Shown here: positions 1 to 55,380 of the stretch, in pieces | Position numbering within the stretch: position 1 is the first letter of the stretch | How the letters are laid out: each line of letters starts with the position of its first letter | DNA from: a virus | Lineage: Duplodnaviria > Caudoviricetes | Virus record (IMG/VR): IMGVR_UViG_3300037339_000563 | Coordinates: 1 to 55,380 of that record | Strand: one strand, 5' to 3' | Length of the DNA: 55,380 nucleotides | Made by a program: the position numbers and the translations under genes | The notes under the pieces: model-generated | The model's database searches: none | What the model saw: the letters and a program-made list of their open reading frames with translations, nothing else | What the model was told of the DNA's origin: nothing

Positions 1-130
1 CTTTTCTCGCCAGCTGAGAAACCAACACATACACAGCCACTGGCACTAAGAGGAACGTATACTCCTCCTCTGGGGCGTCGCCGAAGGCTGCAACTGCGTC
101 ATTCTTTGGTTCCGGCCGTATCCTCTCCAT
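1..130 (-). CDS. hypothetical protein, partial (runs off left edge)
   Basis: ATG at 130 preceded by GAGGTGG; open frame MERIRPEPKNDAVAAF... to window edge. Confidence 0.5.
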   Translation of the reverse strand, partial: MERIRPEPKNDAVAAFGDAPEEEYTFLLVPVAVYVLVSQLARK

Positions 131-186
131 GTCAACCACCTCAATACCCTGATATCGCTCTTGATGTCTAAAAACAAGAACAAGAT

Positions 187-885
187 CTAATAGAAGATGT
201 TCCTGCTGGCCCCGGCACCACCAGCCTGACTGATGTACCATTCGATGCCCATTTCAAGCAGGCGATACTCCGCTGCATCCATCTGCCCGCGCTGCACCCC
301 AGCCTTCGCCATGGCCCTCAACATAATTGAGTGCTTTGGAAGATTCTTTTCTCTATCAATAACTTCCATCGCCTTCTCCCAGACCCTCCACGCCATCTCC
401 GTGCGAAAGCCAAGGCCAGGCGACTTCTTGAAGTCGTACTTGCCGCCCTCTCCGTTGCCGTCGTGCTGAAACCCTGGACCACCGATCACTGGGCCACCGG
501 CACGCATAGGAACAGCAGAAAAGGCAGGGAGGGAAAATCCGCCCATCGCAACATTGGGGGCGTCATTGAAATACTCGGCCAACGCTCTACGAAGTCGCGG
601 ATGAGCTGACCCGCTGGGGAACGCATCGCCACCATAATTCGGCCCGTCTCCGCCGTCGATTACCCCAAGGGCACGCCTCATCTCATGCAGAACTCTGGCC
701 CTGGTCGGTCTAATGCCACCCTCTCCCATTGGAGGGCCTGCCGGCGGCGGAGTTCCACCTGAATCGTTACCAGATCCTGGAGCAAAGCTTAAAGGAGTAC
801 CCAATCTGGATGGGTACAACACCGGAAACACAGACAAAACACGCTTTGGCTTCTTGCGTCTTTTGTGCTTCTTGGTCTCCGTCAT
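187..885 (-). CDS. hypothetical protein (Gly/Pro-rich)
   Basis: 232-aa ORF directly downstream of terminase, same strand. Confidence 0.65.
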   Translation of the reverse strand: MTETKKHKRRKKPKRVLSVFPVLYPSRLGTPLSFAPGSGNDSGGTPPPAGPPMGEGGIRPTRARVLHEMRRALGVIDGGDGPNYGGDAFPSGSAHPRLRRALAEYFNDAPNVAMGGFSLPAFSAVPMRAGGPVIGGPGFQHDGNGEGGKYDFKKSPGLGFRTEMAWRVWEKAMEVIDREKNLPKHSIMLRAMAKAGVQRGQMDAAEYRLLEMGIEWYISQAGGAGASRNIFY

Positions 886-889
886 TTGT

Positions 890-2905
890 CTATCCTATCA
901 AGAAAGGCAAAAGTCCATCGCTGGTGGAGTCATCAACGATGTCACGCTGCTCATCCAAAACGGCATCCGAGTGCTGTGATAACCCCTTGTACACCCCCAT
1001 CGGTGCGCCGTGGTACATCGTCGTCAATGTAAAGACGATGCCAGCGAGGGCATCGACTACGTCCTTCGACTTCCCCGCTGGGTGATCTACCTTGTTACGG
1101 ATATTGTCCTTCTGGATCCACTTCAACTCGTCGAGAAGTGGACGATAATCGTAGAAGCTCAATCGATTCTCATAGATCGCTTGCTTAAGGATGTCATACG
1201 CATCCATTGGCTTGTCGACGGAAATCCGCTCGGTTGTCAGACCCTTTCTCGCGAGCTGCTGAAGCGTATCCGCCGAGTTGAACTGATCAGCAGAAACGAA
1301 GCTGATCGAAAATCCCTTCGCCTGGAACTGGTAGATGAGCGACCGCAACCCAGCCTGATCGATTTCCCCACCAACCGGAGGGCTAATGCGAAGAAGGAAA
1401 TCGACCCAGATTTCAGGAGCGCGCTCCGTAAACAACTCCTGCGTCTCCGGGTCCCGGCGGCTCACCATCTTATATCCAGTCACGCAGCCAACGGCGAACC
1501 CGGTCGAGTCATTGTTGAGCGATGGGTCGATGTGAACATGTCTGGCCGATCCAGGATGAAACAGTGGCAGCCAGTCGCGATCAATAGAGGCTCCGTTGCG
1601 CGTCTCAACCTGATGCGCCAGCTTCGACCAAATGAACCGACCGCCCTCGGTTTGAATCCACGCCTCTGTGGTGAACGGATGCGAGCGATTGATATCGATG
1701 TTTGGGATGATTTTGTCGCGAGCCTGAATGAACGGAGAGATCGACACCGTCTCGATGCCGCCTATGTCTCGAATCGAGTCTTCAACGTTGTTGACGAAGT
1801 CGTTTTTGAAGTCGATCGGGACCTCGATAATGAGCATCCCATCCTGGAGCTTCTCCTTGAGCGGAGCAACCTCATCTGGGGCTAGCACCTTCGACGGAAC
1901 CAGGTCGTTTCCGACCAGAACATGGAAGATTTCTTTCGAAAAGATGCCGTCTGGCTTGACGTGCCAGGTGGCATAATCGCGGACGAAAACCGTCGGGTCA
2001 TCCTTGGACTCTCGAATACGCTTGGCGGTGAAGTCGTCCCTGGTTTGCTTCGATGAGACAACAATCATCATTCCAGGCAACTTCCCATGGCGCTGGAAGC
2101 GAGATTTCATACGACGAATGAGCTGGTCGTAGAGAAACGAGGCGCGATCCATGTTGCCAACGCGGCTCTCAATGGAACCTTTCTTCCTCATGGGGGCCAG
2201 GAAGTTAGACTCATCGATCCACGCGGCGAACACGTTCAGACCGAGGGCGGCGCTGTCAGTTGACGCGCGGGCCGCAACCTGAATCTTCCCGGGGAAGATG
2301 ATCTCCTTCTTCATCGGCTTGAAGGGGAAGTTGTCCTTGAAGTAATCACTCTCCTTGATTTTGTTCGCGATGTTCTCAAAGGCAACTTTGATTGCAAGGT
2401 CTTCCTTCACCGAGAGCACAACGAAAGTAATGTCCGTGCCCTTGCCGATACCGAAGCTCTTGTGCGGGTCGCGCATGCACGACAGCTCGTAGATGATCCT
2501 GCAAGCTGCAATGGACGCGAAGAACGACTTCCCCCAGCCGATGCTGCCGCTTAGGATTGTCTCTCGGTAATTACCGCTGAACAGTTCCTTCATGTCTTCA
2601 AGAAGCTTTGGATACAGGACGTCGCATGTCTTGCCGAGATAATACGGATCCCTAATGAATGTCTCGATGTCTACCGGCCTGCGAATATACTCGGCCTCAG
2701 TCAGGACATCGTAAATTCTCGTCGGGGCAACCTCACCCCTGGCTTCGAGATCATTAAAGGCCGGATCATCAAGCTCCCTCAAGCAGAGCATCACTGCCTG
2801 CTTTTCGGATTCGCTCAGGTTCGCAAATTCATGCTGGAGCATACGAATGATCTCATCCTTCGTCTGCTCGCTGCGAACGCGACCACCAAGATCCTTGATG
2901 GCCAT
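890..2905 (-). CDS. terL: terminase large subunit
   Basis: Walker A ILSGSIGWGKS, Walker B AAWIDES, RNase H-like nuclease HVHIDPSLNNDSTG and C-terminal KVDHPAGKSKDVVDALAG. Confidence 0.9.
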   Translation of the reverse strand: MAIKDLGGRVRSEQTKDEIIRMLQHEFANLSESEKQAVMLCLRELDDPAFNDLEARGEVAPTRIYDVLTEAEYIRRPVDIETFIRDPYYLGKTCDVLYPKLLEDMKELFSGNYRETILSGSIGWGKSFFASIAACRIIYELSCMRDPHKSFGIGKGTDITFVVLSVKEDLAIKVAFENIANKIKESDYFKDNFPFKPMKKEIIFPGKIQVAARASTDSAALGLNVFAAWIDESNFLAPMRKKGSIESRVGNMDRASFLYDQLIRRMKSRFQRHGKLPGMMIVVSSKQTRDDFTAKRIRESKDDPTVFVRDYATWHVKPDGIFSKEIFHVLVGNDLVPSKVLAPDEVAPLKEKLQDGMLIIEVPIDFKNDFVNNVEDSIRDIGGIETVSISPFIQARDKIIPNIDINRSHPFTTEAWIQTEGGRFIWSKLAHQVETRNGASIDRDWLPLFHPGSARHVHIDPSLNNDSTGFAVGCVTGYKMVSRRDPETQELFTERAPEIWVDFLLRISPPVGGEIDQAGLRSLIYQFQAKGFSISFVSADQFNSADTLQQLARKGLTTERISVDKPMDAYDILKQAIYENRLSFYDYRPLLDELKWIQKDNIRNKVDHPAGKSKDVVDALAGIVFTLTTMYHGAPMGVYKGLSQHSDAVLDEQRDIVDDSTSDGLLPFLIG

Positions 2906-2907
2906 GG

Positions 2908-3738
2908 CTATTCGCTGTCGCCTTCAGCGTTCTCGTCGTTGGGCAGCTCTGACCCTAGCTCTGAGGAATCGCTCGATTCAACATCTATCACGTCATCGCC
3001 GACAAATTCCGTCGCACTTCTAACGATCTCAGTAGCGTCCAGATTAGCCTTGGCGCTAAGCGCCATAAGCGCTTCAACCATACCCAAGACCTTTCTCCGA
3101 CCATCCGGATCAGCCATCACCTTGCCAACGCCATCCGTGTATCGATCACTAATCTGAACTGCCGCTGAACCAGAAACCGAGACTTCTCCGAGCTGCCGCT
3201 TGGCGAGGCCAAGGTCCATCTTGAGATCTGACGTCTGCTTCAAGATCTTCATCGCGTAGAAGATCTCCCTGCCGGTCGTTTGAAACAGCTTGTTGATCTT
3301 CTTCTCGTTCTCGACGTCGATCTTGATTCGGTCCATCTGCAAGTCGTACAGCTCGCTGAGCTTCGCCAGCTCCTCCATGCCGTTAGCTACCTTCTGCGCT
3401 GCATGCATCGCCACGGTCGTATTCTGCGTCGTGATTAAAAGCTCAGCAGGCGGTATGGTTCTCCTGAATTCGTCAACCATCTTTCGGACATAAGCTGAAC
3501 TAAGGTGAGTCAGCTCCTGGCTGTCTTCCTGAATAAACTTGACCAGATCAGGGGCCGACCACCCCATGCGAACCCTGCGCTCCACCTCATCGAAGCACCG
3601 ACAGTCCTGCAGTGCCGAAGCTGCCTTTTTGGGTTCTCTACTTATCGGCTTGATTGGAGGGCGGCGAGTGCTGGACATGGTGTTGCGCCTGTTGAAAGCT
3701 ATACCTGGATCTTCATCCACAGCATAGAAGCTGCCCAT
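2908..3738 (-). CDS. helical protein, possible terminase small subunit
   Basis: immediately upstream of terL; N-terminal HTH-like then coiled-coil region; assignment by synteny only. Confidence 0.45.
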   Translation of the reverse strand: MGSFYAVDEDPGIAFNRRNTMSSTRRPPIKPISREPKKAASALQDCRCFDEVERRVRMGWSAPDLVKFIQEDSQELTHLSSAYVRKMVDEFRRTIPPAELLITTQNTTVAMHAAQKVANGMEELAKLSELYDLQMDRIKIDVENEKKINKLFQTTGREIFYAMKILKQTSDLKMDLGLAKRQLGEVSVSGSAAVQISDRYTDGVGKVMADPDGRRKVLGMVEALMALSAKANLDATEIVRSATEFVGDDVIDVESSDSSELGSELPNDENAEGDSE

Positions 3739-3813
3739 ATCTTAGCCGAAAACACAACTTGGCTCAAACCAGGTGAATGTAGCAGAGGATACACGCGCAA
3801 ACACTTGCGCGGA

Positions 3814-5154
3814 TCACTGTTCCTGCTGCGCCTGCATCACCGAGGCGAAGTCAAAGTCCTCCCCGGTTGCTGTGCTCAAGATCTGATTAACGTTTTCTAA
3901 GATCTTAGCATTGCGACCCTCATCGAACCCATAACCACGCCGCATGGGAACGAGGATGCTCCTGACAAAGTCGAATTGGTTACCGATAACCGACTCTGGA
4001 TCTTCCTGAAGGAAGATAAGCCTAGCGACAAAGCCCGCAACGTGTTCAACCGGGACGCCGACCTCAATCATAATCCGACACAAAAGTCCTACGATCGTCT
4101 CGTCGGCAGCCTTGGACATCTGCTTGAACGTCATCAAGCATTCGGCCCGCTCACGATCGCCAAATCCCTGAACCAGGGATGACGTGTCAGATCCAAACGG
4201 CGGGGAGCCCGGGGCTGGCTCTTCGAGTGGACCAGCGAGTCGCCTGCCCCATCCACGCGCTCTATGGGCAAGATATCCATCCGCTGTAGCAGTCGGACTT
4301 GGCAGGGTTACACCAAATCCATAGGCAACCACCGACCCGGAAGCCTCATTGAAGAGAAAGTCGGCCAGCGATCGATTTCCAGTTCCGAGCACAAAGTCCA
4401 AGGCAATCATCCGATACAGGCCATGCCTGAGCGCGCCCGACGACCTCTCCCACCTGTTGGCCGCATCTGGCCCCAAGGTCGCCCAGTACTCGACGAAATT
4501 GCGGGCGTTTAACGGGGTCGCCTGCAGCGCGGCAATGACGCCAAACGTCTCGTCCACGAGTATCTGATCAATACCAAGCTCGGCGGCAACCTTGTCCCTG
4601 ACTGCATCGGAAATCAAAGGAACAAGATTCGCCTCTCTGATGGCTATCGGAGGCAGCAGATCCTCGCATCCGAGCCCCTTGGCAATCTCGTAAGCAGCCT
4701 GCTCGCGCCTTAGGACGTCATGGTTCTCGACGGAGAGGCCATATTCCTGGCCCCATGCCTCATAAATCGTATCAAATCCAACGGTATCAAAACGAAGAAC
4801 AGCACTTCGCAGCTCTCCTTCTTGATTCCGACATCGAACCCAAAACGACCCACCGAGTCCATCCTGCACTCGCTCCTCAAGATGCTCGATAGGAACTGTC
4901 CGCAGCCAAGCCCAGAGAACTGGCTCTCCAATGTTCCACGGCGGGTCGGAAACCGAACCGTCAACCCTGACAGCCGGCAACAAGACAACCCCGGTCTTCT
5001 CGTGAAGAACGGGGGTCGCCGGAAGTTCGTCGATGATTGGTGCCGTATCGTCTATGGAAGGCTTGTCGTTTAGTCGCGCTGACAGGCCTGGCGGATTCTG
5101 TGAAAGGGCACCAAATACACTACGAAGCGCTGGCGTCTGGCTCGTCGGGGGCAT
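3814..5154 (-). CDS. PI3K/PI4K/HipA-like kinase fold protein, likely pseudokinase
   Basis: REQAAYEIAKGLGCEDLLPP and RMIALDFVLGTGNRSLADF; catalytic DxHxxN and IDH motifs degenerate. Confidence 0.7.
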   Translation of the reverse strand: MPPTSQTPALRSVFGALSQNPPGLSARLNDKPSIDDTAPIIDELPATPVLHEKTGVVLLPAVRVDGSVSDPPWNIGEPVLWAWLRTVPIEHLEERVQDGLGGSFWVRCRNQEGELRSAVLRFDTVGFDTIYEAWGQEYGLSVENHDVLRREQAAYEIAKGLGCEDLLPPIAIREANLVPLISDAVRDKVAAELGIDQILVDETFGVIAALQATPLNARNFVEYWATLGPDAANRWERSSGALRHGLYRMIALDFVLGTGNRSLADFLFNEASGSVVAYGFGVTLPSPTATADGYLAHRARGWGRRLAGPLEEPAPGSPPFGSDTSSLVQGFGDRERAECLMTFKQMSKAADETIVGLLCRIMIEVGVPVEHVAGFVARLIFLQEDPESVIGNQFDFVRSILVPMRRGYGFDEGRNAKILENVNQILSTATGEDFDFASVMQAQQEQ

Positions 5155-5425
5155 AAATGTCCTGCTCCGGCAATGTATTGACCAAGTCGGACGACTTGCC
5201 TAGATACTTCTCCGCCGATCTAATATCAGCAACGTCTACAAGGCGAGAGACGCTGTAGCCGTTGCCCATTTCATTGGCGGCATCCAAGAGCGTGGCGTAA
5301 TAGGTCGCCTTCTCTTCTTGGGTACCGTCTCTGTATAGCGTCTTGGACGAGACGCAATCGACATCATGCCATAGGATCTGAGTAACCTTGCCCGTATCAA
5401 CCGATGACACAATCAAAACTTTCAT
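5120..5425 (-). CDS. small protein upstream of kinase-like gene
   Basis: 101-aa ORF packed between two kinase-like genes. Confidence 0.65.
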   Translation of the reverse strand: MKVLIVSSVDTGKVTQILWHDVDCVSSKTLYRDGTQEEKATYYATLLDAANEMGNGYSVSRLVDVADIRSAEKYLGKSSDLVNTLPEQDIYAPDEPDASAS

Positions 5426-7018
5426 CTACTTTTTCTCCCCGCCAGGCGCGCTGAACCTGATGCCCTTGAGCGCCTTCTGAACAGAATTGTCCGGTTTAAC
5501 CCTGATATCGTCAAGCGCTCGCTGGACCGACCCGTGGTGCGACGGCGCCTTGGCCTGCGCTGCCGGCCTCTTTCGCGGCTCCGGCTTCTTACGCTGCCTA
5601 AGAGGGCGCTCGCCTGCCGCCGGGGCTGCTGCCGCCTGAGCTGCTGGACGCTGGGCTACCGCTCGCGCCCTGGCCGCCACTGGCCCAGGGGCCGCCGCTG
5701 CCGCCAGCCTGGCGTCCTTGCGCACCTGCGCATTTACCTGCGCATGCCTTTGCGGCGCGTAATGATCGATTCGCCTATCAAGGGTGCCCTCAAGGCCATG
5801 AGTCAATAGGTCGCGAGCATGATTCTGGAGGTCGCGAGCATCTCCCGGTGACAGGTTTAACTTACCAGGCCCATTGGTGTAATAGCCGTCGGCAACTCTA
5901 TCGAGCACCTCTTTCATTCTCGGCGGATAATTTGTCCCGACTGGAATCATTTTACCGTTACTATCCTTGGGCAATTTAGCCTGATAGTCAAGAACGCCAC
6001 CCGGCGTGAACACTGACTTAACCGAGTGAGTGCCGTACTTCCTCATGTTTCCACGGGCATTGACTGAATCCAGCGCCATGTCGTGGTCGATCAGAACCGG
6101 GTGACCGCTCTGGTGAATCATCACGTTTTCGTGGTGTCCGTCCTGATTACCAAAAAGCAAATGGGCGACCATTCCATGAAGTCGATGGTCTGAGTCAACC
6201 TTATCCAACTCTCCCTGAGAAGACCTGCCAACTGTCTCCAGTCCGGGCATAAACTCATTTACGTGAGCAGGTTCGCCGGCAACGCCGCTGGCCACTTCCC
6301 TGCGCTGAAATTCATTCGCATTCGGGTCCGGATCCGGGCCTCCAAACTGATGACGCTGATGCATTGTCGACTGCGCACCCGGCGTGACCATATGATGGGC
6401 ACCCATGGCCGACATTAATTCATATGTCGCGTCATGGCGATTGGCCATGTTCGGCTGATCTCTGGTGTACGAATCAAGCGATTCCTGACCAATCGCTCCA
6501 CGCTTTTGAAGAGCGTGCCACATGCCAGATACCGGCTTAGCTATATACTTGTGCCCGTTGTCCAGCTCTCCGTGATAAACGAGATTGACATTGCTGCTAC
6601 TCACGAGCCTAGCCAGTGACTTATTGTTCGCTGCCGGGTCGTGATACGCCTTATGGAAAGACGAGTAGCGCTCTGCTGGCTGGGCCAAATCCGGCCTGGT
6701 TCTCGACGCCAAGCTTGGTTCGGCACTGTGCAGCTCGGTCTTCCCCGGAACAGCCCCCCATTTGGCCCAAGCCGGTTGCTGCTGCGCTGGCGGCGCCTGG
6801 GCGGCGGATTGCGGAGCCTGGGCTCCTGGCGACGGCATGGCCAGGCGCGGGTCGGGAGCGGCCTGCGGGGCAGGAGCGGCCTGAGCGGCCCTCTGGGCAA
6901 GAGCAGCTTGGCTAATATTGCCAGGCCTCGCCAGGCTGGTCGCCTCCAGCATGATCTCCTTCAATTGACCGGCACGCAGCAGCTGGACCGTGTCAATCCA
7001 TGACTTTCTTTTCAACAT
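5426..7018 (-). CDS. PI3K/PI4K/HipA-like kinase with low-complexity termini
   Basis: YIAKP lysine, RHDATYELM, catalytic loop HLLFGNQDGHHENVMI, metal-binding VLIDHD. Confidence 0.8.
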   Translation of the reverse strand: MLKRKSWIDTVQLLRAGQLKEIMLEATSLARPGNISQAALAQRAAQAAPAPQAAPDPRLAMPSPGAQAPQSAAQAPPAQQQPAWAKWGAVPGKTELHSAEPSLASRTRPDLAQPAERYSSFHKAYHDPAANNKSLARLVSSSNVNLVYHGELDNGHKYIAKPVSGMWHALQKRGAIGQESLDSYTRDQPNMANRHDATYELMSAMGAHHMVTPGAQSTMHQRHQFGGPDPDPNANEFQRREVASGVAGEPAHVNEFMPGLETVGRSSQGELDKVDSDHRLHGMVAHLLFGNQDGHHENVMIHQSGHPVLIDHDMALDSVNARGNMRKYGTHSVKSVFTPGGVLDYQAKLPKDSNGKMIPVGTNYPPRMKEVLDRVADGYYTNGPGKLNLSPGDARDLQNHARDLLTHGLEGTLDRRIDHYAPQRHAQVNAQVRKDARLAAAAAPGPVAARARAVAQRPAAQAAAAPAAGERPLRQRKKPEPRKRPAAQAKAPSHHGSVQRALDDIRVKPDNSVQKALKGIRFSAPGGEKK

Positions 7019-7278
7019 TAGTCAAAGATCTCCATAGCTATCATTGGACATGTCAACAAACGACGACGGAGCCATTCCAGCGGTGACACACCGGCGGCCT
7101 CGGCCATAAGAACGTGGTCTTCCTTGGAGGCAGGAATCAAATCACTCCAAATACCACTCACAGAAAGCGTTCCGTCCGCCTCCTGCCATGCATCGGCAGC
7201 GTGAGTCGAGACCATGTCGCCGTTCACCATGTTGATCATGATGATGCGGAGCCGTCGGTCATCGAGGATTGTCTTCAT
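7018..7278 (-). CDS. small kinase-associated protein (paralog of 8926-9228)
   Basis: RRLRII...AWQEADGTLSVSG...SPL aligns with RRIRLI...AWQGADGSLRGTG...SPL. Confidence 0.7.
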   Translation of the reverse strand: MKTILDDRRLRIIMINMVNGDMVSTHAADAWQEADGTLSVSGIWSDLIPASKEDHVLMAEAAGVSPLEWLRRRLLTCPMIAMEIFD

Positions 7279-8929
7279 CTTTGCCTCCAGACTTCATCTC
7301 TGCGTGGAAGTCGAATTTCCGGATGAGCACCTTATGCATGATGTTGTTGACGAATTTACCAACCTCATTCATGAGCGGATCGGATGGCCCGGATACCAAC
7401 GACGCATAGTACCTAGCCGCAAAATACGGATCCTTGGCGATGTCCTTGGAGTGCGTTTCCATCATCCAAATTCGACTTAGAACACCTGAAATCTGCAGCG
7501 CAGTGAGCTTGTGTTCCATCAAGGACTTAGCCAGCTCAATCGCCCGATCCCCTCTCATTCGAGAAGAGATCGATATCCCAATGGACTCATAATCCGCAAT
7601 CTCAGCGTCGCCACCGCGCACCGCAAGCATCGTAGACACCTCGCTCCAGAACAGCGGCAGGCCGTTAGGATTGTCATCAACATAGCCGCCGTACCCGCCG
7701 CTCGCATACGCCAATCCAATTGTCCTAGGGCATGGCATCGAAAGCTCCCCGCCGAACACCATGACCGGGTGTCTAACATCGTCGGAAAACGCCATGTCGC
7801 CAAACGATCGATCCAGGGATCCAATCACGAAATCTAGGGCAGCCATGCGCAGAAAGCCAACCCTTCGTTCAGGAGGCATAACTGCCCAAATGCTGTTGAG
7901 GGCATCTGGATCATTATTGCCAAACAGATTGCGGAACCACTCCTCTGATTCAATTGGCCATGGCTCGCCACGCACCAATTGAATTGTTGCGTGGCCGCTA
8001 ATCTGTTCCCTGACAAGACCTGGATCTTTACCTGTCGCGTTCGACACCCATTCGTTAACCTGCTCAATCAACGAATCCGGAAGCAACGACCTAATGTCAC
8101 CTTCTTCGTCGACGCGATGCACTGTTGGCGGCGTTAGATCATCGAGACCGCAAGCCTTGGCCACTTCATAAGAGCACACTGCGCGTCTCGACAGCGGACC
8201 ATCATCGGCTGAGAAGTCGATGATGTCGCCCCATAGCTGCTTACTCAGCGGACAGCGCAACGACTCCATCCACATATACCCGTAGAACGTTCCGCCGCCT
8301 ATTGCCTCAATCTTGGCGATCATCAAGCCATTGCTGCCGCCCGCCAACCTCATTTTCTTGATAGTCCCAGAACGCAAAGACACCAAGAGGCCAGGCTCGT
8401 CGGCGCCCCATAAAATCCGGTCAGTGGGAACAACCGTAATGGTAGGTAGACCAATGGATACAGAATTCTGGAGCGGAGAAGCGTTGATTTTTTTATCGAA
8501 TTTCTTTCTCACCTCTGCCGGAATCGGATCCTGTGGTTTCTCCTTTTTACTATTTTTCTTTAACCATGGGATATCGTGACGCCTAACCGTCATGCGGGCG
8601 AGCGGCGCCTCCTGCTGTGGAGCGACGCCCTGATCTGTGGACTGGGCTGGATCTTGGGATGGGTCCTGAGCCCCGACAACATCCTGACCTTGCTGATCTG
8701 CAGGCTGCGCCGGCTCCTGAGCCCCGGCGGCCTCCTGGGATGGCTCAGCTTTAGCCGAGTCAACAGCGCCAGACCTCTTGTGCGCAGCGTACCGATCGCC
8801 TGGAGCAGCCTTCTTTACATGAAATGCCTGATCAACCGTCTTGGTGCCGCCGTCGCCACTTTTGCGTCGAACCCTCTTCAGGACCCTCACAAGCGACGAA
8901 CCAAATACTTCACCCAGATGCTTGGTCAC
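7259..8929 (-). CDS. PI3K/PI4K/HipA-like kinase fold protein, likely pseudokinase
   Basis: RRAVCSYEVAKACGLDDLTPPT and RMAALDFVIGSLDRSFGD; IDH replaced by FGG. Confidence 0.7.
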   Translation of the reverse strand: MTKHLGEVFGSSLVRVLKRVRRKSGDGGTKTVDQAFHVKKAAPGDRYAAHKRSGAVDSAKAEPSQEAAGAQEPAQPADQQGQDVVGAQDPSQDPAQSTDQGVAPQQEAPLARMTVRRHDIPWLKKNSKKEKPQDPIPAEVRKKFDKKINASPLQNSVSIGLPTITVVPTDRILWGADEPGLLVSLRSGTIKKMRLAGGSNGLMIAKIEAIGGGTFYGYMWMESLRCPLSKQLWGDIIDFSADDGPLSRRAVCSYEVAKACGLDDLTPPTVHRVDEEGDIRSLLPDSLIEQVNEWVSNATGKDPGLVREQISGHATIQLVRGEPWPIESEEWFRNLFGNNDPDALNSIWAVMPPERRVGFLRMAALDFVIGSLDRSFGDMAFSDDVRHPVMVFGGELSMPCPRTIGLAYASGGYGGYVDDNPNGLPLFWSEVSTMLAVRGGDAEIADYESIGISISSRMRGDRAIELAKSLMEHKLTALQISGVLSRIWMMETHSKDIAKDPYFAARYYASLVSGPSDPLMNEVGKFVNNIMHKVLIRKFDFHAEMKSGGKDEDNPR

Positions 8930-9228
8930 TTTTTCACCAGCTCTGCTCTGATAAATGAGCTTCTCGAAACGCGCGCGTAAAACACCGAAAGCGGCGAGAT
9001 GTCTTTGGATATAGACGCTGCTCTGTATTTAGTCAGGGACACGGGCTCAAAAAGCATCACTGCGGCAATGCCGGTGCCACGCAGACTACCATCGGCACCC
9101 TGCCACGCTTCGCCGACAATTGATTTGTCGCCTCCGGTGGCCGGATCAATACTAATCAGCCTAATCCGACGAGGATCCCCGACGATATCATCCGGGAGTA
9201 ACTGAGCTTTGTTAGCCTGCTTGGCCAT
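8926..9228 (-). CDS. small kinase-associated protein (paralog of 7018-7278)
   Basis: shared AWQxADG motif; overlaps start of downstream kinase-like gene. Confidence 0.7.
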   Translation of the reverse strand: MAKQANKAQLLPDDIVGDPRRIRLISIDPATGGDKSIVGEAWQGADGSLRGTGIAAVMLFEPVSLTKYRAASISKDISPLSVFYARVSRSSFIRAELVKK

Positions 9229-9999
9229 TTATGGCTCCACGCCTCTTGAGGCATCGACGATGGCTTCCTCGATGATCTCATTGATGTCAATTTTCTTGTC
9301 CCGGGACGCCCGTACGATTCTCTTCATCGCCTCGCGGGTCTTGTCAGACATCGCGACGTAGATGTGCTCCTTGCCACCCCAGGAGAAAACGACGAATCCA
9401 TACTTCGCCGTCTCCCCGCTGTCGGCGATCAGTCTCTGGATGATCTTCTCAAGGTCGCCGATAGTCTTGGCTTCCTTGGCCTGTTCCTGGAACTGCTTGG
9501 CCAATTCTGGATCAAGCGTCTTGGCCAAATCACCTTTGACCTGCTTAATTATTTTCTTGAGGCCAGCGTCGCTGGCATAGCCAAGCATCCTGGTTACTGA
9601 ATCGCCATACTTGCCGGCCATCTCATTGTAGAGCACGACCATCTTCTCTGGATTTATCTTGCCGTGCAGAACGTTCAATCTGACGGTCTGCAGCTTCTGA
9701 AGGTCTTCGTCCTTCCACCGGTCACCTTGAAGCACGTCGACCGGAATCTGACGAAGGTTAAGCTCCTTGGCCGCAGCAACTCGATGATGCCCGCCTATGA
9801 TCCGATAGAAACTATTGCCTCTGGCGTCCTCAACCTCAACGACCGTTGGGGGGTCGATGAATCCGATCTCGCCAATTTGCTCTTTGAGCAAATTGAATTC
9901 TTCGGGCGCCATCTCATTGGGATTCCACTCGGACCCAATGAGAAGATTCGGATCGATCTCAATCCTTGAGATGTCGGCAGATTTTTCCACGGCCCTCAT
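9229..9999 (-). CDS. ParB/Srx-like N-terminal domain protein
   Basis: WNPNEM, GFIDPPTV, YRIIGGHHRVAAAKELN. Confidence 0.85.
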   Translation of the reverse strand: MRAVEKSADISRIEIDPNLLIGSEWNPNEMAPEEFNLLKEQIGEIGFIDPPTVVEVEDARGNSFYRIIGGHHRVAAAKELNLRQIPVDVLQGDRWKDEDLQKLQTVRLNVLHGKINPEKMVVLYNEMAGKYGDSVTRMLGYASDAGLKKIIKQVKGDLAKTLDPELAKQFQEQAKEAKTIGDLEKIIQRLIADSGETAKYGFVVFSWGGKEHIYVAMSDKTREAMKRIVRASRDKKIDINEIIEEAIVDASRGVEP

Positions 10000-10211
10000 A
10001 CTTCAAGAACCTCAACGAGCGCCATAAGTCTCTCCGCAGCCAGCTGGATTTCTCCTCTGAGCTGAAACTGAAAGATCTCAGAATTCAAATCGTTCGATGG
10101 CAACTCGTCACCCGGAACGCCCCCGGCCAACCTCTCATGCCATCGCTGAAGGATGGCGATAACCTGCTCGACCTCCGAGCGGAGCGTGTCTGGCTGAAGT
10201 CGCATTGTCAT
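9996..10211 (-). CDS. hypothetical protein
   Basis: 71-aa ORF overlapping the ParB start (ATGA). Confidence 0.55.
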   Translation of the reverse strand: MTMRLQPDTLRSEVEQVIAILQRWHERLAGGVPGDELPSNDLNSEIFQFQLRGEIQLAAERLMALVEVLEV

Positions 10212-10248
10212 GCTGCATCCTATCTACCACAAGTGGGCAGATCTAGAG

Positions 10249-11013
10249 TTAAACAGCAGAAACGATTCGCGCTTCCTTGACGTCCGGCTCATCTCGTATG
10301 TAGGCGTGCCATATCTCCTCGGTCAGGATCATCATCCTGCCTCTCCTCATAGCATCGACAACCTGAACCCTCCCGTGCCTCCTGAAATCCCAGCACTTCT
10401 TACAAAGTCCATCTCCAGAATGACGAGTGCGCTCATCTGAGCCTGACGCTCCACACAAAATACAACAATCGAGTCCGTAGTGGAGCGACCACTTCCTGGT
10501 CTCTGTCCGTAAATATTCAATAATATCCTGGACTTGATCGAAAGTTATCATGTACTTCCGCGTACCGTATCTCTTCCATACCTGGCCTAGTGCATCGCGC
10601 GCCCTTTGGATCTGACGCCAGTCGTAACCGGTTTCCCTTTCGATCTGTAGGCGCGTATTGGTTCCCTGTGTCGGTGAGAAGCCAAGTTCGTAACAACGCC
10701 TCTCGATAGCCAGGCGGTTTCTACGAGGGAGCAGGCTCATCAGCTCAAAAATGCTCAGATGACCAACGTTCTTAACGAGCACCAGATCTTCGTCAGGCCG
10801 CCACGGATAAGTTATACGACCAGACCTGCAGACGGTCCTGAGCCCCTTCTCGGCCCTGATGTTCATCTCAGTGGCCTTGTTTCGGACTGACTTAACCGTT
10901 TTTCCAAGAATAACAGCAAGCTCGGCATCCCGCTGGGTGCCCCATAGCTTGCGTATGATGTCCTCTTGTTCCGAGGTCCATCTGGATTTCTTACCTGGAA
11001 CAGGTCCGCCCAT
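10249..11013 (-). CDS. Myb/HTH-repeat DNA-binding protein with C-terminal Cys cluster
   Basis: RWTSEQEDIIRKLW and PWRPDEDLVL repeats; CxxC...CxxC; start estimated. Confidence 0.65.
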   Translation of the reverse strand: MGGPVPGKKSRWTSEQEDIIRKLWGTQRDAELAVILGKTVKSVRNKATEMNIRAEKGLRTVCRSGRITYPWRPDEDLVLVKNVGHLSIFELMSLLPRRNRLAIERRCYELGFSPTQGTNTRLQIERETGYDWRQIQRARDALGQVWKRYGTRKYMITFDQVQDIIEYLRTETRKWSLHYGLDCCILCGASGSDERTRHSGDGLCKKCWDFRRHGRVQVVDAMRRGRMMILTEEIWHAYIRDEPDVKEARIVSAV

Positions 11014-11128
11014 ACCGGCGGATACTATTTGGTCAACTAGGATTGCGCAAATTTTTACGTGAAGATCTAGACAAGCAAACGCCCGCACTTACCATCGGTA
11101 AGTTGGCGGGCATACTAGAGAAACGAAA

Positions 11129-11719
11129 CTAAGGCAGCTGCTGCCTGTAGTTGTCCAACAGCTCTGTGGAGGCCGCCGGATTACCGGCCAACACCGCCAG
11201 AACAGCCTTCCACGCCCATTCGGCCTGGAACTCGGTCGGGGCGAACATCTCCTTCCAGAAAGCGGAGATCTCCTTCTCTCGATCCGAGGCGTAGGAAAGA
11301 AGAATACCCTTCTCGGCCGTTGGCATCTGCTCGCCCATCATTTTGATGGCTTCAAGAGCCATTAGATTGCACATGGCAATGTAGGGAGCCTTGTCGCACT
11401 TGGAGTCAACCGTCTTCTTCTCATCACCGAGTTCATAGGCCTCGATGCCGTTGAGAAGCCTACCCTCTCTGGAGTGAGAGAAATAGACCGGCTTCCAGAA
11501 CGCAAGCGCTTGCTCGACCTTGCGAGCATGAACCGAAATCCGCTTCTCGATAACGGCATGGCCCTCGTCGGACTTCATCCGTTGCTCGATCATCTCGTAG
11601 AGACGCTCCATCGCAATCGGATCAATACCCTTCTTCTCGCCATCGGGGCGCTGGCTCCTGCCAACCTGACCTACTGGAAATCCATCTGGGCCTAATAGCG
11701 ACGACATCATCATCTCCAT
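11129..11719 (-). CDS. hypothetical protein
   Basis: 196-aa ORF in operon. Confidence 0.65.
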   Translation of the reverse strand: MEMMMSSLLGPDGFPVGQVGRSQRPDGEKKGIDPIAMERLYEMIEQRMKSDEGHAVIEKRISVHARKVEQALAFWKPVYFSHSREGRLLNGIEAYELGDEKKTVDSKCDKAPYIAMCNLMALEAIKMMGEQMPTAEKGILLSYASDREKEISAFWKEMFAPTEFQAEWAWKAVLAVLAGNPAASTELLDNYRQQLP

Positions 11720-11734
11720 CTAGTTAAGCAGAAC

Positions 11735-12208
11735 CTACGATGCCTTCTTCTTGGCATCCTCGACGACGCACCGCGATCCTGGCGGGGCCTTGCTGAAACC
11801 ATCCTGAATGTTCTCGAACTGACCACAGCGATAATGATCGGTCATTCCAGAGACCCTGAACAAGCCAAGCGTGTGCTTGACCTCAAGAGCCTCGTCGAGG
11901 CCAAGGTCTACAGCATGTCCAACGGCCGACATCACCTCGGCGACAACGTCAAGGCCGCGCTGCTGGGCGATCCTGGAAGTTGACTCTACAATCTGACCAA
12001 GCTGTGGGTAGCGCTCGTTCATCTTATTATGGTGCTGAAGCCTGCAAGCGCTTGCGCGGGTGCAAATATCCAGGCAAGCAGACCTGCCGTGCATTTCTTG
12101 CTCGCCGAACTGGGCAACGGCCCGACCCTGCCCATAGCCCAAGTGTCCAAGGCAGTCCCATTTGGCAATAGCCTCACGAATCTGCCTTCTTTTCTTACCG
12201 AACCCCAT
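11735..12208 (-). CDS. hypothetical Cys-containing protein
   Basis: 157-aa ORF abutting upstream gene. Confidence 0.65.
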   Translation of the reverse strand: MGFGKKRRQIREAIAKWDCLGHLGYGQGRAVAQFGEQEMHGRSACLDICTRASACRLQHHNKMNERYPQLGQIVESTSRIAQQRGLDVVAEVMSAVGHAVDLGLDEALEVKHTLGLFRVSGMTDHYRCGQFENIQDGFSKAPPGSRCVVEDAKKKAS

Positions 12209-13159
12209 CTACTCGTCCACCTTTGATTCCTTGATCATCCGCCACAGGAGATCGCGCCCGTGAATCGGCTTGCCGCTGTTCGGATCGACGGCGACGATCA
12301 GAACGCCAAGACGACGCTCCATTTTGGCGATGTACGCGCTGCGGTCCTTGTCCTTGATCTTAGAGAAGTCATTATTAGCCAAGAAGTCTTGGCAGATAAG
12401 CTCAAGATTGTGGCCAATCTTCTCCGAACCGGTTAACCCCTGAGCCCTACCCATGGCGGCATCCCACGTCTCAAGCTGGGAGTCATACATGCCAAATTGT
12501 CTCGTATGAAGCTCCTCGGGCTTCTGAAGCACTGGCGATGCGTCGGCACTAACCGGACGAGCCGAAGAGGCAGCCGTGTCGTCCGGCATCTCCCTCTCCT
12601 CGTCATCAACATTGCGTCCGGCCGAGACCGCCTTGGCCGACTTGATCGCCTTCTTTAGCTCCTCGAAGGTCAGCTCCTTTGCCTTCTCCAGCCAGAGGGC
12701 GATGCTGTCCCTGTTTGCAACCCCAGAGAGCAAATACACCTTCGACCGACCAATCGAAACCAGCTCGTCGATGACCGACTCCGGCATCTCCTGCTGGACC
12801 GCGAAGTAGTAGTAAGCGAAGCGAAGATTCTCGGCCGTCCTCTTTTGGAGGCCAACCTCCTGCTCGCAGTACTCGCCGAAGTTTTTGTAACCCCACTTCT
12901 CGAACAGCGACGTACGATTATGCTTGGATCCGTCGCCGATCATCAGCCCTCGATAGCCACCGGGGACGCCGTCGTAGACGTCATAGAGAACCCGGCCCAG
13001 ATCCCAGTACTTATGGGAAATCTCCCGAACCAAAGTCTGGGCTTCGCTTCGTAGCTGGTTCTCCGCCTTGAGAAGATCTTCCTCGGACACCTTCTGCGTG
13101 TTCGAACCAACGATCTTCTTCTCACCGTTTCCAACTACTCGGAGCGTCGTCATACCCAT
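12209..13159 (-). CDS. hypothetical helical protein
   Basis: long ORF with strong codon bias; start moved to MGMTT after GGAGAA. Confidence 0.7.
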   Translation of the reverse strand: MGMTTLRVVGNGEKKIVGSNTQKVSEEDLLKAENQLRSEAQTLVREISHKYWDLGRVLYDVYDGVPGGYRGLMIGDGSKHNRTSLFEKWGYKNFGEYCEQEVGLQKRTAENLRFAYYYFAVQQEMPESVIDELVSIGRSKVYLLSGVANRDSIALWLEKAKELTFEELKKAIKSAKAVSAGRNVDDEEREMPDDTAASSARPVSADASPVLQKPEELHTRQFGMYDSQLETWDAAMGRAQGLTGSEKIGHNLELICQDFLANNDFSKIKDKDRSAYIAKMERRLGVLIVAVDPNSGKPIHGRDLLWRMIKESKVDE

Positions 13160-13276
13160 CTTGTTCTCCCTCGGGTTCGTTCGTCTTGAATCGAAAAACA
13201 GCCTTACCACAGCCCCATGGCCCAAGGGGATAGTCTCGCTCCTTAGAAAGCACCTTGAGCGAGGTCCGCATCAAGG

Positions 13277-13648
13277 CTACGAGATCTTCCTGGGGCCTTC
13301 TTGTCTAGCATCTGAGGCCCCAAGTTCGTCATTGTCAACATCATAGAAGAACTCCACTTTCTTCGCCCTAATCTCCGTGAGCTTCCCATATTTTCCGGGA
13401 CGATTCATCAGCTCCCCGGTGATCACACAGTAAGAACCATCGCGTCCATCCTGCTCACATTGCGCCGCAACAGATCCATACGCATTCACCCTAACCCTGG
13501 TAACCCTCTGCCCGCCGTCGCCTGACGCGACCGAAAAAGAACAAGCTTCTTCGCCGTCTCCAGTGGTGCCGGACAAGACGCGACCCTCCATCCGGCCGCT
13601 GATCATCACCTGGTTATGACCGCTTGATCTTCGCCTTGTTTGAGTCAT
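13277..13648 (-). CDS. ssb: single-stranded DNA-binding protein (OB fold)
   Basis: NQVMISGRM...FSVAS...VRVNAYG...VITGEL...EIRAKKVEF. Confidence 0.75.
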   Translation of the reverse strand: MTQTRRRSSGHNQVMISGRMEGRVLSGTTGDGEEACSFSVASGDGGQRVTRVRVNAYGSVAAQCEQDGRDGSYCVITGELMNRPGKYGKLTEIRAKKVEFFYDVDNDELGASDARQEGPRKIS

Positions 13649-14234
13649 CGTGACCGCCTGCTGGAGTGGCGGTCACCTTACCCCAACAGTACTTAGCCGC
13701 GACATAGGCGTCCATTTCATCTTGGGTTGGGAACACAAGCCCCTGCGCCCTCAGTCGACCCTCGATGAGATCCTTGACGGTAGCTCGCTTCTTCTTCCCA
13801 TGAGCCCCTGGGATATCCCCATACGAGACCCTGCGCTTCTTCTTGCCCTTGGAATCGACGTAGTCGACGAAGGTGCGCTCGATCTTACCAACGACGACCT
13901 TACGCATCTCTGTGGCCTCCTTGACCATCGGGAACTTGCCGCTAGCCAGATAGACCTGCACCTTGACTACGCCGTGGATCTCCCCTATCGCCGCTGCCTG
14001 CCACATCTGATTCTTCGCGGGCGCTTCGATGATGATGTGGTCGGGAATCTCGCCATTGATAAGACTGACGATCCGCTCAGTAATGGCGACAAGCCTGAGG
14101 ACGCGCTCCTCCACGCTCTTGGCCTCACCCTGCGGACAAAGCTCAGTCCGCATCGTCGGATCGCCGCCTGGATCGCCTTCCAGGAGACAGATGCCGGTAC
14201 CCTTCAGGCTAAGATCGAGACCCAGAACCTTCAT
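13614..14234 (-). CDS. ruvC: RuvC-like Holliday junction resolvase
   Basis: MKVLGLDLSLKGTG, IIIEAP, DEMDAYVAA. Confidence 0.8.
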   Translation of the reverse strand: MKVLGLDLSLKGTGICLLEGDPGGDPTMRTELCPQGEAKSVEERVLRLVAITERIVSLINGEIPDHIIIEAPAKNQMWQAAAIGEIHGVVKVQVYLASGKFPMVKEATEMRKVVVGKIERTFVDYVDSKGKKKRRVSYGDIPGAHGKKKRATVKDLIEGRLRAQGLVFPTQDEMDAYVAAKYCWGKVTATPAGGHDDSNKAKIKRS

Positions 14235-14595
14235 CTCTGAGCCTTCTCTGCGCGCGTGCTCTGGCAATGCCAGAAACAGCAACTATTGACGACAATATCC
14301 TGTCCGCTTCAGTGGACCGGACGACTCCATCATCGGAGATCTTCTGGTTGATTGAATTTTCAACCTCGACAACAAATTCACAGATCCTGTCCTTGTTCTC
14401 CCGGCCCCATGGACTGGAGTAAAGGAAACACCTGGCGCACGAAAAGTAACTATTGGGCGGCTTACCGACGATCCATCGTGACCCCGTCGAGCACGTCATG
14501 CACGGCATGGACGTAGCGCCTGCGTCAAATGGACGAATCCACTCGGTGTCTATAATGATCGGTCTATTCATTGTCATAGCACCCCCGAAAAACAC
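14209..14595 (-). CDS. hypothetical Zn-finger protein
   Basis: CMTC...CARC. Confidence 0.55.
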   Translation of the reverse strand: MFFGGAMTMNRPIIIDTEWIRPFDAGATSMPCMTCSTGSRWIVGKPPNSYFSCARCFLYSSPWGRENKDRICEFVVEVENSINQKISDDGVVRSTEADRILSSIVAVSGIARARAQRRLRDEGSGSRS

Positions 14596-15470
14596 TGCTT
14601 GGAAACATCACAGACGCCAGCCCTGGGACACCCTGGCGAATCACACGCTACCCTTGGAGGAATAGCTCCGCCAGCGAGTCCAATCCTGATCTCTTTGATA
14701 GCGGACTGAACCATCGACACAGTCTCCGAATCATACAGGACGTCGTGCTCTGCGATACCATCCATCCCGAACTTGCCCTTGTTAAGGTACAGGATTTTGG
14801 CCCGCTTGATGCCCGTCAGCCACATGTAGCACTGACACTGTATTACGTGCATGAAATCAGGCGCCTTCTCGTACTTTACGAAGTTCGAATCCGAGGCACT
14901 CTTGAACTCAAGAACCACCAGATCGTTAACCGTAAAGCTGAGAGGATCTCCGTCGACCAGATATCCGTCCGGGCTGCCGCCGACCATATATTCAGCGTTA
15001 CCGAGCCATTCTTCGGCAAATACGAACGACTCATTCCTGGACGTCAGGATGGGCTTGTTGTTAATCCTCCGCGACTCGCCGGCAACCCCACCGCAACGAA
15101 TGCAGCTACCCGGCCTGGGGACCAGACCCTCCCTGAATGAACCATAGACCTCCCCGCACCAGGTACACCTCCAGGAGCCGACGATTCTCCCCGTGGCAGC
15201 CATCACCTTATTCTGCATCATCCAGTGGACGGCATGCCCTGACTCAAATACCAGACCAAGATTAGGATCAACCCCTTTGGTTCTGGGAATGCCAAAACGA
15301 TACCGAAGAACTTCCTCGCGAGGACAGAGTCCACCAATCGACGATATGCGGATCCAGTCGTCAGGGTTCATCGGGGCGAACTCCCCAATGTCCTGCCGCA
15401 TCGCCTGCTCGATCAGCTCTTTGGCGCTGACAGTCTTTTTTTGCTTCCGAAGAAGCCTAGAAAGCGCCAT
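14574..15470 (-). CDS. Cas4-like PD-(D/E)XK exonuclease
   Basis: CPR, GHAVH, GSPDG, LEFKS, QCQCY, C-terminal Cys triad. Confidence 0.8.
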   Translation of the reverse strand: MALSRLLRKQKKTVSAKELIEQAMRQDIGEFAPMNPDDWIRISSIGGLCPREEVLRYRFGIPRTKGVDPNLGLVFESGHAVHWMMQNKVMAATGRIVGSWRCTWCGEVYGSFREGLVPRPGSCIRCGGVAGESRRINNKPILTSRNESFVFAEEWLGNAEYMVGGSPDGYLVDGDPLSFTVNDLVVLEFKSASDSNFVKYEKAPDFMHVIQCQCYMWLTGIKRAKILYLNKGKFGMDGIAEHDVLYDSETVSMVQSAIKEIRIGLAGGAIPPRVACDSPGCPRAGVCDVSKQCFSGVL

Positions 15471-15757
15471 AGCAACCCTCTCCTTGGAACGTGAACTGGA
15501 ATGTCAAACCTACCGCGTATGGCATCAACGGCGCCCGTCGCCAGGCGTCCGGTCTCCGGAAACGTCATCTCGTATCCGCACTCTGGGCATTCAAACAGGT
15601 GCCTGTCGGCGTTTTCCTGAAGCTCATCGCCACACGGGACGCACTGCAGCCAAACCCTAGGACCTGAAGACAGGTCGCCAATCATCTCCACGCGAATCTC
15701 AACAACCCCATCAGCCGGGACCGTGAACCTATTCCTACTGGAAGCCAGATACGCCAT
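15413..15757 (-). CDS. Zn-ribbon protein
   Basis: CVPC...CPEC. Confidence 0.6.
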   Translation of the reverse strand: MAYLASSRNRFTVPADGVVEIRVEMIGDLSSGPRVWLQCVPCGDELQENADRHLFECPECGYEMTFPETGRLATGAVDAIRGRFDIPVHVPRRGLLWRFLGFFGSKKRLSAPKS

Positions 15758-15760
15758 AGA

Positions 15761-16054
15761 TTATCCAGGAACGGTCTCGTGCTTGATCGTTGCAACGACC
15801 ACGACCGTGCCGTCAGGGCTGCTATCGTCGTAAAGCGTAACAAGACCATGAAAGCAGCTGGCCCTGACATGAGTACCAAGCATAATGGACAGCCTAACGA
15901 TAAACTTCTGAACCATCGGCTCGCCGCCTATCTCGTCCACGCGAAATTGGAACCGGCTCCCGTCTCGAATCGAGGCGCAGGCCTGCTGAAACAGCGCTTC
16001 CTCAATGGAAGCCCTGCGTCTGCTCACCCTTCTCTCCCGAAGCCATCCAAACAC
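15761..16054 (-). CDS. hypothetical protein
   Basis: 97-aa ORF in tight operon. Confidence 0.55.
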   Translation of the reverse strand: MFGWLRERRVSRRRASIEEALFQQACASIRDGSRFQFRVDEIGGEPMVQKFIVRLSIMLGTHVRASCFHGLVTLYDDSSPDGTVVVVATIKHETVPG

Positions 16055-16059
16055 ATGGA

Positions 16060-16314
16060 CTATTCAACAAGCTCAACCGGTTTGGTCGACCGATCTATGC
16101 TTGCGACGTAGATGACCTGCTCCACGTCGCTGTTCTTGGTGTTGATCTCTAGGCACATCTGTTTGAACGAGAACGCCTGAGACGAGTCGTCCTCTGCATT
16201 CAGGAGGACCAATCTCATACCAGGAATGCCAGAAACCTGCGGAAGATCACCCTTCCAGATGACCCTATCCTGGGAACCGTGCGCCACGCCTGCCATCTGA
16301 ATTCTGCTCTTCAT
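16060..16314 (-). CDS. hypothetical protein
   Basis: 84-aa ORF in tight operon. Confidence 0.6.
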   Translation of the reverse strand: MKSRIQMAGVAHGSQDRVIWKGDLPQVSGIPGMRLVLLNAEDDSSQAFSFKQMCLEINTKNSDVEQVIYVASIDRSTKPVELVE

Positions 16315-16316
16315 AA

Positions 16317-16853
16317 TTACCTTCTGGTGAGTCCGCGAACCTTCAACTCAGCCAGAGCGTCGCCTTTCGAAATAGAAGACTTCCTGGCCACTCCTCTGAA
16401 CTTTTGCTTGTAGGCAATGAAATATCGCATCGTGTCCATGAGCCTCACAAACACGATGCCAAGCGTCATCTGCTCATCTCTGTCAGCCCATCCGTCAACG
16501 ATCCTAGACAGCCTTTCAAAGAACTTCTCGGCCGCGTCGTCGGGCACTGCGCCCTTCAGCGAAGTAAACGTCTCAGAGATCATCTCATCAGTACGCTTAC
16601 ACAAATCCTCGTCATCGCGGACCTGACGCAGGCTTGTACAGGTTACACCCCTGCGCCTTCCAAGCTTGGCCATCTGCAAAATGGCAGCATCAATAGCCGC
16701 GACCTCCAGCTCTGATACTGGCAATGGCGGGTGGTGGGTGAATTCTGGCTGGCTCTCGCTATTCCCTTCCACGATAAGCCTCCAGTAGCTCCTGTACAAA
16801 ACCAGCCGGTAGGAGAACCCAGTCTCTGTTGACGAACTTAGGAGGCGACTCAA
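16317..16853 (-). CDS. hypothetical protein (true start probably downstream of 16759)
   Basis: fills gap; 5' end overlaps upstream gene. Confidence 0.55.
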   Translation of the reverse strand: MSRLLSSSTETGFSYRLVLYRSYWRLIVEGNSESQPEFTHHPPLPVSELEVAAIDAAILQMAKLGRRRGVTCTSLRQVRDDEDLCKRTDEMISETFTSLKGAVPDDAAEKFFERLSRIVDGWADRDEQMTLGIVFVRLMDTMRYFIAYKQKFRGVARKSSISKGDALAELKVRGLTRR

Positions 16854-17142
16854 TCTCTATCGCCACGCATGGAATCTTGTTGTAATAGCTGGCTTCCTTG
16901 GTGATCTTCGCAAGATATTCCAGCGTGATCGATATGGACTTCTTGTCCGTCCTCTTGCATTCGCCAAGAAGTTCAACCGACTTCACGTCTCCGCGCACGC
17001 CGGGAAGCGCACCGGACGCCTTCTGGCGCTTGCCGCCAACGTTCTTGGCAACCCGGTTCTCCTGAGCCATCGACTTCGCTCGCTGCTTCTTCTGCTCGCG
17101 GCCAGTAAAATACGACGGAAACTTTGGCTTCTCCTCGCTCAA
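16759..17142 (-). CDS. Hjc-like PD-(D/E)XK Holliday junction resolvase
   Basis: QENRVAK, ASGA, GDVK, GECK motifs. Confidence 0.75.
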   Translation of the reverse strand: MSEEKPKFPSYFTGREQKKQRAKSMAQENRVAKNVGGKRQKASGALPGVRGDVKSVELLGECKRTDKKSISITLEYLAKITKEASYYNKIPCVAIEIESPPKFVNRDWVLLPAGFVQELLEAYRGRE

Positions 17143-18317
17143 AGAGTCGCCTCATGCTCGATGCTGATGGTCCTGATGTGATTCATCAGCTTGAGCTTAA
17201 ATGCCTCGTACTCGTCTCGATTGATCATCCAGTGGCGCTCCAGGAGGGACTTGCCATCGAACTCCTGCCCTTCCCAGATGGTCGACGCCCGTCCACGACC
17301 AAGCTGAATCAGGCCTGTCTGCTGGCCCATTTTCATGGTGTAGTCCTCGTCGATTACGTCGCCGACTTTCTTTACCTCGGTGTCATGGAGGACAAGCCTG
17401 TACTCGCCTTCCATCTTCGCGACGCCGGTCTTGTTCTTCTCGTTGCGGAACTTCATGTCCACGCTCGTGATGATCTTGGTCTCCTTGTCTTCCTGGTACT
17501 TGCTCGGCGACATTCGAGTCTCCGTCGAAGTCGCAAACCCCTGAGCAAGGCCTCCGGGAACGGTTTCCGGGTTACCAAACATCACACCAATTTTCATGCG
17601 GATCTGGTTCGTGAACCACACAGTGGGCCGACGACCGTCTCGCTGAGAGACCGCATTGGTTCCAGCAACTAGCTTGCGAAACATATTACCGAGAAGCCTT
17701 GCCTGCGTGCCCATCGTCGGCTCCGCAGCAGATCTCTCAATCTCGGCCACTGGGGTCATAAACGCGACTGAATCGATCACGATGATATCGACTGCCCCCG
17801 ACCTAAGGAGGGAATCCGCAACGTCACAAGCTTGCTCTCCGGTCTCAGGAGACGAGAACACCAACCTGTTTACGTCGAGGAACTTCCGAGACCACGTGCT
17901 GTCCCAGACCCCCTCCACATCAAGCCAGGCAACGTTCACCTTGCGATAATCCCCGCACTCGCAGTTCGGCTTGAGACCGGACACGTCCACCTTCCAGATA
18001 GGGAAGGCGGGGGTCCAGCAGGATGAGCACATCCGCTGAGCGCGACCGACGGCCCGCAAGAAACACGTCGTCTTGGACGACGATTTGGGGCCGTAGAACA
18101 TCGAAACCCGACCAACCGGAAGGCCGCCGCCGAGGCTAACGTCCAACGGAAGGATGCCCGTTGTAATACGGGGCATGTTCTCGTGACCGTGATCCATAGC
18201 GAACTGGACCGCTCCCTTGCCGTAATTCTTCTCTGCTTGCTTGAAGTAGGCGCTAAGCTGCTCATCTCGATCGTCGGCAACCCTTGGCTTGTCTTCTTCC
18301 TTTGATTTCTTCGCCAT
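17139..18317 (-). CDS. recA: RecA/UvsX recombinase
   Basis: TTGILPLDVSLGGGLPVGR, YGPKSSSKTT, IVIDSVA, NQIRMKIGVMFGNPETVPGG. Confidence 0.93.
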   Translation of the reverse strand: MAKKSKEEDKPRVADDRDEQLSAYFKQAEKNYGKGAVQFAMDHGHENMPRITTGILPLDVSLGGGLPVGRVSMFYGPKSSSKTTCFLRAVGRAQRMCSSCWTPAFPIWKVDVSGLKPNCECGDYRKVNVAWLDVEGVWDSTWSRKFLDVNRLVFSSPETGEQACDVADSLLRSGAVDIIVIDSVAFMTPVAEIERSAAEPTMGTQARLLGNMFRKLVAGTNAVSQRDGRRPTVWFTNQIRMKIGVMFGNPETVPGGLAQGFATSTETRMSPSKYQEDKETKIITSVDMKFRNEKNKTGVAKMEGEYRLVLHDTEVKKVGDVIDEDYTMKMGQQTGLIQLGRGRASTIWEGQEFDGKSLLERHWMINRDEYEAFKLKLMNHIRTISIEHEATL

Positions 18318-18325
18318 AGATATCC

Positions 18326-18643
18326 CTAAAGTGAAGCTTGCCCGCTGCGCCCAGCAGTGATCATGTCTCGCTCGCGCGTTAGACGTTCCTCTGCCCATGC
18401 CTGAGCGAACTCGTACGCCTCTCCGATCTCTTCCAAGTAACACGGCACCGTTACCGATATGCCAATCTTGGCTGACTCGAAGTTGCCCAGATTAATCGTA
18501 AGCGCGTAGTCAACCGAAACCTTAGCTGGAGCGGTTTCGAATTTATGGACAGCGATAATATCCTCGGATTCGCTGCCAGTCGTCGGCCCGCGATTAGGGC
18601 CGACCGTCCTGGTGACGTAGATCGTAGAATTCTCCGACTTCAT
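18326..18643 (-). CDS. hypothetical phage protein
   Basis: TINLGNFESAKI motif; operon position. Confidence 0.65.
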   Translation of the reverse strand: MKSENSTIYVTRTVGPNRGPTTGSESEDIIAVHKFETAPAKVSVDYALTINLGNFESAKIGISVTVPCYLEEIGEAYEFAQAWAEERLTRERDMITAGRSGQASL

Positions 18644-19242
18644 TGCTCATCCCCCACGGGGACCCCGATGGCAGTCCACCCTTCTTCAATTTCCTGACGA
18701 AACATGTGGTCCGACGCCGACACGGTAGCGCCCCTCGTGCTCAAAACGGTTCTGACAACTCCGATCATCTCGGCCGTATACAGCCTCTCGTGCTTGTTCT
18801 TGCCGATCAGATAAAACGGCGTCTTCGGCAAGAGGCTGACGCGCTCCCACTGATGAATGGTAGGAACACTCCGACCGATAGCCCTGGCAAACGCACCGAC
18901 ATGAACCATATCGACCTCCTGCGTCTTGCCGCCGATCTTAACCATCATTGTGACTGGCTTGCGATGCTTTGGAGTTCTGACCTTAACCTTCGCTGGCGCT
19001 GGTCTTTCCTGTGACTTCTTTGCTCGATAATCTTTGTTTTGCTCTAAGACTTTCTCGCGATAACCCTTGTCTTTGTGATAGCGCTCCTTCCTGCGTTTAG
19101 AGAGCGCTTCCTTATTCTTCTCGTACCACCCTCGATACGTCCACTCGGGGGTCTGATCTGGCGCCTGATCGGGTGTCGGCGGCACAGGAAACTTGGCAGC
19201 CCTGCCGTTGCGTCTGCTGGCTACCTTCTCGTTTTCATTCAT
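18640..19242 (-). CDS. MerR-like HTH DNA-binding protein
   Basis: VGAFARAIGRSVPTIHQWER...RLYT. Confidence 0.65.
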   Translation of the reverse strand: MNENEKVASRRNGRAAKFPVPPTPDQAPDQTPEWTYRGWYEKNKEALSKRRKERYHKDKGYREKVLEQNKDYRAKKSQERPAPAKVKVRTPKHRKPVTMMVKIGGKTQEVDMVHVGAFARAIGRSVPTIHQWERVSLLPKTPFYLIGKNKHERLYTAEMIGVVRTVLSTRGATVSASDHMFRQEIEEGWTAIGVPVGDEQ

Positions 19243-19302
19243 CTGTTCCCCCGTCAAAGCGGCACCAAACTACCTAATAGATCTCCAACTGTCAATCCAC
19301 CG

Positions 19303-20724
19303 CTACCCGCTATCTGATCCAAACGATGACTGATACATGGCGTCTCTAGACTTACCGTAATCCTTGCACACCGGGATCGAGTCGCACCGCATGTCAACGA
19401 TAACAGATGGCTTTTTGGCATCACACTTAGATAAGCAAACCCTGACGGCAGAGCCTGGATCCCGAACCGGAGTAGCCAGGACAACGGTATCGGCCGCCTC
19501 TATCTCTGGTAAATATTTGACGAACGAAAACGTTGTCAAGATGACGTCGGCGCCGATGGCAACGGCTATGTCATCAGGCATCATGCCGTCCACGGCAAGG
19601 TCCACAGCCTTGCCGCCGCCAGACCACTCTGTCTCAATCTGAAGCTTAAGAGTTCTCAGATGGGCGACCCTGTCGCTCACCACAACGATCTTCCTGCCTG
19701 CGCCTAGCGCCAGTACAATCTGCTCGACGAGGTGCTGGTTGTACGTCGTGCTCGCGCACATATGGTCCAGGAGGTTCTCCTTGGAAACAAACTGCGGGTT
19801 AACCCTGGCCCAGTTACTTATCTTCCAGGTCGACCACACCCTTCGAATCTTGGGTACGTCGAGATCGGGATCTGCGCAGAATACCGGATCCCCAAGATGA
19901 TACCGATACGCCCTGGACAACCCCGTCGTAAACGATGCCTCCGGGCTCGCCAACCCTAGTCGCTTGGCAGCCGTAAGGAATGGAACGACCCTGACCCAGG
20001 CCATCGGATCCATCTTGTTTATTTGATGAGAAACTATGAACCCGAACTCCCCGGGTGACATTCGGCCATGCGACATAAAATCATGGATGTCATCTAGGGT
20101 GCTAATCGTGATGTGAGCATCGTCCACATCACGCTCTCCGCGACGTATGGTCGACAGCTTGGCGTCTGGAAGATATCTCCCGGCAACCGTTCTCCACATA
20201 GCCAGCGATGCCCCAGGCGGAACCAGCACCAGGGTGCGCATCTTCATGGTCCTGATCAACGACAGGCACACTTTGGCCGCAGCCTGATCCGACGCAAATA
20301 TGGCCATGCCGTCGCCTACAGTTGCACCGCAGATGGACTTCAGTATCTTCGCGATTCCGGTCTTCTGATCTTTGGAGAAGAAGTCCTCAGACTTAACCCC
20401 AGTAAATGCATCGACCAGAACCAAGTCGTCGACATCGCCATCTTGCGCCGAGAACCATAGATCACCTTCCTTTGCCTTAATCCTTTCCGGCCAAGGCAAT
20501 CCGCTCGACGAGCGAATTGATATCTCATGATCCTGGACAGCAGAAGATCTGAAGAACGCCCTGGGAATACCAAGGGCGCCATCCTTCTCTTGATATGCGC
20601 GATGGGTAATCGCTGACTTCTTGACTGAATCAACGAGCGTTAGCTTCCTGCGAAGGACGCTAGCGTTTAACTCGCCAAGATCGTCCAACTTTATCCATGA
20701 CCACCCATCGACATCGATCTTCAT
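19303..20724 (-). CDS. SF2 (UvsW/XPB-like) helicase homolog with degenerate ATPase motifs
   Basis: TLVLVP, KRLGL, RKIVVVSDRVAHL, DTVVLATP, IVDM retained; Walker A/B lost. Confidence 0.7.
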   Translation of the reverse strand: MKIDVDGWSWIKLDDLGELNASVLRRKLTLVDSVKKSAITHRAYQEKDGALGIPRAFFRSSAVQDHEISIRSSSGLPWPERIKAKEGDLWFSAQDGDVDDLVLVDAFTGVKSEDFFSKDQKTGIAKILKSICGATVGDGMAIFASDQAAAKVCLSLIRTMKMRTLVLVPPGASLAMWRTVAGRYLPDAKLSTIRRGERDVDDAHITISTLDDIHDFMSHGRMSPGEFGFIVSHQINKMDPMAWVRVVPFLTAAKRLGLASPEASFTTGLSRAYRYHLGDPVFCADPDLDVPKIRRVWSTWKISNWARVNPQFVSKENLLDHMCASTTYNQHLVEQIVLALGAGRKIVVVSDRVAHLRTLKLQIETEWSGGGKAVDLAVDGMMPDDIAVAIGADVILTTFSFVKYLPEIEAADTVVLATPVRDPGSAVRVCLSKCDAKKPSVIVDMRCDSIPVCKDYGKSRDAMYQSSFGSDSG

Positions 20725-20810
20725 CGTGAAGCCTCCGATCGACACAAAACAACACGTGGGGACCGAGCCATAAAGCCCGGTCCCCACTAATCGCTAATCG
20801 AAATTATCGA

Positions 20811-21593
20811 TCAAAAAGGAACGTCGTCGTCGGCCGTGCTCTTCTTGCTCGACGCGCCGTCCTTGTTGAACGGCTGGGCGTCAGCGACCAGCGACTTCAG
20901 CACGCCGTATTCCGATGGGGCCATCAACTCAGGGTAGTTGAACTGCGGAACCTTCATGGGGATGGGCCCGGTCGCCGGGATCTGGAAGTGATAGGCCAGA
21001 TACTTCCTGGTCTTCTCGGCGTCGCCGCCGCTTCCGTTGGCTCGCTCGATCATCTCCTTGAGCGGCTTCCCCTTGTAGGAAACAGCGCCCAGGAGGGCAT
21101 CAGCCTTGATCTCACGAACGTGATCAAGATCGTCACCCGTGTTCGGGGCGTTGGCGTCAGCCCTTGCCAAGGTCCACAGCTGACCAAGGAGAGATCCGCG
21201 ATTCTCCTTCTTCATCTTGAACTTGTTCAAGACCTTCGTCTTGGCGGGGAGCAAGATCAGGCGATTCTTGTTCTCGACGCCTTCCTTCGTGGTGTACCCG
21301 GTCACGTCGACGATCGTGTAGTGACCGACATAGTCGGCCCTGCCGACGCCGGGAGCGCCACAGGCGCCACATCCAGCATCATGAATCTTCGACGTGCAGG
21401 TGGCGTAGTGCCAGTGATCGCTCGTATCGCGCCACTGGTGCTCACGGATGCAGAATGGATCGTCTCCGATGAAGATGATCTCCTTGCTCGATCCTGCGCG
21501 TTGCCACAAGCGGTCAGGCGGATACCCCAACGCCTTCTTCTCGCCCTCTTTCTCTGCGCCCTCGTAACCCGTTTCGTACCAGCTCTTTGCCAT
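20811..21593 (-). CDS. phage-type ssDNA-binding protein (gp32-like)
   Basis: H/C Zn motif, acidic tail DDDVPF, adjacent to primase. Confidence 0.65.
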   Translation of the reverse strand: MAKSWYETGYEGAEKEGEKKALGYPPDRLWQRAGSSKEIIFIGDDPFCIREHQWRDTSDHWHYATCTSKIHDAGCGACGAPGVGRADYVGHYTIVDVTGYTTKEGVENKNRLILLPAKTKVLNKFKMKKENRGSLLGQLWTLARADANAPNTGDDLDHVREIKADALLGAVSYKGKPLKEMIERANGSGGDAEKTRKYLAYHFQIPATGPIPMKVPQFNYPELMAPSEYGVLKSLVADAQPFNKDGASSKKSTADDDVPF

Positions 21594-21678
21594 CTGAGAT
21601 CTCCCCGTTGGACCTTGTCGGTGCCTTGCGACGCCATTTTCGGCGACCCGCCAGCACTACCAGGGGGGTCTGACATAG

Positions 21679-22761
21679 TCAACCCTGGAAGCGCGCCTTC
21701 AGATCTTCAACCTCCTCTACTTCCATCTGATTCGGGTCCCTTCCGTCGGGAATCGTGTGCGTTATCGTGTGGATCCTTCGAGATAAACGCCCCTCGATCT
21801 TCTTGGCCGCCTCGATGCCGGCCGGATCTCCGTCCATCAACAAAACGACGGAGTCGAACCACTTCAATATCTTGTCGACCTGAGTGTTATTGATGTGCGA
21901 CCCGTTGATGCCGCACACGTTCTTCAGGCCGCACTGATCCATGTAGATCACATCGAAAGCGCCCTCACAGATGAAAACCGTGCCGCGCCCATCTTCATTG
22001 ACCTCGAACCACTCCTCGCCGAACAGGAATAGCTCGCGATCAAACCCGTTCGAGTGCATCCACTTGGGAGCCTTCGCCTCACGATCCGACAGCGGCACGC
22101 ACCTAGGCCAGTACGGCACATGGCGCCCGGACAAATTTACCAGCCGCCCCAGCCGGTCGTACTGTGGCACCGAGATGCGACGATACTGCGGATGCCAGCC
22201 TATCTTCCACTTCTGAACGGTCTCGTCTGTCAACCTGCGATCGGGACCATGCAGATAATCAGCGGCCTCCTGGTCTATCCAGGTACGCATCTGCTCCATG
22301 ATCTCTACCGCCGACTCGGGAAGCGCAGGGCTCATCGAGGCGCGCAGGAGAGGATCTGAGTAGTCCTTGCCGCCCGTCAGTGCGCCTGGGCCGCTGCTCG
22401 TGACCGCAGGCATAGCGTAGTGCCCTGCAGATGCGTCAGTCCGAGCCATCTGCTTGTCCAGGTTGACCATGTTGTGGTCAGACACAAATAGGAGCTGCGC
22501 AGACAAATCTCTCTTGGAGAGGTGCTGCAGCTTATAAATCAGCTCACTCAAGCTTCCATGAAAATCACAACCACCGCTCATGCAGTTAGCGCCACTGGTG
22601 TCATCGTCGGAAATGTAGACGGCCAACGACGGATTCTTGTCGACGCCACCACCGTGTTTCCACGGAGCAAGCGGACAGGTGCAGCGTATCTTTACTCCGG
22701 CGTTCCTGATTTTATCGCACCCGAGCATGCTCAGGAGCTTCTCGATATGTTCGGCCTTCAT
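21679..22761 (-). CDS. dnaG: DNA primase (Zn finger + TOPRIM)
   Basis: CPLAPWKH, LSGR, FICEGAFDV, MDGDPAG, GRDPN. Confidence 0.88.
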   Translation of the reverse strand: MKAEHIEKLLSMLGCDKIRNAGVKIRCTCPLAPWKHGGGVDKNPSLAVYISDDDTSGANCMSGGCDFHGSLSELIYKLQHLSKRDLSAQLLFVSDHNMVNLDKQMARTDASAGHYAMPAVTSSGPGALTGGKDYSDPLLRASMSPALPESAVEIMEQMRTWIDQEAADYLHGPDRRLTDETVQKWKIGWHPQYRRISVPQYDRLGRLVNLSGRHVPYWPRCVPLSDREAKAPKWMHSNGFDRELFLFGEEWFEVNEDGRGTVFICEGAFDVIYMDQCGLKNVCGINGSHINNTQVDKILKWFDSVVLLMDGDPAGIEAAKKIEGRLSRRIHTITHTIPDGRDPNQMEVEEVEDLKARFQG

Positions 22762-22779
22762 CGCAAAGCAGCGTCGCGG

Positions 22780-23220
22780 CTACTTGGGCGGAGGGTAAAC
22801 AGGACCAGGGCTATCGTCAAATTTTCCCTTCTCCTGAGGCTTCGTCCCGTTCAGCTTTTCCCGAGCTGCCCCATCCTTGGCGTTCTTTGGAGGCACTGCC
22901 TTGGTGCCGCTTGGGCCGTCAAGGACGGCCAGCTGTGGTTTGATCATCTCCCACAGCTGAGCGAAGGCTCGGTCCTTGTCGTGCCCAGAGCGCCCCTCTT
23001 GTTCGTGCTTCCTGTTCTGAAGCCAACCCTTACCAGTCAGCTTGATATCCTGAAGAACAGCCTTTTTTTGACCATGGTAAACATATCCCTGCTTAGCAAG
23101 GGTGTCTCTGGATATGCGCAGCGCCTTGATGAACCCATCCGGGCCGCCTCCAGTCGACTTGTTATAGATCGCCAGGGTTGAATGACGGACCAACGCCGGT
23201 ATGTCCTGCCATGAGGCCAT
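22780..23220 (-). CDS. hypothetical protein
   Basis: 146-aa ORF; TATTCT 6 nt before ATG. Confidence 0.65.
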   Translation of the reverse strand: MASWQDIPALVRHSTLAIYNKSTGGGPDGFIKALRISRDTLAKQGYVYHGQKKAVLQDIKLTGKGWLQNRKHEQEGRSGHDKDRAFAQLWEMIKPQLAVLDGPSGTKAVPPKNAKDGAAREKLNGTKPQEKGKFDDSPGPVYPPPK

Positions 23221-23245
23221 GGGCAGAGAATAGCACGATCGCCCC

Positions 23246-23620
23246 TTAGGAAACCTGCCGACCTGACTTCAGGTCGGCCCAGATGCCGCCTGGCTTGTTT
23301 GCGTTATCGCGGGCCACCAGGATGTCCTCCCGAGAAAGCGTCGCGCCGTGGCCCTTGCAGACCATCCCCCAGCGGGGCGCTGCAGTCTCCTTGCATTCTG
23401 GAATCGGGCAAGGCTTGAGTACCGTATACCCCCGGGTGGTCTTCCTGCGCCTGCGCCTGCGCCTAATCACAGCTGGAGCGGCGGAAACTGCGGGAACTGC
23501 GGCTCCGCCGAGAATCCCGCGCAGCCGATCCTGAAGGCTGACGACGGCCTCCTCGTTCGCAACCGACATCAGATCTGCAACGAACCGATCGACGATATCC
23601 TGAACTCTCTTGGATGCCAT
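23246..23620 (-). CDS. hypothetical basic protein with Cys/His motif
   Basis: GAGG RBS before MASKRV; poly-Arg tract. Confidence 0.65.
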   Translation of the reverse strand: MASKRVQDIVDRFVADLMSVANEEAVVSLQDRLRGILGGAAVPAVSAAPAVIRRRRRRRKTTRGYTVLKPCPIPECKETAAPRWGMVCKGHGATLSREDILVARDNANKPGGIWADLKSGRQVS

Positions 23621-23675
23621 GAATTTACCTCTAATGTCCTGTTCAGGCACCAACTACAGCGCCTTTTACATGACA

Positions 23676-23704
23676 AATCTAATAGGTAATGTATCGATTG
23701 TCAA
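23676..23704 (-). promoter_or_regulatory. sigma70-like promoter
   Basis: TTGACA-17-TAGATT. Confidence 0.7.
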
Positions 23705-23708
23705 GGAA

Positions 23709-24020
23709 CTAGAAGCCGTCCACCTCTGAGGTATCACAGTCTTCTGGAAGCTCTAGCTTTCTTAGCAATTTGCCAAGATAACCAGAAATCTCTCCTTTGC
23801 ACTCCCTGTCTGCGGACATGTGCATCAACACTCCTTTTTCGTGGCTATTTTTCGTTAAAACCACATCGTAAAGAAGCTGGCTACCATCTGCCCAAATATG
23901 AACAGCGAAAACCGACCTCGCGGTCACTACGCCGCCACAGCGAGGGCACATTCTGATTGCGTGGTTAGAATGGGACGTCATTGAAGTCATCGTCATCGGT
24001 AGCGAAAGAACTATCGGCAC
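23709..24020 (-). CDS. hypothetical protein (start uncertain, perhaps MCPRC)
   Basis: ORF downstream of dnaB. Confidence 0.4.
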   Translation of the reverse strand: MPIVLSLPMTMTSMTSHSNHAIRMCPRCGGVVTARSVFAVHIWADGSQLLYDVVLTKNSHEKGVLMHMSADRECKGEISGYLGKLLRKLELPEDCDTSEVDGF

Positions 24021-25302
24021 CGCCGCCGGAACTCCGGGTCGCGGACTGGGCTATCGGAGTAGCGTTGCTGCTTCCGATTTCAGAGAAATCCATGGCTCCG
24101 TGGTTCCAGTTAATCAGGAACTCATCGGGCATGCCTTCGCGAATCTTGAGCCCCTTGATGCCCATCTGCCAATTGGCGCGTTGATCGTCGCTCTGCTGAA
24201 GACCATAAGCGGCATCTGCATTCCAGCCTGCGACGTCGGTGATGCCAATATTGTCGGCGGCGATAGTCTGCGACTGGCCTGTCTTGGCCGAACGGTTGAA
24301 CTGAAGGTTCGTAATCGTCGCCACGCTCGTACGCTTGCCGATCTTCTTCAGATCGTCAAACGTGTTCGACACCTTCTCGTGTCTGTCCTTGCCAACGTTC
24401 TTGATCAGATACGGCCCATCCAGGCACATCAGGTGCGGCTTAGTGTCTGAAATAACCGTGGCGATATTGTCGATCGAGTAATCGAAGTCGCCTGCTACGA
24501 TATTAACCCCATCGCCGCCCATAATTTCTTCGACACCTTGGAAGAACTTACTCTCGACGAACTCCCCCAGTTTGCCTCTACGAATTTCGTCGTAGGGCAA
24601 CTTCAGGTGTAGGGCAAAGAAGCGCCTGGCCATCTGCATCTTGTTCATCTCCGTCGAGACAACCAAGACTTTGTGCCCTGCCATCCACGCCTTGTGGGCG
24701 CAGATGACTAGCGACCATGTCTTTCCCACGCCGAGGCGGCCAACGAACAAGATAAGATCCTCCGGCCACCATCCGAGGGTCTGGTTGTCCATCGAGGGCC
24801 ATGGCGTCGGTATTCCGCGCTTTCCAGCCTTCGCGTCCTTATAGTCAGCGATGACACCCTTGCCCAGCGACAACAAGGACTCGACCTTGCGAACCGTCAG
24901 GGCTTCTTCTTGGATCTTTCTATGGATCTCAGTCCATATCTCAGCCGCCCCCGTTGGGTCCTTGGTCTCAAGCTTTTCCAGAACCGCCTTGGTTCCATGG
25001 CGCTGAAGCTGCCAAAGTCGTCGCTTGAAGATCTCATCCAGGAAGAACTGATACGACTCAGACATCGAGCCGCCAAGATCAATTCCAGTACTACTCTCTA
25101 TCGCCTCAATAGAAGGAACTTCGTCGTAGGTGCCGAAGTGGCCCCGCAGAAACTCCCAGGCCTTTTTACCATCACCGGCGAGATATGACCCCTTCTCCTT
25201 GCCGACCTCTATTTCCTTATCGATATCCCTGTCGATGGCCGTCAGAACAGCCTGCCTGCCGCCACGGATAACAGCCCTAACAAACTCCTTGTCAATATCC
25301 AT
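23965..25302 (-). CDS. dnaB: DnaB-like replicative helicase
   Basis: GIPTPW, VGRLGVGKTW, STEM, QFNR, KIREG. Confidence 0.9.
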   Translation of the reverse strand: MDIDKEFVRAVIRGGRQAVLTAIDRDIDKEIEVGKEKGSYLAGDGKKAWEFLRGHFGTYDEVPSIEAIESSTGIDLGGSMSESYQFFLDEIFKRRLWQLQRHGTKAVLEKLETKDPTGAAEIWTEIHRKIQEEALTVRKVESLLSLGKGVIADYKDAKAGKRGIPTPWPSMDNQTLGWWPEDLILFVGRLGVGKTWSLVICAHKAWMAGHKVLVVSTEMNKMQMARRFFALHLKLPYDEIRRGKLGEFVESKFFQGVEEIMGGDGVNIVAGDFDYSIDNIATVISDTKPHLMCLDGPYLIKNVGKDRHEKVSNTFDDLKKIGKRTSVATITNLQFNRSAKTGQSQTIAADNIGITDVAGWNADAAYGLQQSDDQRANWQMGIKGLKIREGMPDEFLINWNHGAMDFSEIGSSNATPIAQSATRSSGGGADSSFATDDDDFNDVPF

Positions 25303-25542
25303 CTAGGCGACCCCGTCGATCAGTTCCCTGGCCTCGGAAAGATACGGCACCGCGTCGCAGTCGCGCGCAGCATACGTCACAAGGACACATTCAGTATGAA
25401 ACACAGCAAAGACAACCTCGTCGTCGGGCGGAGCAGTCCATCCACCTTGACCATCACTGACGCATAGATCGGCGGAAATACGAGCCGATTTATCACCTGG
25501 CTTAACCAGCTCGCCGCAGACCTCACACAGAAACACCATCAC
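25303..25542 (-). CDS. small Cys-containing hypothetical protein
   Basis: CEVC...HTEC. Confidence 0.55.
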   Translation of the reverse strand: MMVFLCEVCGELVKPGDKSARISADLCVSDGQGGWTAPPDDEVVFAVFHTECVLVTYAARDCDAVPYLSEARELIDGVA

Positions 25543-26216
25543 GGTCGTCCGTCTCCCAGCACGCGCTTCATAAGTCTAGCCTTCTCCGAATCCCGTAAAT
25601 TCTTACCGTCAATCTGAACAGCAACCATGCTCTGGCTAATCGCCTCGAACAGATCAGACCACTTGTCAGATTGCAGCGTAACGACGGACCTTATCGTCAT
25701 GATCGTCGCCAGCTTCTGCGCGGCCCGCCGCGCGAGCATCTCCTCCATCTGCAACGGACCGAACATGTTATCCACGAAGAGCGACTCGTTGACGCCGTCG
25801 ATCACTAAAAGCTGAGTTGTCTCGATCTTCCTGCGAACAGTTATCCCATCGTTGCCGCTGCCATAAAGAGCCTCCTTGGAGGACTTCATGCTCTCCGAGC
25901 GGATTTCCTTCAATTCGACGTATGTGACGAAGTACGTGTCCCTGCCCGCACTGATCGCCTCCTTCAAAATGCACGCCGCTGCAGACGTCTTGCCGACCCC
26001 TGGAAGCCCATAAAAAAGCAGGCCGCTGCCGGTCTGAACCATATCCACGATGTTCGTGCGATACCGTATGACAATATTGCGCACGTCCTTGTCCCGAATG
26101 TCTTCCGTTTTGGCCCCCCAGAAGGCCTTAGGAAGATTCACCCTGGTCAGGTCGGCGTGCGTAACCTTCCGTCCTGAATGGCCTGGAACCGAATTAGCGT
26201 CTTCCATCTTGATCAT
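25539..26216 (-). CDS. DnaC/IstB-like AAA+ helicase loader
   Basis: GLLFYGLPGVGKT, LLVID; between initiator and dnaB. Confidence 0.82.
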   Translation of the reverse strand: MIKMEDANSVPGHSGRKVTHADLTRVNLPKAFWGAKTEDIRDKDVRNIVIRYRTNIVDMVQTGSGLLFYGLPGVGKTSAAACILKEAISAGRDTYFVTYVELKEIRSESMKSSKEALYGSGNDGITVRRKIETTQLLVIDGVNESLFVDNMFGPLQMEEMLARRAAQKLATIMTIRSVVTLQSDKWSDLFEAISQSMVAVQIDGKNLRDSEKARLMKRVLGDGRP

Positions 26217-26240
26217 CCTCCGCGCAAGCGCTTGCGTGGA

Positions 26241-27509
26241 TCACCATTCCCCTGGCTTCTTTTTCACGAAGGTTCGCTCGATTATGTGGCGATCGGTCAT
26301 CTGATTCTGAATCGTCAAGAAGACTCGCTCACGGAAGCCAAGCAGAATCCCGATACTCGGTGCGTTCTCGGCTATTTTCCACTTTTTTTGTAGGTGTTCC
26401 CAGTTCTCGCAGCAGTACGACCAACCCCGCCTGATCAGGCCCTCATCGTCCTTGTAGAAGCCAACCAGGGTCTTCAGCTGATTGAACTCCTTGTTCCCCC
26501 ATGGGGCCATGATGATGTCCGGGAAGAAGCGCTCGTACTCCTGCTTGGCCCACCCGTAGAACCTGCCGCCTGACCGCCTCGCCTCCAGGCGCTCCAGGCG
26601 TTCTTGCTCCATGCGCTTCTTCCGCTCCTCCAGGGCGCCGGACTGAGCATCCGCAGCCTGGCGCTCGCGAACCTTCTTGCGTTGCCCCTGCGTCGCCCTA
26701 TCAGTCCTGGCGCGGGTCTGGACCTCAAGGTCGACAGCGAACTTCCGGTCGGCGTCTCGTGGGTCTGGCGTTTCCGGCCGAATTTCATCTTCGCCTAGAT
26801 CATGAGTAGGAGGAACGAGAGCCTCTAATACCTCACCAGTTGTCAGATCGTACTTCTCTCCGTTCTCCGAAATTCCGATCTTCCGGAACTTCGATTCGTC
26901 ACGAGCGGAGCGAGTGTCATCTACTTCTTTTTCATTTACCTTACCTTCATTTACTTTGACGGACATATTTGTCCGCTCAGGGGGGACAAATATGTCCGGT
27001 ACGGTAGGACAAATCTGTCCGGTATGGACGCCGTTTTTCCCTTTAGAATCAAGGGTGGACAAATCTGTCCTTGATGGACGATCCTTAGCATTGTCAATGC
27101 AATGTAGGCGCCTCAGAAGGTCTTCGTCCCGGTCGGACGACAGGATGTCTTTCCGGGACATTTTTAGAACGTCGCCATCGTATCGCTCAACCATGGACGT
27201 GATGGTCTTGAGGGTCGACTGAGACAGCCCACGGCTCTTACAGACGACGTAGCCGTTCTTCTGAAGGTTCGCCATGGCCCGCCCGATCGTCTTGTCGGAC
27301 GTGTCCAGGTCCTTGGCTAGCGTTGCATACGAAACGTGGTTGTTGCGCCCGCCAGAGGCTCGCAGCCGAAGGAGAGACAAGAGCCGAAACTCGCCGTCGC
27401 TCAGCCTCATATCCAAGATTTCAACGCCAAGGACATACGTTCTGACGACGTCAAAATGCCAGTCTTCGTTGACGACCTCGGATTTCTTGGTCTTGTCATC
27501 CTCATCCAT
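26241..27509 (-). CDS. replication initiator (N-terminal wHTH)
   Basis: SYATLAKDLDTSDKTIGRAMANLQKNGYV; internal iterons; upstream of loader and helicase. Confidence 0.78.
   Translation of the reverse strand: MDEDDKTKKSEVVNEDWHFDVVRTYVLGVEILDMRLSDGEFRLLSLLRLRASGGRNNHVSYATLAKDLDTSDKTIGRAMANLQKNGYVVCKSRGLSQSTLKTITSMVERYDGDVLKMSRKDILSSDRDEDLLRRLHCIDNAKDRPSRTDLSTLDSKGKNGVHTGQICPTVPDIFVPPERTNMSVKVNEGKVNEKEVDDTRSARDESKFRKIGISENGEKYDLTTGEVLEALVPPTHDLGEDEIRPETPDPRDADRKFAVDLEVQTRARTDRATQGQRKKVRERQAADAQSGALEERKKRMEQERLERLEARRSGGRFYGWAKQEYERFFPDIIMAPWGNKEFNQLKTLVGFYKDDEGLIRRGWSYCCENWEHLQKKWKIAENAPSIGILLGFRERVFLTIQNQMTDRHIIERTFVKKKPGEW
26961..27070. repeat. iteron cluster / putative replication origin
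   Basis: GGACA-N4-TGTCC at 26961, 26984, 27007 (23-bp period) and 27057; AT-rich TTCATTTAC repeats adjacent. Confidence 0.75.
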
Positions 27510-27539
27510 CGGCGCGCTCCTCGTCTTAGTGGGTCGCGC

Positions 27540-27568
27540 AAACTATCGACCGGGTCTTTCAATGTCAA
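27540..27568 (-). promoter_or_regulatory. sigma70-like promoter of initiator operon
   Basis: TTGACA-17-TAGTTT. Confidence 0.7.
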
Positions 27569-27668
27569 CAAAACGAAGAATGGCGAGCGCTTGACCTATA
27601 GCGCTCGCCATCTGATAAACCACTACATCTAGTGGTTGACGCCATAGCGTCTCCGAAAAAAGATCACA

Positions 27669-28298
27669 CTACGGAATGAAGTCAGATCCTAGATCTCTGA
27701 TCAGAGATCTGACGAGCAGTGGATGAGGGTTCACGATGGACCTGCTCTTCTGTACATGCTCAAGAGCCTTGAACCACCCCATGCCATCGTACAGCATCAG
27801 GTACGCTAACACGGCCGTACTGCTCCTACTGACGCCGGCCGCACAATGCACCAGGACGGTCTTGCCAGCGCTCCTGGCCTGGTGGATGACCTCTGCGGCC
27901 TTCCTGAAGACGCCGACGTTCGTCAGTCGTCCGTCCTCGATGCCGATCTTAACAAGCTGAACCTTTGGGACGTCTAGCTTGTAATCACATTCGATAGCCA
28001 TGTTAAGAACGACGTCGATTTCCCTACCCAAGAAGTAGTTGTCGGTGACCGACGAATAGCTTCCAATCCAGATGCCAGGATGTACCAAATCCGGCCTCTC
28101 CATGACGATCATCGGCATAGTCAGGTTCTCCTCCAGCTTCGTCGTCCAGGCAATCTCATGAGCCATGATGACTTGCTTCATCATGGCAGGGAGGGACTTG
28201 AAGGTTTGCTGCTTCCATTCCGTGAAGTTGTCTGTGTAATCACGAAAAACGGAAGGGAAAGCAAGGAGGGCGGTCATTCGGTCATCGACCTTTCTCAA
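27669..28298 (-). CDS. dual-specificity protein phosphatase
   Basis: VLVHCAAGVSRSSTAVLAYLM (HCX5R), IWIGS. Confidence 0.92.
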   Translation of the reverse strand: MRKVDDRMTALLAFPSVFRDYTDNFTEWKQQTFKSLPAMMKQVIMAHEIAWTTKLEENLTMPMIVMERPDLVHPGIWIGSYSSVTDNYFLGREIDVVLNMAIECDYKLDVPKVQLVKIGIEDGRLTNVGVFRKAAEVIHQARSAGKTVLVHCAAGVSRSSTAVLAYLMLYDGMGWFKALEHVQKSRSIVNPHPLLVRSLIRDLGSDFIP

Positions 28299-28301
28299 CC
28301 A

Positions 28302-28571
28302 TCAAACGTGAACAACCCAAATTGGCTGCTCGCAGGATTCGCAGGTGATTATATTGTAACGAACTCCACCGCGATACTCCGACTCGACTACCTTTATTTG
28401 CTTGATAACGCCGCCGTTACACCCAGGACAAAAAGAAGCATCTACAGGCTCGAACGTATCGATAACGAGGAGCTTCCTTTTGGTATACGGATGACGTACG
28501 TAATCCTGTTTAATCTGCTTCTTGGACGTCATTAAGCTGCCTACACCGTGTATCGACGCAAGGCTCCTCAA
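28302..28571 (-). CDS. small Zn-ribbon protein
   Basis: CPGC...CESC. Confidence 0.55.
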   Translation of the reverse strand: MRSLASIHGVGSLMTSKKQIKQDYVRHPYTKRKLLVIDTFEPVDASFCPGCNGGVIKQIKVVESEYRGGVRYNIITCESCEQPIWVVHV

Positions 28572-28987
28572 GTCTTCATCCCCTTGGATATTCTGTTCAA
28601 AACATCCATCGCCTGCTTAACCCACTCTCTGTGAGCCATGCCGTCCGTCTTGGATCCTCTAATAATACCAGAGATGGCCGACTCGATTTGTTCTTTGCTC
28701 ACCGCAGACGACTGGCTTCTGATTTCGTTGACGGCGGCGTAATATTCAGCCTTGGTAGGCCAAAATCTGCCGCCACCATTTGCGATGGAAATCATTTCCT
28801 GGATGGCAGGGCGAGACTTATTTGATAGCACATGAAGATTAGCTCGGAGAAGGCCGACCCGCTCGTCAGTGATGAGCCAGAGGCCGCTCCTCTCGTTCAT
28901 CATCCCGCCGACGATAGTCATGGTTTCGCTGGATGCGTTAGGCGACACGAAGACCGGAACGTACCTCGGGACCACCTTTGGGTTCAA
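28568..28987 (-). CDS. hypothetical protein
   Basis: 139-aa ORF in operon. Confidence 0.6.
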   Translation of the reverse strand: MNPKVVPRYVPVFVSPNASSETMTIVGGMMNERSGLWLITDERVGLLRANLHVLSNKSRPAIQEMISIANGGGRFWPTKAEYYAAVNEIRSQSSAVSKEQIESAISGIIRGSKTDGMAHREWVKQAMDVLNRISKGMKT

Positions 28988-28990
28988 GCA

Positions 28991-29650
28991 TCAGATAGAA
29001 GGCTTCCTATCTCTCTTGGCAAGATACCTCTGGAGATCCACGACCCGCTTAAGTCGCCACACCTTCACGGCTCCCCAGCCGGTGTGTCCCATGCCCTTGC
29101 TGACGGCCGGACTCATATCCAGGATGCCACGCCACCTACCAGTGCATCCGCCATCCGGGCACAGATCGTCAGGCGGAAGATCTGTCTCGCGAATCTTGAT
29201 GTACCAAGCGGCCTTCTTGGGAGAGATCATCACCTTGGAGCCGTCACTCGCGAAAACGCTTGCGCCGAACGGGCCGCGATCTCTGACCACACACCAGTTG
29301 CGCTGTCTGGTCTTCTGGTCTTCGACGATCAGGATGGTTCCACACGGGTACCATCGATGGGCGCAGGTATGTTCGGTCGCGTTGATCTTGTTGTGCGGGG
29401 CGCAGGCCGTGCCCCGCTGAGCGTAGATGTCGCCCGGCTCCCCATATCTGGTGGCAATGCCTTGCTCGTCTGTTGCTCCAGGAAGCCTGACGCTGGAGTC
29501 CAGGGCGACCACACTGGCATAGGAAACGGTATCTTCTGGAACTGGAGCCGGAACCGGGACTTCTGCGCCAGCCTTAGAGTATTGATACGTCCACAGAACG
29601 GGAGCGATTAGGAGAAAGATCTTCAGCACGAACATAAGTCCTCTTGTCAT
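28991..29650 (-). CDS. RlpA-like double-psi beta-barrel lytic transglycosylase
   Basis: N-terminal hydrophobic segment; ATRYG, CAHR, VVRDRGPF, ILDMS. Confidence 0.8.
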   Translation of the reverse strand: MTRGLMFVLKIFLLIAPVLWTYQYSKAGAEVPVPAPVPEDTVSYASVVALDSSVRLPGATDEQGIATRYGEPGDIYAQRGTACAPHNKINATEHTCAHRWYPCGTILIVEDQKTRQRNWCVVRDRGPFGASVFASDGSKVMISPKKAAWYIKIRETDLPPDDLCPDGGCTGRWRGILDMSPAVSKGMGHTGWGAVKVWRLKRVVDLQRYLAKRDRKPSI

Positions 29651-29935
29651 CTATGGACGTCTGAGCGTTCTTCTGTCTCCGAGAACCCACTCCAGGGCAG
29701 TCATAAGTCCCTTTTCAAATTCAGACGTTCCGTTTTCTTTGGAAAGACGCATGGCCTCGTACCGAACCTCCGCCGTTGAGGGTCGAGTCACTCTGCCATT
29801 AGACTCTCTAGCCATTTGGCGCGCTTCCAGATCGGTGGGTGCCTCAGACCGCCCTTCTACATCATTTTGAATAGAATTGTCGGCCGTCTTTGTAAGCACT
29901 GCAGTCTTTTCAGACTTCTTATTGATAGTAGGCAT
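29651..29935 (-). CDS. hypothetical protein
   Basis: GGAG RBS; 94 aa. Confidence 0.6.
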   Translation of the reverse strand: MPTINKKSEKTAVLTKTADNSIQNDVEGRSEAPTDLEARQMARESNGRVTRPSTAEVRYEAMRLSKENGTSEFEKGLMTALEWVLGDRRTLRRP

Positions 29936-29952
29936 TTACATCTCCGAGGATT

Positions 29953-30195
29953 CTATTCGTCTTCATATCCGCGCCGCTCCCTCATCACCTTCTTGACCAA
30001 GTCGCAGTAGTCGAAGAACTTGCACTCGTGACACGAATTGACGCCCTTTATCTCCCGGCATTTCGTGACCTGGAGCTGCCTTACTCTTCTCTCGAAGATA
30101 TCGGTTCCGGCCTCGTACCCCTCAAGAACAGCCAGCCTCTTGAGCCCACCGATGACCGTGTTGTCCTCGTCGTCATCTGGCGGCATTTTTGGCAC
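29953..30195 (-). CDS. small Cys-rich protein
   Basis: C..SCHECKFFDYC. Confidence 0.55.
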   Translation of the reverse strand: MPKMPPDDDEDNTVIGGLKRLAVLEGYEAGTDIFERRVRQLQVTKCREIKGVNSCHECKFFDYCDLVKKVMRERRGYEDE

Positions 30196-30463
30196 TCAGC
30201 TCTGCAAATACATCGTCTGGCGACTCAAGGGAACGCACAAAACATCCAAGGTGCATCACTCCCCAGACCGACTCAGCCTTGAATTTTTCTATCTTGGTCC
30301 TCGGTCGTCCGGGTTTCCTCTTTCCGTCAACGACCTGGCTCTGCAGAAACTTGCCGACGCGAACCTCAACGGCGCGGTCCCCCGGATAGCGAGACGACCT
30401 ATACTTGCCTATTGGGCGTCCGCATCCGGCGCAGACGATATCTTCTGGAGCAATCTTAGGCAC
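30173..30463 (-). CDS. hypothetical protein
   Basis: GTG start overlapping upstream stop; CAGC...HLGC. Confidence 0.55.
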   Translation of the reverse strand: MPKIAPEDIVCAGCGRPIGKYRSSRYPGDRAVEVRVGKFLQSQVVDGKRKPGRPRTKIEKFKAESVWGVMHLGCFVRSLESPDDVFAELSAKNAAR

Positions 30464-31793
30464 TCCCAGACCCTTCCGTGAGCAACGCCGCCACGCCGTT
30501 AGCGTAGATCGTGTGCATTTGCTCGACATGATCATGTGTAGCATCGGCGCCGACTTCGTGGGCTACCTCCTCTACCATCGTCTTCAGGGCCTCCTCGAAG
30601 GACCCCAAGGTGTTGCGGCTGATGTAGATCTTATTGTCTTTGCGCATGCCCATCACCGACGGGCTGTTGAACTCGACGATCGTGATGTCCTTGGCTAACT
30701 CCATGCCGGAGCGCTTGACAGCCTTAGATACGAATTCCATCGCCATCAAGAAGTTCTTCGTCTCCTTAGGGTCTAGGCTGACGGTCGTATGTTCCTGCTT
30801 GATCTCCTCGCCAAGCTCACGCTTGACCTGCTCGATCGTCCCGACCTCGCGCTCTAAGATGGCCCGCAGCGGCTCTGCGTCGACAACGGCGGCGTGGCGA
30901 CCGTAGAATTCGATCTCGCGCGCCTCGCTGGCGGTACGGACGGGAATGGCCTTCTCGCCGAACTTATCCTTGAAGCGGTCCGCAACCTGCTTCCGGGTGT
31001 TCATGCCAACGCACCAGTCGTAGCGGAAGTGCTCCACGTCGGGCGCGTCGTCGGCCAACATGGCGTCGACCTTCTCGCAGTACTCGCGCGTGGAGCGCAT
31101 GTAGAGCGCCTCCCAAATCTTCGCCGATAGCGTATGAGCTTCCCAGTGCTCCATCAGGCGCCGGTCGCGATCGAGCTTGGCGTCATTAGGGCGGAAGTTG
31201 TATCCGTGGCGGAATTTGTTAATGCGACACACCTCGATGCCGTCGACGAAGATATGGCCAACCCCGTCCAGAATCACAGAGCCCACCGGAGACTCGATGA
31301 CCGTCTGGCCATCCGCGTCGATGAAGAGGAACTTGCGCTTGATCGAATCCCACTCCCCCTGGTCGACCCCAGTGATGTCGACGACGATTTCGTTGATGTT
31401 CTTGCGACCCTTGTCGATGTCGAACACCAGAATGCGAGCGTCGAACTGCTTCGAATGCTCGATGGCGGGAATCCAAACCTCTTCGCCGGTCCGAATCTTG
31501 ACGCCCTTGCCGAGACGGCAGAGAACCAGTGAGCCAATCTTGTAGCCCTCGCCCTGCTGGCCCAGCATATCGTTGCGTCCACGCTTCGACGTCTCACCAA
31601 GGAGCAGCGTCTTGTGCTCTAGCGTCGCGCCAATCGTCTTGACGCGAATCGTGTTGGCATCGGCCAGATAGACCGCGTCGAATGTGCAGCCGACTCTGGT
31701 GGCATCCTGGCCGTTCTGCATGAACTCACGAACGCCCTCGAACAGGCCCCAGGTCGGGCAGTAATCTTCTTTGATGGTCAGCGGAATCTTCAA
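30456..31793 (-). CDS. GHKL-type ATPase domain protein
   Basis: VREFMQNGQD, LLLGETSK, GQQGEGYKIG; TTG start after GGAGG. Confidence 0.8.
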   Translation of the reverse strand: MKIPLTIKEDYCPTWGLFEGVREFMQNGQDATRVGCTFDAVYLADANTIRVKTIGATLEHKTLLLGETSKRGRNDMLGQQGEGYKIGSLVLCRLGKGVKIRTGEEVWIPAIEHSKQFDARILVFDIDKGRKNINEIVVDITGVDQGEWDSIKRKFLFIDADGQTVIESPVGSVILDGVGHIFVDGIEVCRINKFRHGYNFRPNDAKLDRDRRLMEHWEAHTLSAKIWEALYMRSTREYCEKVDAMLADDAPDVEHFRYDWCVGMNTRKQVADRFKDKFGEKAIPVRTASEAREIEFYGRHAAVVDAEPLRAILEREVGTIEQVKRELGEEIKQEHTTVSLDPKETKNFLMAMEFVSKAVKRSGMELAKDITIVEFNSPSVMGMRKDNKIYISRNTLGSFEEALKTMVEEVAHEVGADATHDHVEQMHTIYANGVAALLTEGSGSA

Positions 31794-31802
31794 GCGGCCT
31801 CC

Positions 31803-31831
31803 GGTATATAGGTCAACCCATTGATTGTCAA
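31803..31831 (-). promoter_or_regulatory. sigma70-like promoter
   Basis: TTGACA-17-TATACC. Confidence 0.6.
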
Positions 31832-31889
31832 AGTAAAGGGGATGGCACACCTGTGCCATCCCCTGGGTTGCTGGTCGCGATCGGCGTTT

Positions 31890-32099
31890 CTATGGATTGT
31901 CCTCATGCGTATTCTCGATGAAAGCGACCGCAGCCGCGCGTAAGGCCTTCCTGGCCCCGTCACGGAACCTATCCCGCATCACCGGAATCGCATCTTCCCA
32001 GGACCTCCCAGGGAACTGCCATGTCATCCAGGCTTTCGCGGCGGCCTCTACCTGTCTGTCCGTGGGTTCCGGAATGCCCATAGTTGGGTCACGCAACAT
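31890..32099 (-). CDS. hypothetical protein
   Basis: 69-aa ORF. Confidence 0.5.
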   Translation of the reverse strand: MLRDPTMGIPEPTDRQVEAAAKAWMTWQFPGRSWEDAIPVMRDRFRDGARKALRAAAVAFIENTHEDNP

Positions 32100-32155
32100 G
32101 ACGATACTGATGCCTGGAGGACGGCCAATTGTCCAGGCTCCTTAACTACGTACAG

Positions 32156-32605
32156 CTACTCGTCATCCGCCCCAGACGGAGAGGTGCCAGACTCCTTCTC
32201 GCTGTTATGGGCCTCGTCCAGAAGACGGTTGATCAGCTCGTTGCGAGCAGTCAGGTCCATTCCACGGGGGAAGAGCATGACGTCTTCGAGTTCCTCTTCA
32301 CCCTCGCGTACGACATCGCCGATGGTAATCGTGTAAACCTTCTTCATGTTGTACGGGATAGCCGACAGCTCACCGTGCTCCATGCAGTGGAACGACTCGA
32401 CGCCCTCGGCATTCGCATGACAGAGAGTAGAGTGCTCAGGGCCTTCCTTCTCGACGCAGAGCACGCAGCCGACCTTCTCCTTGCGCCACAGCTTGCCCTC
32501 CCAGAGGTGGACGGCATTGGAATCTAGCTTCCAGTTCTTCGACGGGATTCCGTCTAGCTCGATGATCTTGGTTGGTCCGGTCATTTTGAGAACTGCGTTA
32601 GCCAT
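32156..32605 (-). CDS. hypothetical protein
   Basis: 149-aa ORF with own promoter. Confidence 0.7.
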   Translation of the reverse strand: MANAVLKMTGPTKIIELDGIPSKNWKLDSNAVHLWEGKLWRKEKVGCVLCVEKEGPEHSTLCHANAEGVESFHCMEHGELSAIPYNMKKVYTITIGDVVREGEEELEDVMLFPRGMDLTARNELINRLLDEAHNSEKESGTSPSGADDE

Positions 32606-32611
32606 GACCTA

Positions 32612-32640
32612 AGACTAATAGGCCATGGATGCATTGTCAA
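32612..32640 (-). promoter_or_regulatory. sigma70-like promoter, leaderless transcript
   Basis: TTGACA-17-TAGTCT-6-ATG. Confidence 0.75.
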
Positions 32641-32665
32641 GGTATGCGCCTGCCGACGGACTGAT

Positions 32666-32989
32666 TTAGTCCGAACCGCTAAACGGTGCTCCGTTCAGCT
32701 CAGCCTTGAGGCAGTCGCTGACTTTGAATTTGATAACGCACCGATCGGATATAGTTAACTCCGCCCCGGTCTGTGGATTTCTCCCCTTCCGTGCCTTCTT
32801 TTCGCTGGTCGAGAACTTCCCGAACCCGGAAATCTTGACCTCCTCCTTCTTTACTAGGGAATCCTTGATGCCGAGGATGATGCTCTCGACGATATCGTTG
32901 GCCTTCTTGGTCGATGCCGAAGGAATAACCTCGCCAATCCTGTCGGCGAGCACGGCCTTCGTTACGCTGTCGGTTTTTTCTTCTTCCAT
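32666..32989 (-). CDS. ihfA: integration host factor alpha-like
   Basis: TKAVLAD, VKISGFGKF, GRNPQTG. Confidence 0.85.
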   Translation of the reverse strand: MEEEKTDSVTKAVLADRIGEVIPSASTKKANDIVESIILGIKDSLVKKEEVKISGFGKFSTSEKKARKGRNPQTGAELTISDRCVIKFKVSDCLKAELNGAPFSGSD

Positions 32990-33000
32990 TGAAATTCTCC

Positions 33001-33276
33001 TTATCCGTTAACTGCTTCGCGCAGTTCTTTGCCGACCTTGAAGAACGGCAGCTTCTTGGGTGCAACGTTGACCGTTTCTCCGGTACGTGGATTCCTGCCC
33101 ATGTACCCATCGTACTCCCTGACCGAGAACGATCCGAACCCGCGAAGTTCAACACGCCGATTCTCTTTCAGAGCAGACGTCATCGTGTCGAAGAAGGCGT
33201 TCACCGCTTCTTCTGCCTCCGGGTATGAAATCTCAGTCTTCACGGAAACCCATCGTATCAAGTCAGATTTAGTCAT
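33001..33276 (-). CDS. ihfB: integration host factor beta-like
   Basis: MTKSDLI, VELRGFGSF, GRNPRTG, PFFKVGKELRE. Confidence 0.9.
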   Translation of the reverse strand: MTKSDLIRWVSVKTEISYPEAEEAVNAFFDTMTSALKENRRVELRGFGSFSVREYDGYMGRNPRTGETVNVAPKKLPFFKVGKELREAVNG

Positions 33277-33289
33277 CGCTGTCCTCTCA

Positions 33290-33910
33290 TCAGATAAAGC
33301 TCATTTGGCCATTATTCACGAAGCTCAATACATTATCAGGGAGTGCCTTGACCGCCCTGGCGCCATCCCTGGCGACCGATCCGGACCGGTGTACATCCTT
33401 AAATTTTACGTTCTCGATCGCCAACTCACCGCTGACCTCTACGATCTCACCGTCGAGAACATATATTGTACATGGTGACGCCGGCTTCTCTCCTGAGACA
33501 AAACCAAGCCCCGCTGCCGAAACGTAATGCGTAAGCCGCGCCCCGTCCATGAACGAGCTTAGGAGGCCAAGCGTCATCGCACGATGGACGACAACTGCAT
33601 CAACCTCGACGCATCGCTCGTGCTCAACGGTCGACAACCCCGACTTCGGGTGGTCCTCATTTACCAAAACGACAGTCTTCGAGACCTTCATTTTCTGAGC
33701 GACCCTGATCAAAGCGTCGACGATCTTCTCATCGAGAGTAAACGATGACTCCTTGGCGAGCTTCCGATGACACGCTGGGCACTCGCGGAGATGCCTGCGA
33801 GCTTCGCGATCCATAGATACAACGCGGACAGACGGGCGCTTCGAAAGCGCCTCCACAATGCCGTCGTATTTGTCGACATCAACATCAAGTATCAGGGTGC
33901 GGCTGGACAT
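33290..33910 (-). CDS. hypothetical protein
   Basis: 206-aa ORF, CPAC motif. Confidence 0.65.
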   Translation of the reverse strand: MSSRTLILDVDVDKYDGIVEALSKRPSVRVVSMDREARRHLRECPACHRKLAKESSFTLDEKIVDALIRVAQKMKVSKTVVLVNEDHPKSGLSTVEHERCVEVDAVVVHRAMTLGLLSSFMDGARLTHYVSAAGLGFVSGEKPASPCTIYVLDGEIVEVSGELAIENVKFKDVHRSGSVARDGARAVKALPDNVLSFVNNGQMSFI

Positions 33911-34182
33911 CAGTTCCGCGCACTACGCCGGCTGGGGGGCTCGTCGTCATCATCCTGGATGACCGGAGATGGCTTCGGCGTGGCAGACTGCTCGGCTCCC
34001 GTCAGGATTTTCCTAAGTTCTATCGTGCCCGGAATGTTTGATACGCCGGTTAAGATCAGCATCAGGAGGACGAAGATCATCCCAGCGCCGACGTACCGAG
34101 TCCACACGGGACCCTCTCCGGATAGGCCGATCGTCGAAACGACCAACAGCCCAGCCATGGCCAGTGTCAGGAGCGCCTTCAT
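33910..34182 (-). CDS. small membrane protein
   Basis: two hydrophobic segments; TAGACA-17-TAGGTT-7-ATG. Confidence 0.65.
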   Translation of the reverse strand: MKALLTLAMAGLLVVSTIGLSGEGPVWTRYVGAGMIFVLLMLILTGVSNIPGTIELRKILTGAEQSATPKPSPVIQDDDDEPPSRRSARN

Positions 34183-34234
34183 TGCGCCCAACCTATCTAG
34201 GCAAGATCCAATTGTCTACAGACATTGTCGAAAA

Positions 34235-34273
34235 CAAAAAAGGCCAGCAAGCCTATCTCAAGGCTTACTGGCC
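34235..34273 (-). terminator. intrinsic terminator
   Basis: 13-bp stem GGCCAGTAAGCCT/AGGCTTGCTGGCC followed by T-run on minus strand. Confidence 0.7.
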
Positions 34274-34293
34274 GGATCGCGCCGATCGGATGT

Positions 34294-34623
34294 CTATCCA
34301 GCCCGGAGGGCCAGCGACTTCATCTGAACGGTGAACGCCGGGAATGGCATGTTGGCGATGTACTGGCCGATCTTCGCGCAGCGCTCGCAGGACAAGATGT
34401 GGTCCTCGTCGAACCTGCTCATCTTGTTCTGGTCAGCGATGACGATGATGGCGGCGTCCTCGACGCAGAATGGCGTCCTTGGCAGGCTGGAAAGCGCGCG
34501 GATGTTCTTGATCTCCTCCGCACAGCCGCAGCCCTCCTTGATGCACTTCTCCACCCAGAAGACCTCGTCTTCCGAAGCGACTCGAAGGGCAACCTTCGCG
34601 ATGAGAACTCTTGTGTACTTCAT
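34294..34623 (-). CDS. hypothetical Cys-rich protein
   Basis: GGAGG RBS, strong codon bias. Confidence 0.7.
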   Translation of the reverse strand: MKYTRVLIAKVALRVASEDEVFWVEKCIKEGCGCAEEIKNIRALSSLPRTPFCVEDAAIIVIADQNKMSRFDEDHILSCERCAKIGQYIANMPFPAFTVQMKSLALRAG

Positions 34624-34792
34624 GGGGCCTCCCTCTTGGGATGACCTTGATTATGCGTACAATGCAGAGTAAAGCAAGTGTTGTCAGTAATGTAACGGTC
34701 CGTTCACCTATTAACGACGTGTAAGACACCGCTCTCTACGGATCAGTGCCGAATTAGAATTCAGACACTTACAGCTGGACATCACCTCAGCC

Positions 34793-34821
34793 TTGACTAT
34801 TTGCAGATTTTTGCGTAGAGT
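34793..34821 (+). promoter_or_regulatory. sigma70-like promoter heading the tRNA array
   Basis: TTGACT-17-TAGAGT, 6 nt before tRNA-fMet. Confidence 0.7.
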
Positions 34822-34827
34822 CTTGTC

Positions 34828-34901
34828 TGCGGAATAGAGCAGCCTGGTAGCTCGCAAGGCTCATAACCTTGAGGTCGTAGGTTCAAATCCTTCTTCCGCT
34901 A
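34828..34901 (+). tRNA. tRNA-fMet(CAT)
   Basis: cloverleaf, CAAGG-CTCATAA-CCTTG, unpaired 1:72. Confidence 0.9.
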
Positions 34902-34946
34902 CTAATCGAAGCGACAGTCAGAAACATCCAAGCAAAACGAACGGTC

Positions 34947-35117
34947 ATGTCTTCTTCATCCACCAAAACAACGCAAACCTGCCTCGGTACGAGCAATCGC
35001 TCGTGGCGTCGTGGGTTTATTGCGTTGTGCGTGGAGACCGTCGGCAGCCTGGAAACCACCCCGCGCAGCTATCACCTCCAGGCCAAGGCGAATGATCCCA
35101 GGGGGCTTCTGACATAG
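34947..35117 (+). CDS. putative attenuator leader peptide (56 aa)
   Basis: MSSSSTKTTQTCLGTSNRSWRRGFIALCVETVGSLETTPRSYHLQAKANDPRGLLT; last codons overlap the antiterminator strand; weak RBS. Confidence 0.6.
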   Translation: MSSSSTKTTQTCLGTSNRSWRRGFIALCVETVGSLETTPRSYHLQAKANDPRGLLT

Positions 35118-35180
35118 GTAGACCGAAATACCTAGACCAGAAGCCTCCAAGGAAAAACCCTTGGAGGCTTTCTTCGTTTC
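35101..35180 (+). promoter_or_regulatory. attenuator: antiterminator / intrinsic terminator
   Basis: terminator AAGCCTCCAAGG/CCTTGGAGGCTT + TCTTCGTTTC; GGGGGCTTCTG (35101-11) pairs with CAGAAGCCTCC (35138-48). Confidence 0.72.
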
Positions 35181-35181
35181 T

Positions 35182-35264
35182 GGGAGTGCGGCAACTGGCG
35201 ACGCAAGCTGGCTGTAAACCAGTCGTGTGATGAGCACTTGGAGATTCGACTTCTCCCACTCCCA
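35182..35264 (+). tRNA. tRNA-Tyr(GTA)
   Basis: GCTGG-CTGTAAA-CCAGT, long variable arm. Confidence 0.85.
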
Positions 35265-35331
35265 CTGAAAGTTTTTGCAAAGGACGAAATGACCCGAATC
35301 GCTCAAAAACAGACGCTACTTCCTCCATTTT

Positions 35332-35402
35332 GGGGTTGTAGCTCAATGGCAGAGCATCCGGTTTTTACCCGGTCGACCAGAGTTCGATTCTCTGCAGCCC
35401 TA
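35332..35402 (+). tRNA. tRNA-Lys(TTT)
   Basis: CCGG-TTTTTAC-CCGG. Confidence 0.85.
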
Positions 35403-35423
35403 CGGATACATCAGTGATTTCAT

Positions 35424-35498
35424 TCGGGATTCGTCCAATTGGCAGGACACCAGATTCTGAATCTGTGAACGGAGGTTCGACCCCTCCATCCCGAACCA
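35424..35498 (+). tRNA. tRNA-Gln(CTG)
   Basis: CAGA-TTCTGAA-TCTG, CCA encoded. Confidence 0.9.
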
Positions 35499-35627
35499 AG
35501 CCAAGGCTAAGCGCGACCGGGCATAACTTCCTCTGGAACCCCGGACAACCTTAACCGAAGCCTATGCGACCGACTCCTGATAACCGAATAGTTTTTATAG
35601 ACGCGGGGGCACGCCATGCCCCCATTT

Positions 35628-35700
35628 GCCTCGACAGCTTGCGTGGTGCAAGCGCGGGATTGAAGATCCTGAGATAGTCGTTCGACTCGACTTCGAGGCA
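35628..35700 (+). tRNA. tRNA-Phe(GAA)
   Basis: CGGGA-TTGAAGA-TCCTG. Confidence 0.8.
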
Positions 35701-35760
35701 CCCGTTCGTTTGCCGCGATAGGCATGGCTCATCAGCATGAGAAGTACCTGATGAATTTAT

Positions 35761-35826
35761 GGGACCTATTCGTCCTCAATCATCTTGTCCGGTAACGGAC
35801 CGAAGATGACGGTTATCGTCCCGCCA
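35761..35826 (+). ncRNA. permuted Y-RNA-like module closed by a mini acceptor stem ending CCA
   Basis: GGGAC...TTGTCCG-GTAA-CGGACCGA...GGTTATC-GTCCC-GCCA. Confidence 0.5.
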
Positions 35827-35827
35827 A

Positions 35828-35900
35828 GCCTCCATAGCTCAATGGATAGAGCACTCGGTTCTTACCCGATTTGTTGAAGGTTCGAGTCCTTCTGGGGGCA
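35828..35900 (+). tRNA. tRNA-Lys(CTT)
   Basis: TCGG-TTCTTAC-CCGA. Confidence 0.88.
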
Positions 35901-35935
35901 CTGCAAGTTTCTTCGATTTGTGGCATAACAGGCCA

Positions 35936-36352
35936 ATGTTCAAGGCGATCATCGTCGAATGCCGGTCACTGTGCGAGGCCGCGACGAAGGAACAAAAGAG
36001 AGCTGGACTGGAAGCGTCTTGGAAGCGCGAGAAGGCCAGCAGCACCCCAGAGCGCCTTGCCAAGGTCGGGGACAATCCAGACATAACGACGAAGCGACGG
36101 CTGACTCGACCCATGCCCGATATCACAGATATGAGGGCAAGCCTCAAGAAGAGGATCGACAAAGATCCCCAGGGTACCCATGACAGAGAGGGCTACAAGT
36201 ACCCAGCAGAGCAGAACAGGATCCACAAGTTGCCGTACGCGCAGAAGCGGTTGAGTGACTTTGAGCCACCGAGCAAGCTCCCTGCGGCAACTGCGCTTTC
36301 CAAGAAGAAGCCAGGCCTGATGTCTCGGCTGGCCAGCGTCTTCAAGAAGTAA
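35936..36352 (+). CDS. basic hypothetical protein, possible internal head protein
   Basis: MFKAIIVECR N-terminal motif shared with three other ORFs. Confidence 0.65.
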   Translation: MFKAIIVECRSLCEAATKEQKRAGLEASWKREKASSTPERLAKVGDNPDITTKRRLTRPMPDITDMRASLKKRIDKDPQGTHDREGYKYPAEQNRIHKLPYAQKRLSDFEPPSKLPAATALSKKKPGLMSRLASVFKK

Positions 36353-36436
36353 CCAAAGCTTAGGGTCTGCGCTTCATAAAACCTCGGTGGCAGCACCGAA
36401 GCCTTCAACGGTTTCCCGCAAGGGTTGAGGCGGCAT

Positions 36437-36520
36437 GGAAGACTAACTGCGGATGGCCGCAGCGCCCGTTCGAAGCGGGATGGGACCGAAAGGTCTGGGG
36501 ATCGAGACCTCAGTCTTCCG
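36437..36520 (+). tRNA. tRNA-Ser(CGA), Sec-like long D-stem
   Basis: CCCG-TTCGAAG-CGGG, variable arm, T-loop ATCGAGA. Confidence 0.78.
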
Positions 36521-36591
36521 CGATTTGGTCTTGCTGCACATTGTGTCGACGTGCGATGGCAGATTGGAAAAAAGAGCGCAGAAAACAACTT

Positions 36592-36663
36592 GGTTCATGA
36601 TGCGATAGGTATCGCAGCCTGTCTGTCTAACAGGTGAAAGGGGATCGTTACCCCTATGAACCG
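36592..36663 (+). tRNA. tRNA-Asp(GTC), atypical
   Basis: CCTGT-CTGTCTA-ACAGG, G73, T-loop ATCGTTA. Confidence 0.72.
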
Positions 36664-36667
36664 CTCT

Positions 36668-36738
36668 GGGCGTCTAGTACAACGGGAATACATTCGGCTG
36701 GCAGCCGAATGATCAGGGTTCAACTCCCTGGATGTCCA
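36668..36738 (+). tRNA. tRNA-Ala(GGC)
   Basis: TTCGG-CTGGCAG-CCGAA, G3:U70. Confidence 0.88.
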
Positions 36739-36743
36739 CAAAC

Positions 36744-36812
36744 GGGGAAGCCATCGGGATGGAACACTGCCTTGCACGCAGAGCCTCGTGGGTTCAACTC
36801 CCATCTTCTCCA
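36744..36812 (+). tRNA. tRNA-Ala(TGC), short D-arm
   Basis: CTGC-CTTGCAC-GCAG, G3:U70. Confidence 0.75.
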
Positions 36813-36817
36813 CAAAC

Positions 36818-36888
36818 GGGTCCATCGTATAACGGGCGTATATTCGGATCGCACCCGAAAGATCGGAGTTCAAATCTCCGTGGATCCA
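36818..36888 (+). tRNA. tRNA-Ala(CGC)
   Basis: TTCGG-ATCGCAC-CCGAA, G3:U70. Confidence 0.82.
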
Positions 36889-36937
36889 CAAATGGAAAGC
36901 AAAACGGCTAGGGCGCGAGTCCCGTTAAGACCGCCTT

Positions 36938-37006
36938 GGGCTGGCCTGAAGGCAGGAGCACTCCCTTGCAAGGAGAGCCATTGGGGAGCGTTACCCCTCC
37001 GGTCCA
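36938..37006 (+). tRNA. tRNA-Ala(TGC), atypical D/T loops
   Basis: CTCC-CTTGCAA-GGAG, G3:U70, T-loop AGCGTTA. Confidence 0.65.
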
Positions 37007-37102
37007 CGAACTGATCCGCCAATCCCGTTCCTAGGCATTCTAGAACGCCTAAGCAGGGCACCACTCATCCAACTCTGAATTGGACGTGGGAGGATCAAAC
37101 AC

Positions 37103-37188
37103 GGAAAGTGGTCTAGCTGTGGAGCTAGCGCGGTTTGCTAAACCGATGGAACCCTAACGGGTTTGAGGTTCGACCCCTCCTCTTTCCG
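37103..37188 (+). tRNA. tRNA-Ser(GCT)
   Basis: CGGT-TTGCTAA-ACCG, variable arm. Confidence 0.85.
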
Positions 37189-37228
37189 CCCAGATGCGCG
37201 ATTGATCTGACTGTGCGATCATTCGCCC

Positions 37229-38272
37229 ATGGCGCTGGTAACCATCACGAATCTCACGGGCAATGTGGTCCTCCTCCAGGAGCTATACCGCAACGTGAAA
37301 CCGTACGAGGCGTTCACGATTACCCGCGAAGAAGACCAGCTTCACGCCATGCCCGAATTCCAGAAGTATTGGAACGACGGCGTCATTCAAGTCTCGGTGG
37401 TCAAGGACGCCGCCGAGGACAACTTCATCACCACGTTCCTGCACTCGGTGGGTCCGGCTGCGCTAACTCCTAATCCGCCGCTCAATGTCACGAAGTCAGC
37501 GGCAGCCGTCGGGGTGGAGAGCCTAGCTGCCAGGGGAGACCACAAACACGATGTCTCAACCGCCGGGGCTGTTGAGATTACCGATTCAACAAACGCCGAA
37601 GGAACCGCAACCAGCCTATCCAGGTCTGATCACCAGCACGCCCACGGCAATCGAGCCGGCGGAACCCTTCACTCCGTGGCGACCACTTCTGTGGCTGGGT
37701 TCATGTCCGCTGCGGACAAGACGATCATCAGCGGTTTGCCGACTGTCGTTGCCAACGCCGAGGCAACCAGAACCTATCACGAGTCCATCGTTCGCGCCGA
37801 ATCCGGGGCAAATGCACCAGGCCAACAACCAGACCTAGAGGTCATCAGCGACACGATCGTTGCCGAATTTACGCTCAACACCGACTCCGCCTATCGGCTG
37901 TTCAAGATCCCCGCCTACTACGTCACCGGAGCCGCCTTCCACGCTCACTGGACCAAGGAATCCGGGATCGCAGGGAACGGCAATGAATTAGGCAACTCGG
38001 TCCGATGGAGGGTTAGCTATAAGGTCTGGGCCGGCGAGGGCACGGACATCAATGTGGCGCCTACCGTTGTTGATCTGGATGACACCTACACCGATGGCGG
38101 CTCAACCACGAGAATCACGCAGCGAACCGCCAATGTGGCTGCCCCTGGTTTCATTGCAAATTACTACCTAAGCCTCAAGGTGGAAGCTGTTACCCCGGCG
38201 GGAACGGCGCTAACCTGCGAACCGGCGCTGATCAGCATCGATCTGACCTTCACCGAATACATCAATCAGTAA
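37229..38272 (+). CDS. virion structural protein (tail-fibre-like)
   Basis: ARGDHKH / SRSDHQHAH His motifs, GFMSAADK, beta-rich C-terminus. Confidence 0.65.
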   Translation: MALVTITNLTGNVVLLQELYRNVKPYEAFTITREEDQLHAMPEFQKYWNDGVIQVSVVKDAAEDNFITTFLHSVGPAALTPNPPLNVTKSAAAVGVESLAARGDHKHDVSTAGAVEITDSTNAEGTATSLSRSDHQHAHGNRAGGTLHSVATTSVAGFMSAADKTIISGLPTVVANAEATRTYHESIVRAESGANAPGQQPDLEVISDTIVAEFTLNTDSAYRLFKIPAYYVTGAAFHAHWTKESGIAGNGNELGNSVRWRVSYKVWAGEGTDINVAPTVVDLDDTYTDGGSTTRITQRTANVAAPGFIANYYLSLKVEAVTPAGTALTCEPALISIDLTFTEYINQ

Positions 38273-38274
38273 CC

Positions 38275-38290
38275 GCGCAAGCGCTTGCGC
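38275..38290. repeat. dispersed 16-bp palindrome GCGCAAGCGCTTGCGC
   Basis: exact copies at 38275, 40737, 49968; near copies at 26222, 12044, 11502, 3795. Confidence 0.8.
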
Positions 38291-38379
38291 CGCTCCTCCC
38301 GGCGGGAACTGGAGCCAATAGGAAGAGGAAATGCTTCTGATCGGGGCGCTGGATGCGGGTTCGACTCCCAAGGGCGGCA
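38289..38379 (+). ncRNA. degenerate tRNA-like element
   Basis: GCCGCTC/GGGCGGC-A acceptor stem and GGG-TTCGACT-CCC, no recognisable anticodon arm. Confidence 0.4.
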
Positions 38380-38384
38380 TTTTT

Positions 38385-38459
38385 CTGGGTGTGGTGAAGC
38401 GGTATCACGCGCCGTTCGGGACGGCGAAAACGCAGGTTCGATCCCTGTCACCCAGACCA
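38385..38459 (+). tRNA. tRNA-Pro(CGG)
   Basis: GCCG-TTCGGGA-CGGC, CCA. Confidence 0.9.
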
Positions 38460-38495
38460 TCCGTGAAGACGGAGCGAGATAAAATCTCGTAAATT

Positions 38496-38567
38496 GCGGA
38501 CGAGGTGGCTTGGTGCCACGCCAGCTTGCCAAGCTGGTTCAGGCGGGATCGTTCCCCGTCGTCCGCT
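38496..38567 (+). tRNA. tRNA-Gly(GCC)
   Basis: CCAGC-TTGCCAA-GCTGG, U73, T-loop ATCGTTC. Confidence 0.8.
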
Positions 38568-38593
38568 CGACGGCTTGTCAATTAAGCCATTAT

Positions 38594-38667
38594 GGTGTTC
38601 ATAGTGTAGCGGCTCTGCACGTCTGTTTGTGGAACAGGAAGTTCGGGTTCGACCCCCGATGGACACC
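38594..38667 (+). tRNA. tRNA-His(GTG)
   Basis: G-1:C73, CTGT-TTGTGGA-ACAG. Confidence 0.88.
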
Positions 38668-38771
38668 CAAGAAAATGCACATCTGTCCTCTGGAAATTCT
38701 CGCTGCGCTCTCGGCAATCACTGGAGTTCGATTTGCCTGGGCGTGGTTGAAGTGCAAGCTTGTTACTGTAC

Positions 38772-38844
38772 GCGGATGAGGCCGACTGGTGAGGCAGGTG
38801 CCTTCCAAGCATCTACAGGCTGGGTTCGATTCCCGCCATCCGCT
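38772..38844 (+). tRNA. tRNA-Gly(TCC)
   Basis: GGTGC-CTTCCAA-GCATC. Confidence 0.85.
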
Positions 38845-38852
38845 CCGATATT

Positions 38853-38925
38853 GCCCACGTAGCATAGTGGCGACTGCACCTCTTTCGTAAAGAGGGGATC
38901 GCGAGTTCGAGTCTCGCCGTGGGCT
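38853..38925 (+). tRNA. tRNA-Thr(CGT)
   Basis: CCTCT-TTCGTAA-AGAGG. Confidence 0.9.
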
Positions 38926-39102
38926 CTAGGTCTCGGACGACGGCTCATTGATCGAAGGGATCTCCTTCATCTTCTCCCTTGAGAGCGTCCAGGCGCGCTG
39001 GACCACCCAAGAGAGCGAGCGGTCCAGGCGGGTGGCTTCGGCCTGGACCTCCGCCAGCATGTCTTCTGGGAAGTAGAGGCTCTGCTTTCTCTTGTCGTTC
39101 AT
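38926..39102 (-). CDS. MXAN_4361/MXAN_4362-like (TIGR04563) small RHH protein
   Basis: DKRKQSLYFPEDMLAEVQAEATRLDRSLSWVVQRAW; TATGTT-6-ATG. Confidence 0.85.
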   Translation of the reverse strand: MNDKRKQSLYFPEDMLAEVQAEATRLDRSLSWVVQRAWTLSREKMKEIPSINEPSSET

Positions 39103-39123
39103 GGCAGTAACATACACAATTAT

Positions 39124-39199
39124 TCGGGAATGGTGTAATCGGCAACATCCTCGGCTTTGACCCGAGAGAGTCCAGGTTCGACCCCTGGTTCCCGAACCA
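39124..39199 (+). tRNA. tRNA-Gln(TTG)
   Basis: CTCGG-CTTTGAC-CCGAG, CCA. Confidence 0.9.
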
Positions 39200-39203
39200 A
39201 GCC

Positions 39204-39277
39204 GCCTCCAAAGCATTACGGCGATGCACCGAGCCTGTACCTCGGAGATCTCGGTTCGATCCCGGGTGGAGGCTCCA
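39204..39277 (+). tRNA. tRNA-Thr(TGT), C33
   Basis: CCGAG-CCTGTAC-CTCGG, CCA. Confidence 0.78.
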
Positions 39278-39336
39278 AGCGAACTACTAGGCTGGAACAA
39301 TGCCCGGGAGTGATCGAAAGGTCCGGTTCGCCCTAT

Positions 39337-39409
39337 TCCAGGAAAGGCCATTTGGTGAGCCGCGTAGCTGTTAACTACGTGCTGGCAGGTTCGAACCCTG
39401 CTCCTGGAG
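39337..39409 (+). tRNA. tRNA-Asn(GTT)
   Basis: CGTAG-CTGTTAA-CTACG. Confidence 0.85.
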
Positions 39410-39416
39410 CGACTTT

Positions 39417-39488
39417 GCACTCGTAGCGATTTGGTAATGCGCCGGTCTGTTAAACCGAAAGAATTGGGTTCGATCCCCAACGAGTGCG
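39417..39488 (+). tRNA. tRNA-Asn(GTT), second copy
   Basis: CGGT-CTGTTAA-ACCG. Confidence 0.8.
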
Positions 39489-39564
39489 CGACTTCGTGTC
39501 GACCTGGGCCGGTAACGTCGACTACATGGGTTCAATTCCCGTGATCGCCACGAGTCACTTTTTC

Positions 39565-39633
39565 GAGTGAGCCGAATGAGTCAGGGTTATCAAATTGGTT
39601 GAAACGCCCCTGATTCGACAAAATTGTTCACTC
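39565..39633 (+). ncRNA. Y-RNA-like element 1
   Basis: GAGTGAGCCGA...GGTTATC...TTGTTCACTC. Confidence 0.6.
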
Positions 39634-39637
39634 ATTT

Positions 39638-39713
39638 GACCCTATCCTCCAACTGGCCAGGAGAGCCGATTCTCAGTCGGTCAATCGGGGCTCGAATCCC
39701 CGTAGGGTCGCCA
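39638..39713 (+). tRNA. tRNA-Glu(CTC)
   Basis: GCCGA-TTCTCAG-TCGGT, CCA. Confidence 0.87.
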
Positions 39714-39777
39714 GGTGAGCCGGAGACTGTGGGTTATCACTTGTAATGAACCTCCCACCGTCAACAAATTGTTCACC
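39714..39777 (+). ncRNA. Y-RNA-like element 2
   Basis: GGTGAGCCGG...GGTTATC...TTGTTCACC. Confidence 0.6.
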
Positions 39778-39784
39778 ATCTTTT

Positions 39785-39854
39785 TCTGCGAGCCGTTCGA
39801 ACCTTGGTTATCACATTTAATGATCGCTCCAAGGTTCATCTTCTTGTTCGCGGA
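39785..39854 (+). ncRNA. Y-RNA-like element 3
   Basis: TCTGCGAGCCG...GGTTATC...TTGTTCGCGGA. Confidence 0.6.
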
Positions 39855-39859
39855 TTTTT

Positions 39860-39934
39860 GCACGCATAGCCAAGTGGTAAGGCACTGGTCTGCAAAACCA
39901 GGAGCGACGGGTTCAACTCCCTCTGCGTGCTCCA
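39860..39934 (+). tRNA. tRNA-Cys(GCA)
   Basis: CTGGT-CTGCAAA-ACCAG, U73, CCA. Confidence 0.9.
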
Positions 39935-39950
39935 TTGACAATTGCCTCTT

Positions 39951-40026
39951 GGCCCTATAGTACAGTGGTAAGTATCCTGGTCTTTCACACCAGAGACGCA
40001 GGGTTCAATTCCCTCTAGGGCCACCA
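39951..40026 (+). tRNA. tRNA-Glu(TTC)
   Basis: CTGGT-CTTTCAC-ACCAG, CCA. Confidence 0.87.
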
Positions 40027-40071
40027 TGACCATCCAGACTCCCATCGGAGAGATAGAGGCCTAACGATTTA

Positions 40072-40133
40072 GGTGAGCCGGAGTTCAAGGGTTATCACCA
40101 TAACAATTCCCCTTGGACAACCATTTGTTCACC
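40072..40133 (+). ncRNA. Y-RNA-like element 4
   Basis: GGTGAGCCGG...GGTTATC...TTGTTCACC. Confidence 0.6.
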
Positions 40134-40141
40134 GTTTTTTT

Positions 40142-40204
40142 TAGCGAGCCGAAGTGGTTGGGTTACCATCAAAAACATACCCAGTCACAACTCCTTGTTC
40201 GCTA
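40142..40204 (+). ncRNA. Y-RNA-like element 5
   Basis: TAGCGAGCCGA...GGTTACC...TTGTTCGCTA. Confidence 0.6.
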
Positions 40205-40211
40205 TTTTTTT

Positions 40212-40276
40212 AGATGAGCCGGAGCTATTGGGTTACCTTGAAAATGTAACACCCAGAAGCAACCACTTGTTCATCT
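40212..40276 (+). ncRNA. Y-RNA-like element 6
   Basis: AGATGAGCCGG...GGTTACC...TTGTTCATCT. Confidence 0.6.
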
Positions 40277-40283
40277 GCTTTTT

Positions 40284-40355
40284 GCACGAGTAGTTCAGCG
40301 GAAGAATACTGCGTTGACATCGCAGAGATCGTCGGTTCGATCCCGACCTCGTGTA
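40284..40355 (+). tRNA. tRNA-Val(GAC)
   Basis: CTGCG-TTGACAT-CGCAG. Confidence 0.9.
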
Positions 40356-40360
40356 CTTTT

Positions 40361-40567
40361 GCCCCTGTGGCCAAGTGGTTAAGGCGCTTGATCAAGCATG
40401 CAGCTCATTAGTGCGGCACGAAGAGATCGATCGTCTCTTACGGCTGTACTGACCGGGCGAGTCGTACGGAGGTAGATCGCCTCCAAGTGGTCTGGATTGA
40501 TCATCCAGATTGCTGCACACGATGCATGACGAATTGAGAGACGTCGGTTCAATCCCGACCAGGTGCA
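40361..40567 (+). ncRNA. tRNA scaffold with 140-nt multibranch insert replacing the anticodon loop
   Basis: intact acceptor, D and T arms; CTTGAT/ATTGAG stem encloses nested stems and GAT-loop hairpins. Confidence 0.7.
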
Positions 40568-40577
40568 GGCAATTTCA

Positions 40578-40652
40578 GCCCACGTGGCGCAACGATAGCG
40601 CACTCCGTTGGTATCGGAGAGGTTGCGGGTTTGATTCCCGCCGTGGGCTCCA
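40578..40652 (+). tRNA. tRNA-Thr(GGT)
   Basis: CTCCG-TTGGTAT-CGGAG, CCA. Confidence 0.85.
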
Positions 40653-40931
40653 ATAGAACGCACTCAGGCTGCTCGTCGATGTGGCTGAACGGAGGAGAAA
40701 TTCCGAACAGCATCGAGCACTCCTCACGCGATAACGGCGCAAGCGCTTGCGCTGATCGGACCTAGGGTCCCGCGTACATTGAACATCCGGGGCGGCGGCC
40801 CCTCTTTTCTTCTCGGTTCTTTACCAGACGAGGGTAGATCCCGGAGCCAGCCTTAGTAGTTGGACGGGTCTGGTTGATGAAAGTCAGCGTCCGATAAGCA
40901 CTTCGGCCGTGAAGAATCGAGACCTTTTCCT

Positions 40932-41006
40932 GACTCCATAGCTCAACGGATAGAGTACTCGGCTACGAACCGAGCGATCAAAGTTCAAATCTTTGTGGAG
41001 TCACCA
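40932..41006 (+). tRNA. tRNA-Arg(ACG)
   Basis: CTCGG-CTACGAA-CCGAG, CCA. Confidence 0.92.
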
Positions 41007-41007
41007 T

Positions 41008-41079
41008 GCATCCATCGTCCAGCAGATAGGATAAATCCCTCCGAAGGATTCGACCCAGGTGCAATTCCTGGTGGATGCA
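41008..41079 (+). tRNA. tRNA-Arg(CCG)
   Basis: AATCC-CTCCGAA-GGATT. Confidence 0.82.
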
Positions 41080-41089
41080 CGAACGATAT

Positions 41090-41160
41090 AGGGCGCCCGC
41101 TGGGCGGGGATTGGTCTCCAAATCCGATCTTGCAGAGTTCAATTCTCTGGCGCCCTGCCA
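41090..41160 (+). tRNA. tRNA-Trp(CCA), short D-arm
   Basis: loop CTCCAAA, AGGGCGC/GCGCCCT-GCCA. Confidence 0.78.
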
Positions 41161-41163
41161 AAC

Positions 41164-41235
41164 CCTCCCTTAGCTCAATGGCAGAGCGGTTGGCATATAA
41201 CCGACGGGTTGGGGGTTCGAATCCTCCAGGGAGGA
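41164..41235 (+). tRNA. tRNA with TAT anticodon (Ile-UAU candidate), A33
   Basis: GTTGG-CATATAA-CCGAC. Confidence 0.65.
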
Positions 41236-41772
41236 CTAGTACTCGCCCTCGTAATAACCGTGACGACGGGCGATGAGGCGATGCCCGCGAGCGAGGGTCT
41301 TGTACTTGTCGTGCTCGCCGCCATGATGACCGGCTTCTTTTTCTGCACCAGCGCCACTGTGATGGCTGCTCATTCGCTCATGGGCGTCTGCAACATGGCT
41401 GCACACCTTGGAGGCGAGCACGTGCGCGGGTCCGCACATCCGCTTCGTGCCATGAGCGTGAGCAGAAAGCTTCTCAGCGTAGCTGCCGAGTGTTGCGAGG
41501 TCGTGGGCATCGACGACTCCAGCGTCACCCTCTCCCTTGCCGTAGCCCTTCGTAAAATGGACGCTCAAGTGGGGCAACATCTTTCGCATCTGACGACGAG
41601 AAAGGTGAGCGGGATCCATGCTCAGCAACTTGCCGACCTTGTAGGCGGCGCGGTCCATTTTGCTCAGCCTGACTGATTTATAAGAGGCGCCCGGATCTTT
41701 GTTATCCGGCTCCGGCGTCTCCTCGTTCTCGAAAAGAGCGGCGCGGCACTCGTTGATCAGCGACCTAAGCAT
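41236..41772 (-). CDS. His-rich hypothetical protein, possible internal head protein
   Basis: MLRSLINECR N-terminal motif; codon bias favours minus strand. Confidence 0.7.
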   Translation of the reverse strand: MLRSLINECRAALFENEETPEPDNKDPGASYKSVRLSKMDRAAYKVGKLLSMDPAHLSRRQMRKMLPHLSVHFTKGYGKGEGDAGVVDAHDLATLGSYAEKLSAHAHGTKRMCGPAHVLASKVCSHVADAHERMSSHHSGAGAEKEAGHHGGEHDKYKTLARGHRLIARRHGYYEGEY

Positions 41773-41867
41773 GCCCCATGAATACTACAGGTTGGGCAGA
41801 TCTGACAACCGAGCCTTCTTGACAATGACGGGCCCTGCGGGTACTTGCAGCATGTAGCAACAACTGC

Positions 41868-41939
41868 GGGCCCTTAGCTCAACAGTAGAGCGTGCGACTC
41901 ATAATCGCTTGGTCGTTGGGGCAGCACCAACAGGGCCCA
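41868..41939 (+). tRNA. tRNA-Ile2(CAT)
   Basis: GGGCCCT acceptor, GCGA-CTCATAA-TCGC; atypical T-loop. Confidence 0.78.
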
Positions 41940-42000
41940 CGAATGCGCGAAATCTTTCAGATCTATGACGTGATTGCCCGGAAGATGGAACTCGTATAAC

Positions 42001-42073
42001 GGCAGCGACCTGCGGGTCAGGACGACGGTTTCATAAGCCGTTCGATGCAAGGGCTCGAATCCCTCCGCTGCCA
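42001..42073 (+). tRNA. tRNA-Met(CAT), elongator, atypical D-arm
   Basis: ACGGT-TTCATAA-GCCGT. Confidence 0.75.
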
Positions 42074-42075
42074 CG

Positions 42076-42357
42076 ATGGCTACTAGAGAACAGATCCAGT
42101 CCTACTTCGAGGAATGCCATGGCGAAGAGGAGTTCCTCCTCGCCGACGGATTTGAGAACGCCTTCATCGGCGTCGTCTACGGCAAGATGCGCGAACCGGT
42201 CGCTTGCTACGACCGCAAGAAATGCATCTCCATCCTGATCGCCAGGGACGGCATGACCGAAGAAGACGCCGAAGAGTTCTTCAGCTTCAACGTCGACGAC
42301 GCCTGGATGGGCGAAAAGACTCCGATGTTTCTAGATACCTTTGAACCGATGGTGTAG
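42076..42357 (+). CDS. conserved phage hypothetical protein
   Basis: ADGFENAFIG...YDRKKCI...EDAEEFFSFNV..AWMGEKTP. Confidence 0.8.
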   Translation: MATREQIQSYFEECHGEEEFLLADGFENAFIGVVYGKMREPVACYDRKKCISILIARDGMTEEDAEEFFSFNVDDAWMGEKTPMFLDTFEPMV

Positions 42358-42469
42358 TGGCAGCACAATCAAAAACCCGTTTTTCAATCAATTGCTCGCG
42401 CAAGCGAGCCGGCCGAGAAATGGTTACCCATGCAAGGGATAGACGCTGGTTCGATTCCGGCTCGGTTCA
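42343..42469 (+). ncRNA. tRNA / Y-RNA chimera 1
   Basis: tRNA acceptor, D, T arms with TTGCTCGC-GCAA-GCGAGCCG...GGTTAC insert. Confidence 0.65.
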
Positions 42470-42480
42470 CGATTCGTTAT

Positions 42481-42608
42481 TGCGCGATAGTTTAGTGGCA
42501 AAACACCTAAACCCGTCTTTCGCCAAAATTGTTCGCTTCGGCGAGCCGATTGAGGGATGGTTACCGACTCATAATCGGGTGTCGCATGTTCGATTCATGC
42601 TCGCGCAA
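42481..42608 (+). ncRNA. tRNA / Y-RNA chimera 2 (retains CAT anticodon hairpin)
   Basis: TTGTTCGC-TTCG-GCGAGCCGA...GGTTA then CCGA-CTCATAA-TCGG. Confidence 0.65.
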
Positions 42609-42617
42609 CTAGTTTAT

Positions 42618-42678
42618 GCTCCCTGGATCAGACACTGGCCAGTGGCCTGCTCGATCGGCGGGTTGAAGGGGAGCACCA
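42618..42678 (+). ncRNA. acceptor-stem-capped small RNA ending ACCA
   Basis: GCTCCCT/GGGGAGC-ACCA enclosing two hairpins, one with TCGATCG loop. Confidence 0.5.
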
Positions 42679-42697
42679 TATCAGTGTAAAGTGCGAC

Positions 42698-43126
42698 ATG
42701 CACTTCAGGAGCCTGATCGAAAGCGTTCGCAGCGCAATTGGCACCAAGTGGCACAGGCCAGATCTTGATGTCGAACACGACGAGATCAAGAGAACCGCCA
42801 AGGAGCTTGGCATTCATCATGACAAGCTGAGAAAGGCCGTCGAGGCAGGACGATTGGGGAAGCTTGGTGAAAAACACTGGGCGAACATGGACAACACCGA
42901 CTCCCACGGGACGGATACGGTTCGAAAGGCGAACAAGAAGGCCAAGGAGTACGGCAGAGACATCGGATCTATACACAAGGCGCTGAAGTCAGGAACCAGC
43001 CTTCCGGCTCCGATCGTGCTCCACCGTAAAGGCGAGAAGCCTTATCTGATCGGCGGAAATACACGATTGATGGCAGCACGCGCGCACGGTCATCAGCCGC
43101 GCGTTCTCAAGGTCCATCTAAAATAA
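42698..43126 (+). CDS. ParB/Srx-like domain protein
   Basis: LPAPIVL...YLIGGNTRLMAA. Confidence 0.75.
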   Translation: MHFRSLIESVRSAIGTKWHRPDLDVEHDEIKRTAKELGIHHDKLRKAVEAGRLGKLGEKHWANMDNTDSHGTDTVRKANKKAKEYGRDIGSIHKALKSGTSLPAPIVLHRKGEKPYLIGGNTRLMAARAHGHQPRVLKVHLK

Positions 43127-43130
43127 TTCT

Positions 43131-43205
43131 CGGGGTGAAGTCGCGTTGGTGTGACACTTGGTTTGGGACCAAGACCCTAGGCAGGTTCGACTCCTGTCAC
43201 CCCGA
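43131..43205 (+). tRNA. tRNA-Pro(TGG)
   Basis: CTTGG-TTTGGGA-CCAAG. Confidence 0.85.
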
Positions 43206-43212
43206 CTGTTCT

Positions 43213-43284
43213 CCCCCGATGGCTCAATGGTTAGAGCGCACGCTTGATAAGCGTGACATGCAGATTCGATTTCTGCTCGGGGGA
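43213..43284 (+). tRNA. tRNA-Ile(GAT)
   Basis: CACGC-TTGATAA-GCGTG. Confidence 0.87.
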
Positions 43285-43290
43285 CCTCAC

Positions 43291-43420
43291 GGGTAAGTAG
43301 CTCAGTTGGTAGAGCACCGGTCAAAAACGCCGTCTTTCACCCCATGTTCGCGCAAGCGAGCCGAAGAAAAATGGTTACCAGGAACCGGGTGTCGCGAAGT
43401 TCGACTCTTCGCCTTATCCA
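43291..43420 (+). ncRNA. tRNA / Y-RNA chimera 3
   Basis: canonical D arm, CCGGT/ACCGG stem enclosing TGTTCGC-GCAA-GCGAGCCGA...GGTTACC, T arm. Confidence 0.65.
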
Positions 43421-43426
43421 CTATTC

Positions 43427-43455
43427 TTGACAATGCTGATGACGTCACTTAAGGT
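43427..43455 (+). promoter_or_regulatory. sigma70-like promoter
   Basis: TTGACA-17-TAAGGT. Confidence 0.7.
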
Positions 43456-43632
43456 GCCTTCAGCTCGGTCGTGTGCCACAAGGCTGTTTGGTGGTAGCTG
43501 TCCGTGGGCCGAGTCTAAACAAGTCATCCACAACCACCGTTTCATCGAAAGCCAAGGAATCACCAATGCGTCTCTCTATTGAAAATACAAGTAACTGCAC
43601 AAGGTTATCTGTAAATTCAACAGGAGATCCAC

Positions 43633-44466
43633 GTGAGCACCAAGGATATTTCTCGCTCTGCCCTTGAAGGGGGCAGAAACACCGGCAACAAGTGGGAGCG
43701 CAACGAATCCCACCGGCACGAGCGCAGCCGCGCGAGGGTCTGGCTGGACACCGTTCGCTTCGATGACGAGGCCGCCGATGATTCGGCTCCGGCCCCGCGC
43801 AACCCTGTCAGCAAGGGTTTCACCGACAAGCTCAACCCCTGCTACCGCTGGCTCGCCAGCCACTGCGGTCAGCCCTGGGACAACGTCTTCAGCAAGCTCG
43901 CCAGCACGTTCGACACGCGCAAGCTGAGCGCCTGGCACATCGTCAAACAGCATATGTTGACCGACGTCCAGGGGGCTGGCACCGCGCGAGATGGCTTCGC
44001 TGGCATCTTCGGCGGCTACCACCGCTTCTACATCGACGGCGATGGCCTCCTCCGGGACAACGGCAAGCGCGCCTGGCGGAACCGCAAGGTCGAGCACAAG
44101 GGCCCCTCGAAGGAGTCTGTCTTCGCCTACGCCAAGGGCCGCAAGGTGTTTGACCACCACAGTGGCTTCAGGCAGTGGGCGCTTCCCGGTCCTGGCGAGT
44201 GGCAGTCCTGCAAGGCCATCAAGGGTCGCTGCTCGATTCCCGGTCACCTGCACCGCAAGGTGGAGACGACGTCCGCCGCTCTGGTCGAGAAGTACAAGCT
44301 GTCCGGGTTCCGCACCCTGGGGGAGGGCGACTGGTGGCGCGCTTTCGCTACCGAGCACTTCGTCTCCCAGTCCTGGCGGGCCCACAAGAAGTTCACCAAA
44401 GTGGAACTCAAGTGGTGGGAGTCGATTAGCTATGATATCCGTGGCTTGCTTTACGTTCCGCGCTGA
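43633..44466 (+). CDS. basic hypothetical protein
   Basis: AGGAG RBS, strong codon bias, 277 aa. Confidence 0.8.
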   Translation: MSTKDISRSALEGGRNTGNKWERNESHRHERSRARVWLDTVRFDDEAADDSAPAPRNPVSKGFTDKLNPCYRWLASHCGQPWDNVFSKLASTFDTRKLSAWHIVKQHMLTDVQGAGTARDGFAGIFGGYHRFYIDGDGLLRDNGKRAWRNRKVEHKGPSKESVFAYAKGRKVFDHHSGFRQWALPGPGEWQSCKAIKGRCSIPGHLHRKVETTSAALVEKYKLSGFRTLGEGDWWRAFATEHFVSQSWRAHKKFTKVELKWWESISYDIRGLLYVPR

Positions 44467-44499
44467 AAATTAGACAATCAGGCGGAAGCCTGAGAATCT

Positions 44500-44570
44500 G
44501 CTCCCATAGCACAATGGTAGTGCGACGGTTTTACATGCCGTTGACGATGGTTCGATTCCTTCTGGGAGCA
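44500..44570 (+). tRNA. tRNA-Val(TAC)
   Basis: ACGGT-TTTACAT-GCCGT. Confidence 0.87.
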
Positions 44571-44575
44571 CCGAG

Positions 44576-44842
44576 ATGACGATTCAAGAGAAGGTTAAGA
44601 CAATGCACTTCCGTATGGCGGAGATGCGAGACAGCGCTAAGAGCGAGCGCAAGGCACGTTGCTTCGCACTCCTGCATGATGCTGTCGTTCACACAGGGCA
44701 TCGCATTGATAACCTGAACAACGATTCGCTCATCGGATTCATCGAATTGGCCGCCCGTACGGTCTCAGAGCCGGACATGAACGACCGGATGCTTCGTGAT
44801 AAGCTCGTCGCCATGGGCTTCAACACGGCCCCAGTCAATTGA
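44576..44842 (+). CDS. hypothetical protein
   Basis: 88-aa ORF. Confidence 0.6.
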   Translation: MTIQEKVKTMHFRMAEMRDSAKSERKARCFALLHDAVVHTGHRIDNLNNDSLIGFIELAARTVSEPDMNDRMLRDKLVAMGFNTAPVN

Positions 44843-45042
44843 GGCGAATGGCCAAGAGTAAGATCATGACTGAAGTTCCTCGCAGTGTGCTTGAGGCAAC
44901 CGCTCAAGTTCTTGGGCCGACGTCAGCTGCCGCTCGCGCCTTGGCTGATGCCGATGCCCACGATGGCGAGACGAAGTTCTTTCGTCATGGCGCACAGATT
45001 ATGGTCAAGATGATCGCCTTACCCGTGGGCCGCTGGAACTAG
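44839..45042 (+). CDS. hypothetical protein
   Basis: small ORF, start uncertain. Confidence 0.5.
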   Translation: MRRMAKSKIMTEVPRSVLEATAQVLGPTSAAARALADADAHDGETKFFRHGAQIMVKMIALPVGRWN

Positions 45043-45047
45043 CAGAC

Positions 45048-45122
45048 GCCCGCGTAGCTCAATTTGGTAGAAGCATCCCGCTTAAGACGGGTTCAGTGCC
45101 GGTTCGAGTCCGGTCGTGGGTA
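45048..45122 (+). tRNA. tRNA-Leu(TAA), short variable loop
   Basis: CCCG-CTTAAGA-CGGG. Confidence 0.82.
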
Positions 45123-45130
45123 CGATTTTT

Positions 45131-45213
45131 GTCGACGTGGCGTAATTTGGTAGCCGCGCTGCGCTTAGGACGCAGTCCCGCAAGGGGTAGGAGTTCAAAT
45201 CTCCTCGTCGACA
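45131..45213 (+). tRNA. tRNA-Leu(TAG)
   Basis: CTGCG-CTTAGGA-CGCAG, variable arm. Confidence 0.9.
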
Positions 45214-45234
45214 CTAGACTGATTTTGTTGGGGT

Positions 45235-45263
45235 TTGACTTCGCAGATCTGATGGCATAGTTT
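45235..45263 (+). promoter_or_regulatory. sigma70-like promoter, leaderless transcript
   Basis: TTGACT-17-TAGTTT-6-ATG. Confidence 0.68.
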
Positions 45264-45269
45264 CAGTTC

Positions 45270-45476
45270 ATGTTTCGTGAACTTATCGAAGCCATCCGAC
45301 TCGAAGGCGCTGCACGTGGAGCCATTGATAAGTGGAGCAAGCCGGGCGAAGGCGTGAAGCTCGCTAAGAAAAGCGTGACCCGATACCTGCGCCAGAAGAC
45401 GAAATTAGAACTCAAGAAGAAGGCTCCCGACGAGGTCAACATTCCTCGTCGCGGAACCAGCGGGTACGAGTCTTAA
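45270..45476 (+). CDS. small basic protein, possible internal head protein
   Basis: MFRELIEAIRLE N-terminal motif. Confidence 0.65.
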   Translation: MFRELIEAIRLEGAARGAIDKWSKPGEGVKLAKKSVTRYLRQKTKLELKKKAPDEVNIPRRGTSGYES

Positions 45477-45561
45477 GTCATCGTGGTGGAATTGGTAGGC
45501 ACGCCAGCTTGAGGTGCTGGTGCCGCAAGGCGTGGGGGTTCGACTCCCCCCGATGACACCA
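45477..45561 (+). tRNA. tRNA-Leu(GAG)
   Basis: CCAGC-TTGAGGT-GCTGG, CCA. Confidence 0.92.
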
Positions 45562-45806
45562 TGAAAGAGAAATCAATCGTCGATACGATTGCAGAGATGG
45601 CCGCTGAACTGCCGAAGAGAGATCTTCGTGCTCTTGAGCGGAAGGATATCGCCATGATGAAGGCGCTGGAACAGCAAGCCATCGCAAGGGTTAAGGCAGA
45701 ATGTCATCCAGACGTCTCCTGCCCGAACTGCAACATCCCACTGATCCCAGAGCACGCGCACGCAAAGTGCCCGAAGTGTCACTACAGAGATTCTTGCTGC
45801 TTCTAA
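45561..45806 (+). CDS. small Zn-ribbon protein
   Basis: CPNC...CPKC. Confidence 0.55.
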   Translation: MKEKSIVDTIAEMAAELPKRDLRALERKDIAMMKALEQQAIARVKAECHPDVSCPNCNIPLIPEHAHAKCPKCHYRDSCCF

Positions 45807-46141
45807 TGAAGGAACACCGTCGAGTAATCGTCGAGTCGCCCTATGCCGGCGACATCGCAACCAACCTCCGATACCTGCGGGCATGCCTGCGCGACTGCCT
45901 GCTGCGAGGTGAGGCACCGTTCGCCAGCCACGGCCTGTACACGCAGGAGGGTGTGCTGGACGACCAGATTCCAGAAGAGCGAGTTCACGGCATCGAAGCT
46001 GGGTTCGCATGGCGCTCAGCGGCCGAGGCAACCGTGGTCTATATCGACCTTGGAATTAGCAACGGCATGACCTACGGTATTTCTCATGCAAATAAGAACG
46101 GTCAACCGGTGGAATATCGAACAATAGAGGGCTGGGCGTAG
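45806..46141 (+). CDS. DUF4406-like / nucleoside deoxyribosyltransferase-fold protein
   Basis: VIVESPYAGD...GEAPFASHGLY...GISNGM. Confidence 0.75.
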   Translation: MKEHRRVIVESPYAGDIATNLRYLRACLRDCLLRGEAPFASHGLYTQEGVLDDQIPEERVHGIEAGFAWRSAAEATVVYIDLGISNGMTYGISHANKNGQPVEYRTIEGWA

Positions 46142-46143
46142 AC

Positions 46144-46452
46144 ATGGGCTGGGCTCAGGAATACATCAGCAAGCTTGTGGCGGGGACGATGGTTCGCTTC
46201 CGACCTCGCGGCAACAGCATGACGGGCAAGGTAAACAACGGCGACCTCGTCACAGTCGTTCCGGTTGACGCCGCCACCGAGCTAACAACCGGAGACATTG
46301 TTCTCTGCCGAGTCAGCGGTCGTGAATACCTCCATCTCATCAAGGCCGTTGGCGCCGATGGTCGCTTCCAGATTGGGAACAATCGCGGCGGCATCAACGG
46401 GTGGACGAGCAGGAGCAGCGTCTTCGGGCGTTGCATCAAAATTGAGAAGTAG
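46144..46452 (+). CDS. S24/S26 peptidase-like protein
   Basis: RPRGNSM, GDIVLC, YLHLIKA. Confidence 0.75.
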   Translation: MGWAQEYISKLVAGTMVRFRPRGNSMTGKVNNGDLVTVVPVDAATELTTGDIVLCRVSGREYLHLIKAVGADGRFQIGNNRGGINGWTSRSSVFGRCIKIEK

Positions 46453-46454
46453 GG

Positions 46455-46483
46455 TTGACAGCTCGCGCAGGCAGACCTAAGGT
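46455..46483 (+). promoter_or_regulatory. sigma70-like promoter
   Basis: TTGACA-17-TAAGGT. Confidence 0.7.
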
Positions 46484-46539
46484 TGATTCCACGATGACTT
46501 CCCGAGCTTGACACTTCGAGTGCGCCGCAGGCCGCGTGG

Positions 46540-46893
46540 TTGCCTGTAAGTCCAGAGGACGCTCCGGTTCTTGCCGTCGAGCATGTCCTCTACCACTACT
46601 GCATCGGTCGCCTCGATGTTCCCATCGGTGACCTCTGCGCCCAGCTGATTCACGCAGCCGGGGAGAGCAGTCCGGGTAATCTTCCGCCGGAAACCCGTGC
46701 GGTTGCGCTTGGTGCTCGTAGCGAATTCGAGCTGTTGAAGCTCGAACAGAAGCTCAAGAAGAAGAACATTCCACATGTGGCCATCCGAGAACCGGATGAG
46801 CCGTTTTGTGGCCAGCTTATGGCTATCGGCATCGCTCCGTGCGACCGATCTCTAGTCAAGAAGGAGGTGAGTAATTTCCCCCTCCTGAAATGA
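46540..46893 (+). CDS. peptidyl-tRNA hydrolase PTH2-like protein
   Basis: RLD...AQLIHAA, IREPD, AIGIAP, FPLL; start uncertain. Confidence 0.8.
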   Translation: MPVSPEDAPVLAVEHVLYHYCIGRLDVPIGDLCAQLIHAAGESSPGNLPPETRAVALGARSEFELLKLEQKLKKKNIPHVAIREPDEPFCGQLMAIGIAPCDRSLVKKEVSNFPLLK

Positions 46894-46898
46894 CATAT

Positions 46899-46979
46899 GG
46901 ATCGGTAGCTCAACGTAGAGCGCCAGGATCTGATGCAAGTCAGAGCTTGGAGATGGTGGTGCAAGTCCATCCCGATCCG
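46899..46979 (+). ncRNA. anticodon-less tRNA mimic 1
   Basis: anticodon arm extended: TCTGAT-GCAA-GTCAGA. Confidence 0.65.
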
Positions 46980-46984
46980 CGTAC

Positions 46985-47077
46985 GCGGAGGTAACTCAGA
47001 GAGCCCTTTTTATCGGGGGCCAGGAAGAGTACCGAGGGTAACCTTGGGAGTCGGTGGTTCGAGTCCATCCCTCCGCA
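46985..47077 (+). ncRNA. anticodon-less tRNA mimic 2
   Basis: hairpin inserted in D-loop; CCGAGG-GTAA-CCTTGG tetraloop arm. Confidence 0.65.
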
Positions 47078-47081
47078 CTAC

Positions 47082-47170
47082 GCCGGATAGCATAAATCGA
47101 TAAATGCGCCCTACCCGCCCTCGTGGTGGCCATGGGAGATGCTGTGGTTTGATTCCCAGTTCCGGCACCA
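47082..47170 (+). ncRNA. anticodon-less tRNA mimic 3
   Basis: GCCGGA/TCCGGC-ACCA, D arm, extended central arm. Confidence 0.55.
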
Positions 47171-47191
47171 ACCTAAGTTACGATGGGACCC

Positions 47192-47401
47192 ATGAAGTGT
47201 AACTGCGGAGCTGATCGCATGCCTCGAAAAGATCGACCAGGACAGCACTATGCTTACTGCAAGGCCTGCGACAGCAAGCACCGCAAGGAAAGCCCGGGAT
47301 ACCTGACCGTTCTGTCTAAAAATCGCAGCAGAGGCAAGGCAATGCGAGCCAGCAACGACAAGGTGGATCAGGTAATCATGCTGGACACGGAAACGCTTTA
47401 A
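47192..47401 (+). CDS. small Cys-containing protein
   Basis: CNC...YCKAC. Confidence 0.5.
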   Translation: MKCNCGADRMPRKDRPGQHYAYCKACDSKHRKESPGYLTVLSKNRSRGKAMRASNDKVDQVIMLDTETL

Positions 47402-47462
47402 CAAGTCCTTATTCCGGCACCAATTTTGACAATCAAATCACGTAATGAGAAGATTGATTCAT

Positions 47463-47536
47463 GATTGCGTAGCTCAACGGCAGAGCATCCAGGCTTAAGC
47501 AACCGGAGGACGCGGGTTCGACTCCCGTCGCATTCG
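47463..47536 (+). ncRNA. tRNA-like element with distorted anticodon arm
   Basis: canonical D/T arms; TCC-A-GG-CTTAAGCAA-CC-GGA. Confidence 0.55.
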
Positions 47537-47610
47537 CTCACGTAGCCCAACTGGTAGGAGGCACCGATTTCAAAAATCGGACAGTGCGGGTCCGAATCCC
47601 GCCGTGAGCA
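47536..47610 (+). tRNA. tRNA-Leu(CAA), short variable loop
   Basis: CCGAT-TTCAAAA-ATCGG. Confidence 0.82.
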
Positions 47611-47692
47611 CAAAAACCACTGTCAGAAAGCGTACCCCGCCGACGTCTCTGAGTTATGAACTGGCGGGAAACTAATCGAAAGGAGGTAGACC

Positions 47693-48232
47693 GTGTCGAC
47701 TGAAACTCTACGAACTCTTGTGCTCTCTCAGGGATATGAGCCGATAAAGGTCATCTCCTGGCAGAGAGCTATCGCCTTGCTTTCCCTGGGCAAGATTGAA
47801 GTGATCGAGGAATACGATCACAACATTCGCTCCGTCAGCCTTGTCATCAAGGTGCCTGCGGTCGTTCGTCTTCTGACGGCGTTTCGCCGGCACAAGAACA
47901 AGGTCAAGTTCTCCCGCGTCAACATCTTCGCGCGCGATAAGTACTCCTGCCAGTACTGCGGCATGAAGGGCAAGCTATCTGAGCTGACCTACGACCACGT
48001 TCTACCGAGAGCGCAGGGCGGCAAGACCGAGTGGAAGAACATCGCTACGGCGTGCTACGCCTGCAACGAAAAGAAGCGGGACCGTACGCCGGAGCAGGCG
48101 AAGATGCGCCTCCGCTCGAAGCCTGACCAGCCCACCTGGGTGCCCGTCATGGTCGTGCAGGTCAACCAGACGTCAGCTCCTGACGCCTGGCGCGATTATG
48201 TGTACTGGACAGGCGAGCTAGAGGACGAGTGA
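47693..48232 (+). CDS. HNH endonuclease (McrA-like)
   Basis: NIFARDKYSCQYCG, TYDHVLPRAQGG, WKNIATACYACNEKK; AGGAGG RBS. Confidence 0.92.
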   Translation: MSTETLRTLVLSQGYEPIKVISWQRAIALLSLGKIEVIEEYDHNIRSVSLVIKVPAVVRLLTAFRRHKNKVKFSRVNIFARDKYSCQYCGMKGKLSELTYDHVLPRAQGGKTEWKNIATACYACNEKKRDRTPEQAKMRLRSKPDQPTWVPVMVVQVNQTSAPDAWRDYVYWTGELEDE

Positions 48233-48267
48233 AGCGCGCGGCCACGCTTAGTATGGCCGCACATTTT

Positions 48268-48351
48268 GGAAGATGACGTCGCTATGGAGCGGCCACCCGT
48301 TTGAAGCGGGAAGGTGCCTACGGGCATGGGGATCGAGACCTCCTTCTTCCG
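48268..48351 (+). tRNA. tRNA-Ser(TGA), Sec-like long D-stem
   Basis: CCCG-TTTGAAG-CGGG, variable arm. Confidence 0.78.
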
Positions 48352-48393
48352 CGAAACATTGACAATTGCAGGCTCTGGCAGCAACGATATTTC

Positions 48394-48795
48394 ATGTCGT
48401 GCTCCATCAAGCTCAGCGCCAAGCCGCTGCACATCAGCGAAGTAGACTGGGTAAACCAAAAGGTTGCCGAAGCGTGCGGGGTTCCTCTGAAGTTCCTGTA
48501 CCCATCGAGCGACGGCATTCATCCCAGCATCCAGGCCCACCAGATGGATCTGGAAGAGTTCACGAAGGTCCAGCGCGAAAACGACACCATGTCCGTCACC
48601 CACAAGGTCGCCTGTGGAACATGTCATCAGGACGTGGAACGGACGCCGGGCCGGCGAATCAAGTCCATTTCGCAAACGCTGGCCATGTCCGAAGCCTGGT
48701 CACGAGAGCTTCGCGCCAAGGTCAAAGAGTCAGAGCGTCAACGCGAGGCCAAGAAGCCTCAGATCTGCGTTGAGATTGACGACTACTGGGACTAA
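48394..48795 (+). CDS. hypothetical protein
   Basis: start trimmed to MSCSIK to clear the tRNA. Confidence 0.55.
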   Translation: MSCSIKLSAKPLHISEVDWVNQKVAEACGVPLKFLYPSSDGIHPSIQAHQMDLEEFTKVQRENDTMSVTHKVACGTCHQDVERTPGRRIKSISQTLAMSEAWSRELRAKVKESERQREAKKPQICVEIDDYWD

Positions 48796-48820
48796 TCGTT
48801 AGCCAGGGTATACTTAAGGC

Positions 48821-48991
48821 ATGCAGATTCCACTGTGCCCCCACGCAAGGCCAGCTTGGCACTTCTGTCCCAGTTGCCCTCAGGAGAACATTCAGCAACC
48901 ACTGCAGATTGAAGCGCCCTTCTACGAAGAAGAGCGCCCGATGCAGCAGGATGAACCCGCGAAGTCCACGGTCATAGTTATAGAATTCTAA
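48821..48991 (+). CDS. small hypothetical protein (56 aa)
   Basis: MQIPLCPHARPAWHFCPSC...; TATACT-6-ATG. Confidence 0.5.
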   Translation: MQIPLCPHARPAWHFCPSCPQENIQQPLQIEAPFYEEERPMQQDEPAKSTVIVIEF

Positions 48992-49012
48992 CTATGCTAG
49001 GCTCGTCCCACA

Positions 49013-49670
49013 GTGTCGGCAATAGTAGAAATCCGAAGTGGTGAGGGCGGAGATCACTCGAAGCGCCTCGTTCAAGACCAGTTCTCCATTTACGCAAAGA
49101 TGGGGAGCCGGAGGTGTCTTTAGCGTCGAACTTCTGACCGAGCGCCCTGGACTCATCGTCTTCAGGGCATCTGGCAAGGGCGCCGATATAGCGTTTGCCA
49201 ACGAATCGGGTGGACACCGCTGGCAGGAGAAATCCGGTGGAAGAATGCAGACTTCCACGATTACGGTAGCTGTTCTCCCTGAGCCGACGGCCACGCAGGT
49301 CATCGTTCGAGACGACGATCTGGAGTGGAACTTCTGCCGTGGATCTGGCGCCGGAGGGCAGCACCGCAACGTCACCAACAGTGCCGTGCAACTGACTCAT
49401 GTCCCCACCGGAATCTCTGTACGCTGTGAATCTGAGCGCTCTCAGCACAGCAACAAAGAAACCGCCCTGGAGATCTTGCGAGCAAGAATATGGGATGCTG
49501 CAAACGAGCAAAGGTCGTTAGCCCTGTCGTCGTCACGCAGAGAGCAAGTGGGGTCGGGAATGCGGGCAGACAAGCGCCGAACGATCCGATCCCAGGATGG
49601 AGTCGTGACCGATCACGTCCTGAACAAGCAGTGGCAGCTAAAAAAATATCTCCGAGGTGACTGGGATTGA
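49013..49670 (+). CDS. class I peptide release factor homolog expressed via +1 frameshift
   Basis: frame 0 MSAIVEIRSGEGG...RRCL*, slip site GGAGG-TGT-CTT-TAG-C, +1 frame with ESGGHRWQ, TSTITVAVLP, GSGAGGQHRN. Confidence 0.87.
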
Positions 49671-49891
49671 TCTGTACGCAATGCGGATACGAGCACGTCG
49701 ATGTTCACCGGACCGGTGAAGCGATGATCACCTACTGCCAGCAATGTGGTCACACGACGGAAGTGAAAAGAGACCCGCCCAGAAAGAAATGGGCGCATAT
49801 CCGCCATCTCCCCGCCGGTAAGCCGATCAAGGGCGGGGCCATCACCAAGCTCATCCCGCTTCCAGATAAGAAACGTCGTCATGGTAGATGA
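49667..49891 (+). CDS. small Zn-ribbon protein
   Basis: CTQC...CQQC. Confidence 0.55.
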   Translation: MICTQCGYEHVDVHRTGEAMITYCQQCGHTTEVKRDPPRKKWAHIRHLPAGKPIKGGAITKLIPLPDKKRRHGR

Positions 49892-49968
49892 ACAGGCTGT
49901 GGAGCCTGGCCCGCTTGGAAGGCGGTGAGAGCCCGCAAGGGCTTGCGGTTCGACTCCGCCGTCTACCG
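49883..49968 (+). tRNA. tRNA-Ser(GGA)
   Basis: CCGC-TTGGAAG-GCGG, variable arm. Confidence 0.82.
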
Positions 49969-50025
49969 CGCAAGCGCTTGCGCCCATCTAGACAATGTCA
50001 GACCCGTCTGAGATTGTCGTGGGCG

Positions 50026-50514
50026 ATGGATGCGCCAAAAGATGAGAGAACCCTTGAGGAGGCGAAGCAATGGCTTCGCGAGCGATTCGAGCAGGGCGCC
50101 GAGTGCCCATGCTGCAAGCAGTACGTGAAGCTCTACAAGCGCAAGCTGAACAGCTTCATGGCCTACGCACTCCTGCTGATCGACCGCTACTTCCGCCAGC
50201 CAGGCGCGAAGGAGTGGCTCCACGTTCCGAGCTACCTCATCGAGCAGAACGCCACGGACCGCGAATGCGCCAAGCTTCGCTACTGGGGACTGATCGAAGA
50301 AATGCCCGAAGGCCGTGAAGACGGAAGTCCACATGCCGGCTTCTACAAAATTACCGAACATGGCAAGCAGTTCGTTAACCGTCAGATTCGGGTCCCTATG
50401 TACGTCTACCTGTACAATGGCTCCCCGGTTAAACGTCTCGACGCCGAGACCATCGACGTCTACGAGGCCCTCGGCGAGAAATTCAATTATAACGAGCTGC
50501 TCGCTGCTCGCTAA
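50026..50514 (+). CDS. hypothetical wHTH-like protein
   Basis: CPCC, KLRYWGLIE, YKITEHGKQF; start trimmed to MDAPK. Confidence 0.7.
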   Translation: MDAPKDERTLEEAKQWLRERFEQGAECPCCKQYVKLYKRKLNSFMAYALLLIDRYFRQPGAKEWLHVPSYLIEQNATDRECAKLRYWGLIEEMPEGREDGSPHAGFYKITEHGKQFVNRQIRVPMYVYLYNGSPVKRLDAETIDVYEALGEKFNYNELLAAR

Positions 50515-50553
50515 TTTGGTGAAAGATAACCGGGGCCGGACTGTAGTTACCGT

Positions 50554-52341
50554 ATGGCCTTCAAGATGAATCGGAGCACGGACATCGTGGACGGCGAGGT
50601 TGTCGTTCGCGTGGGCGCCGATACGCTCTCTTGCCCCAAGGGGCCAAGTCATCCCATGTACCCGGTCATCGAGCTAATCTGGCCGCTTGATGCGCCAGAG
50701 ATTGGCCCGCGTGGCGGGGTCACGATTCGCTGGCAAGACAAGATGGACTCCACAAAGCCATCCAAGTCCACCGCCCCTAAGTACATCGGCCTCATTGAAC
50801 CCAATGGTAGACAGTGGGTCGGGTACCGCGTCCCAAACCACAACCGCGAATTGTTCGAGTCGCTCCGCAAGAAGTGGGGAATGTGGTTCCTGCGCGTTAA
50901 AAGGCTAGACGACGGCAGGAGTCTGTACTGGACGATGTTCAACGATGGCGGCTATTTCCCTGGCAGCCTGGTGAGCATCATCCAGGAAGCCTCCCCTGAC
51001 GCGAACGCCGCGCAAATGCGTGACGTATTCAGGCAGGCGTGGGACGACGCAGAGCAGAAGTCGAAGATTCGCCCAGACATGCTTCTGGCAAGCGACCTCG
51101 GGCGGCGGCTCTTCGACGCCATATCGAAGATCCCCACCATCCTCGAAGAACTCGGCGGCGGCCCGCTGCCATGGGTTCGCAAGGAGATGCCGTGGTGGGG
51201 CAAGCCAGGCCACGCAGGCCACGAATATGTCGTGAGAATGTACCTTGGGATTCTCAAGAGCGTTCGTCAAAACCTATTGCTGACAACGGACGAGAAGGAC
51301 CTTGTCAGGGAGCGTGCCGAGTACGTCAGGATGTACGAAATGATTCGCAAGGCGCGGATCTTTGAGGTAGCCGCTGAGTCATACACCGAGCTGCATAATC
51401 AGATCGACGACCAGGCAGCCAGAGAGGCCAAGCCCGGCGAAGATGTATCATCGGGCTTAGCCGAAATCAACGAGAGGCTGCCGTTCCCGGACAAGCTGCC
51501 GTTCAGGACCTGCTGGTTTGGGCTAACCGACATAGTAACGATAGAGGACAACGCGGCCAAGGTCCGTGGTCTCAAGGGCGGTCCGTACGTGCTAATCGGA
51601 ATCCTCGTCGACGAATGCGGGGACCACCATGAGGTCTTGCTCAACAACGAGGCCGAGCGATACGGAGACACCTTTGCTCTCCACGCAGAAATCGTAACCC
51701 ATCGCATCGAGGAACGCGACGAATGGCTATATCAGTGGTGCCTCGCACCGCTGATTCTCCACGCCCTCGTCGACGGCATCAACGAACACCAGACGACCAT
51801 CGTTACCCAGCGCAAGGTCGGCTTCCAGAGTCAGGGCAAAATCAAGAAGGGACTCGAAGACCTTGGAATCAAGCGTCCGATTCCTCCGCCATTCTATACG
51901 GTATACCTGAAGGATCAGCTCATCCATGAAATGGTCGGCCCTCGCGGCCCCGGCAGGCTCCGCGCGAAGTACGGCCATCGGTTCGACGTGCGCGGGCACT
52001 GGAGCTACAAGGTTCACCGTGGCCAGATGCCAATCGACCCCGAGTACGAGCTGCATCTTCAGAAGCTGAAATACACCATCTTCAAAGACGGACCGCTCGA
52101 TGAGAATACCATAGCGGCGTTCGCCGAACGCGAGCTTCCACCGCGCGAGAACGGCGAGTGGATCGCCGTTAAGAAGTTCTGGAAAGAGTCCTACGTCAAG
52201 GGCCCGGAAACCGGCCCCTACATTCCCTCGACCAGGCGCGCGACAAAGGGCATCTTAGCGTTTGACAACAAGGAGCCGGTCTACGAAGATGATCACTCCT
52301 ATGAGCACGCGAAGACGCCAGCCGGTTCCAAAGTCGCTTAG
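50554..52341 (+). CDS. hypothetical phage protein
   Basis: 595 aa; C-terminal VRGHW...WKESYVKGP motif. Confidence 0.78.
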   Translation: MAFKMNRSTDIVDGEVVVRVGADTLSCPKGPSHPMYPVIELIWPLDAPEIGPRGGVTIRWQDKMDSTKPSKSTAPKYIGLIEPNGRQWVGYRVPNHNRELFESLRKKWGMWFLRVKRLDDGRSLYWTMFNDGGYFPGSLVSIIQEASPDANAAQMRDVFRQAWDDAEQKSKIRPDMLLASDLGRRLFDAISKIPTILEELGGGPLPWVRKEMPWWGKPGHAGHEYVVRMYLGILKSVRQNLLLTTDEKDLVRERAEYVRMYEMIRKARIFEVAAESYTELHNQIDDQAAREAKPGEDVSSGLAEINERLPFPDKLPFRTCWFGLTDIVTIEDNAAKVRGLKGGPYVLIGILVDECGDHHEVLLNNEAERYGDTFALHAEIVTHRIEERDEWLYQWCLAPLILHALVDGINEHQTTIVTQRKVGFQSQGKIKKGLEDLGIKRPIPPPFYTVYLKDQLIHEMVGPRGPGRLRAKYGHRFDVRGHWSYKVHRGQMPIDPEYELHLQKLKYTIFKDGPLDENTIAAFAERELPPRENGEWIAVKKFWKESYVKGPETGPYIPSTRRATKGILAFDNKEPVYEDDHSYEHAKTPAGSKVA

Positions 52342-52414
52342 GCGTCCGTAGCTCAGTGGATAGAGCAGCTGATTTCTAATCAGCTGGTCGCAGGTTCGAG
52401 TCCTGCCGGATGCG
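52342..52414 (+). tRNA. tRNA-Arg(TCT)
   Basis: GCTGA-TTTCTAA-TCAGC. Confidence 0.93.
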
Positions 52415-52418
52415 CTTC

Positions 52419-52491
52419 GGCCCCGTAGTTCAGTGGATAGAATAGCGCTTTCCTAAAGCGAAGGTCGCACGTTCGAGCCGTGCCGGGGTCA
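52419..52491 (+). tRNA. tRNA-Arg(CCT)
   Basis: CGCT-TTCCTAA-AGCG. Confidence 0.92.
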
Positions 52492-52494
52492 CTG

Positions 52495-52677
52495 ATGAAA
52501 AAAGATGTGCAGCTCCACAAGTCGACCGAGGACCAGCCTTGCCATTGGTGCAAGGCTGGTTTCATTTTTGTCGCCGACCAGGCGCTCGGAACTGGCAAGA
52601 CCATTCTCTGTGAGCCGCACACGAATCAGTTCATGACCACGTTCCATGAGCCAGATCAGCAAGTTGCGTCAGATTAG
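52495..52677 (+). CDS. small hypothetical protein
   Basis: CHWC...LCEPH. Confidence 0.5.
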   Translation: MKKDVQLHKSTEDQPCHWCKAGFIFVADQALGTGKTILCEPHTNQFMTTFHEPDQQVASD

Positions 52678-52699
52678 CCGATCGTTGTAGACTCCGGCC

Positions 52700-53461
52700 G
52701 TGAGCCTACTGACCTCGTCTGGTTTTGCGCCGCGCATGTATGCGCCGTCGTTAGACGATCCTCCTGCTGTTCCGCACGCCTATGACGACGAGTTCGATAG
52801 TGTATCCCTCGACCCGAAATGGACCCGAGCAGGCGGCACGTTCGATGACATCACCCCGATCGATCCGTACGCCTCGTTCGCGTCTGGCCATCGAACATCC
52901 CACAATGGCTACCGACCTTCTTGGTGGATGGTCCAAGGGTCTACGGCTCAGACCGTTCTACTCTACCAGTCGGTGGTGCTCCCAACGGACTGTTTCATGT
53001 GGGCGAGGTGCTCGTTTAATTTTCGCTATAGCGCCGTAACCAATAATGACACCGATGTCGAGCTTGGCTTATGGGAGGACGTGGCCGGATCCCCTAGCGC
53101 AAATAACCGCGTCTACATGCACCTCAACGAGACGGACGCGAACACAATCCAGGCCCAGGGCGGCAGAGTAACCGCTAGCGTCGATGCAAGCACGCTAACG
53201 CGCAATCTCGGCCCACAGGCCCCCGGAACTGATTCGTTGTGTCAAACCGCGTGCTACATCGGAATTCAAAAGATCGGAACCACGTACCACACGATGCTTG
53301 CGCAGCCGAACGGTAACTGGACGATCTTGGCATCTCAGGTTCACGCAGGAACGTTGACCTACCTGATGATAAACCTGACCAACGTGAGTTCGGCGGCGCC
53401 CGGCAATATGATCATGGGCTGCGACTTTGTCCGATTTCTTGTTGGAAGGGCACTGCCGTGA
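52700..53461 (+). CDS. ConA/lectin-like beta-sandwich virion protein 1
   Basis: DDEFD..LDPKW, GIQKIGTTYH, GNW, DFVRF. Confidence 0.7.
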   Translation: MSLLTSSGFAPRMYAPSLDDPPAVPHAYDDEFDSVSLDPKWTRAGGTFDDITPIDPYASFASGHRTSHNGYRPSWWMVQGSTAQTVLLYQSVVLPTDCFMWARCSFNFRYSAVTNNDTDVELGLWEDVAGSPSANNRVYMHLNETDANTIQAQGGRVTASVDASTLTRNLGPQAPGTDSLCQTACYIGIQKIGTTYHTMLAQPNGNWTILASQVHAGTLTYLMINLTNVSSAAPGNMIMGCDFVRFLVGRALP

Positions 53462-54198
53462 GCTTCCGCATCAAACATAGCCCGAGATTTCAGCGCGAAG
53501 ATCCAATCGATCCGCCGCTCACCCGGCATGCTTACGACGACGAGTTCGAGTTAGGTTCCCTAGATCCGGCATGGACGCGAGCAGGAACATTCGACGACAT
53601 AAGTGCTCTCGATCCTGCGGCGAGCTTCGCTTCGGGAGGTTGTCGGACTTCGTTTTCCAAGTCCTCCTGGCTGCGCTTTCAGCCGGCTGCGGACCAGCCC
53701 AATTCGGCGATCCAAATCTCCAAGCCGATCACCTTCCCCACCGACTGCTTCGTGTGGGTTCGCGCGAGCTTCTCGTTCCGGAACTCCGCGCAGACCAACG
53801 ATGACGCGAGCGTGGCCTTCGGCATTTTCGATACGCTCTCCTTGCTGAACGGCGTGTACATGTACATGAACGAGAGCAACGCCAACACAGTAAAACTTGA
53901 AGCGTGGAAGCTCACTGCGGGCGTGGGTGCGGCCCAGGGCGCAACCGACAATGTTGGCGGAGCAGGTCTCTCCAAAGGGCAGGTCATCCACTCGGTGGGG
54001 ATCCAGAAGCTCGGGACGACCTATCATTACTGGGCGTTGAACGCATCCGGCAACTGGCTGTGGATTGCCACGACGACGCATGTCACCACGATGGGAACGA
54101 TCGTCCTGTTCTGCGGCAACGCTTCGTCGGCTTCACCCGGGAACGCAGTCATCGGCTACGATTTCTTTCGTTTCAAGACGGGGATGTACCTGCCATGA
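53458..54198 (+). CDS. ConA/lectin-like beta-sandwich virion protein 2
   Basis: paralog of upstream gene. Confidence 0.7.
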   Translation: MSFRIKHSPRFQREDPIDPPLTRHAYDDEFELGSLDPAWTRAGTFDDISALDPAASFASGGCRTSFSKSSWLRFQPAADQPNSAIQISKPITFPTDCFVWVRASFSFRNSAQTNDDASVAFGIFDTLSLLNGVYMYMNESNANTVKLEAWKLTAGVGAAQGATDNVGGAGLSKGQVIHSVGIQKLGTTYHYWALNASGNWLWIATTTHVTTMGTIVLFCGNASSASPGNAVIGYDFFRFKTGMYLP

Positions 54199-54923
54199 GC
54201 GCTCCCTGGCTAATCAATAAGCCTGCTTCCCCCAGCATCTGGGATGACGAATTCGAGACCAATGAGCTGGACTCCAGGTGGACGAAGTTAATCCCGGGCG
54301 TGCATGACTTCACGTCCGTGTCGACCTTTGATCCGTACGCCGCCTTTACCACCGGAAACCATCGGTACAGCATCAACGCGCACCGTAAGTCCTGGTTGAT
54401 GATCCAGCCGGTCGCCAGCTATGGCGTTGGCCCCAACGGCATCAATCAGGGCTGGAAGATGGACATCTCTGGATTGCCAACGAACGCCTTCATCTACGCT
54501 CGGGTGTCAACAAGTGAGCGTCGCGCATCAATAGCTGACGGCGATGGTGAAGTATGGCTCTTCCCTAGAGACTCGCTTGGTACATCGTTTATCCTGTGCG
54601 GGATGGATACCTTTGGCAGCATCCGTGAGGGATTGTTCGCAAGGGCGGCGCCATCTGTTGCTTACGCGAATCTCGGCCTCATCCGAAACTACTTCGGCGA
54701 AGGGTTTCCTCTCGAATATATCGGGCTACAGAAGCGCGGGCTCACCTGGGACGGATGGGTGGCTCCAGCGTCTGGTAATTGGGTATGGATGGGGACCTAC
54801 ACTCATTTGGTTGCGCTGACCGAACTGTGGCTCTGCTTCAACAACCAGACCTCCGCCGCTCCAGGCAACATGATTCTTGGAGCTGATTACGTTCGTGTGA
54901 TTTCTGGGAAGGGACCGCCATGA
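54195..54923 (+). CDS. ConA/lectin-like beta-sandwich virion protein 3
   Basis: paralog; ATGA overlap start MSAPW. Confidence 0.7.
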   Translation: MSAPWLINKPASPSIWDDEFETNELDSRWTKLIPGVHDFTSVSTFDPYAAFTTGNHRYSINAHRKSWLMIQPVASYGVGPNGINQGWKMDISGLPTNAFIYARVSTSERRASIADGDGEVWLFPRDSLGTSFILCGMDTFGSIREGLFARAAPSVAYANLGLIRNYFGEGFPLEYIGLQKRGLTWDGWVAPASGNWVWMGTYTHLVALTELWLCFNNQTSAAPGNMILGADYVRVISGKGPP

Positions 54924-55380
54924 CCATCGCGCTTCTAGCTACCAATGCCCTTGGCGCCCCATTGGCCGGTCTAACGCCGACGTGGACCACATACGTAAAC
55001 GCTGTGACTGGAGTGCCTCAAACGGCTCCGATAATCTCGGCCGTTGGACTGGGCCACTACAAGTTCGATCCAACCGGAACAAACCCGTGCGGCATTATTG
55101 ATTTTGGCGGCCTCGCTGCCCCTCGCTACGCGATGTACGCGACGAACCCTATGTCCGTGGTCGTGTTCGCTGCCTACGATTCATTCGGGGCTCCGCTTCC
55201 AGGGCTCGTGCCTGCGTGGCACAGCCTGAAGAAAGTTTCCGACAACTCAAATTATGCACAGCCTGGAATCTCCACGTTGGGCAACGGCCTCTACAAAACG
55301 ACCTATATCCAAGAACATGTCACCGGGGCGGTTGATCTTACCGCTGTCGCGTACCCCCGGTATATTCACTATGACACCGA
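54920..55380 (+). CDS. virion structural protein, partial
   Basis: open to right edge; internal duplication GAPLAGLTPTW...GLGHYK / GAPLPGLVPAW...GNGLYK. Confidence 0.65.
   Translation, partial: MTIALLATNALGAPLAGLTPTWTTYVNAVTGVPQTAPIISAVGLGHYKFDPTGTNPCGIIDFGGLAAPRYAMYATNPMSVVVFAAYDSFGAPLPGLVPAWHSLKKVSDNSNYAQPGISTLGNGLYKTTYIQEHVTGAVDLTAVAYPRYIHYDT

Follow-up and report, generated by a model that had tools for sequence, protein, structure and literature searches.

A one-strand (+) block of approximately 17.7 kb (34793-52562) within a phage record combines a large array of tRNA genes with odd RNAs, a release-factor gene and other protein genes, and raises the question of whether these parts form one wired circuit or have accumulated independently. 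The window (the whole 55,380-nt stretch of DNA analysed here) is a virus record with a completeness rating of 38%, and its opposite strand encodes a terminase, a UvsX-like recombinase, a primase and a DnaB-like helicase. The block was compared within a first set consisting of the window and four relatives (G001, G002 and G003 among these), and across the neighbourhoods of 80 release-factor loci, in which tRNAs were counted within 10 kb.

tRNA and protein genes

ARAGORN at default settings called 38 genes, all on the + strand (34828 to 52492), one of which has an expanded anticodon loop (the 'taag' gene), and a relaxed run added Tyr(gta), Ser(cga), Ser(gct) and Trp(cca). Rfam at gathering score added the genes at 41868-41939 and 46899-46979, both aberrant on inspection. 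The total was 44 tRNA genes, comprising 41 standard genes (37 at the default threshold and 4 relaxed) for all 20 amino acids and 3 aberrant ones (Table 1). Coverage of Tyr and Trp depends on the relaxed calls. A preliminary description of this DNA had counted approximately 44 tRNAs for all 20 amino acids, together with a PTH2-like hydrolase and an HNH nuclease, and all three were borne out.

The PTH2-family protein had 278 homologues, some of them named peptidyl-tRNA hydrolase by their sources, and the structure matches of its family profile were all Pth2 (5 of 5, best E 9e-5, full length); the scores behind the assignment are modest, and the protein is a divergent member, which by its family membership would free tRNAs from dropped-off peptidyl-tRNA. 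Jumbo-phage tRNA arrays likewise combine tRNAs by the dozen, serving every amino acid, with an archaeo-eukaryotic-type PTH2 (XacN1 has 56 tRNAs; PMC5852040), whereas the present block adds a frameshifted release factor and Y-like RNAs, and its PTH2 represents a divergent subfamily. That phage tRNAs and PTH2 may rescue jammed ribosomes, against anticodon nucleases, is an idea already published (PMC7824862, section 3.4.9). The HNH gene, present in G002 and absent from G001, is presumably a selfish homing endonuclease that would help shuffle the region. Like SegB of T4, it is a free-standing endonuclease gene within a tRNA cluster and varies among relatives (PMC2330249, PMC13096335), but the enzyme belongs to the HNH and not the GIY-YIG family. 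The 595-aa ORF showed no relation to the Ro60 of G003.

Table 1. Features of the block and its borders, in order of position (all on the + strand)
Feature	Position	Remarks
Sigma-70-like promoter match	34793-34821	TTGACT, 17 nt, TAGAGT; 6 nt upstream of first tRNA
tRNA-Met(cat)	34828-34902	ARAGORN and Rfam, 61.1 bits
279-nt structured (head) RNA	34903-35181	MFE -114.7 kcal/mol, z -7.0
tRNA-Tyr(gta)	35182-35265	Relaxed call
tRNA-Lys(ttt), Gln(ctg)	35332-35403, 35424-35498	
tRNA-Phe(gaa), Lys(ctt)	35627-35703, 35828-35901	
tRNA-Ser(cga)	36437-36521	Relaxed call
tRNA-Asp(gtc), Ala(ggc)	36592-36664, 36668-36739	
tRNA-Ala(tgc), Ala(cgc)	36744-36813, 36818-36889	
tRNA-Ser(gct)	37103-37190	Relaxed call
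ORF, 347 aa	37229-38272	No family match
9 tRNAs: Pro(cgg), Gly(gcc), His(gtg), Gly(tcc), Thr(cgt), Gln(ttg), Thr(tgt), Asn(gtt) x2	38385-39489	ARAGORN
Six 68-nt Y-RNA-like copies	39559-39637, 39707-39782, 39783-39857, 40065-40138, 40136-40208, 40206-40280	Model R1
tRNA-Glu(ctc), Cys(gca), Glu(ttc)	39638-39713, 39860-39934, 39951-40026	Interspersed among 68-nt elements
tRNAs Val(gac), Thr(ggt), Arg(acg), Arg(ccg), Trp(cca), Ile(tat)	40284-41236	Trp(cca) at 41090-41160, relaxed call
Aberrant tRNA-like gene	41868-41939	CAT anticodon, without T-loop consensus
tRNA-Met(cat)	42001-42074	
Two tRNA-like genes with ~55-nt insert	42343-42470, 42481-42609	Repeat family D11
ORF, 142 aa	42698-43126	Weak ParB-like or Cro-like hints
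tRNA-Pro(tgg), Ile(gat)	within 43131-43421	
Third tRNA-like chimera (~55-nt insert)	43291-43421	
ORF, 277 aa	43633-44466	No family match
tRNAs Val(tac), Leu(taa), Leu(tag), Leu(gag)	44500-45561	Small ORFs in between
DUF7768 protein	45701-46141	PHROG family name: nucleoside 2-deoxyribosyltransferase
Weak S24-like ORF	46144-46452	
PTH2-family protein, 117 aa, divergent	46540-46893	Pfam PF01981, 28.1 bits (cut-off 23)
Aberrant tRNA-like gene	46899-46979	GCAA-capped hairpin in place of anticodon arm
tRNA-like gene	46985-47078	Without usable anticodon loop
tRNA-like gene, expanded anticodon loop	47463-47537	ARAGORN 'taag'
tRNA-Leu(caa)	47536-47611	2-nt overlap with 'taag' gene
Free-standing HNH endonuclease, 179 aa	47693-48232	Pfam HNH_5 and HNH, phrog_16726
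Release factor, two frames	49013-49670	Closest to RF1, without domain 1
tRNA-Ser(gga)	49883-49969	
phrog_2693 ORF	within 49888-50514	
ORF, 595 aa	50554-52341	No family match
tRNA-Arg(tct), Arg(cct)	52342-52492	ARAGORN and Rfam
13-pair terminator-like hairpin	52530-52562	T-rich tail; 38 nt past last tRNA

The release-factor gene and its +1 frameshift cassette

The strongest result of the analysis was the frameshift cassette of the release-factor gene. The first frame (49013-49120) consists of 36 codons and ends in CTT TAG C at 49118-49124, while the +1 frame continues to 49670; with GGAGG located 3 nt upstream of CTT TAG C, these are prfB-type +1 frameshift signals. The +1 product aligned unbroken to positions 114-340 of the prfA profile (361 positions), with 194 bits versus 173 for the second frame alone, and contained GGQ, while a 4-residue stretch holding the stop-codon-reading motif was deleted. 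The cassette was found in the window and in all four relatives of the first set (55-97% identity), and in 72 of 81 examined phage loci from separate assemblies, representing 66 distinct sequence contexts. A Shine-Dalgarno-like element was present in 57 of the 66 contexts (spacer of 3 nt in 52 of the 57), the stop at the shift site was TGA, TAG and TAA in 49, 13 and 4 contexts, respectively, and the base following the stop was C in 48. Arginine codon choice is biased to build the Shine-Dalgarno-like element: CGG was used in 51 of 58 cases at -3 and AGG in 40 of 42 at -2, against 15% and 12.5%, respectively, elsewhere in the same genes. Naturally in-frame homologues amounted to 2 of 120. Both frames are under purifying selection (second frame, dN/dS 0.10-0.14; first frame against G002, pS 0.68 and pN 0.11).

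The possibility that the split gene reflects pseudogenization or faulty assembly, as its two frames, deleted stop-reading loop and missing domain 1 might suggest, is hardly credible and already contradicted: the break recurs with identical flanking signals in the 72 loci, the substitution patterns are those of constraint in both frames, and codon choice builds the Shine-Dalgarno-like element. The cis-elements of the frameshift-controlled release factor proposed in the preliminary description were thus confirmed, and the shift itself is predicted from them. Release factor would be made only if the ribosome shifts +1 on CTT-T at the in-frame stop, probably assisted by the upstream GGAGG acting as a Shine-Dalgarno-like element. 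Slow termination at that stop would then yield more release factor, the level of which would track termination capacity as in prfB, and by this analogy the cassette could plausibly serve as an internal gauge of how efficiently termination proceeds. Simple prfB-style self-regulation is doubtful, because most shift sites carry TGA and most family members have an RF1-type loop. The window release factor may free peptides without reading stop codons, since it has lost the stop-reading loop, whereas purifying selection has preserved GGQ.

The arrangement shares with prfB (RF2) a stop after CTT, the slippery CTT-T, the Shine-Dalgarno-like element 3 nt upstream, the preference for C after the stop and the location of the remaining release factor in the +1 frame. 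It differs from prfB in that the gene is phage-borne, the protein is nearer RF1 than RF2 (194 versus 116 bits), the stop can be TGA, TAG or TAA, and the site follows codon 36-37 of a protein starting in domain 2, at approximately position 150 of the prfA profile and not in the N-terminal region. In the description of the prfB frameshift motif and its autoregulation in PMC12421855, TAG is given as not detected in prfB motifs, and programmed shifting as not seen in prfA. The phage protein also resembles PrfH (RFH), a domain-1-less, RtcB-paired rescue release factor for which a role in ribosome conflicts has been proposed (PMC6514570), in lacking domain 1 and in an alignment that covers positions 4-197 of the prfH profile (200 positions), but at 83 bits it falls short of the cut-off (167), and it is nearer RF1. 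RtcB was found in none of five records.

Structured RNAs of the block

Out of approximately 17 non-canonical RNAs listed in the preliminary description, 14 were supported: the six 68-nt copies, the three tRNA-likes with a ~55-nt insert, the gene at 46985-47078, the 'taag' gene, the two aberrant genes and the 279-nt head RNA. The loop of the 'taag' gene is identical in G002, and its acceptor stem shows paired changes. A fifteenth candidate (38272-38379) folded no better than shuffles (z +1.06).

None of 200 shuffles folded as well as the head RNA, which ends in a 13-pair terminator-like hairpin (35140-35171) and in which an upstream arm (35104-35114) offers a competing pairing with 35138-35148. 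Across the aligned head region, identity to G002 is 93%, versus approximately 76% for the flanks, and G002 was the only one of the four relatives to have the RNA; the promoter-like site preceding the first tRNA is conserved there as well. RNA-library contigs with 0 to 1 differences span 34849-35157, and no Rfam match was obtained for the head RNA at E<=1. A 56-codon frame (34947-35117) had no coding signature and no Shine-Dalgarno sequence; substitutions were distributed 5/3/4 over the three codon positions, and the residue was changed in six of seven changed codons. Of the attenuator that had been placed at the head of the block, the conserved structured RNA and the competing hairpins stand, and could be a real regulator, whereas the leader frame is not supported. 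Neither promoter-like sites (3 found versus 8.1 expected) nor terminator-like sites (22 versus 16.7) were enriched in the region.

Five of the 68-nt copies came from a model search, and the sixth (40136-40208) from the seed alignment and its fold. Over 26 distinct sequences from 16 records the family covaries, with 97.1% of cells paired versus 76.5% in shuffles (slid controls 38-47%), and double changes in 83 cells versus 22. The copies match Rfam RF01656 (nematode stem-bulge RNA) at 25.5-29.7 bits, below the cut-off of 38, and did not match the YrlA and Y_RNA models; those with GCCGAAG fit the Ro60-site motif GNCGAA-N(0-1)-G (PMC4201824). TROVE (Ro60) genes were present in 12 of 16 phage contigs carrying the 68-nt RNA (8 of 9 when at least 90% complete), compared with 10 of 50 (4 of 15) for contigs picked by release factor. 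The 55-kb window contained no Ro60 gene, and in G002 Ro60 lies more than 120 kb from the 68-nt RNAs, in contrast to the 4-kb rule for the distance to Ro60 applied to bacterial Y RNAs (PMC4201824). G003 has Ro60 and no 68-nt copy, while one 97%-complete contig has the RNA and no Ro60. The ~55-nt insert of the tRNA-like chimeras carries the motifs of the 68-nt element as a circular permutation whose outer helix is closed by a tetraloop, and the region of the first two chimeras (42343-42609) is 83% conserved in G002.

The nearest counterparts are phage Ro60/Y-RNA-like systems (mycobacteriophages, CcrColossus, Bacillus phage G and Thermus phage phiLo) and bacterial YrlA. As in known Y RNAs, the 5' and 3' ends pair into a stem around a conserved internal loop that contains a CGAA-type motif, and as with known phage Ro60 the RNAs occur in Ro60-encoding phages; they differ in being much shorter (~68 nt), multi-copy, located inside tRNA arrays far from Ro60, and closest, among Rfam families, to nematode stem-bulge RNAs. 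With their tRNA-like bodies the chimeras are reminiscent of YrlA, which mimics tRNA (PMC4201824, PMC12135203), but in them the module sits where a tRNA has its anticodon, and the acceptor stem holds the free ends. The probable role of the six 68-nt RNAs and the three chimeras is that of Y-RNA-like partners to a Ro60 that the phage would encode in another part of its genome, with a function in RNA surveillance. It is very unlikely that the 68-nt repeats are instead processing or termination punctuation of a long tRNA transcript, or repeats at the DNA level. Every copy does end in a T run, a copy sits flush between two tRNAs in four other contigs (L013, L014, L026 and L027), and the subthreshold Rfam scores and the window's want of a Ro60 gene fit such a role; the TROVE co-occurrence, the motifs in common with stem-bulge RNAs (including the Ro60-site motif) and the grafting of the same module into tRNA-like bodies, which recalls Y RNAs that mimic tRNA, speak against it. 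The term Y-like in the preliminary description was a perceptive guess, whereas Ro60 partners fit better than the decoy RNAs it also proposed.

One circuit or a mosaic of parts

G001, the closest relative and rated 100% complete, runs colinear with the window, and the two release factors are 97% identical. G001 lacks window segments 34890-38905, 39102-40706, 40955-42001, 42350-44365 and 45510-48798, and has kept the release factor with 8 tRNAs, no PTH2 and no HNH gene, which goes against the integrated island of the preliminary description. The four relatives had 8, 47, 45 and 1 tRNAs, and two had PTH2; approximately 185 kb separate the release factor of G003 from its 45-tRNA array on the contig. 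Co-occurrence of components was likewise partial among the 80 release-factor loci: 43 had any tRNA within 10 kb (30 had at least 10), 10 had PTH2, of which 8 also had at least five tRNAs, and 11 had HNH. By this count the release factor seems to lie near tRNAs far more often than would be expected of a random gene, so that some functional linkage may exist.

It is nevertheless quite unlikely that the block is an integrated counter-defence circuit, in which an attenuator senses elongation failure and a frameshift senses termination failure, and both turn on the supply of replacement tRNAs, decoy RNAs and rescue factors to counter host nucleases that target tRNAs. Such a circuit would agree with the shared strand of all parts, which are bracketed by a promoter-like site and a strong terminator-like hairpin, with the mutually exclusive hairpins of the head RNA, with a real frameshift cassette, with the association of release factor and PTH2 with tRNAs, and with published work in which phage tRNAs defeat PARIS and retron effectors (PMC11464382, PMC11555353) or are proposed to act with PTH2 in rescue (PMC7824862). 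Against it, the parts are gained and lost separately in the four relatives and the 80 loci, the head RNA is confined to G002 among the relatives and its leader frame has neither Shine-Dalgarno sequence nor coding signature, the frameshift is able to control the release factor alone, the supposed decoys co-occur with Ro60, and neither a feature specific to anticodon nucleases nor an RNA ligase turned up (RtcB in 0 of 5 records). A pure codon-supply cassette, with tRNAs that fit phage codon usage or broaden host range and the rest as passengers or decaying copies with no shared role, is a minor possibility. The mosaic gain and loss, the numerous small ORFs without family, the several tRNA-likes without usable anticodon and a homing endonuclease within the block, comparable to SegB in the tRNA cluster of T4 (PMC2330249), would all be in line with it, but the release factor is under purifying selection with an elaborate cassette kept in most loci, the 68-nt RNAs covary, the expanded-loop tRNA retains its loop while its stems co-vary, and a 20-amino-acid set in our judgement exceeds the usual need for codon-bias tuning.

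The separate coming and going of parts among relatives suggests a patchwork and not one circuit. Of the earlier theme, phage genes that sustain translation fit the parts, and the integrated, self-sensing module is not supported. The block is probably a mosaic zone in which independent translation-support genes of a large, uncultured sediment phage have accumulated, with the 41 standard tRNAs serving as the phage's presumed own decoders for the 20 amino acids; these would keep phage protein synthesis going if the host tRNA pool were degraded, attacked or ill-matched.

Block composition, tRNA genes and the RNA at the head

The window record (55,380 bases; completeness rating 38%; GC content approximately 55%) had no near relative in a near-identity search of 50,697 deposited phage records, which returned matches of tRNA size only, in 11 records. 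Genes for a terminase large subunit, a UvsX-like recombinase, a primase and a DnaB-like helicase are carried on the minus strand at 1-34,000; the coding strand switches at about 34.7 kb, and the block at 34793-52562 lies entirely on the plus strand (see table). Stop codons in 40 chosen window ORFs were TGA (18), TAG (13) and TAA (9), a share of TAG that seems high for a genome using the standard code. Two repeat families were seen in the block: a 26-nt element with a perfect GC-rich palindrome at its core, possibly a protein-binding or termination site, and a 59-nt direct repeat (81% identical between copies) that looks like a tRNA fragment left behind by recombination. Four metatranscriptome runs, all belonging to a single sediment study, include contigs that match the block with zero to few differences, among other places at the head RNA, the beginning of the PTH2 gene and portions of the release factor gene; this is a weak hint that the block is expressed, given that strand, ends and level are unreadable in such contigs, that DNA carry-over may contribute and that uncovered parts are uninformative.

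Features of the block, its surroundings and related viral contigs
Sequence	Feature	Position	Strand	Remarks
Window	Head region	34780-35290		
Window	Promoter-like site	34793-34821	+	upstream of tRNA-Met
Window	59-nt direct repeat (family D13)	36465-36523; 48296-48354		copies in the 3' half of tRNA-Ser(cga) and at the start of a 164-aa ORF upstream of the release factor
Window	26-nt palindromic element (family D19)	38270-38295; 40732-40757; 49963-49988		one copy at the stop of a 347-aa ORF, another at a tRNA-Ser end
Window	68-nt RNA units, six copies	39559-40280	+	sixth unit at 40136-40208
Window	tRNA-like gene	41868-41939	+	CAT anticodon; T-loop consensus absent (inspection)
Window	tRNA-like chimeras	42343; 42481; 43291	+	68-nt motifs circularly permuted, replacing or beside the anticodon arm
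Window	PTH2-like ORF	46540-46893	+	117 aa
Window	tRNA-like gene	46899-46979	+	anticodon arm replaced by a long GCAA-capped hairpin (inspection)
Window	Expanded-loop tRNA-like gene	47463-47537	+	ARAGORN 'taag'; 2-nt overlap with tRNA-Leu(caa)
Window	HNH endonuclease	47693-48232	+	179 aa; free-standing, HNH domain
Window	Release factor, first frame	from GTG 49013	+	36 codons; -1 relative to the 210-aa frame
Window	Release factor, second frame	49038-49670	+	210 aa
Window	prfB-type shift site CTT TAG C	49118-49124	+	GGAGG 3 nt before CTT; ends the 36-codon frame
Window	Three consecutive paralogous ORFs	52700-54923		just downstream of the block; approximately 230-250 aa; common N-terminal motif and overall layout
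L003	Expanded-loop tRNA-like gene	7482-7559		
L012 (distant relative G003)	Ro60 gene	2974-4740	-	588 aa; TROVE and Ro60 vWA domains; inside a 45-tRNA array
L018 (5.7-kb viral fragment)	Permuted tmRNA (ARAGORN)	234-544	-	
L018	68-nt motif pattern match	301-365	+	overlaps the permuted tmRNA
L026 (293-kb phage contig)	CTA-anticodon tRNA	1597-1670		amber suppressor type (ARAGORN label Pyl); in a tRNA array

The preliminary description had counted approximately 44 tRNAs for all 20 amino acids, and the same number was recovered: 41 standard genes covering all 20 (Tyr and Trp through relaxed calls) and 3 odd ones. ARAGORN at default settings found 38 genes within 34828-52492, including one whose anticodon loop is expanded; relaxed settings contributed Tyr, two Ser and Trp, and Rfam at gathering score added the two tRNA-like genes that were inspected individually. 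Rfam matches over 34000-53000 at E<=1 were confined to the tRNA clan and chance matches, with no riboswitch, T-box, tmRNA or ribozyme. The stretch 38272-38379, tried as a tRNA-like gene, folded no better than shuffled sequences and was dropped. The expanded-loop gene has an identical loop sequence in G002, one of the four first relatives of the window phage, and paired changes in the acceptor stem; it may be a natural decoder that reads quadruplets or is prone to frameshifting. A role for it as reader of the CTT-T shift site was rejected by reasoning, as standard pairing would read another quadruplet.

An attenuator had been placed at the head of the block, and the structural part of that claim stood. 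The 279 bases between tRNA-Met and tRNA-Tyr folded far better than shuffled sequences (z -7.0), and the head region was 93% identical to that of G002, against approximately 76% for its flanks. At its 3' end the RNA has a terminator-like hairpin of 13 pairs, whose 5' half can pair alternatively with an arm lying upstream; terminator and competing anti-terminator hairpins are thus both present, in the shape of an attenuator. A leader-peptide reading of the RNA did not stand: the 56-codon frame lacks a Shine-Dalgarno sequence or other ribosome-binding site and carries no coding signature, its substitutions falling 5/3/4 over the codon positions and altering the residue in 6 of 7 changed codons. 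Covariation was seen in 0 of 64 pairs, for which two near-identical sequences were available; the head RNA matched no Rfam family and was not found in three of the four relatives (G001, G003 and G004). Promoter-like sites were not enriched in the region (3 found, 8.1 expected). We read the head RNA as a conserved structured RNA, possibly regulatory.

Two protein components of the block were also recovered as described. The PTH2-like ORF matched Pfam PF01981 at 28.1 bits (gathering cut-off 23) and had 278 homologues, and a profile built from 22 homologues matched solely Pth2 structures (5 of 5; positions 11-111 to residues 3-115), which supports family membership; the PTH2 NCBIfam equivalog was not reached (16.9 versus 126), and hydrolase activity is predicted. 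Canonical Pth2 has a lysine after the conserved glycine, and the column of that lysine is not conserved in the window PTH2 subfamily. The nuclease carries an HNH domain, is free-standing and is patchily present among colinear relatives, traits that mark it as a putative homing endonuclease gene.

The release factor and its predicted shift site

The second frame of the release factor gene encodes an RF-1 domain (PF00472, 103 bits), with the GGQ motif seen in the alignment to RF1 structures, and the first encodes the start of release-factor domain 2. When CTT-T is read as one step, the two frames yield a protein of 218 residues, whose alignment to the prfA profile (361 positions) is unbroken from 114 to 340. 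This +1 product scored 194 bits against prfA, 116 against prfB and 83 against prfH (the second frame alone scored 173 against prfA); its prfA score is below the equivalog cut-off of 423 bits, and its prfH score below the PrfH family cut-off of 167 bits. RtcB, the partner of PrfH, was found in 0 of 5 records examined. Because prfA gave the top score and the alignment starts at profile position 114, the window factor is, as judged by profile comparison, closest to RF1 and without domain 1. Alignment to solved RF1 chains placed a 4-residue gap in the window protein exactly at the stop-codon-reading tripeptide, which we take to be the PxT of RF1. Relatives have PPT, PPN or PKT at this reading loop; the RF1-like PPT or PPN occurs in most family members, and loop type is unlinked to the stop codon.

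The claim that this factor is frameshift-controlled gained support from relatives, the shifting itself being predicted. The cassette was present in all four first relatives (55-97% identical). A wider scan of the viral collection gave 315 stretches encoding a relative, and the best 80 of these were examined together with the window (81 loci). The two-frame layout with a stop directly after CTT was found in 72 of the 81, corresponding to 66 distinct sequence contexts, in which the stop was TGA (49), TAG (13) or TAA (4). A Shine-Dalgarno-like element preceded the site in 57 of the 66 contexts, and in 52 of these 57 the spacer measured 3 nt; the stop was followed by C, a weak context, in the window and in 48 of the 66. 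The two arginine codons preceding the site were CGG in 51 of 58 and AGG in 40 of 42 cases, compared with 15% and 12.5%, respectively, of arginine codons at other places in these genes, a bias that favours formation of the Shine-Dalgarno-like element. Both frames are under purifying selection, and database homologues that are naturally in-frame numbered 2 of 120. The cassette is not accidental.

Among release-factor genes, programmed frameshifting is a textbook case that is not known outside prfB. A survey published in 2025 and covering 12,753 bacterial genomes describes it for prfB, and reports no sign of it in prfA and no TAG at any prfB shift site (PMC12421855, in part). A full-text literature search, with term look-ups in PMC6514570 and PMC12421855, yielded no phage case of release-factor frameshifting under the terms used. 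The phage cassette resembles that of prfB in the slippery CTT-T, the in-frame stop, the upstream Shine-Dalgarno-like element and the C after the stop, but differs in that the factor is closest to RF1, the site lies at another place in the protein and all three stops are used. Self-sensing by the factor, the simple logic of prfB, may not apply to the phage family, because the reading loops are mostly PPT or PPN and show no link to the stop; the shift site may report host termination capacity instead.

Miniature Y-like RNAs, tRNA chimeras and Ro60

Of the six 68-nt units in the block, five were found with a covariance model; the sixth was identified from the seed alignment together with its fold. 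When the viral collection was scanned for the pattern, 17 stretches on 17 contigs were obtained, the G002 contig among them, and a model search of 16 of these stretches, the window and the G002 stretch returned 27 matches, spread over 16 of the 18 sources. The 5' and 3' ends of the RNA pair into a stem that encloses a conserved internal loop, with covariation: in an alignment fitted to the model, which favours pairing, 97.1% of cells were paired (76.5% in shuffles, 38-47% in slid controls), and compensatory-change cells numbered 83 versus 22 expected. In four contigs a copy lies flush between two tRNAs. When 76 release-factor loci were searched with the model to a distance of 10 kb from that gene, no copy turned up; the G003 tRNA array and two PTH2-bearing stretches (L006 and L007) likewise yielded none. 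Contig L026 carries both the 68-nt RNA and Ro60 in addition to its CTA-anticodon tRNA.

The units scored 25.5-29.7 bits against Rfam RF01656 (cut-off 38) and have four motif blocks in common with that family, whose members are C. elegans stem-bulge RNAs, the counterparts in nematodes, by homology, of Y RNAs (PMC8477234 and PMC4726728, each in part). Rfam gave neither a Y_RNA match nor a true YrlA match for the 68-nt RNAs; the YrlA matches were set aside as a tandem-tRNA artefact, as cautioned in part of PMC4201824. The same source describes a Ro60-site motif, GNCGAA-N(0-1)-G, close to the 5' end. Two of the six copies in the window have the exact motif (GCCGAAG or GCCGAATG), as does the 43291 chimera; the remaining copies have GCCGGAG or GCCGTTCG at that position. 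Phage Ro60 with Y-like RNAs is already known (PMC4201824 and PMC12135203, in part); compared with the known phage Y RNAs, the 68-nt family is miniature, multi-copy and embedded in tRNA arrays.

A Y RNA and its Ro60 gene usually lie within 4 kb of each other (PMC4201824, in part). No Ro60 (TROVE) gene was found in the 55-kb window, a record from which approximately 60% of the phage genome is missing, and a 595-aa ORF considered as a hidden Ro60 was rejected, having no similarity to the G003 Ro60 and no Pfam match even at E<=1. TROVE genes are present in G002 and G003, that of G002 more than 120 kb from its RNAs; G002 has both the 68-nt RNA and TROVE, and G001 has neither. TROVE was found in 12 of 16 other contigs with the 68-nt RNA, and in 8 of the 9 of those that are at least 90% complete, versus 10 of 50 comparison contigs chosen by release factor (4 of 15 among those at least 90% complete). 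By our own arithmetic, a hypergeometric test on the complete contigs gave a one-sided P of approximately 0.005.

One module or a mosaic

The preliminary description had joined these components into a single integrated, self-sensing counter-defence island, the core idea of which is already in print (PMC7824862, in part). As a description of content it was largely right; the unifying interpretation was not supported as stated. G001 (completeness 100%) runs colinear with the window, its release factor being 97% identical, and it lacks five window segments, so that it carries 8 tRNAs, no PTH2 and, in the colinear stretch compared, no HNH. G002 retains the whole block layout. In G003 the release factor lies approximately 185 kb from the 45-tRNA array on the same contig, and in G004 approximately 50 kb from a PTH2-like gene. 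The comparative check of co-occurrence that had been proposed was run on the best 80 of the 315 release-factor loci with 10-kb flanks, a set that includes several near-duplicate pairs; there, at least one tRNA lay near the release factor in 43 loci, at least ten in 30 and none in 37, a PTH2-family gene was present in 10 (8 of them with at least five tRNAs) and an HNH homologue in 11. The parts are thus not constant companions: the release factor is often, though not always, lodged in tRNA arrays, and the other parts are occasional companions. For that reason the block looks like a gene-accretion zone, not an operon-like circuit.

Alongside the accretion-zone reading of the block, a joint reading of the separate parts can be offered tentatively, although we consider it rather doubtful. 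Short RF1-closest factors, widespread in large phages, would be gated by a prfB-like +1 shift at a new position and with any stop, serving as a gauge of host termination capacity and not as a self-regulator: failure of host RF1 or RF2 at the codon of the site would be the condition for making the phage factor. Loop-deleted forms, that of the window included, would have been turned into stop-independent rescue factors, and the arrays would in addition supply miniature Y RNAs and tRNA/Y chimeras by which phage Ro60 is brought to tRNA-shaped targets.

The negative outcome matters, since the tempting picture of one island fails on comparison with relatives. Both the frameshift-gated, RF1-closest family and the miniature Y-like RNAs with their tRNA chimeras deserve follow-up of their own. 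With the 68-nt family, phage Y RNAs come to include a miniature form present in several copies inside tRNA arrays, and the 72 of 81 phage loci constitute a natural series for asking what the cassette really measures and how a release factor that lacks domain 1, and in some cases the codon-reading loop as well, acts during infection.

Follow-up and report, generated by a model that had tools for sequence, protein, structure and literature searches.

What decides when a phage transcribes a large set of tRNA genes is the question raised by this locus. The role and timing of such sets are debated, the proposals being that they compensate for codon usage, replace host tRNAs that have been degraded or evade defences that cleave tRNAs (PMC10264068). 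The viral DNA analysed here (the window, 55,380 bases in full; estimated completeness, 38%) carries its genes up to 34623 on the minus strand and a tRNA array on the plus strand from 34828 to 52492, in which ARAGORN called 38 tRNAs and Rfam added 3 more. Judging from the sequence and its relatives, we think it somewhat probable that a translation-coupled transcription attenuator heads this array and gates at least 29 of its tRNA genes. The original prediction had placed a promoter, tRNA-fMet, a short open reading frame (ORF), a terminator hairpin and tRNA-Tyr in that order at this site, and every element was found:

34793..34821, plus strand: sigma-70-like promoter (TTGACT, 17 nt, TAGAGT), 6 nt 5' of tRNA-Met and present in all relatives
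34828..34902, plus strand: initiator-like tRNA-Met (CAT; ARAGORN; Rfam, 61.1 bits), which precedes the switch in the transcript
34903..34946, plus strand: A/C-rich, G-poor leader, predicted to be unstructured, with no Shine-Dalgarno motif
34947..35117, plus strand: leader ORF of 56 codons, with an ATG start and a TAG stop within the inner hairpin
34968..35028, plus strand: conserved hairpin in the ORF (columns 73-133 of alignment A4; 24 pairs in two helices)
35032..35100, plus strand: second predicted stem domain in the ORF (A4 columns 137-217; 17 pairs; nearly invariant blocks)
35101..35148, plus strand: putative antiterminator (outer helix, 35101-35111/35138-35148; inner hairpin, 35115-35120/35130-35135)
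35140..35171, plus strand: putative intrinsic-terminator hairpin (13 bp, 6-nt loop)
35172..35181, plus strand: T-rich tail, which is the 5' leader of tRNA-Tyr, T-rich in 5/5 complete relatives
35182..35265, plus strand: tRNA-Tyr (GTA), the first tRNA past the switch (ARAGORN, relaxed threshold)

The ORF, reported earlier as missing from the ORF track, was present and was listed once the minimum length was set to 20 amino acids. The terminator hairpin was present with its T-rich tail, 10 nt 5' of tRNA-Tyr, but its stem measured 13 bp in our scan and not the 12 bp first given. The leader that follows tRNA-Met is about 235 nt long; its first 83 nt (34903-34985) are composed of A31 C26 G12 T14, and columns 1-72 of alignment A4 were unpaired in the consensus fold. 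The first acceptor pair of tRNA-Met was marked as non-standard in the Rfam alignment, and three G-C pairs were read in the anticodon stem of the tRNA-Met sequences of relatives L010 and L007; this tRNA is probably an initiator tRNA. The tRNA-Tyr of the window was called neither by default ARAGORN nor by Rfam. At the homologous site in relatives, default ARAGORN did make the call, and the copies of the window and of L006 differed by 3 mismatches.

The reach of a switch at this position depends on the other terminator and promoter-like sites of the window, which were as follows:

52530..52562, plus strand: terminator of 13 bp, directly 3' of the last tRNA, which ends at 52492
34793, 43427, 45235 and 46455, plus strand: promoter-like motif sites (motif scan)
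19267, 22792, 23676, 27540 and 32612, minus strand: promoter-like motif sites (motif scan)

Between 33.5 and 53 kb, 13-bp plus-strand terminators were limited to the leader terminator and the one at 52530..52562, the latter likely marking the end of array transcription. The promoter-like motif family (TTGAC, 17 to 19 nt, TAnnnT; mostly TTGACA and TAGnnT) had 9 sites, compared with 2.4 expected from shuffles. After 34793, the nearest plus-strand site was 43427, and the 28 ARAGORN tRNAs at 35332-43286, plus tRNA-Tyr, had no recognizable promoter of their own. Transcription of tRNA-Tyr and these 28 tRNAs would thus depend on read-through of the leader terminator, and at least 29 tRNA genes would be gated by the switch.

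Homologues were sought in viral, metagenome and genome contigs and by two protein searches. Five distinct DNA homologues were found besides the window (L006, L010, L012, L007 and L015), together with five members known as peptides only (P0001-P0005), giving a family of 11 peptides of 56 to 61 residues, with identities to the peptide of the window from 89% to 40%. L006 shares its contig with L005 and L009, and L007 with L003 and L014; L011 has the sequence of L010 over the printed region and was counted together with it. A second contig, that of L004, L008 and L013, gave match statistics equal to those of L007. Since L012 ends after the inner hairpin, the five complete homologues used for folding are the window, L006, L010, L007 and L015. 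The promoter, tRNA-Met and an ORF that begins at the same ATG and ends at the same TAG within the inner hairpin recurred in every DNA homologue, that is, in 5/5 distinct relatives other than the window, and the terminator hairpin followed by tRNA-Tyr-Lys-Gln-Phe-Lys was kept in the five complete homologues. The comparisons draw on only three to four independent lineages.

Other searches and candidates added little to this family. A profile search of 1.84 billion proteins returned only two further members and one spurious repeat protein, P0006, which was rejected. Scans of viral contigs with P0005 and P0004 gave no new locus, and at the DNA level tRNA-Met alone was matched among 50,697 phage records. 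L016, on an Acidobacteriota MAG contig, was rejected as a chance match to the antisense strand of another gene. L002, initially taken for a relative whose leader differs, is instead a deletion that joins 34890, within tRNA-Met, to about 38905; it lacks the leader together with some 4 kb of tRNAs, making the element dispensable in L002. The ends of this deletion lie in the tRNA-Met and tRNA-Thr(CGT) region (L002 3545-3796, minus strand of the locus), and its junction was called as a 94-nt hybrid tRNA, with loss of leader, terminator and the first tRNAs.

The leader is predicted to adopt two competing structures. The 3' strand of the antiterminator is the 5' arm of the terminator in all five complete relatives, the strand common to both being 35140-35148, and the antiterminator 5' strand (35101-35111) coincides with codons 52 to 55 of the ORF. 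The stop follows 3 nt further on, in a position relative to the antiterminator helix that was constant in 6/6 sequences. The classical attenuator anatomy originally described, with a common strand and a TAG just past the antiterminator 5' strand, was thus seen in all five. When the nascent prefix was folded up to the end of the terminator 5' arm, the antiterminator was predicted in 5/5 complete homologues (−28.8 to −35.6 kcal/mol), as a long hairpin with an outer helix of 10 to 12 pairs round the inner hairpin. In the window (−29.7 kcal/mol) this fold contained the alternative pairing of 35101-35111 with 35138-35148 round the inner hairpin, as had been claimed. A ribosome covers about 15 nt on each side of its P site. 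When positions P−15 to P+15 at the stop codon were held unpaired, the terminator was predicted in 5/5 complete homologues.

At equilibrium, mean pair probabilities in the window were 0.49 and 0.45, so that the two states were nearly balanced; L010 preferred the antiterminator, and L007 and L015 preferred the terminator. RNAalifold selected the antiterminator unprompted when given the whole leader. The claim that the two structures are mutually exclusive held for the 9 nt common to both (35140-35148), but at equilibrium 4 bp of the outer helix persisted beside the terminator. The 96-nt region 35090-35185 folded more stably than 200/200 shuffles (z = −4.76).

Both helices showed paired substitutions among relatives. 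The outer helix of the antiterminator (9 pairs) was paired in 100% of cells, with double changes in 5 pairs (slid controls, 26 to 50% paired), and the terminator (13 pairs) in 96.9% of cells, with double changes in 3 (slid controls, 35 to 79%). One position of the common strand, U in the window and A in L010, was followed by both of its partners, the upstream strand changing from G to U and the 3' arm of the terminator from A to U. These covariation counts, from 5 to 6 sequences in three to four lineages, favour both helices and are suggestive rather than conclusive, since related sequences may beat shuffles even where no structure exists. In the inner hairpin, 6/7 pairs were invariant across 6 sequences and the loop varied in length.

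Structure was also conserved within the ORF, where 41 pairs were predicted with 91.1% of cells paired. The first hairpin (34968-35028) was paired in 91 to 92% of cells, with 4 pairs changed on both sides; the second stem domain (35032-35100) had no pair with a double change, so that the structure there is without covariation support. Although the ORF-internal hairpins were conserved, none was predicted to pair with the antiterminator 5' strand, as an anti-antiterminator (1:2) hairpin would. The tip of the first hairpin (34982-34997) is a perfect 16-nt palindrome in L010, L012, L007 and L015; the window and L006 have a 6-bp stem closed by a 4-nt loop there, and the stem codons Thr-Ser ... Ser-Trp are invariant. 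At the gathering score, Rfam matched only tRNAs in the whole window, and over 34700-35400 at E values up to 1 it matched tRNAs and two sub-threshold hairpins only. A T-box, the known amino-acid leaders and ribozymes were therefore rejected as the identity of the element.

We next considered whether, and as what, the leader ORF is read. Its ATG and TAG were invariant in 6/6 DNA homologues, and its frame was stop-free in 6/6, each other frame being stopped in at least 4/6 sequences, which by itself discriminates weakly. In a nucleotide alignment made without regard to codons, indel blocks had a length that was a multiple of 3 in 4/4 cases in the ORF (9, 3, 3 and 3) versus 2/13 in the flanks (1, 1, 5, 2, 3, 1, 2, 2, 3, 4, 1, 1 and 2; hypergeometric P = 0.006). 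These frame-preserving indels argue for the ORF being read. The dN/dS of the leader ORF was 0.32 to 1.01 (15 pairs) and that of the adjoining 109-codon gene 0.22 to 0.39. Variable columns were spread over the three codon positions as 25/22/28 of 56 in the leader ORF, without the third-position excess found in the adjoining gene (28/26/50 of 106). Conservation in the ORF took the form of blocks that were invariant at all three codon positions and were able to pair with each other. Such a pattern is expected where in-frame translation to that stop outweighs the peptide itself, and the leader ORF looks translated without looking protein-like. Searches of two of the peptides against Pfam and PHROGs gave no family match at E values up to 1, and AlphaFold modelled the peptide with low confidence (mean pLDDT, 55.5; pTM, 0.22). 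No Shine-Dalgarno motif was found 5' of the ATG in any homologue; the same scan found one in 20/41 minus-strand ORFs and none in 21/41. The A/C-rich, G-poor first 83 nt after tRNA-Met, which are predicted to be unpaired, would favour initiation. Codon adaptation of the leader was unexceptional at 0.663, which places it at the 10th percentile of gene windows, and 48/55 of its codons are readable by tRNAs of the array, a share about as in phage genes.

The leader was also present in RNA libraries. An RNA-library contig matched 34943-35157 exactly, which shows presence only. Exact cover ended at 35134 and 35157 in two RNA runs, both of one study, and no exact contig from the RNA runs extended over tRNA-Tyr. 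The break was rejected as a transcript 3' end because a DNA-run contig breaks at 35157 too, and an assembly effect of the inverted repeat is its most likely cause. In run X5, the contig carried, at 34943, 8 unmatched purine-rich letters just 5' of the ATG region; they hint at a variant with a Shine-Dalgarno-like leader, and as a single contig end may be an artefact.

From these data we infer a mechanism in which the ORF is translated, the hairpin terminates transcription and the position of the ribosome decides the outcome. Transcription would begin at the conserved promoter, making the initiator-like tRNA-Met first and then the leader with its ORF of 56 to 61 codons. The RNA of the last codons would serve as the 5' strand of the antiterminator, and the 3' strand of the antiterminator as the 5' arm of the intrinsic terminator. 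A ribosome close behind the polymerase, on the last codons or on the TAG, would cover the 5' strand, so that the terminator forms and transcription stops before the array. With no initiation, a lagging ribosome or an earlier stall, the antiterminator would form first, with read-through into at least 29 tRNA genes. Faltering protein synthesis would in this way turn on the tRNA genes of the phage. The best match of the large terminase among the 50,697 phage records was only 37% identical, so that tight coupling of transcription to translation in the host is not to be assumed.

The original prediction went further and read the leader as a pan-amino-acid sensor of global tRNA supply. All 20 amino acids and 39 distinct codons were indeed counted in the leader ORF of the window, and the six DNA members had 38 to 41 distinct codons. 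The caveat that this codon diversity is near random expectation did not stand, in that 56-codon windows of the phage's own genes averaged 32.4 distinct codons (SD, 3.1) and 1.7% of 925 reached 39. For a random 56-mer, the chance of containing all 20 amino acids was 0.046 to 0.078, depending on the null. All 20 were present in 11/11 family peptides, with turnover of their positions, which lends this part of the prediction independent support. The 16 invariant columns of the alignment supply only 12 amino acids; variable columns supply the other eight (Cys, Phe, His, Ile, Lys, Leu, Arg and Tyr), of which Cys, His, Tyr, Lys, Phe and Ile occupy columns that differ among lineages. In 20,000 within-column shuffles, all 11 peptides were complete in none and four representatives were all complete in 123; this shuffle ignores relatedness among what are three to four partly independent lineages and so overstates significance. 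We therefore prefer, as the cautious figure, the chance of completeness per independent lineage, which was 0.075 to 0.10 with phage composition (0.18 to 0.24 with the composition of the family's variable columns).

The sensor claim fared less well in the placement of the codons, since Asp was confined to the last 8 codons in 7/11 members, as was Asn in 3 of those 7. A stall at this end of the ORF would probably cover part of the antiterminator 5' strand and not free it. An N-terminal run of four Ser codons was present in 6/11 members and missing or interrupted in the others; besides this, no conserved regulatory codon run was found among the 11 members. A role of the leader as a pan-amino-acid gauge of decoding capacity is in our view plausible but less likely than not. 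With at least one codon per amino acid, shortage or cleavage of any tRNA, through host anticodon nucleases or phage-induced decay of host tRNAs, would delay the leading ribosome, and the antiterminator would then turn on the near-complete tRNA set of the phage itself. With decoding restored, ribosomes would again arrive at the stop early enough for the array to be shut off. If true, this would provide a homeostatic, self-limiting tRNA supply and would be the first known attenuator controlling tRNA genes.

Some of the same observations can be read in other ways. The invariant blocks of the ORF and the never-varying inner stem hint at recognition at the RNA level, which would be superfluous in a pure ribosome model, and together with the conserved ORF-internal structure they leave room for a nonribosomal effector. 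Taken to its conclusion, this becomes a structured RNA switch whose antiterminator is stabilized or disrupted in trans by a protein of the phage or host, by a tRNA or by a small ligand, the ORF being incidental or secondary. The inner hairpin, with 6/7 stem pairs invariant in 6 sequences round a loop of variable length, fits such a switch, as do the mutually pairable blocks invariant at all codon positions (41 pairs, 91.1% of cells paired), the leader without a Shine-Dalgarno motif and the peptide without a family or a confident fold. Yet indels in multiples of 3 (4/4 in the ORF versus 2/13 outside) and an invariant ATG and TAG point to reading of the ORF, retention of all 20 amino acids in 11/11 peptides would serve no purpose in an untranslated RNA, no Rfam family, T-box included, matched at E values up to 1, and the second ORF-internal stem domain (17 pairs) lacked double changes. 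We regard a factor-operated switch as unlikely.

If the ORF is read, it might simply encode a small phage protein and be followed by a partly leaky terminator belonging to that gene, and the alternative helix would be nonregulatory. Small ORFs are frequent in phage tRNA regions, and this one is kept in 11 family members, with 16 invariant alignment columns, and is predicted by gene callers elsewhere. Its dN/dS of 0.32 to 1.01 and absent third-position excess, compared with the adjoining gene, speak against an ordinary protein gene, as do the poor AlphaFold model (mean pLDDT, 55.5; pTM, 0.22) and the absence of Pfam and PHROGs matches, and such a gene would account neither for an antiterminator helix with double changes in 5/9 pairs nor for the fixed place of the stop codon relative to it in 6/6 sequences. 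This makes a mere protein gene quite improbable. Less probable still are hairpins that act in RNA processing or stability without any transcription switch, for example as a 3' protective stem on the leader fragment after an RNase P cut at tRNA-Tyr or as an RNase III site. The end of the hairpin, 10 nt from the mature 5' end of tRNA-Tyr, is well placed for such a role, and an RNA-library contig matched the leader exactly; however, a conserved, covarying alternative pairing on the same 5' arm would be superfluous for a stability stem, and the T-rich tail kept in 5/5 relatives is that of intrinsic terminators.

A translation-coupled attenuator, which we favour, has its nearest counterparts in the leader-peptide attenuators of amino-acid operons (trpL, hisL, leuL, thrL and pheL, and also pheM before pheST). 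As in trpL-type attenuators, a short leader ORF precedes an antiterminator and an intrinsic terminator with a common strand, and the position of the leading ribosome is proposed to select the structure, with termination favoured when it is at the stop. Unlike these, the leader has 56 to 61 codons with all 20 amino acids and no run of codons for a single amino acid, and no 1:2 hairpin was found, so that read-through is to be expected of a leader without translation. The element regulates tRNA genes and not enzyme genes, is carried by a phage and matched no Rfam leader family. The pyrBI and pyrE attenuators of Escherichia coli sense the closeness of the ribosome to the polymerase, over a leader of 44 codons in pyrBI. 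Here too, how tightly the two are coupled along a rather long ORF, which ends 22 nt from the terminator arm, would be the signal, and not a particular codon run. The proposed sign is reversed, however, since a close ribosome blocks the terminator in pyrBI and pyrE, giving read-through, and would block the antiterminator here.

With T-box riboswitches (RF00230), the element shares a long structured leader, a competing antiterminator and terminator and a tie to tRNA status. It had no Rfam match at E values up to 1, a frame-preserving ORF has no T-box counterpart, and no Stem I, specifier loop or T-box bulge was seen on reading the leader sequence. Small ORFs with Cys codons are reported to signal cleavage of tRNA-Cys by the VapC4 toxin in Mycobacterium tuberculosis (Barth et al. 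2021, cited in PMC10264068). The likeness is one of concept, in that damage to a tRNA would show itself through ribosomes stalled on a small ORF upstream, whereas that system concerns one amino acid and a cellular stress regulon. The anatomy is thus that of a leader-peptide attenuator, yet outside every described family, and its distinctive set of features is the absence of a codon run, a long all-20 leader, no anti-antiterminator, tRNA targets and a phage carrier.

No attenuator or leader ORF ahead of a phage tRNA array was found in full-text searches of largely open-access literature. A switch that ties array expression to translation performance would give the debate on phage tRNA sets a testable regulatory logic, would widen leader-peptide attenuation from one amino acid at a time to decoding as a whole and would supply a compact natural sensor of translation speed.

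Several other features of the array were observed. A 210-amino-acid protein encoded within it (49038-49670, plus strand) has an RF-1 domain (Pfam, 9.6e-30) and resembles the C-terminal half of release factor 1 (prfA, 173 bits, profile positions 165-340 of 361; cutoff, 423 bits). TAG is read by RF1 only, and the stop of the leader ORF is always TAG. An HNH endonuclease gene (47693-48232, plus strand; Pfam HNH_5, 3.2e-15) lies among the tRNA genes. Plus-strand tRNA matches from Rfam without an ARAGORN call were found at 42343-42469, 41868-41939 and 46899-46979, and the first of these, at 127 nt, may contain an insert or intron. ARAGORN also called a tRNA with a four-base anticodon (taag) at 47463-47537 on the plus strand (Rfam, 34.8 bits). 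Its end runs into tRNA-Leu(caa), which begins at 47536, and it may be either a tRNA resembling a frameshift suppressor or a degenerate copy.

Follow-up and report, generated by a model that had tools for sequence, protein, structure and literature searches.

An uncultivated phage has a large array of tRNA genes, within which lies a stretch of 207 nt that begins and ends as a tRNA gene and carries a large structured piece in place of the anticodon loop. The question raised by this locus is whether such a gene still produces a tRNA, produces an RNA of some other kind, or is a by-product of rearrangement. The phage is represented by a Caudoviricetes record of 55,380 nt (IMGVR_UViG_3300037339_000563), which was read as a single strand over its whole length and is referred to below as the window. 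The element occupies positions 40361-40567 of the + strand, with CCA not encoded, and stands between the genes for tRNA-Val(GAC) upstream (40284-40356) and tRNA-Thr(GGU) downstream (40578-40652). A second, identical copy is present in a contig from an independent sample (run X2).

A preliminary description of this DNA took the element to be a natural tRNA scaffold that displays several GAU anticodon-like hairpins as a multivalent sponge for a GAU(C)-recognising protein, an interpretation that the analysis presented here partly supports. The support concerns the scaffold, whereas the results speak neither for nor against the sponge. The reading favoured, with a probability of roughly 0.4, treats the element as accessory cargo: a tRNA-like RNA gene that does not decode, is specific to the strain and occupies a variable slot of the phage tRNA array.

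No promoter-like site was found between the flanking tRNA-Val and tRNA-Thr genes, and the first terminator-like site on the + strand (40789-40802) lies past tRNA-Thr. No contigs from RNA libraries fell on the element; these libraries are represented by contigs only (no reads), which cannot display transcript ends. A coverage gap in runs X3, X4 and X5 carries no evidential weight.

The tRNA body

The body attributed to the element in the preliminary description, a normal acceptor with one 3:70 mismatch together with D and T arms, is present in full at 40361-40567. The 5' strand of the acceptor stem, GCCCCUG (40361-40367), faces CAGGUGC (40560-40566) and forms six of seven possible pairs, the lone mismatch being C3.U70; the discriminator is A40567. 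The D arm, GCC(A)-AGUGGUUA-(A)GGC with G18G19, spans 40370-40385. An anticodon-type stem of 5 bp, two of them G.U pairs, is formed by CUUGA (40387-40391) and UUGAG (40534-40538), and the T arm, GUCGG-UUCAAUC-CCGAC, lies at 40543-40559, all on the + strand. Positions U8, A14, G15/C48, G18G19, A21, G53-C61 and U54U55C56..A58 all match the tRNA consensus.

The T-arm stem has the same sequence as its counterpart in the neighbouring tRNA-Val (40331-40347), and over the whole arm the two agree at 16 of 17 positions. Among the tRNAs of the window and of six array segments from relatives, the stem GUCGG...CCGAC is common only to this adjacent tRNA-Val. Such a near-copy is consistent with a recent local rearrangement and weighs against a working RNA gene. 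It would fit a functionless recent chimera, or pseudo-tRNA, in which the 5' part of a tRNA, a palindrome-rich piece of 140 nt and a copied Val T arm have come together and are tolerated and unused; subsequent decay would account for the mismatch C3.U70 and for the missing anticodon. However, every nucleotide engaged in tRNA tertiary contacts has been kept, which is unexpected of junk, and the 3' strand of the acceptor is unlike that of tRNA-Val at four of seven positions but can nevertheless form six of the seven pairs with the 5' strand of the element. No parent tRNA for the exon parts of the element was found among the 144 array tRNAs compared.

Whatever its origin, the element is unable to serve as a decoding tRNA. 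It has the cloverleaf body of one and lacks the 7-nt loop with U33 and a purine at position 37 on a 5-bp stem. Neither ARAGORN, run with or without introns (0-400 nt allowed), nor Rfam RF00005 made a call at 40361-40567. When the insert was excised in silico, ARAGORN called a tRNA in 80 of 529 forms, which indicates that the frame is tRNA-like, and several of these forms were accepted as tRNA-Arg(ACG) or tRNA-Leu(AAG).

The accepted forms raise the alternative of an intron-bearing tRNA gene, whose transcript would become a working tRNA once self-splicing or an enzyme had taken out the insert. The insert sits inside the anticodon loop, the position in which bacterial group I and archaeal introns are found. 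Nevertheless, this alternative is very unlikely. All eight of the 7-nt loops that excision could produce are without U33, carrying C or G at position 33 instead; the preliminary description had named excision to a normal tRNA as the outcome that would count against it, and in silico no excision restores a normal loop. No match to the group I core (RF00028) or to any other ribozyme was found in the insert at E values up to 10, and its 142 nt are well under the size of the smallest known group I introns, which are roughly 200 nt long. A bulge-helix-bulge intron (two 3-nt bulges and a 4-bp helix) was ruled out, the junction being a symmetric 5x5 internal loop. In addition, the replication genes of the phage are of bacterial type (RecA/UvsX, DnaB), and a tRNA-Arg(ACG) is already present in the array.

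tmRNA was also rejected. A tmRNA has a tRNA-Ala-like domain with G3.U70, together with a tag reading frame and pseudoknots; there was no ARAGORN or RF00023 call for the element, and its 3:70 position is C.U. A tmRNA-like tag frame within the element was considered and dropped.

The insert and its predicted fold

The anticodon loop is replaced, as had been described, by a structured insert, which measures 142 nt (40392-40533, + strand) rather than 140 nt. The symmetric internal loop (UCAAG / ACGAA) parts the anticodon-type stem from a closing helix, in which CAUGCA (40397-40402) pairs with UGCAUG (40523-40528), and this helix is contained in both of the folds considered here. Three hairpins on the + strand were found exactly as originally written: hairpin 1, AAGAGA-UCGAUCG-UCUCUU (40421-40439, loop 40427-40433); hairpin 3, GGAGG-UAGAUCG-CCUCC (40468-40484, loop 40473-40479); and hairpin 4, UCUGGA-UUGAUCA-UCCAGA (40491-40509, loop 40497-40503), the stem of which is extensible to about 11-12 bp.

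The multiway junction into which these hairpins had been placed fared less well. Its two defining helices, CAUGCA/UGCAUG and GUGCGGCA/UGCUGCAC, are indeed pairable, but the junction fold has a calculated energy of -67.7 kcal/mol, whereas the MFE fold obtained with the tRNA arms enforced reaches -80.2 kcal/mol and is arranged otherwise. The segment GUGCGGCA (40411-40418, + strand) has its partner UGCUGCAC at 40511-40518 in the junction fold, or at 40443-40452 in the MFE fold. An optional hairpin 2, GUAC(U)GAC-CGGGCGA-GUCGUAC (40446-40467, + strand), belongs to the junction fold only, its bases being paired elsewhere in the MFE fold. The latter also re-pairs GUGCGGC, which creates a 21-bp extended arm below hairpin 1 and a 12-bp arm below hairpin 4. 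On a single sequence the two folds are indistinguishable, and the three GAUC-tipped hairpins are predicted in either.

The whole element has an MFE of -81.5 (z -2.9), a value equalled or bettered by 2 of 200 shuffles. The insert alone folds to -59.9 against a shuffle mean of -43.4 (sd 4.0), giving a z of -4.1 with 0 of 300 shuffles as good, a result that would not be expected if the insert were the junk of a functionless chimera. Its reverse complement folds to just -48.5. This weaker fold of the reverse strand, together with the G.U pairs, argues for an RNA made from the + strand, which is also the strand of the whole array.

The GAUC loops

The loops of the three hairpins all read U-N-GAUC-R; they are carried on stems unrelated to each other and lie within 90 nt. 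On both strands of the window there are 96 TNGATCR sites, only five of which are flanked by a stem of at least 5 bp, and three of those five are in the element. In 200 dinucleotide shuffles of the window, the mean number of TNGATCR hairpins was 0.585 and the maximum 2, and there were never two within 100 nt. The sharing of one loop motif by unlike stems provides an internal comparison that favours selection on hairpin plus loop, and it is again unexpected of junk. Against a selected accessory RNA stands the fact that GATC is generally common in the phage, with 389 found against 210 expected. None of the proteins known to us recognises a hairpin loop with GAUC.

The suggestion that the loops are GAU anticodon-like is weak. 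It is true that UUGAUCA and the loop of the phage tRNA-Ile(GAU), UUGAUAA, are alike at six of seven positions, although this is the sole loop of the three with such a resemblance. Anticodon loops of real tRNAs combine U33 with a purine at position 37. The three loops have C, A and U, respectively, at position 33, and all have C at position 37. They share the palindrome GAUC, enclosed by a U...R closing pair, and are better described as palindromes of this sequence than as anticodon mimics. As their first and last bases are pairable (U.G, U.G and U-A), the loops may in fact be the pentaloops CGAUC, AGAUC and UGAUC. A site for IleRS or a TGT-type enzyme was considered and set aside.

Palindromic loops might be recognised by RNA rather than by protein. 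They could kiss one another, leading to dimers or larger particles, or they could pair with an RNA that shows GAUC or GAU, such as tRNA-Ile(GAU). The motif is a self-complementary tetramer, extended to a 6-nt palindrome in two of the three loops (CGAUCG in hairpin 1 and UGAUCA in hairpin 4, with plain GAUC in hairpin 3). Its four letters fall at loop positions 3-6, on the 3'-stacked side through which anticodon loops pair, and identical loops on unrelated stems fit recognition by base pairing. Each loop moreover contains AUC, an Ile codon, and then a purine, which makes it conceivable that tRNA-Ile(GAU) pairs with it through its anticodon loop. The longer palindromes are not significant, however: given GAUC, the flank complementarity seen in two of three loops has a chance of about 0.16. 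A kiss of 4 bp would be weak, and closure by U.G or U-A would cut the loops to 5 nt. The ROOL and GOLLD cages found near tRNA islands do use kissing loops in part, according to the available text of a preprint (10.1101/2024.12.08.627333), but the element is 207 nt long and the Rfam models of ROOL and GOLLD do not match it. An RNA-RNA device of this kind is distinctly unlikely.

The same palindromes could alternatively be read on DNA, as a methylation or binding cluster or as a recombination hotspot, the RNA fold then being incidental. The locus is a hotspot of recombination and holds the densest GATC cluster of the window, with seven in 207 nt when two in tRNA-Val are included (five in the element); by eye, seven six-base palindromes were counted where about three are expected. 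Yet about 2% of the 207-nt windows of the phage contain at least five GATC, which makes the density alone modest, and the spacings of 35, 4, 46 and 24 bp are without helical phasing. Both the G.U pairs and the weaker reverse-strand fold indicate RNA, and a complete tRNA body frames the element on the strand of the array. A DNA-level element is accordingly regarded as highly improbable. The palindromic sites in the element include GCATGC, ATCGAT, CGATCG, CGTACG, TGATCA and ATGCAT.

GGAGGU-A-GAUC in hairpin 3 and GAUCGCCUCC presumably resemble the complement and the sequence, respectively, of the 3' tail of 16S rRNA. This resemblance was noticed post hoc, and the idea of hairpin 3 as a Shine-Dalgarno or anti-Shine-Dalgarno mimic was dropped.

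Relatives and the Val-Thr slot

Judged by sequence, the element is an orphan in the viral, genome, phage and plasmid collections searched. In viral contigs there was no match to an exact 27-mer at its junction, nor to a pattern running from the D arm to the T loop with a gap of 140-170 nt. A three-loop pattern with free stems gave 25 matches in viral contigs, none of which was stem-flanked at all three loops (at most one loop per match had a 4-bp stem). In genome contigs the same pattern matched at least 120 loci, and stems of at least 4 bp at two or more loops occurred in 0 of the 121 matches listed.

Alignment led to a similar picture. The best blastn match of the 207 nt to five related phage records was 31 nt long (E 0.036); against phages only the tRNA-Thr flank was recovered and the insert alone gave nothing, and against plasmids nothing was returned. 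A single-sequence covariance model, run on the five records, recovered the element itself and one ordinary tRNA in G002 (26.9 bits). A script that scanned the arrays of relatives for long tRNA-framed genes returned only the Y-RNA-like chimeras discussed below, plus noise from adjacent tRNA pairs. A neighbouring ORF of 347 aa, used as bait, led to eight loci that had a common domain only and no tRNA arrays. An exact 38-mer from tRNA-Val found G001 alone in viral contigs and, as a pattern with one R, G001 alone in metagenome contigs and nothing in genome contigs.

G001, the closest phage, has a terminase that is 91% identical and is without the element, its tRNA-Val and tRNA-Thr genes being just 7 nt apart. 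In G004 the corresponding gap is 345 nt and holds a small Cys-rich open frame (read from the DNA by eye), while two further strains, in contigs of runs X2 and X5, have 217 or 223 other letters in the slot; these alternative cassettes might just as well consist of two or three ordinary tRNAs. A change of cargo from relative to relative is frequent at accessory and counter-defence loci.

The polymorphic slot and a recombination breakpoint within the tRNA-Thr gene of one strain demonstrate that recombination is active within the tRNA array. By blastn, positions 40537-40654 align with the 3' half of tRNA-Val plus tRNA-Thr of G001. These observations favour a recent chimera, as does the lack of relatives in the collections searched, and the orphan status of the element and its absence from G001 weigh against a functional reading. 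Set beside the retained tertiary contacts, the paired acceptor, the stable fold and the repeated loop motif, a chimera without function is a serious, if less probable, alternative. A target-site duplication left by a mobile element was rejected, since the only repeat is the UUGA of the anticodon-type stem itself.

Y-RNA-like chimeras of the same array

Two further tRNA frames in the array, at 42343-42470 and 42481-42609, have a Y-RNA-like helix at the position of the anticodon arm. These chimeras are kept in the closest relative, with compensatory change in 11 of 29 pairs. The presence of conserved chimeras in the same array supports the description of the element as a natural tRNA scaffold, which is further strengthened by its intact body, its replaced loop and the lack of an intron or ribozyme match.

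The element itself is not a Y RNA. A search of Rfam with the insert, using permissive filters and E values up to 10, matched no family; YrlA (RF02553) and sbRNA (RF01656) had no match inside the element, and no Ro60-binding helix was recognised there by these models. Weak matches to the same two models in the neighbours of the element scored 25-30 bits against a cut-off of 38 bits. A TROVE (Ro60) gene was found in one of five records (G001, 127 bits) and not in the window, itself only about 38% of a genome.

Like the chimeras and like YrlA as described in the available text of PMC4201824, the element is phage-encoded and non-decoding and combines a tRNA-like body with a second module. The module of the chimeras occupies the same position as the insert, on the anticodon arm. 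Unlike them and YrlA, the element has no Ro-binding helix and has instead a module of 142 nt with three GAUC loops, and it is absent from G001, which keeps the Y chimeras. It also ends at the acceptor stem, whereas the RNA ends of the YrlA published by Chen in 2014 reportedly lie at the Ro-binding stem.

A possible function

As a working accessory RNA, the element would be co-transcribed with tRNA-Val and tRNA-Thr. Its intact tRNA body would permit excision and finishing by tRNA-processing enzymes, probably RNase P, RNase Z or exonucleases, and the CCA-adding enzyme, and would also confer stability. The extended anticodon arm would then present the three-armed module of 142 nt, in which each arm ends in a U-N-GAUC-R loop although the stems are unrelated. 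These loops may act as repeated binding sites, through which the RNA would capture or titrate several copies of one loop-specific partner. Such a partner would most plausibly be a protein of the host or of a rival element that acts on hairpin or anticodon-type loops. A decoy or sponge may be useful against some hosts only, which would explain the patchy occurrence of the element.

The sponge RNAs CsrB and RsmZ consist of hairpins with unrelated stems and one short loop motif, and titrate their partner multivalently. The element is like them in placing one loop motif on several unrelated stems. It is unlike them in that its motif is GAUC, not GGA, in having only three sites and a tRNA frame, and in being an orphan rather than a conserved family.

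A novel and more speculative reading, which is on balance unlikely, is that the element is a natural tRNA scaffold whose body is a handle for processing and stability only. The identical GAUC loops of its three-armed module would then be a decoy for a host-defence factor directed at anticodon-type loops or would mediate self-association by kissing, similar in kind to that of ROOL and GOLLD. If this were true, the element and the adjoining Y-RNA chimeras would identify phage tRNA arrays as platforms for swappable, tRNA-framed accessory RNAs.

Phage tRNA arrays have mainly been read as spare parts against host defences that cleave tRNA, according to the available text of PMC10264068. If the element is a working RNA, such arrays also house RNAs that do not decode and that use a tRNA body for maturation and protection; strains would exchange them like other accessory cargo. 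It would be the natural counterpart of a widely used engineering trick and, at 207 nt, a tractable model for RNA decoys or self-associating RNAs. It would also be a motive to seek, in arrays, 'tRNA genes' that are skipped by standard finders. Should the element prove a mere by-product of recombination, it still documents active reshuffling inside the tRNA genes of arrays.

Comparison with known systems

Engineered tRNA scaffolds in which the anticodon arm is replaced yield stable RNA in E. coli, as the available texts of two studies describe (PMC3753655, PMC3401473). The approach of Ponchon and Dardel, so far as those texts set it out, has the same design as the element, a structured foreign RNA in place of the anticodon arm of a tRNA, which leads the cell to process and protect it as it would a tRNA. 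The engineered scaffold is man-made, whereas the element is a natural arrangement whose processing and stability are predicted.

ROOL and GOLLD form cages made only of RNA, and tRNAs are sometimes found inside GOLLD, according to the part of the preprint available (bioRxiv 10.1101/2024.12.08.627333). In that account they are, like the element, structured RNAs beside phage tRNA islands, and kissing loops are among their features. They are also described there as conserved families of 500-800+ nt with covariation support, whereas the element is 207 nt long and has no relatives in the collections searched.

Some archaeal tRNA introns of the bulge-helix-bulge type carry a functional RNA (PMC4090602). 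Intron-containing tRNA genes resemble the element in that a tRNA gene, normal in other respects, has a large insertion in its anticodon loop; the element differs in having no intron signature and in that no excision gives a canonical loop.

The tRNA cluster of phage T4 encodes the stable small RNAs C and D, which are not tRNAs and are matured together with the tRNAs. The likeness to the element is one of setting, that of a non-tRNA RNA within a phage tRNA cluster.

Anatomy of the element

The element at 40361-40567 (+), between tRNA-Val(GAC) and tRNA-Thr(GGU), has a striking and statistically real anatomy, and every feature named in the preliminary description was found in the sequence. The acceptor stem carries a single mismatch (C3.U70) and is followed by discriminator A. 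The D arm contains GG, the loop of the T arm reads UUCAAUC, and all elbow nucleotides of the tRNA consensus are present. The anticodon-type stem has 5 bp (CUUGA/UUGAG), and the place of the 7-nt anticodon loop is taken by an insert of 142 nt.

The insert is predicted to be strongly structured. Its minimum free energy is -59.9 kcal/mol against -43.4 +/- 4.0 in 300 dinucleotide shuffles (z -4.1), none of which scored as well, and its reverse complement reaches just -48.5. A multiway junction had been proposed, formed by GUGCGGCA and UGCUGCAC. These can pair, giving a fold of -67.7 kcal/mol. When the tRNA arms are enforced, the best fold scores -80.2 kcal/mol and uses the same bases to lengthen two arms instead, a comparison based on one sequence.

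The GAUC hairpins

The three hairpins of the insert read as first described: AAGAGA-UCGAUCG-UCUCUU, GGAGG-UAGAUCG-CCUCC and UCUGGA-UUGAUCA-UCCAGA. The three stems bear no relation to one another; common to the loops are U, any base, GAUC and a purine. The corresponding TNGATCR occurs at 96 sites on both strands of the window; a flanking stem of at least 5 bp is present at only five, three of which are the hairpins of the element. In 200 shuffles of the window such hairpins averaged 0.585 per shuffle, with a maximum of two, and two never fell within 100 nt. As anticodon-like loops, which they had been taken to be, they are poor mimics: two of the three lack U33 and all have C37. Since the outer loop bases are able to pair, the loops may be pentaloops, N-GAUC. 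UUGAUCA differs only at position 37 from the loop of the phage's own tRNA-Ile(GAU), UUGAUAA. The sole further TNGATCR hairpin on the + strand, a fourth at 42643-42665, has the loop UCGAUCG on an 8-bp stem, four pairs of which are G.U as read by eye.

A GATC cluster acting at the level of DNA is a minor and very improbable explanation. GATC is common phage-wide (389 in the window against 210 expected from base composition), so the phage does not avoid this common methylation/restriction site, and about 2% of 207-nt windows hold at least five.

Readings as a tRNA or a known RNA family

Neither ARAGORN, allowing introns up to 400 nt, nor Rfam reported a tRNA at the element. The insert, searched under permissive filters to an E of 10, matched no Rfam family, group I and II introns, small ribozymes, tmRNA, Y RNA, ROOL and GOLLD included; nor did Rfam models find a Ro-binding signature in it. 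Every stretch between element positions 26-47 and 150-181 was removed in silico, and ARAGORN accepted 80 of the 529 excised forms as tRNA, confirming that the frame is tRNA-like. The best excised loops are UCACGAA (Arg ACG) and UCAAGAA (Leu AAG). At position 33, each of the eight 7-nt loops that the CUUGA/UUGAG stem could close has C or G; where exon meets insert, the fold shows a symmetric 5x5 internal loop instead of a bulge-helix-bulge. An intron restoring a working tRNA is therefore unlikely, and an intron-bearing tRNA is a minor reading to which we attach very little weight.

The phage, its array and the Val-Thr slot

The 55,380 bp are a complete IMG/VR record, estimated at 38% of a genome. 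A large terminase, a RecA/UvsX-type recombinase and a DnaB-type helicase identify a tailed phage with bacterial-type replication genes. No close cultured phage was found among 50,697 phage records searched, the top terminase identity being 37%. The tRNA array, on the + strand from 34.8 to 52.5 kb, comprises 38 genes by ARAGORN (42 with introns allowed), and 33 Rfam tRNA matches reach the gathering score. The same array, with gene order nearly kept, is found in four related IMG/VR records, G001, G004, G002 and G003 (47, 40, 11 and 8 tRNA matches). The closest is G001, of 194 kb, with a terminase identity of 91%.

In G001 the first 49 nt of tRNA-Val(GAC) are identical to those of the window, and tRNA-Thr(GGU) follows after 7 nt; blastn of the two arrays delimits the window-specific part as 40357-40536. 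At the same spot G004 has a 345-nt gap, in which a Cys-rich open frame of ~53 aa was read by eye. Against five related records, the top blastn match to the 207 nt was 31 nt long (E 0.036), and a covariance model of the element had just two hits, itself at 274 bits and an ordinary tRNA at 27 bits. Pattern scans and BLAST found no copies in viral, genome, phage and plasmid collections, and a metagenome scan baited with the neighbouring tRNA-Val matched G001 alone. In the collections searched, the element is an orphan.

Parts of the region were present in 24 public runs, mostly sediment metagenomes, four of which were compared with window 40100-40800. The identical element occurs in a second sample (run X2, record 3; contig of 395 nt, 0 differences). 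In another X2 contig, 217 other letters lie between a slightly different tRNA-Val and tRNA-Thr, and in a contig of X5, an RNA library, 223 other letters do so; both stretches may be diverged homologs of the element or ordinary tRNAs. The element itself was covered by no RNA-library contig, a result that bears neither way on its expression. From 40619 on, contigs of a third kind equal the window, and upstream they differ, which puts a recombination breakpoint within the tRNA-Thr gene; the upstream part in this strain is another tRNA 5' half, and its loose end can be read as a loop UUGAUGG. These alternatives indicate that the Val-Thr slot is polymorphic among close strains, with tRNA genes as the crossover points. 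Window 40356-40620 is a recombination hotspot.

Local origin

The T arm of the element (GUCGG-UUCAAUC-CCGAC) matches that of the adjacent tRNA-Val at 16 of 17 positions. Beyond these two genes the GUCGG/CCGAC stem is absent from the window and from six array segments of relatives, and the tRNA-Val of G001 has GUGGG/CCCAC. A duplication or gene-conversion patch between the two neighbours is thereby indicated. Four of the seven positions in the acceptor 3' strand are not those of Val, the strand is paired with the 5' strand of the element itself, and no parent for the 5' third was found among 144 array tRNAs; the element is thus not simply a Val copy. That it is a recent chimera without function is the main sceptical rival, possible but doubtful.

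Other RNA modules on tRNA frames

The description of the element as a natural scaffold is best supported by other genes of the array. Two tRNA bodies, 42343-42470 and 42481-42609 (+), carry at the anticodon-arm position a module of ~55 nt (...AUUGYUCGC-tetraloop-GCGAGCCG...AUGGUUACC), a Y-RNA-like helix closed by a tetraloop in place of the anticodon arm. The GAUC hairpin at 42643-42665 lies directly after the second. Both chimeras are kept in G001 (array segment L026:14292-14419 and 14148-14276, -), where 11 of 29 consensus pairs are altered on both sides relative to the window with pairing kept. The phage lineage therefore demonstrably carries other RNA modules on tRNA frames.

Similar to the module are four free-standing hairpins of ~66 nt that each precede a T run, at 39712-39779, 40070-40135, 40140-40205 and 40210-40277 (+), the last three arranged in tandem directly upstream of tRNA-Val and the element. 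Invariant among them is GAGCCG.AG...GGGUUA.C...CCC...CAAC...UUGUUC. Stem-bulge RNAs are Y-RNA homologs, and the four score 25.5-30.1 bits against the nematode stem-bulge family RF01656, below its 38-bit cut-off; they resemble miniature Y RNAs that contain a Ro60-binding helix. Published YrlA RNAs reportedly end at the Ro-binding stem, so the chimeras would have the reverse topology. G001 encodes a TROVE (Ro60) protein (G001:173561-174439, 127 bits), and over 250 bacteria and phages are known to have Y RNAs with tRNA-like domains beside Ro60 (PMC4201824).

An odd tRNA-like pair lies at 46899-46980 and 46985-47078 (+) (Rfam tRNA 47.4 and 35.9 bits). Here too a tRNA frame holds an insertion that varies: the 5' half of the second gene contains an additional hairpin, for which G001 (L026) has a longer, different insert.

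Proposed function

Phage-encoded, non-decoding RNAs on a tRNA body are a known kind, exemplified by YrlA and more loosely by tmRNA. The module and its triple GAUC display appear, from the sequence searches, to be new and without relatives; a narrow literature search found no tRNA-framed RNA with GAUC loops, although one may exist in print. Between the flanking tRNAs no promoter-like site is present, and on the + strand a terminator-like site first occurs after tRNA-Thr. The element would be co-transcribed with both neighbours, released by tRNA-processing enzymes and then given CCA. The tRNA fold would confer stability, by analogy with engineered tRNA scaffolds (PMC3753655, PMC3401473), and the three loops would serve as repeated binding sites.

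The hypothesis preferred here, with a probability of about 0.4, is that the element is an accessory RNA, processed and stable, whose loops capture several copies of one putative loop-specific partner. It would then probably be a decoy, since it occupies a swappable slot in an array of a kind credited with countering tRNA-directed defences (PMC10264068). The self-complementarity of GAUC makes an RNA-RNA mode a real alternative, if a rather unlikely one: copies might kiss, or AUC-purine might pair with the anticodon loop of tRNA-Ile. Assembly through kissing loops is known from ROOL and GOLLD, phage RNAs found near tRNA islands (bioRxiv 10.1101/2024.12.08.627333).

Further features of the array

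An RF-1 (GGQ) domain protein is encoded within the array at 49038-49670 (+; 103 bits). In G001 a full three-domain EF-Tu (array segment L027:539-1741, -; 206, 68 and 97 bits) is encoded directly upstream of the Y chimeras; at this place the window has an unrelated ORF of 93 aa. Two tRNA-like genes missed by ARAGORN, 41089-41157 and 37102-37188 (+), score 24.9 and 44.9 bits with the tRNA-Sec model; read from the sequence, one is a tRNA-Trp(CCA) whose D region is unusual, the other a tRNA-Ser(GCU). At 47463-47537 (+), overlapping the start of tRNA-Leu(CAA) by 2 nt, a tRNA with an 8-nt anticodon loop is read by ARAGORN as having the four-base anticodon 'taag', and could be a quadruplet- or frameshift-reading tRNA. 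The gene is also present in G001 (L026), and its counterpart in G004 (segment L028) is read as 'ctcg'.
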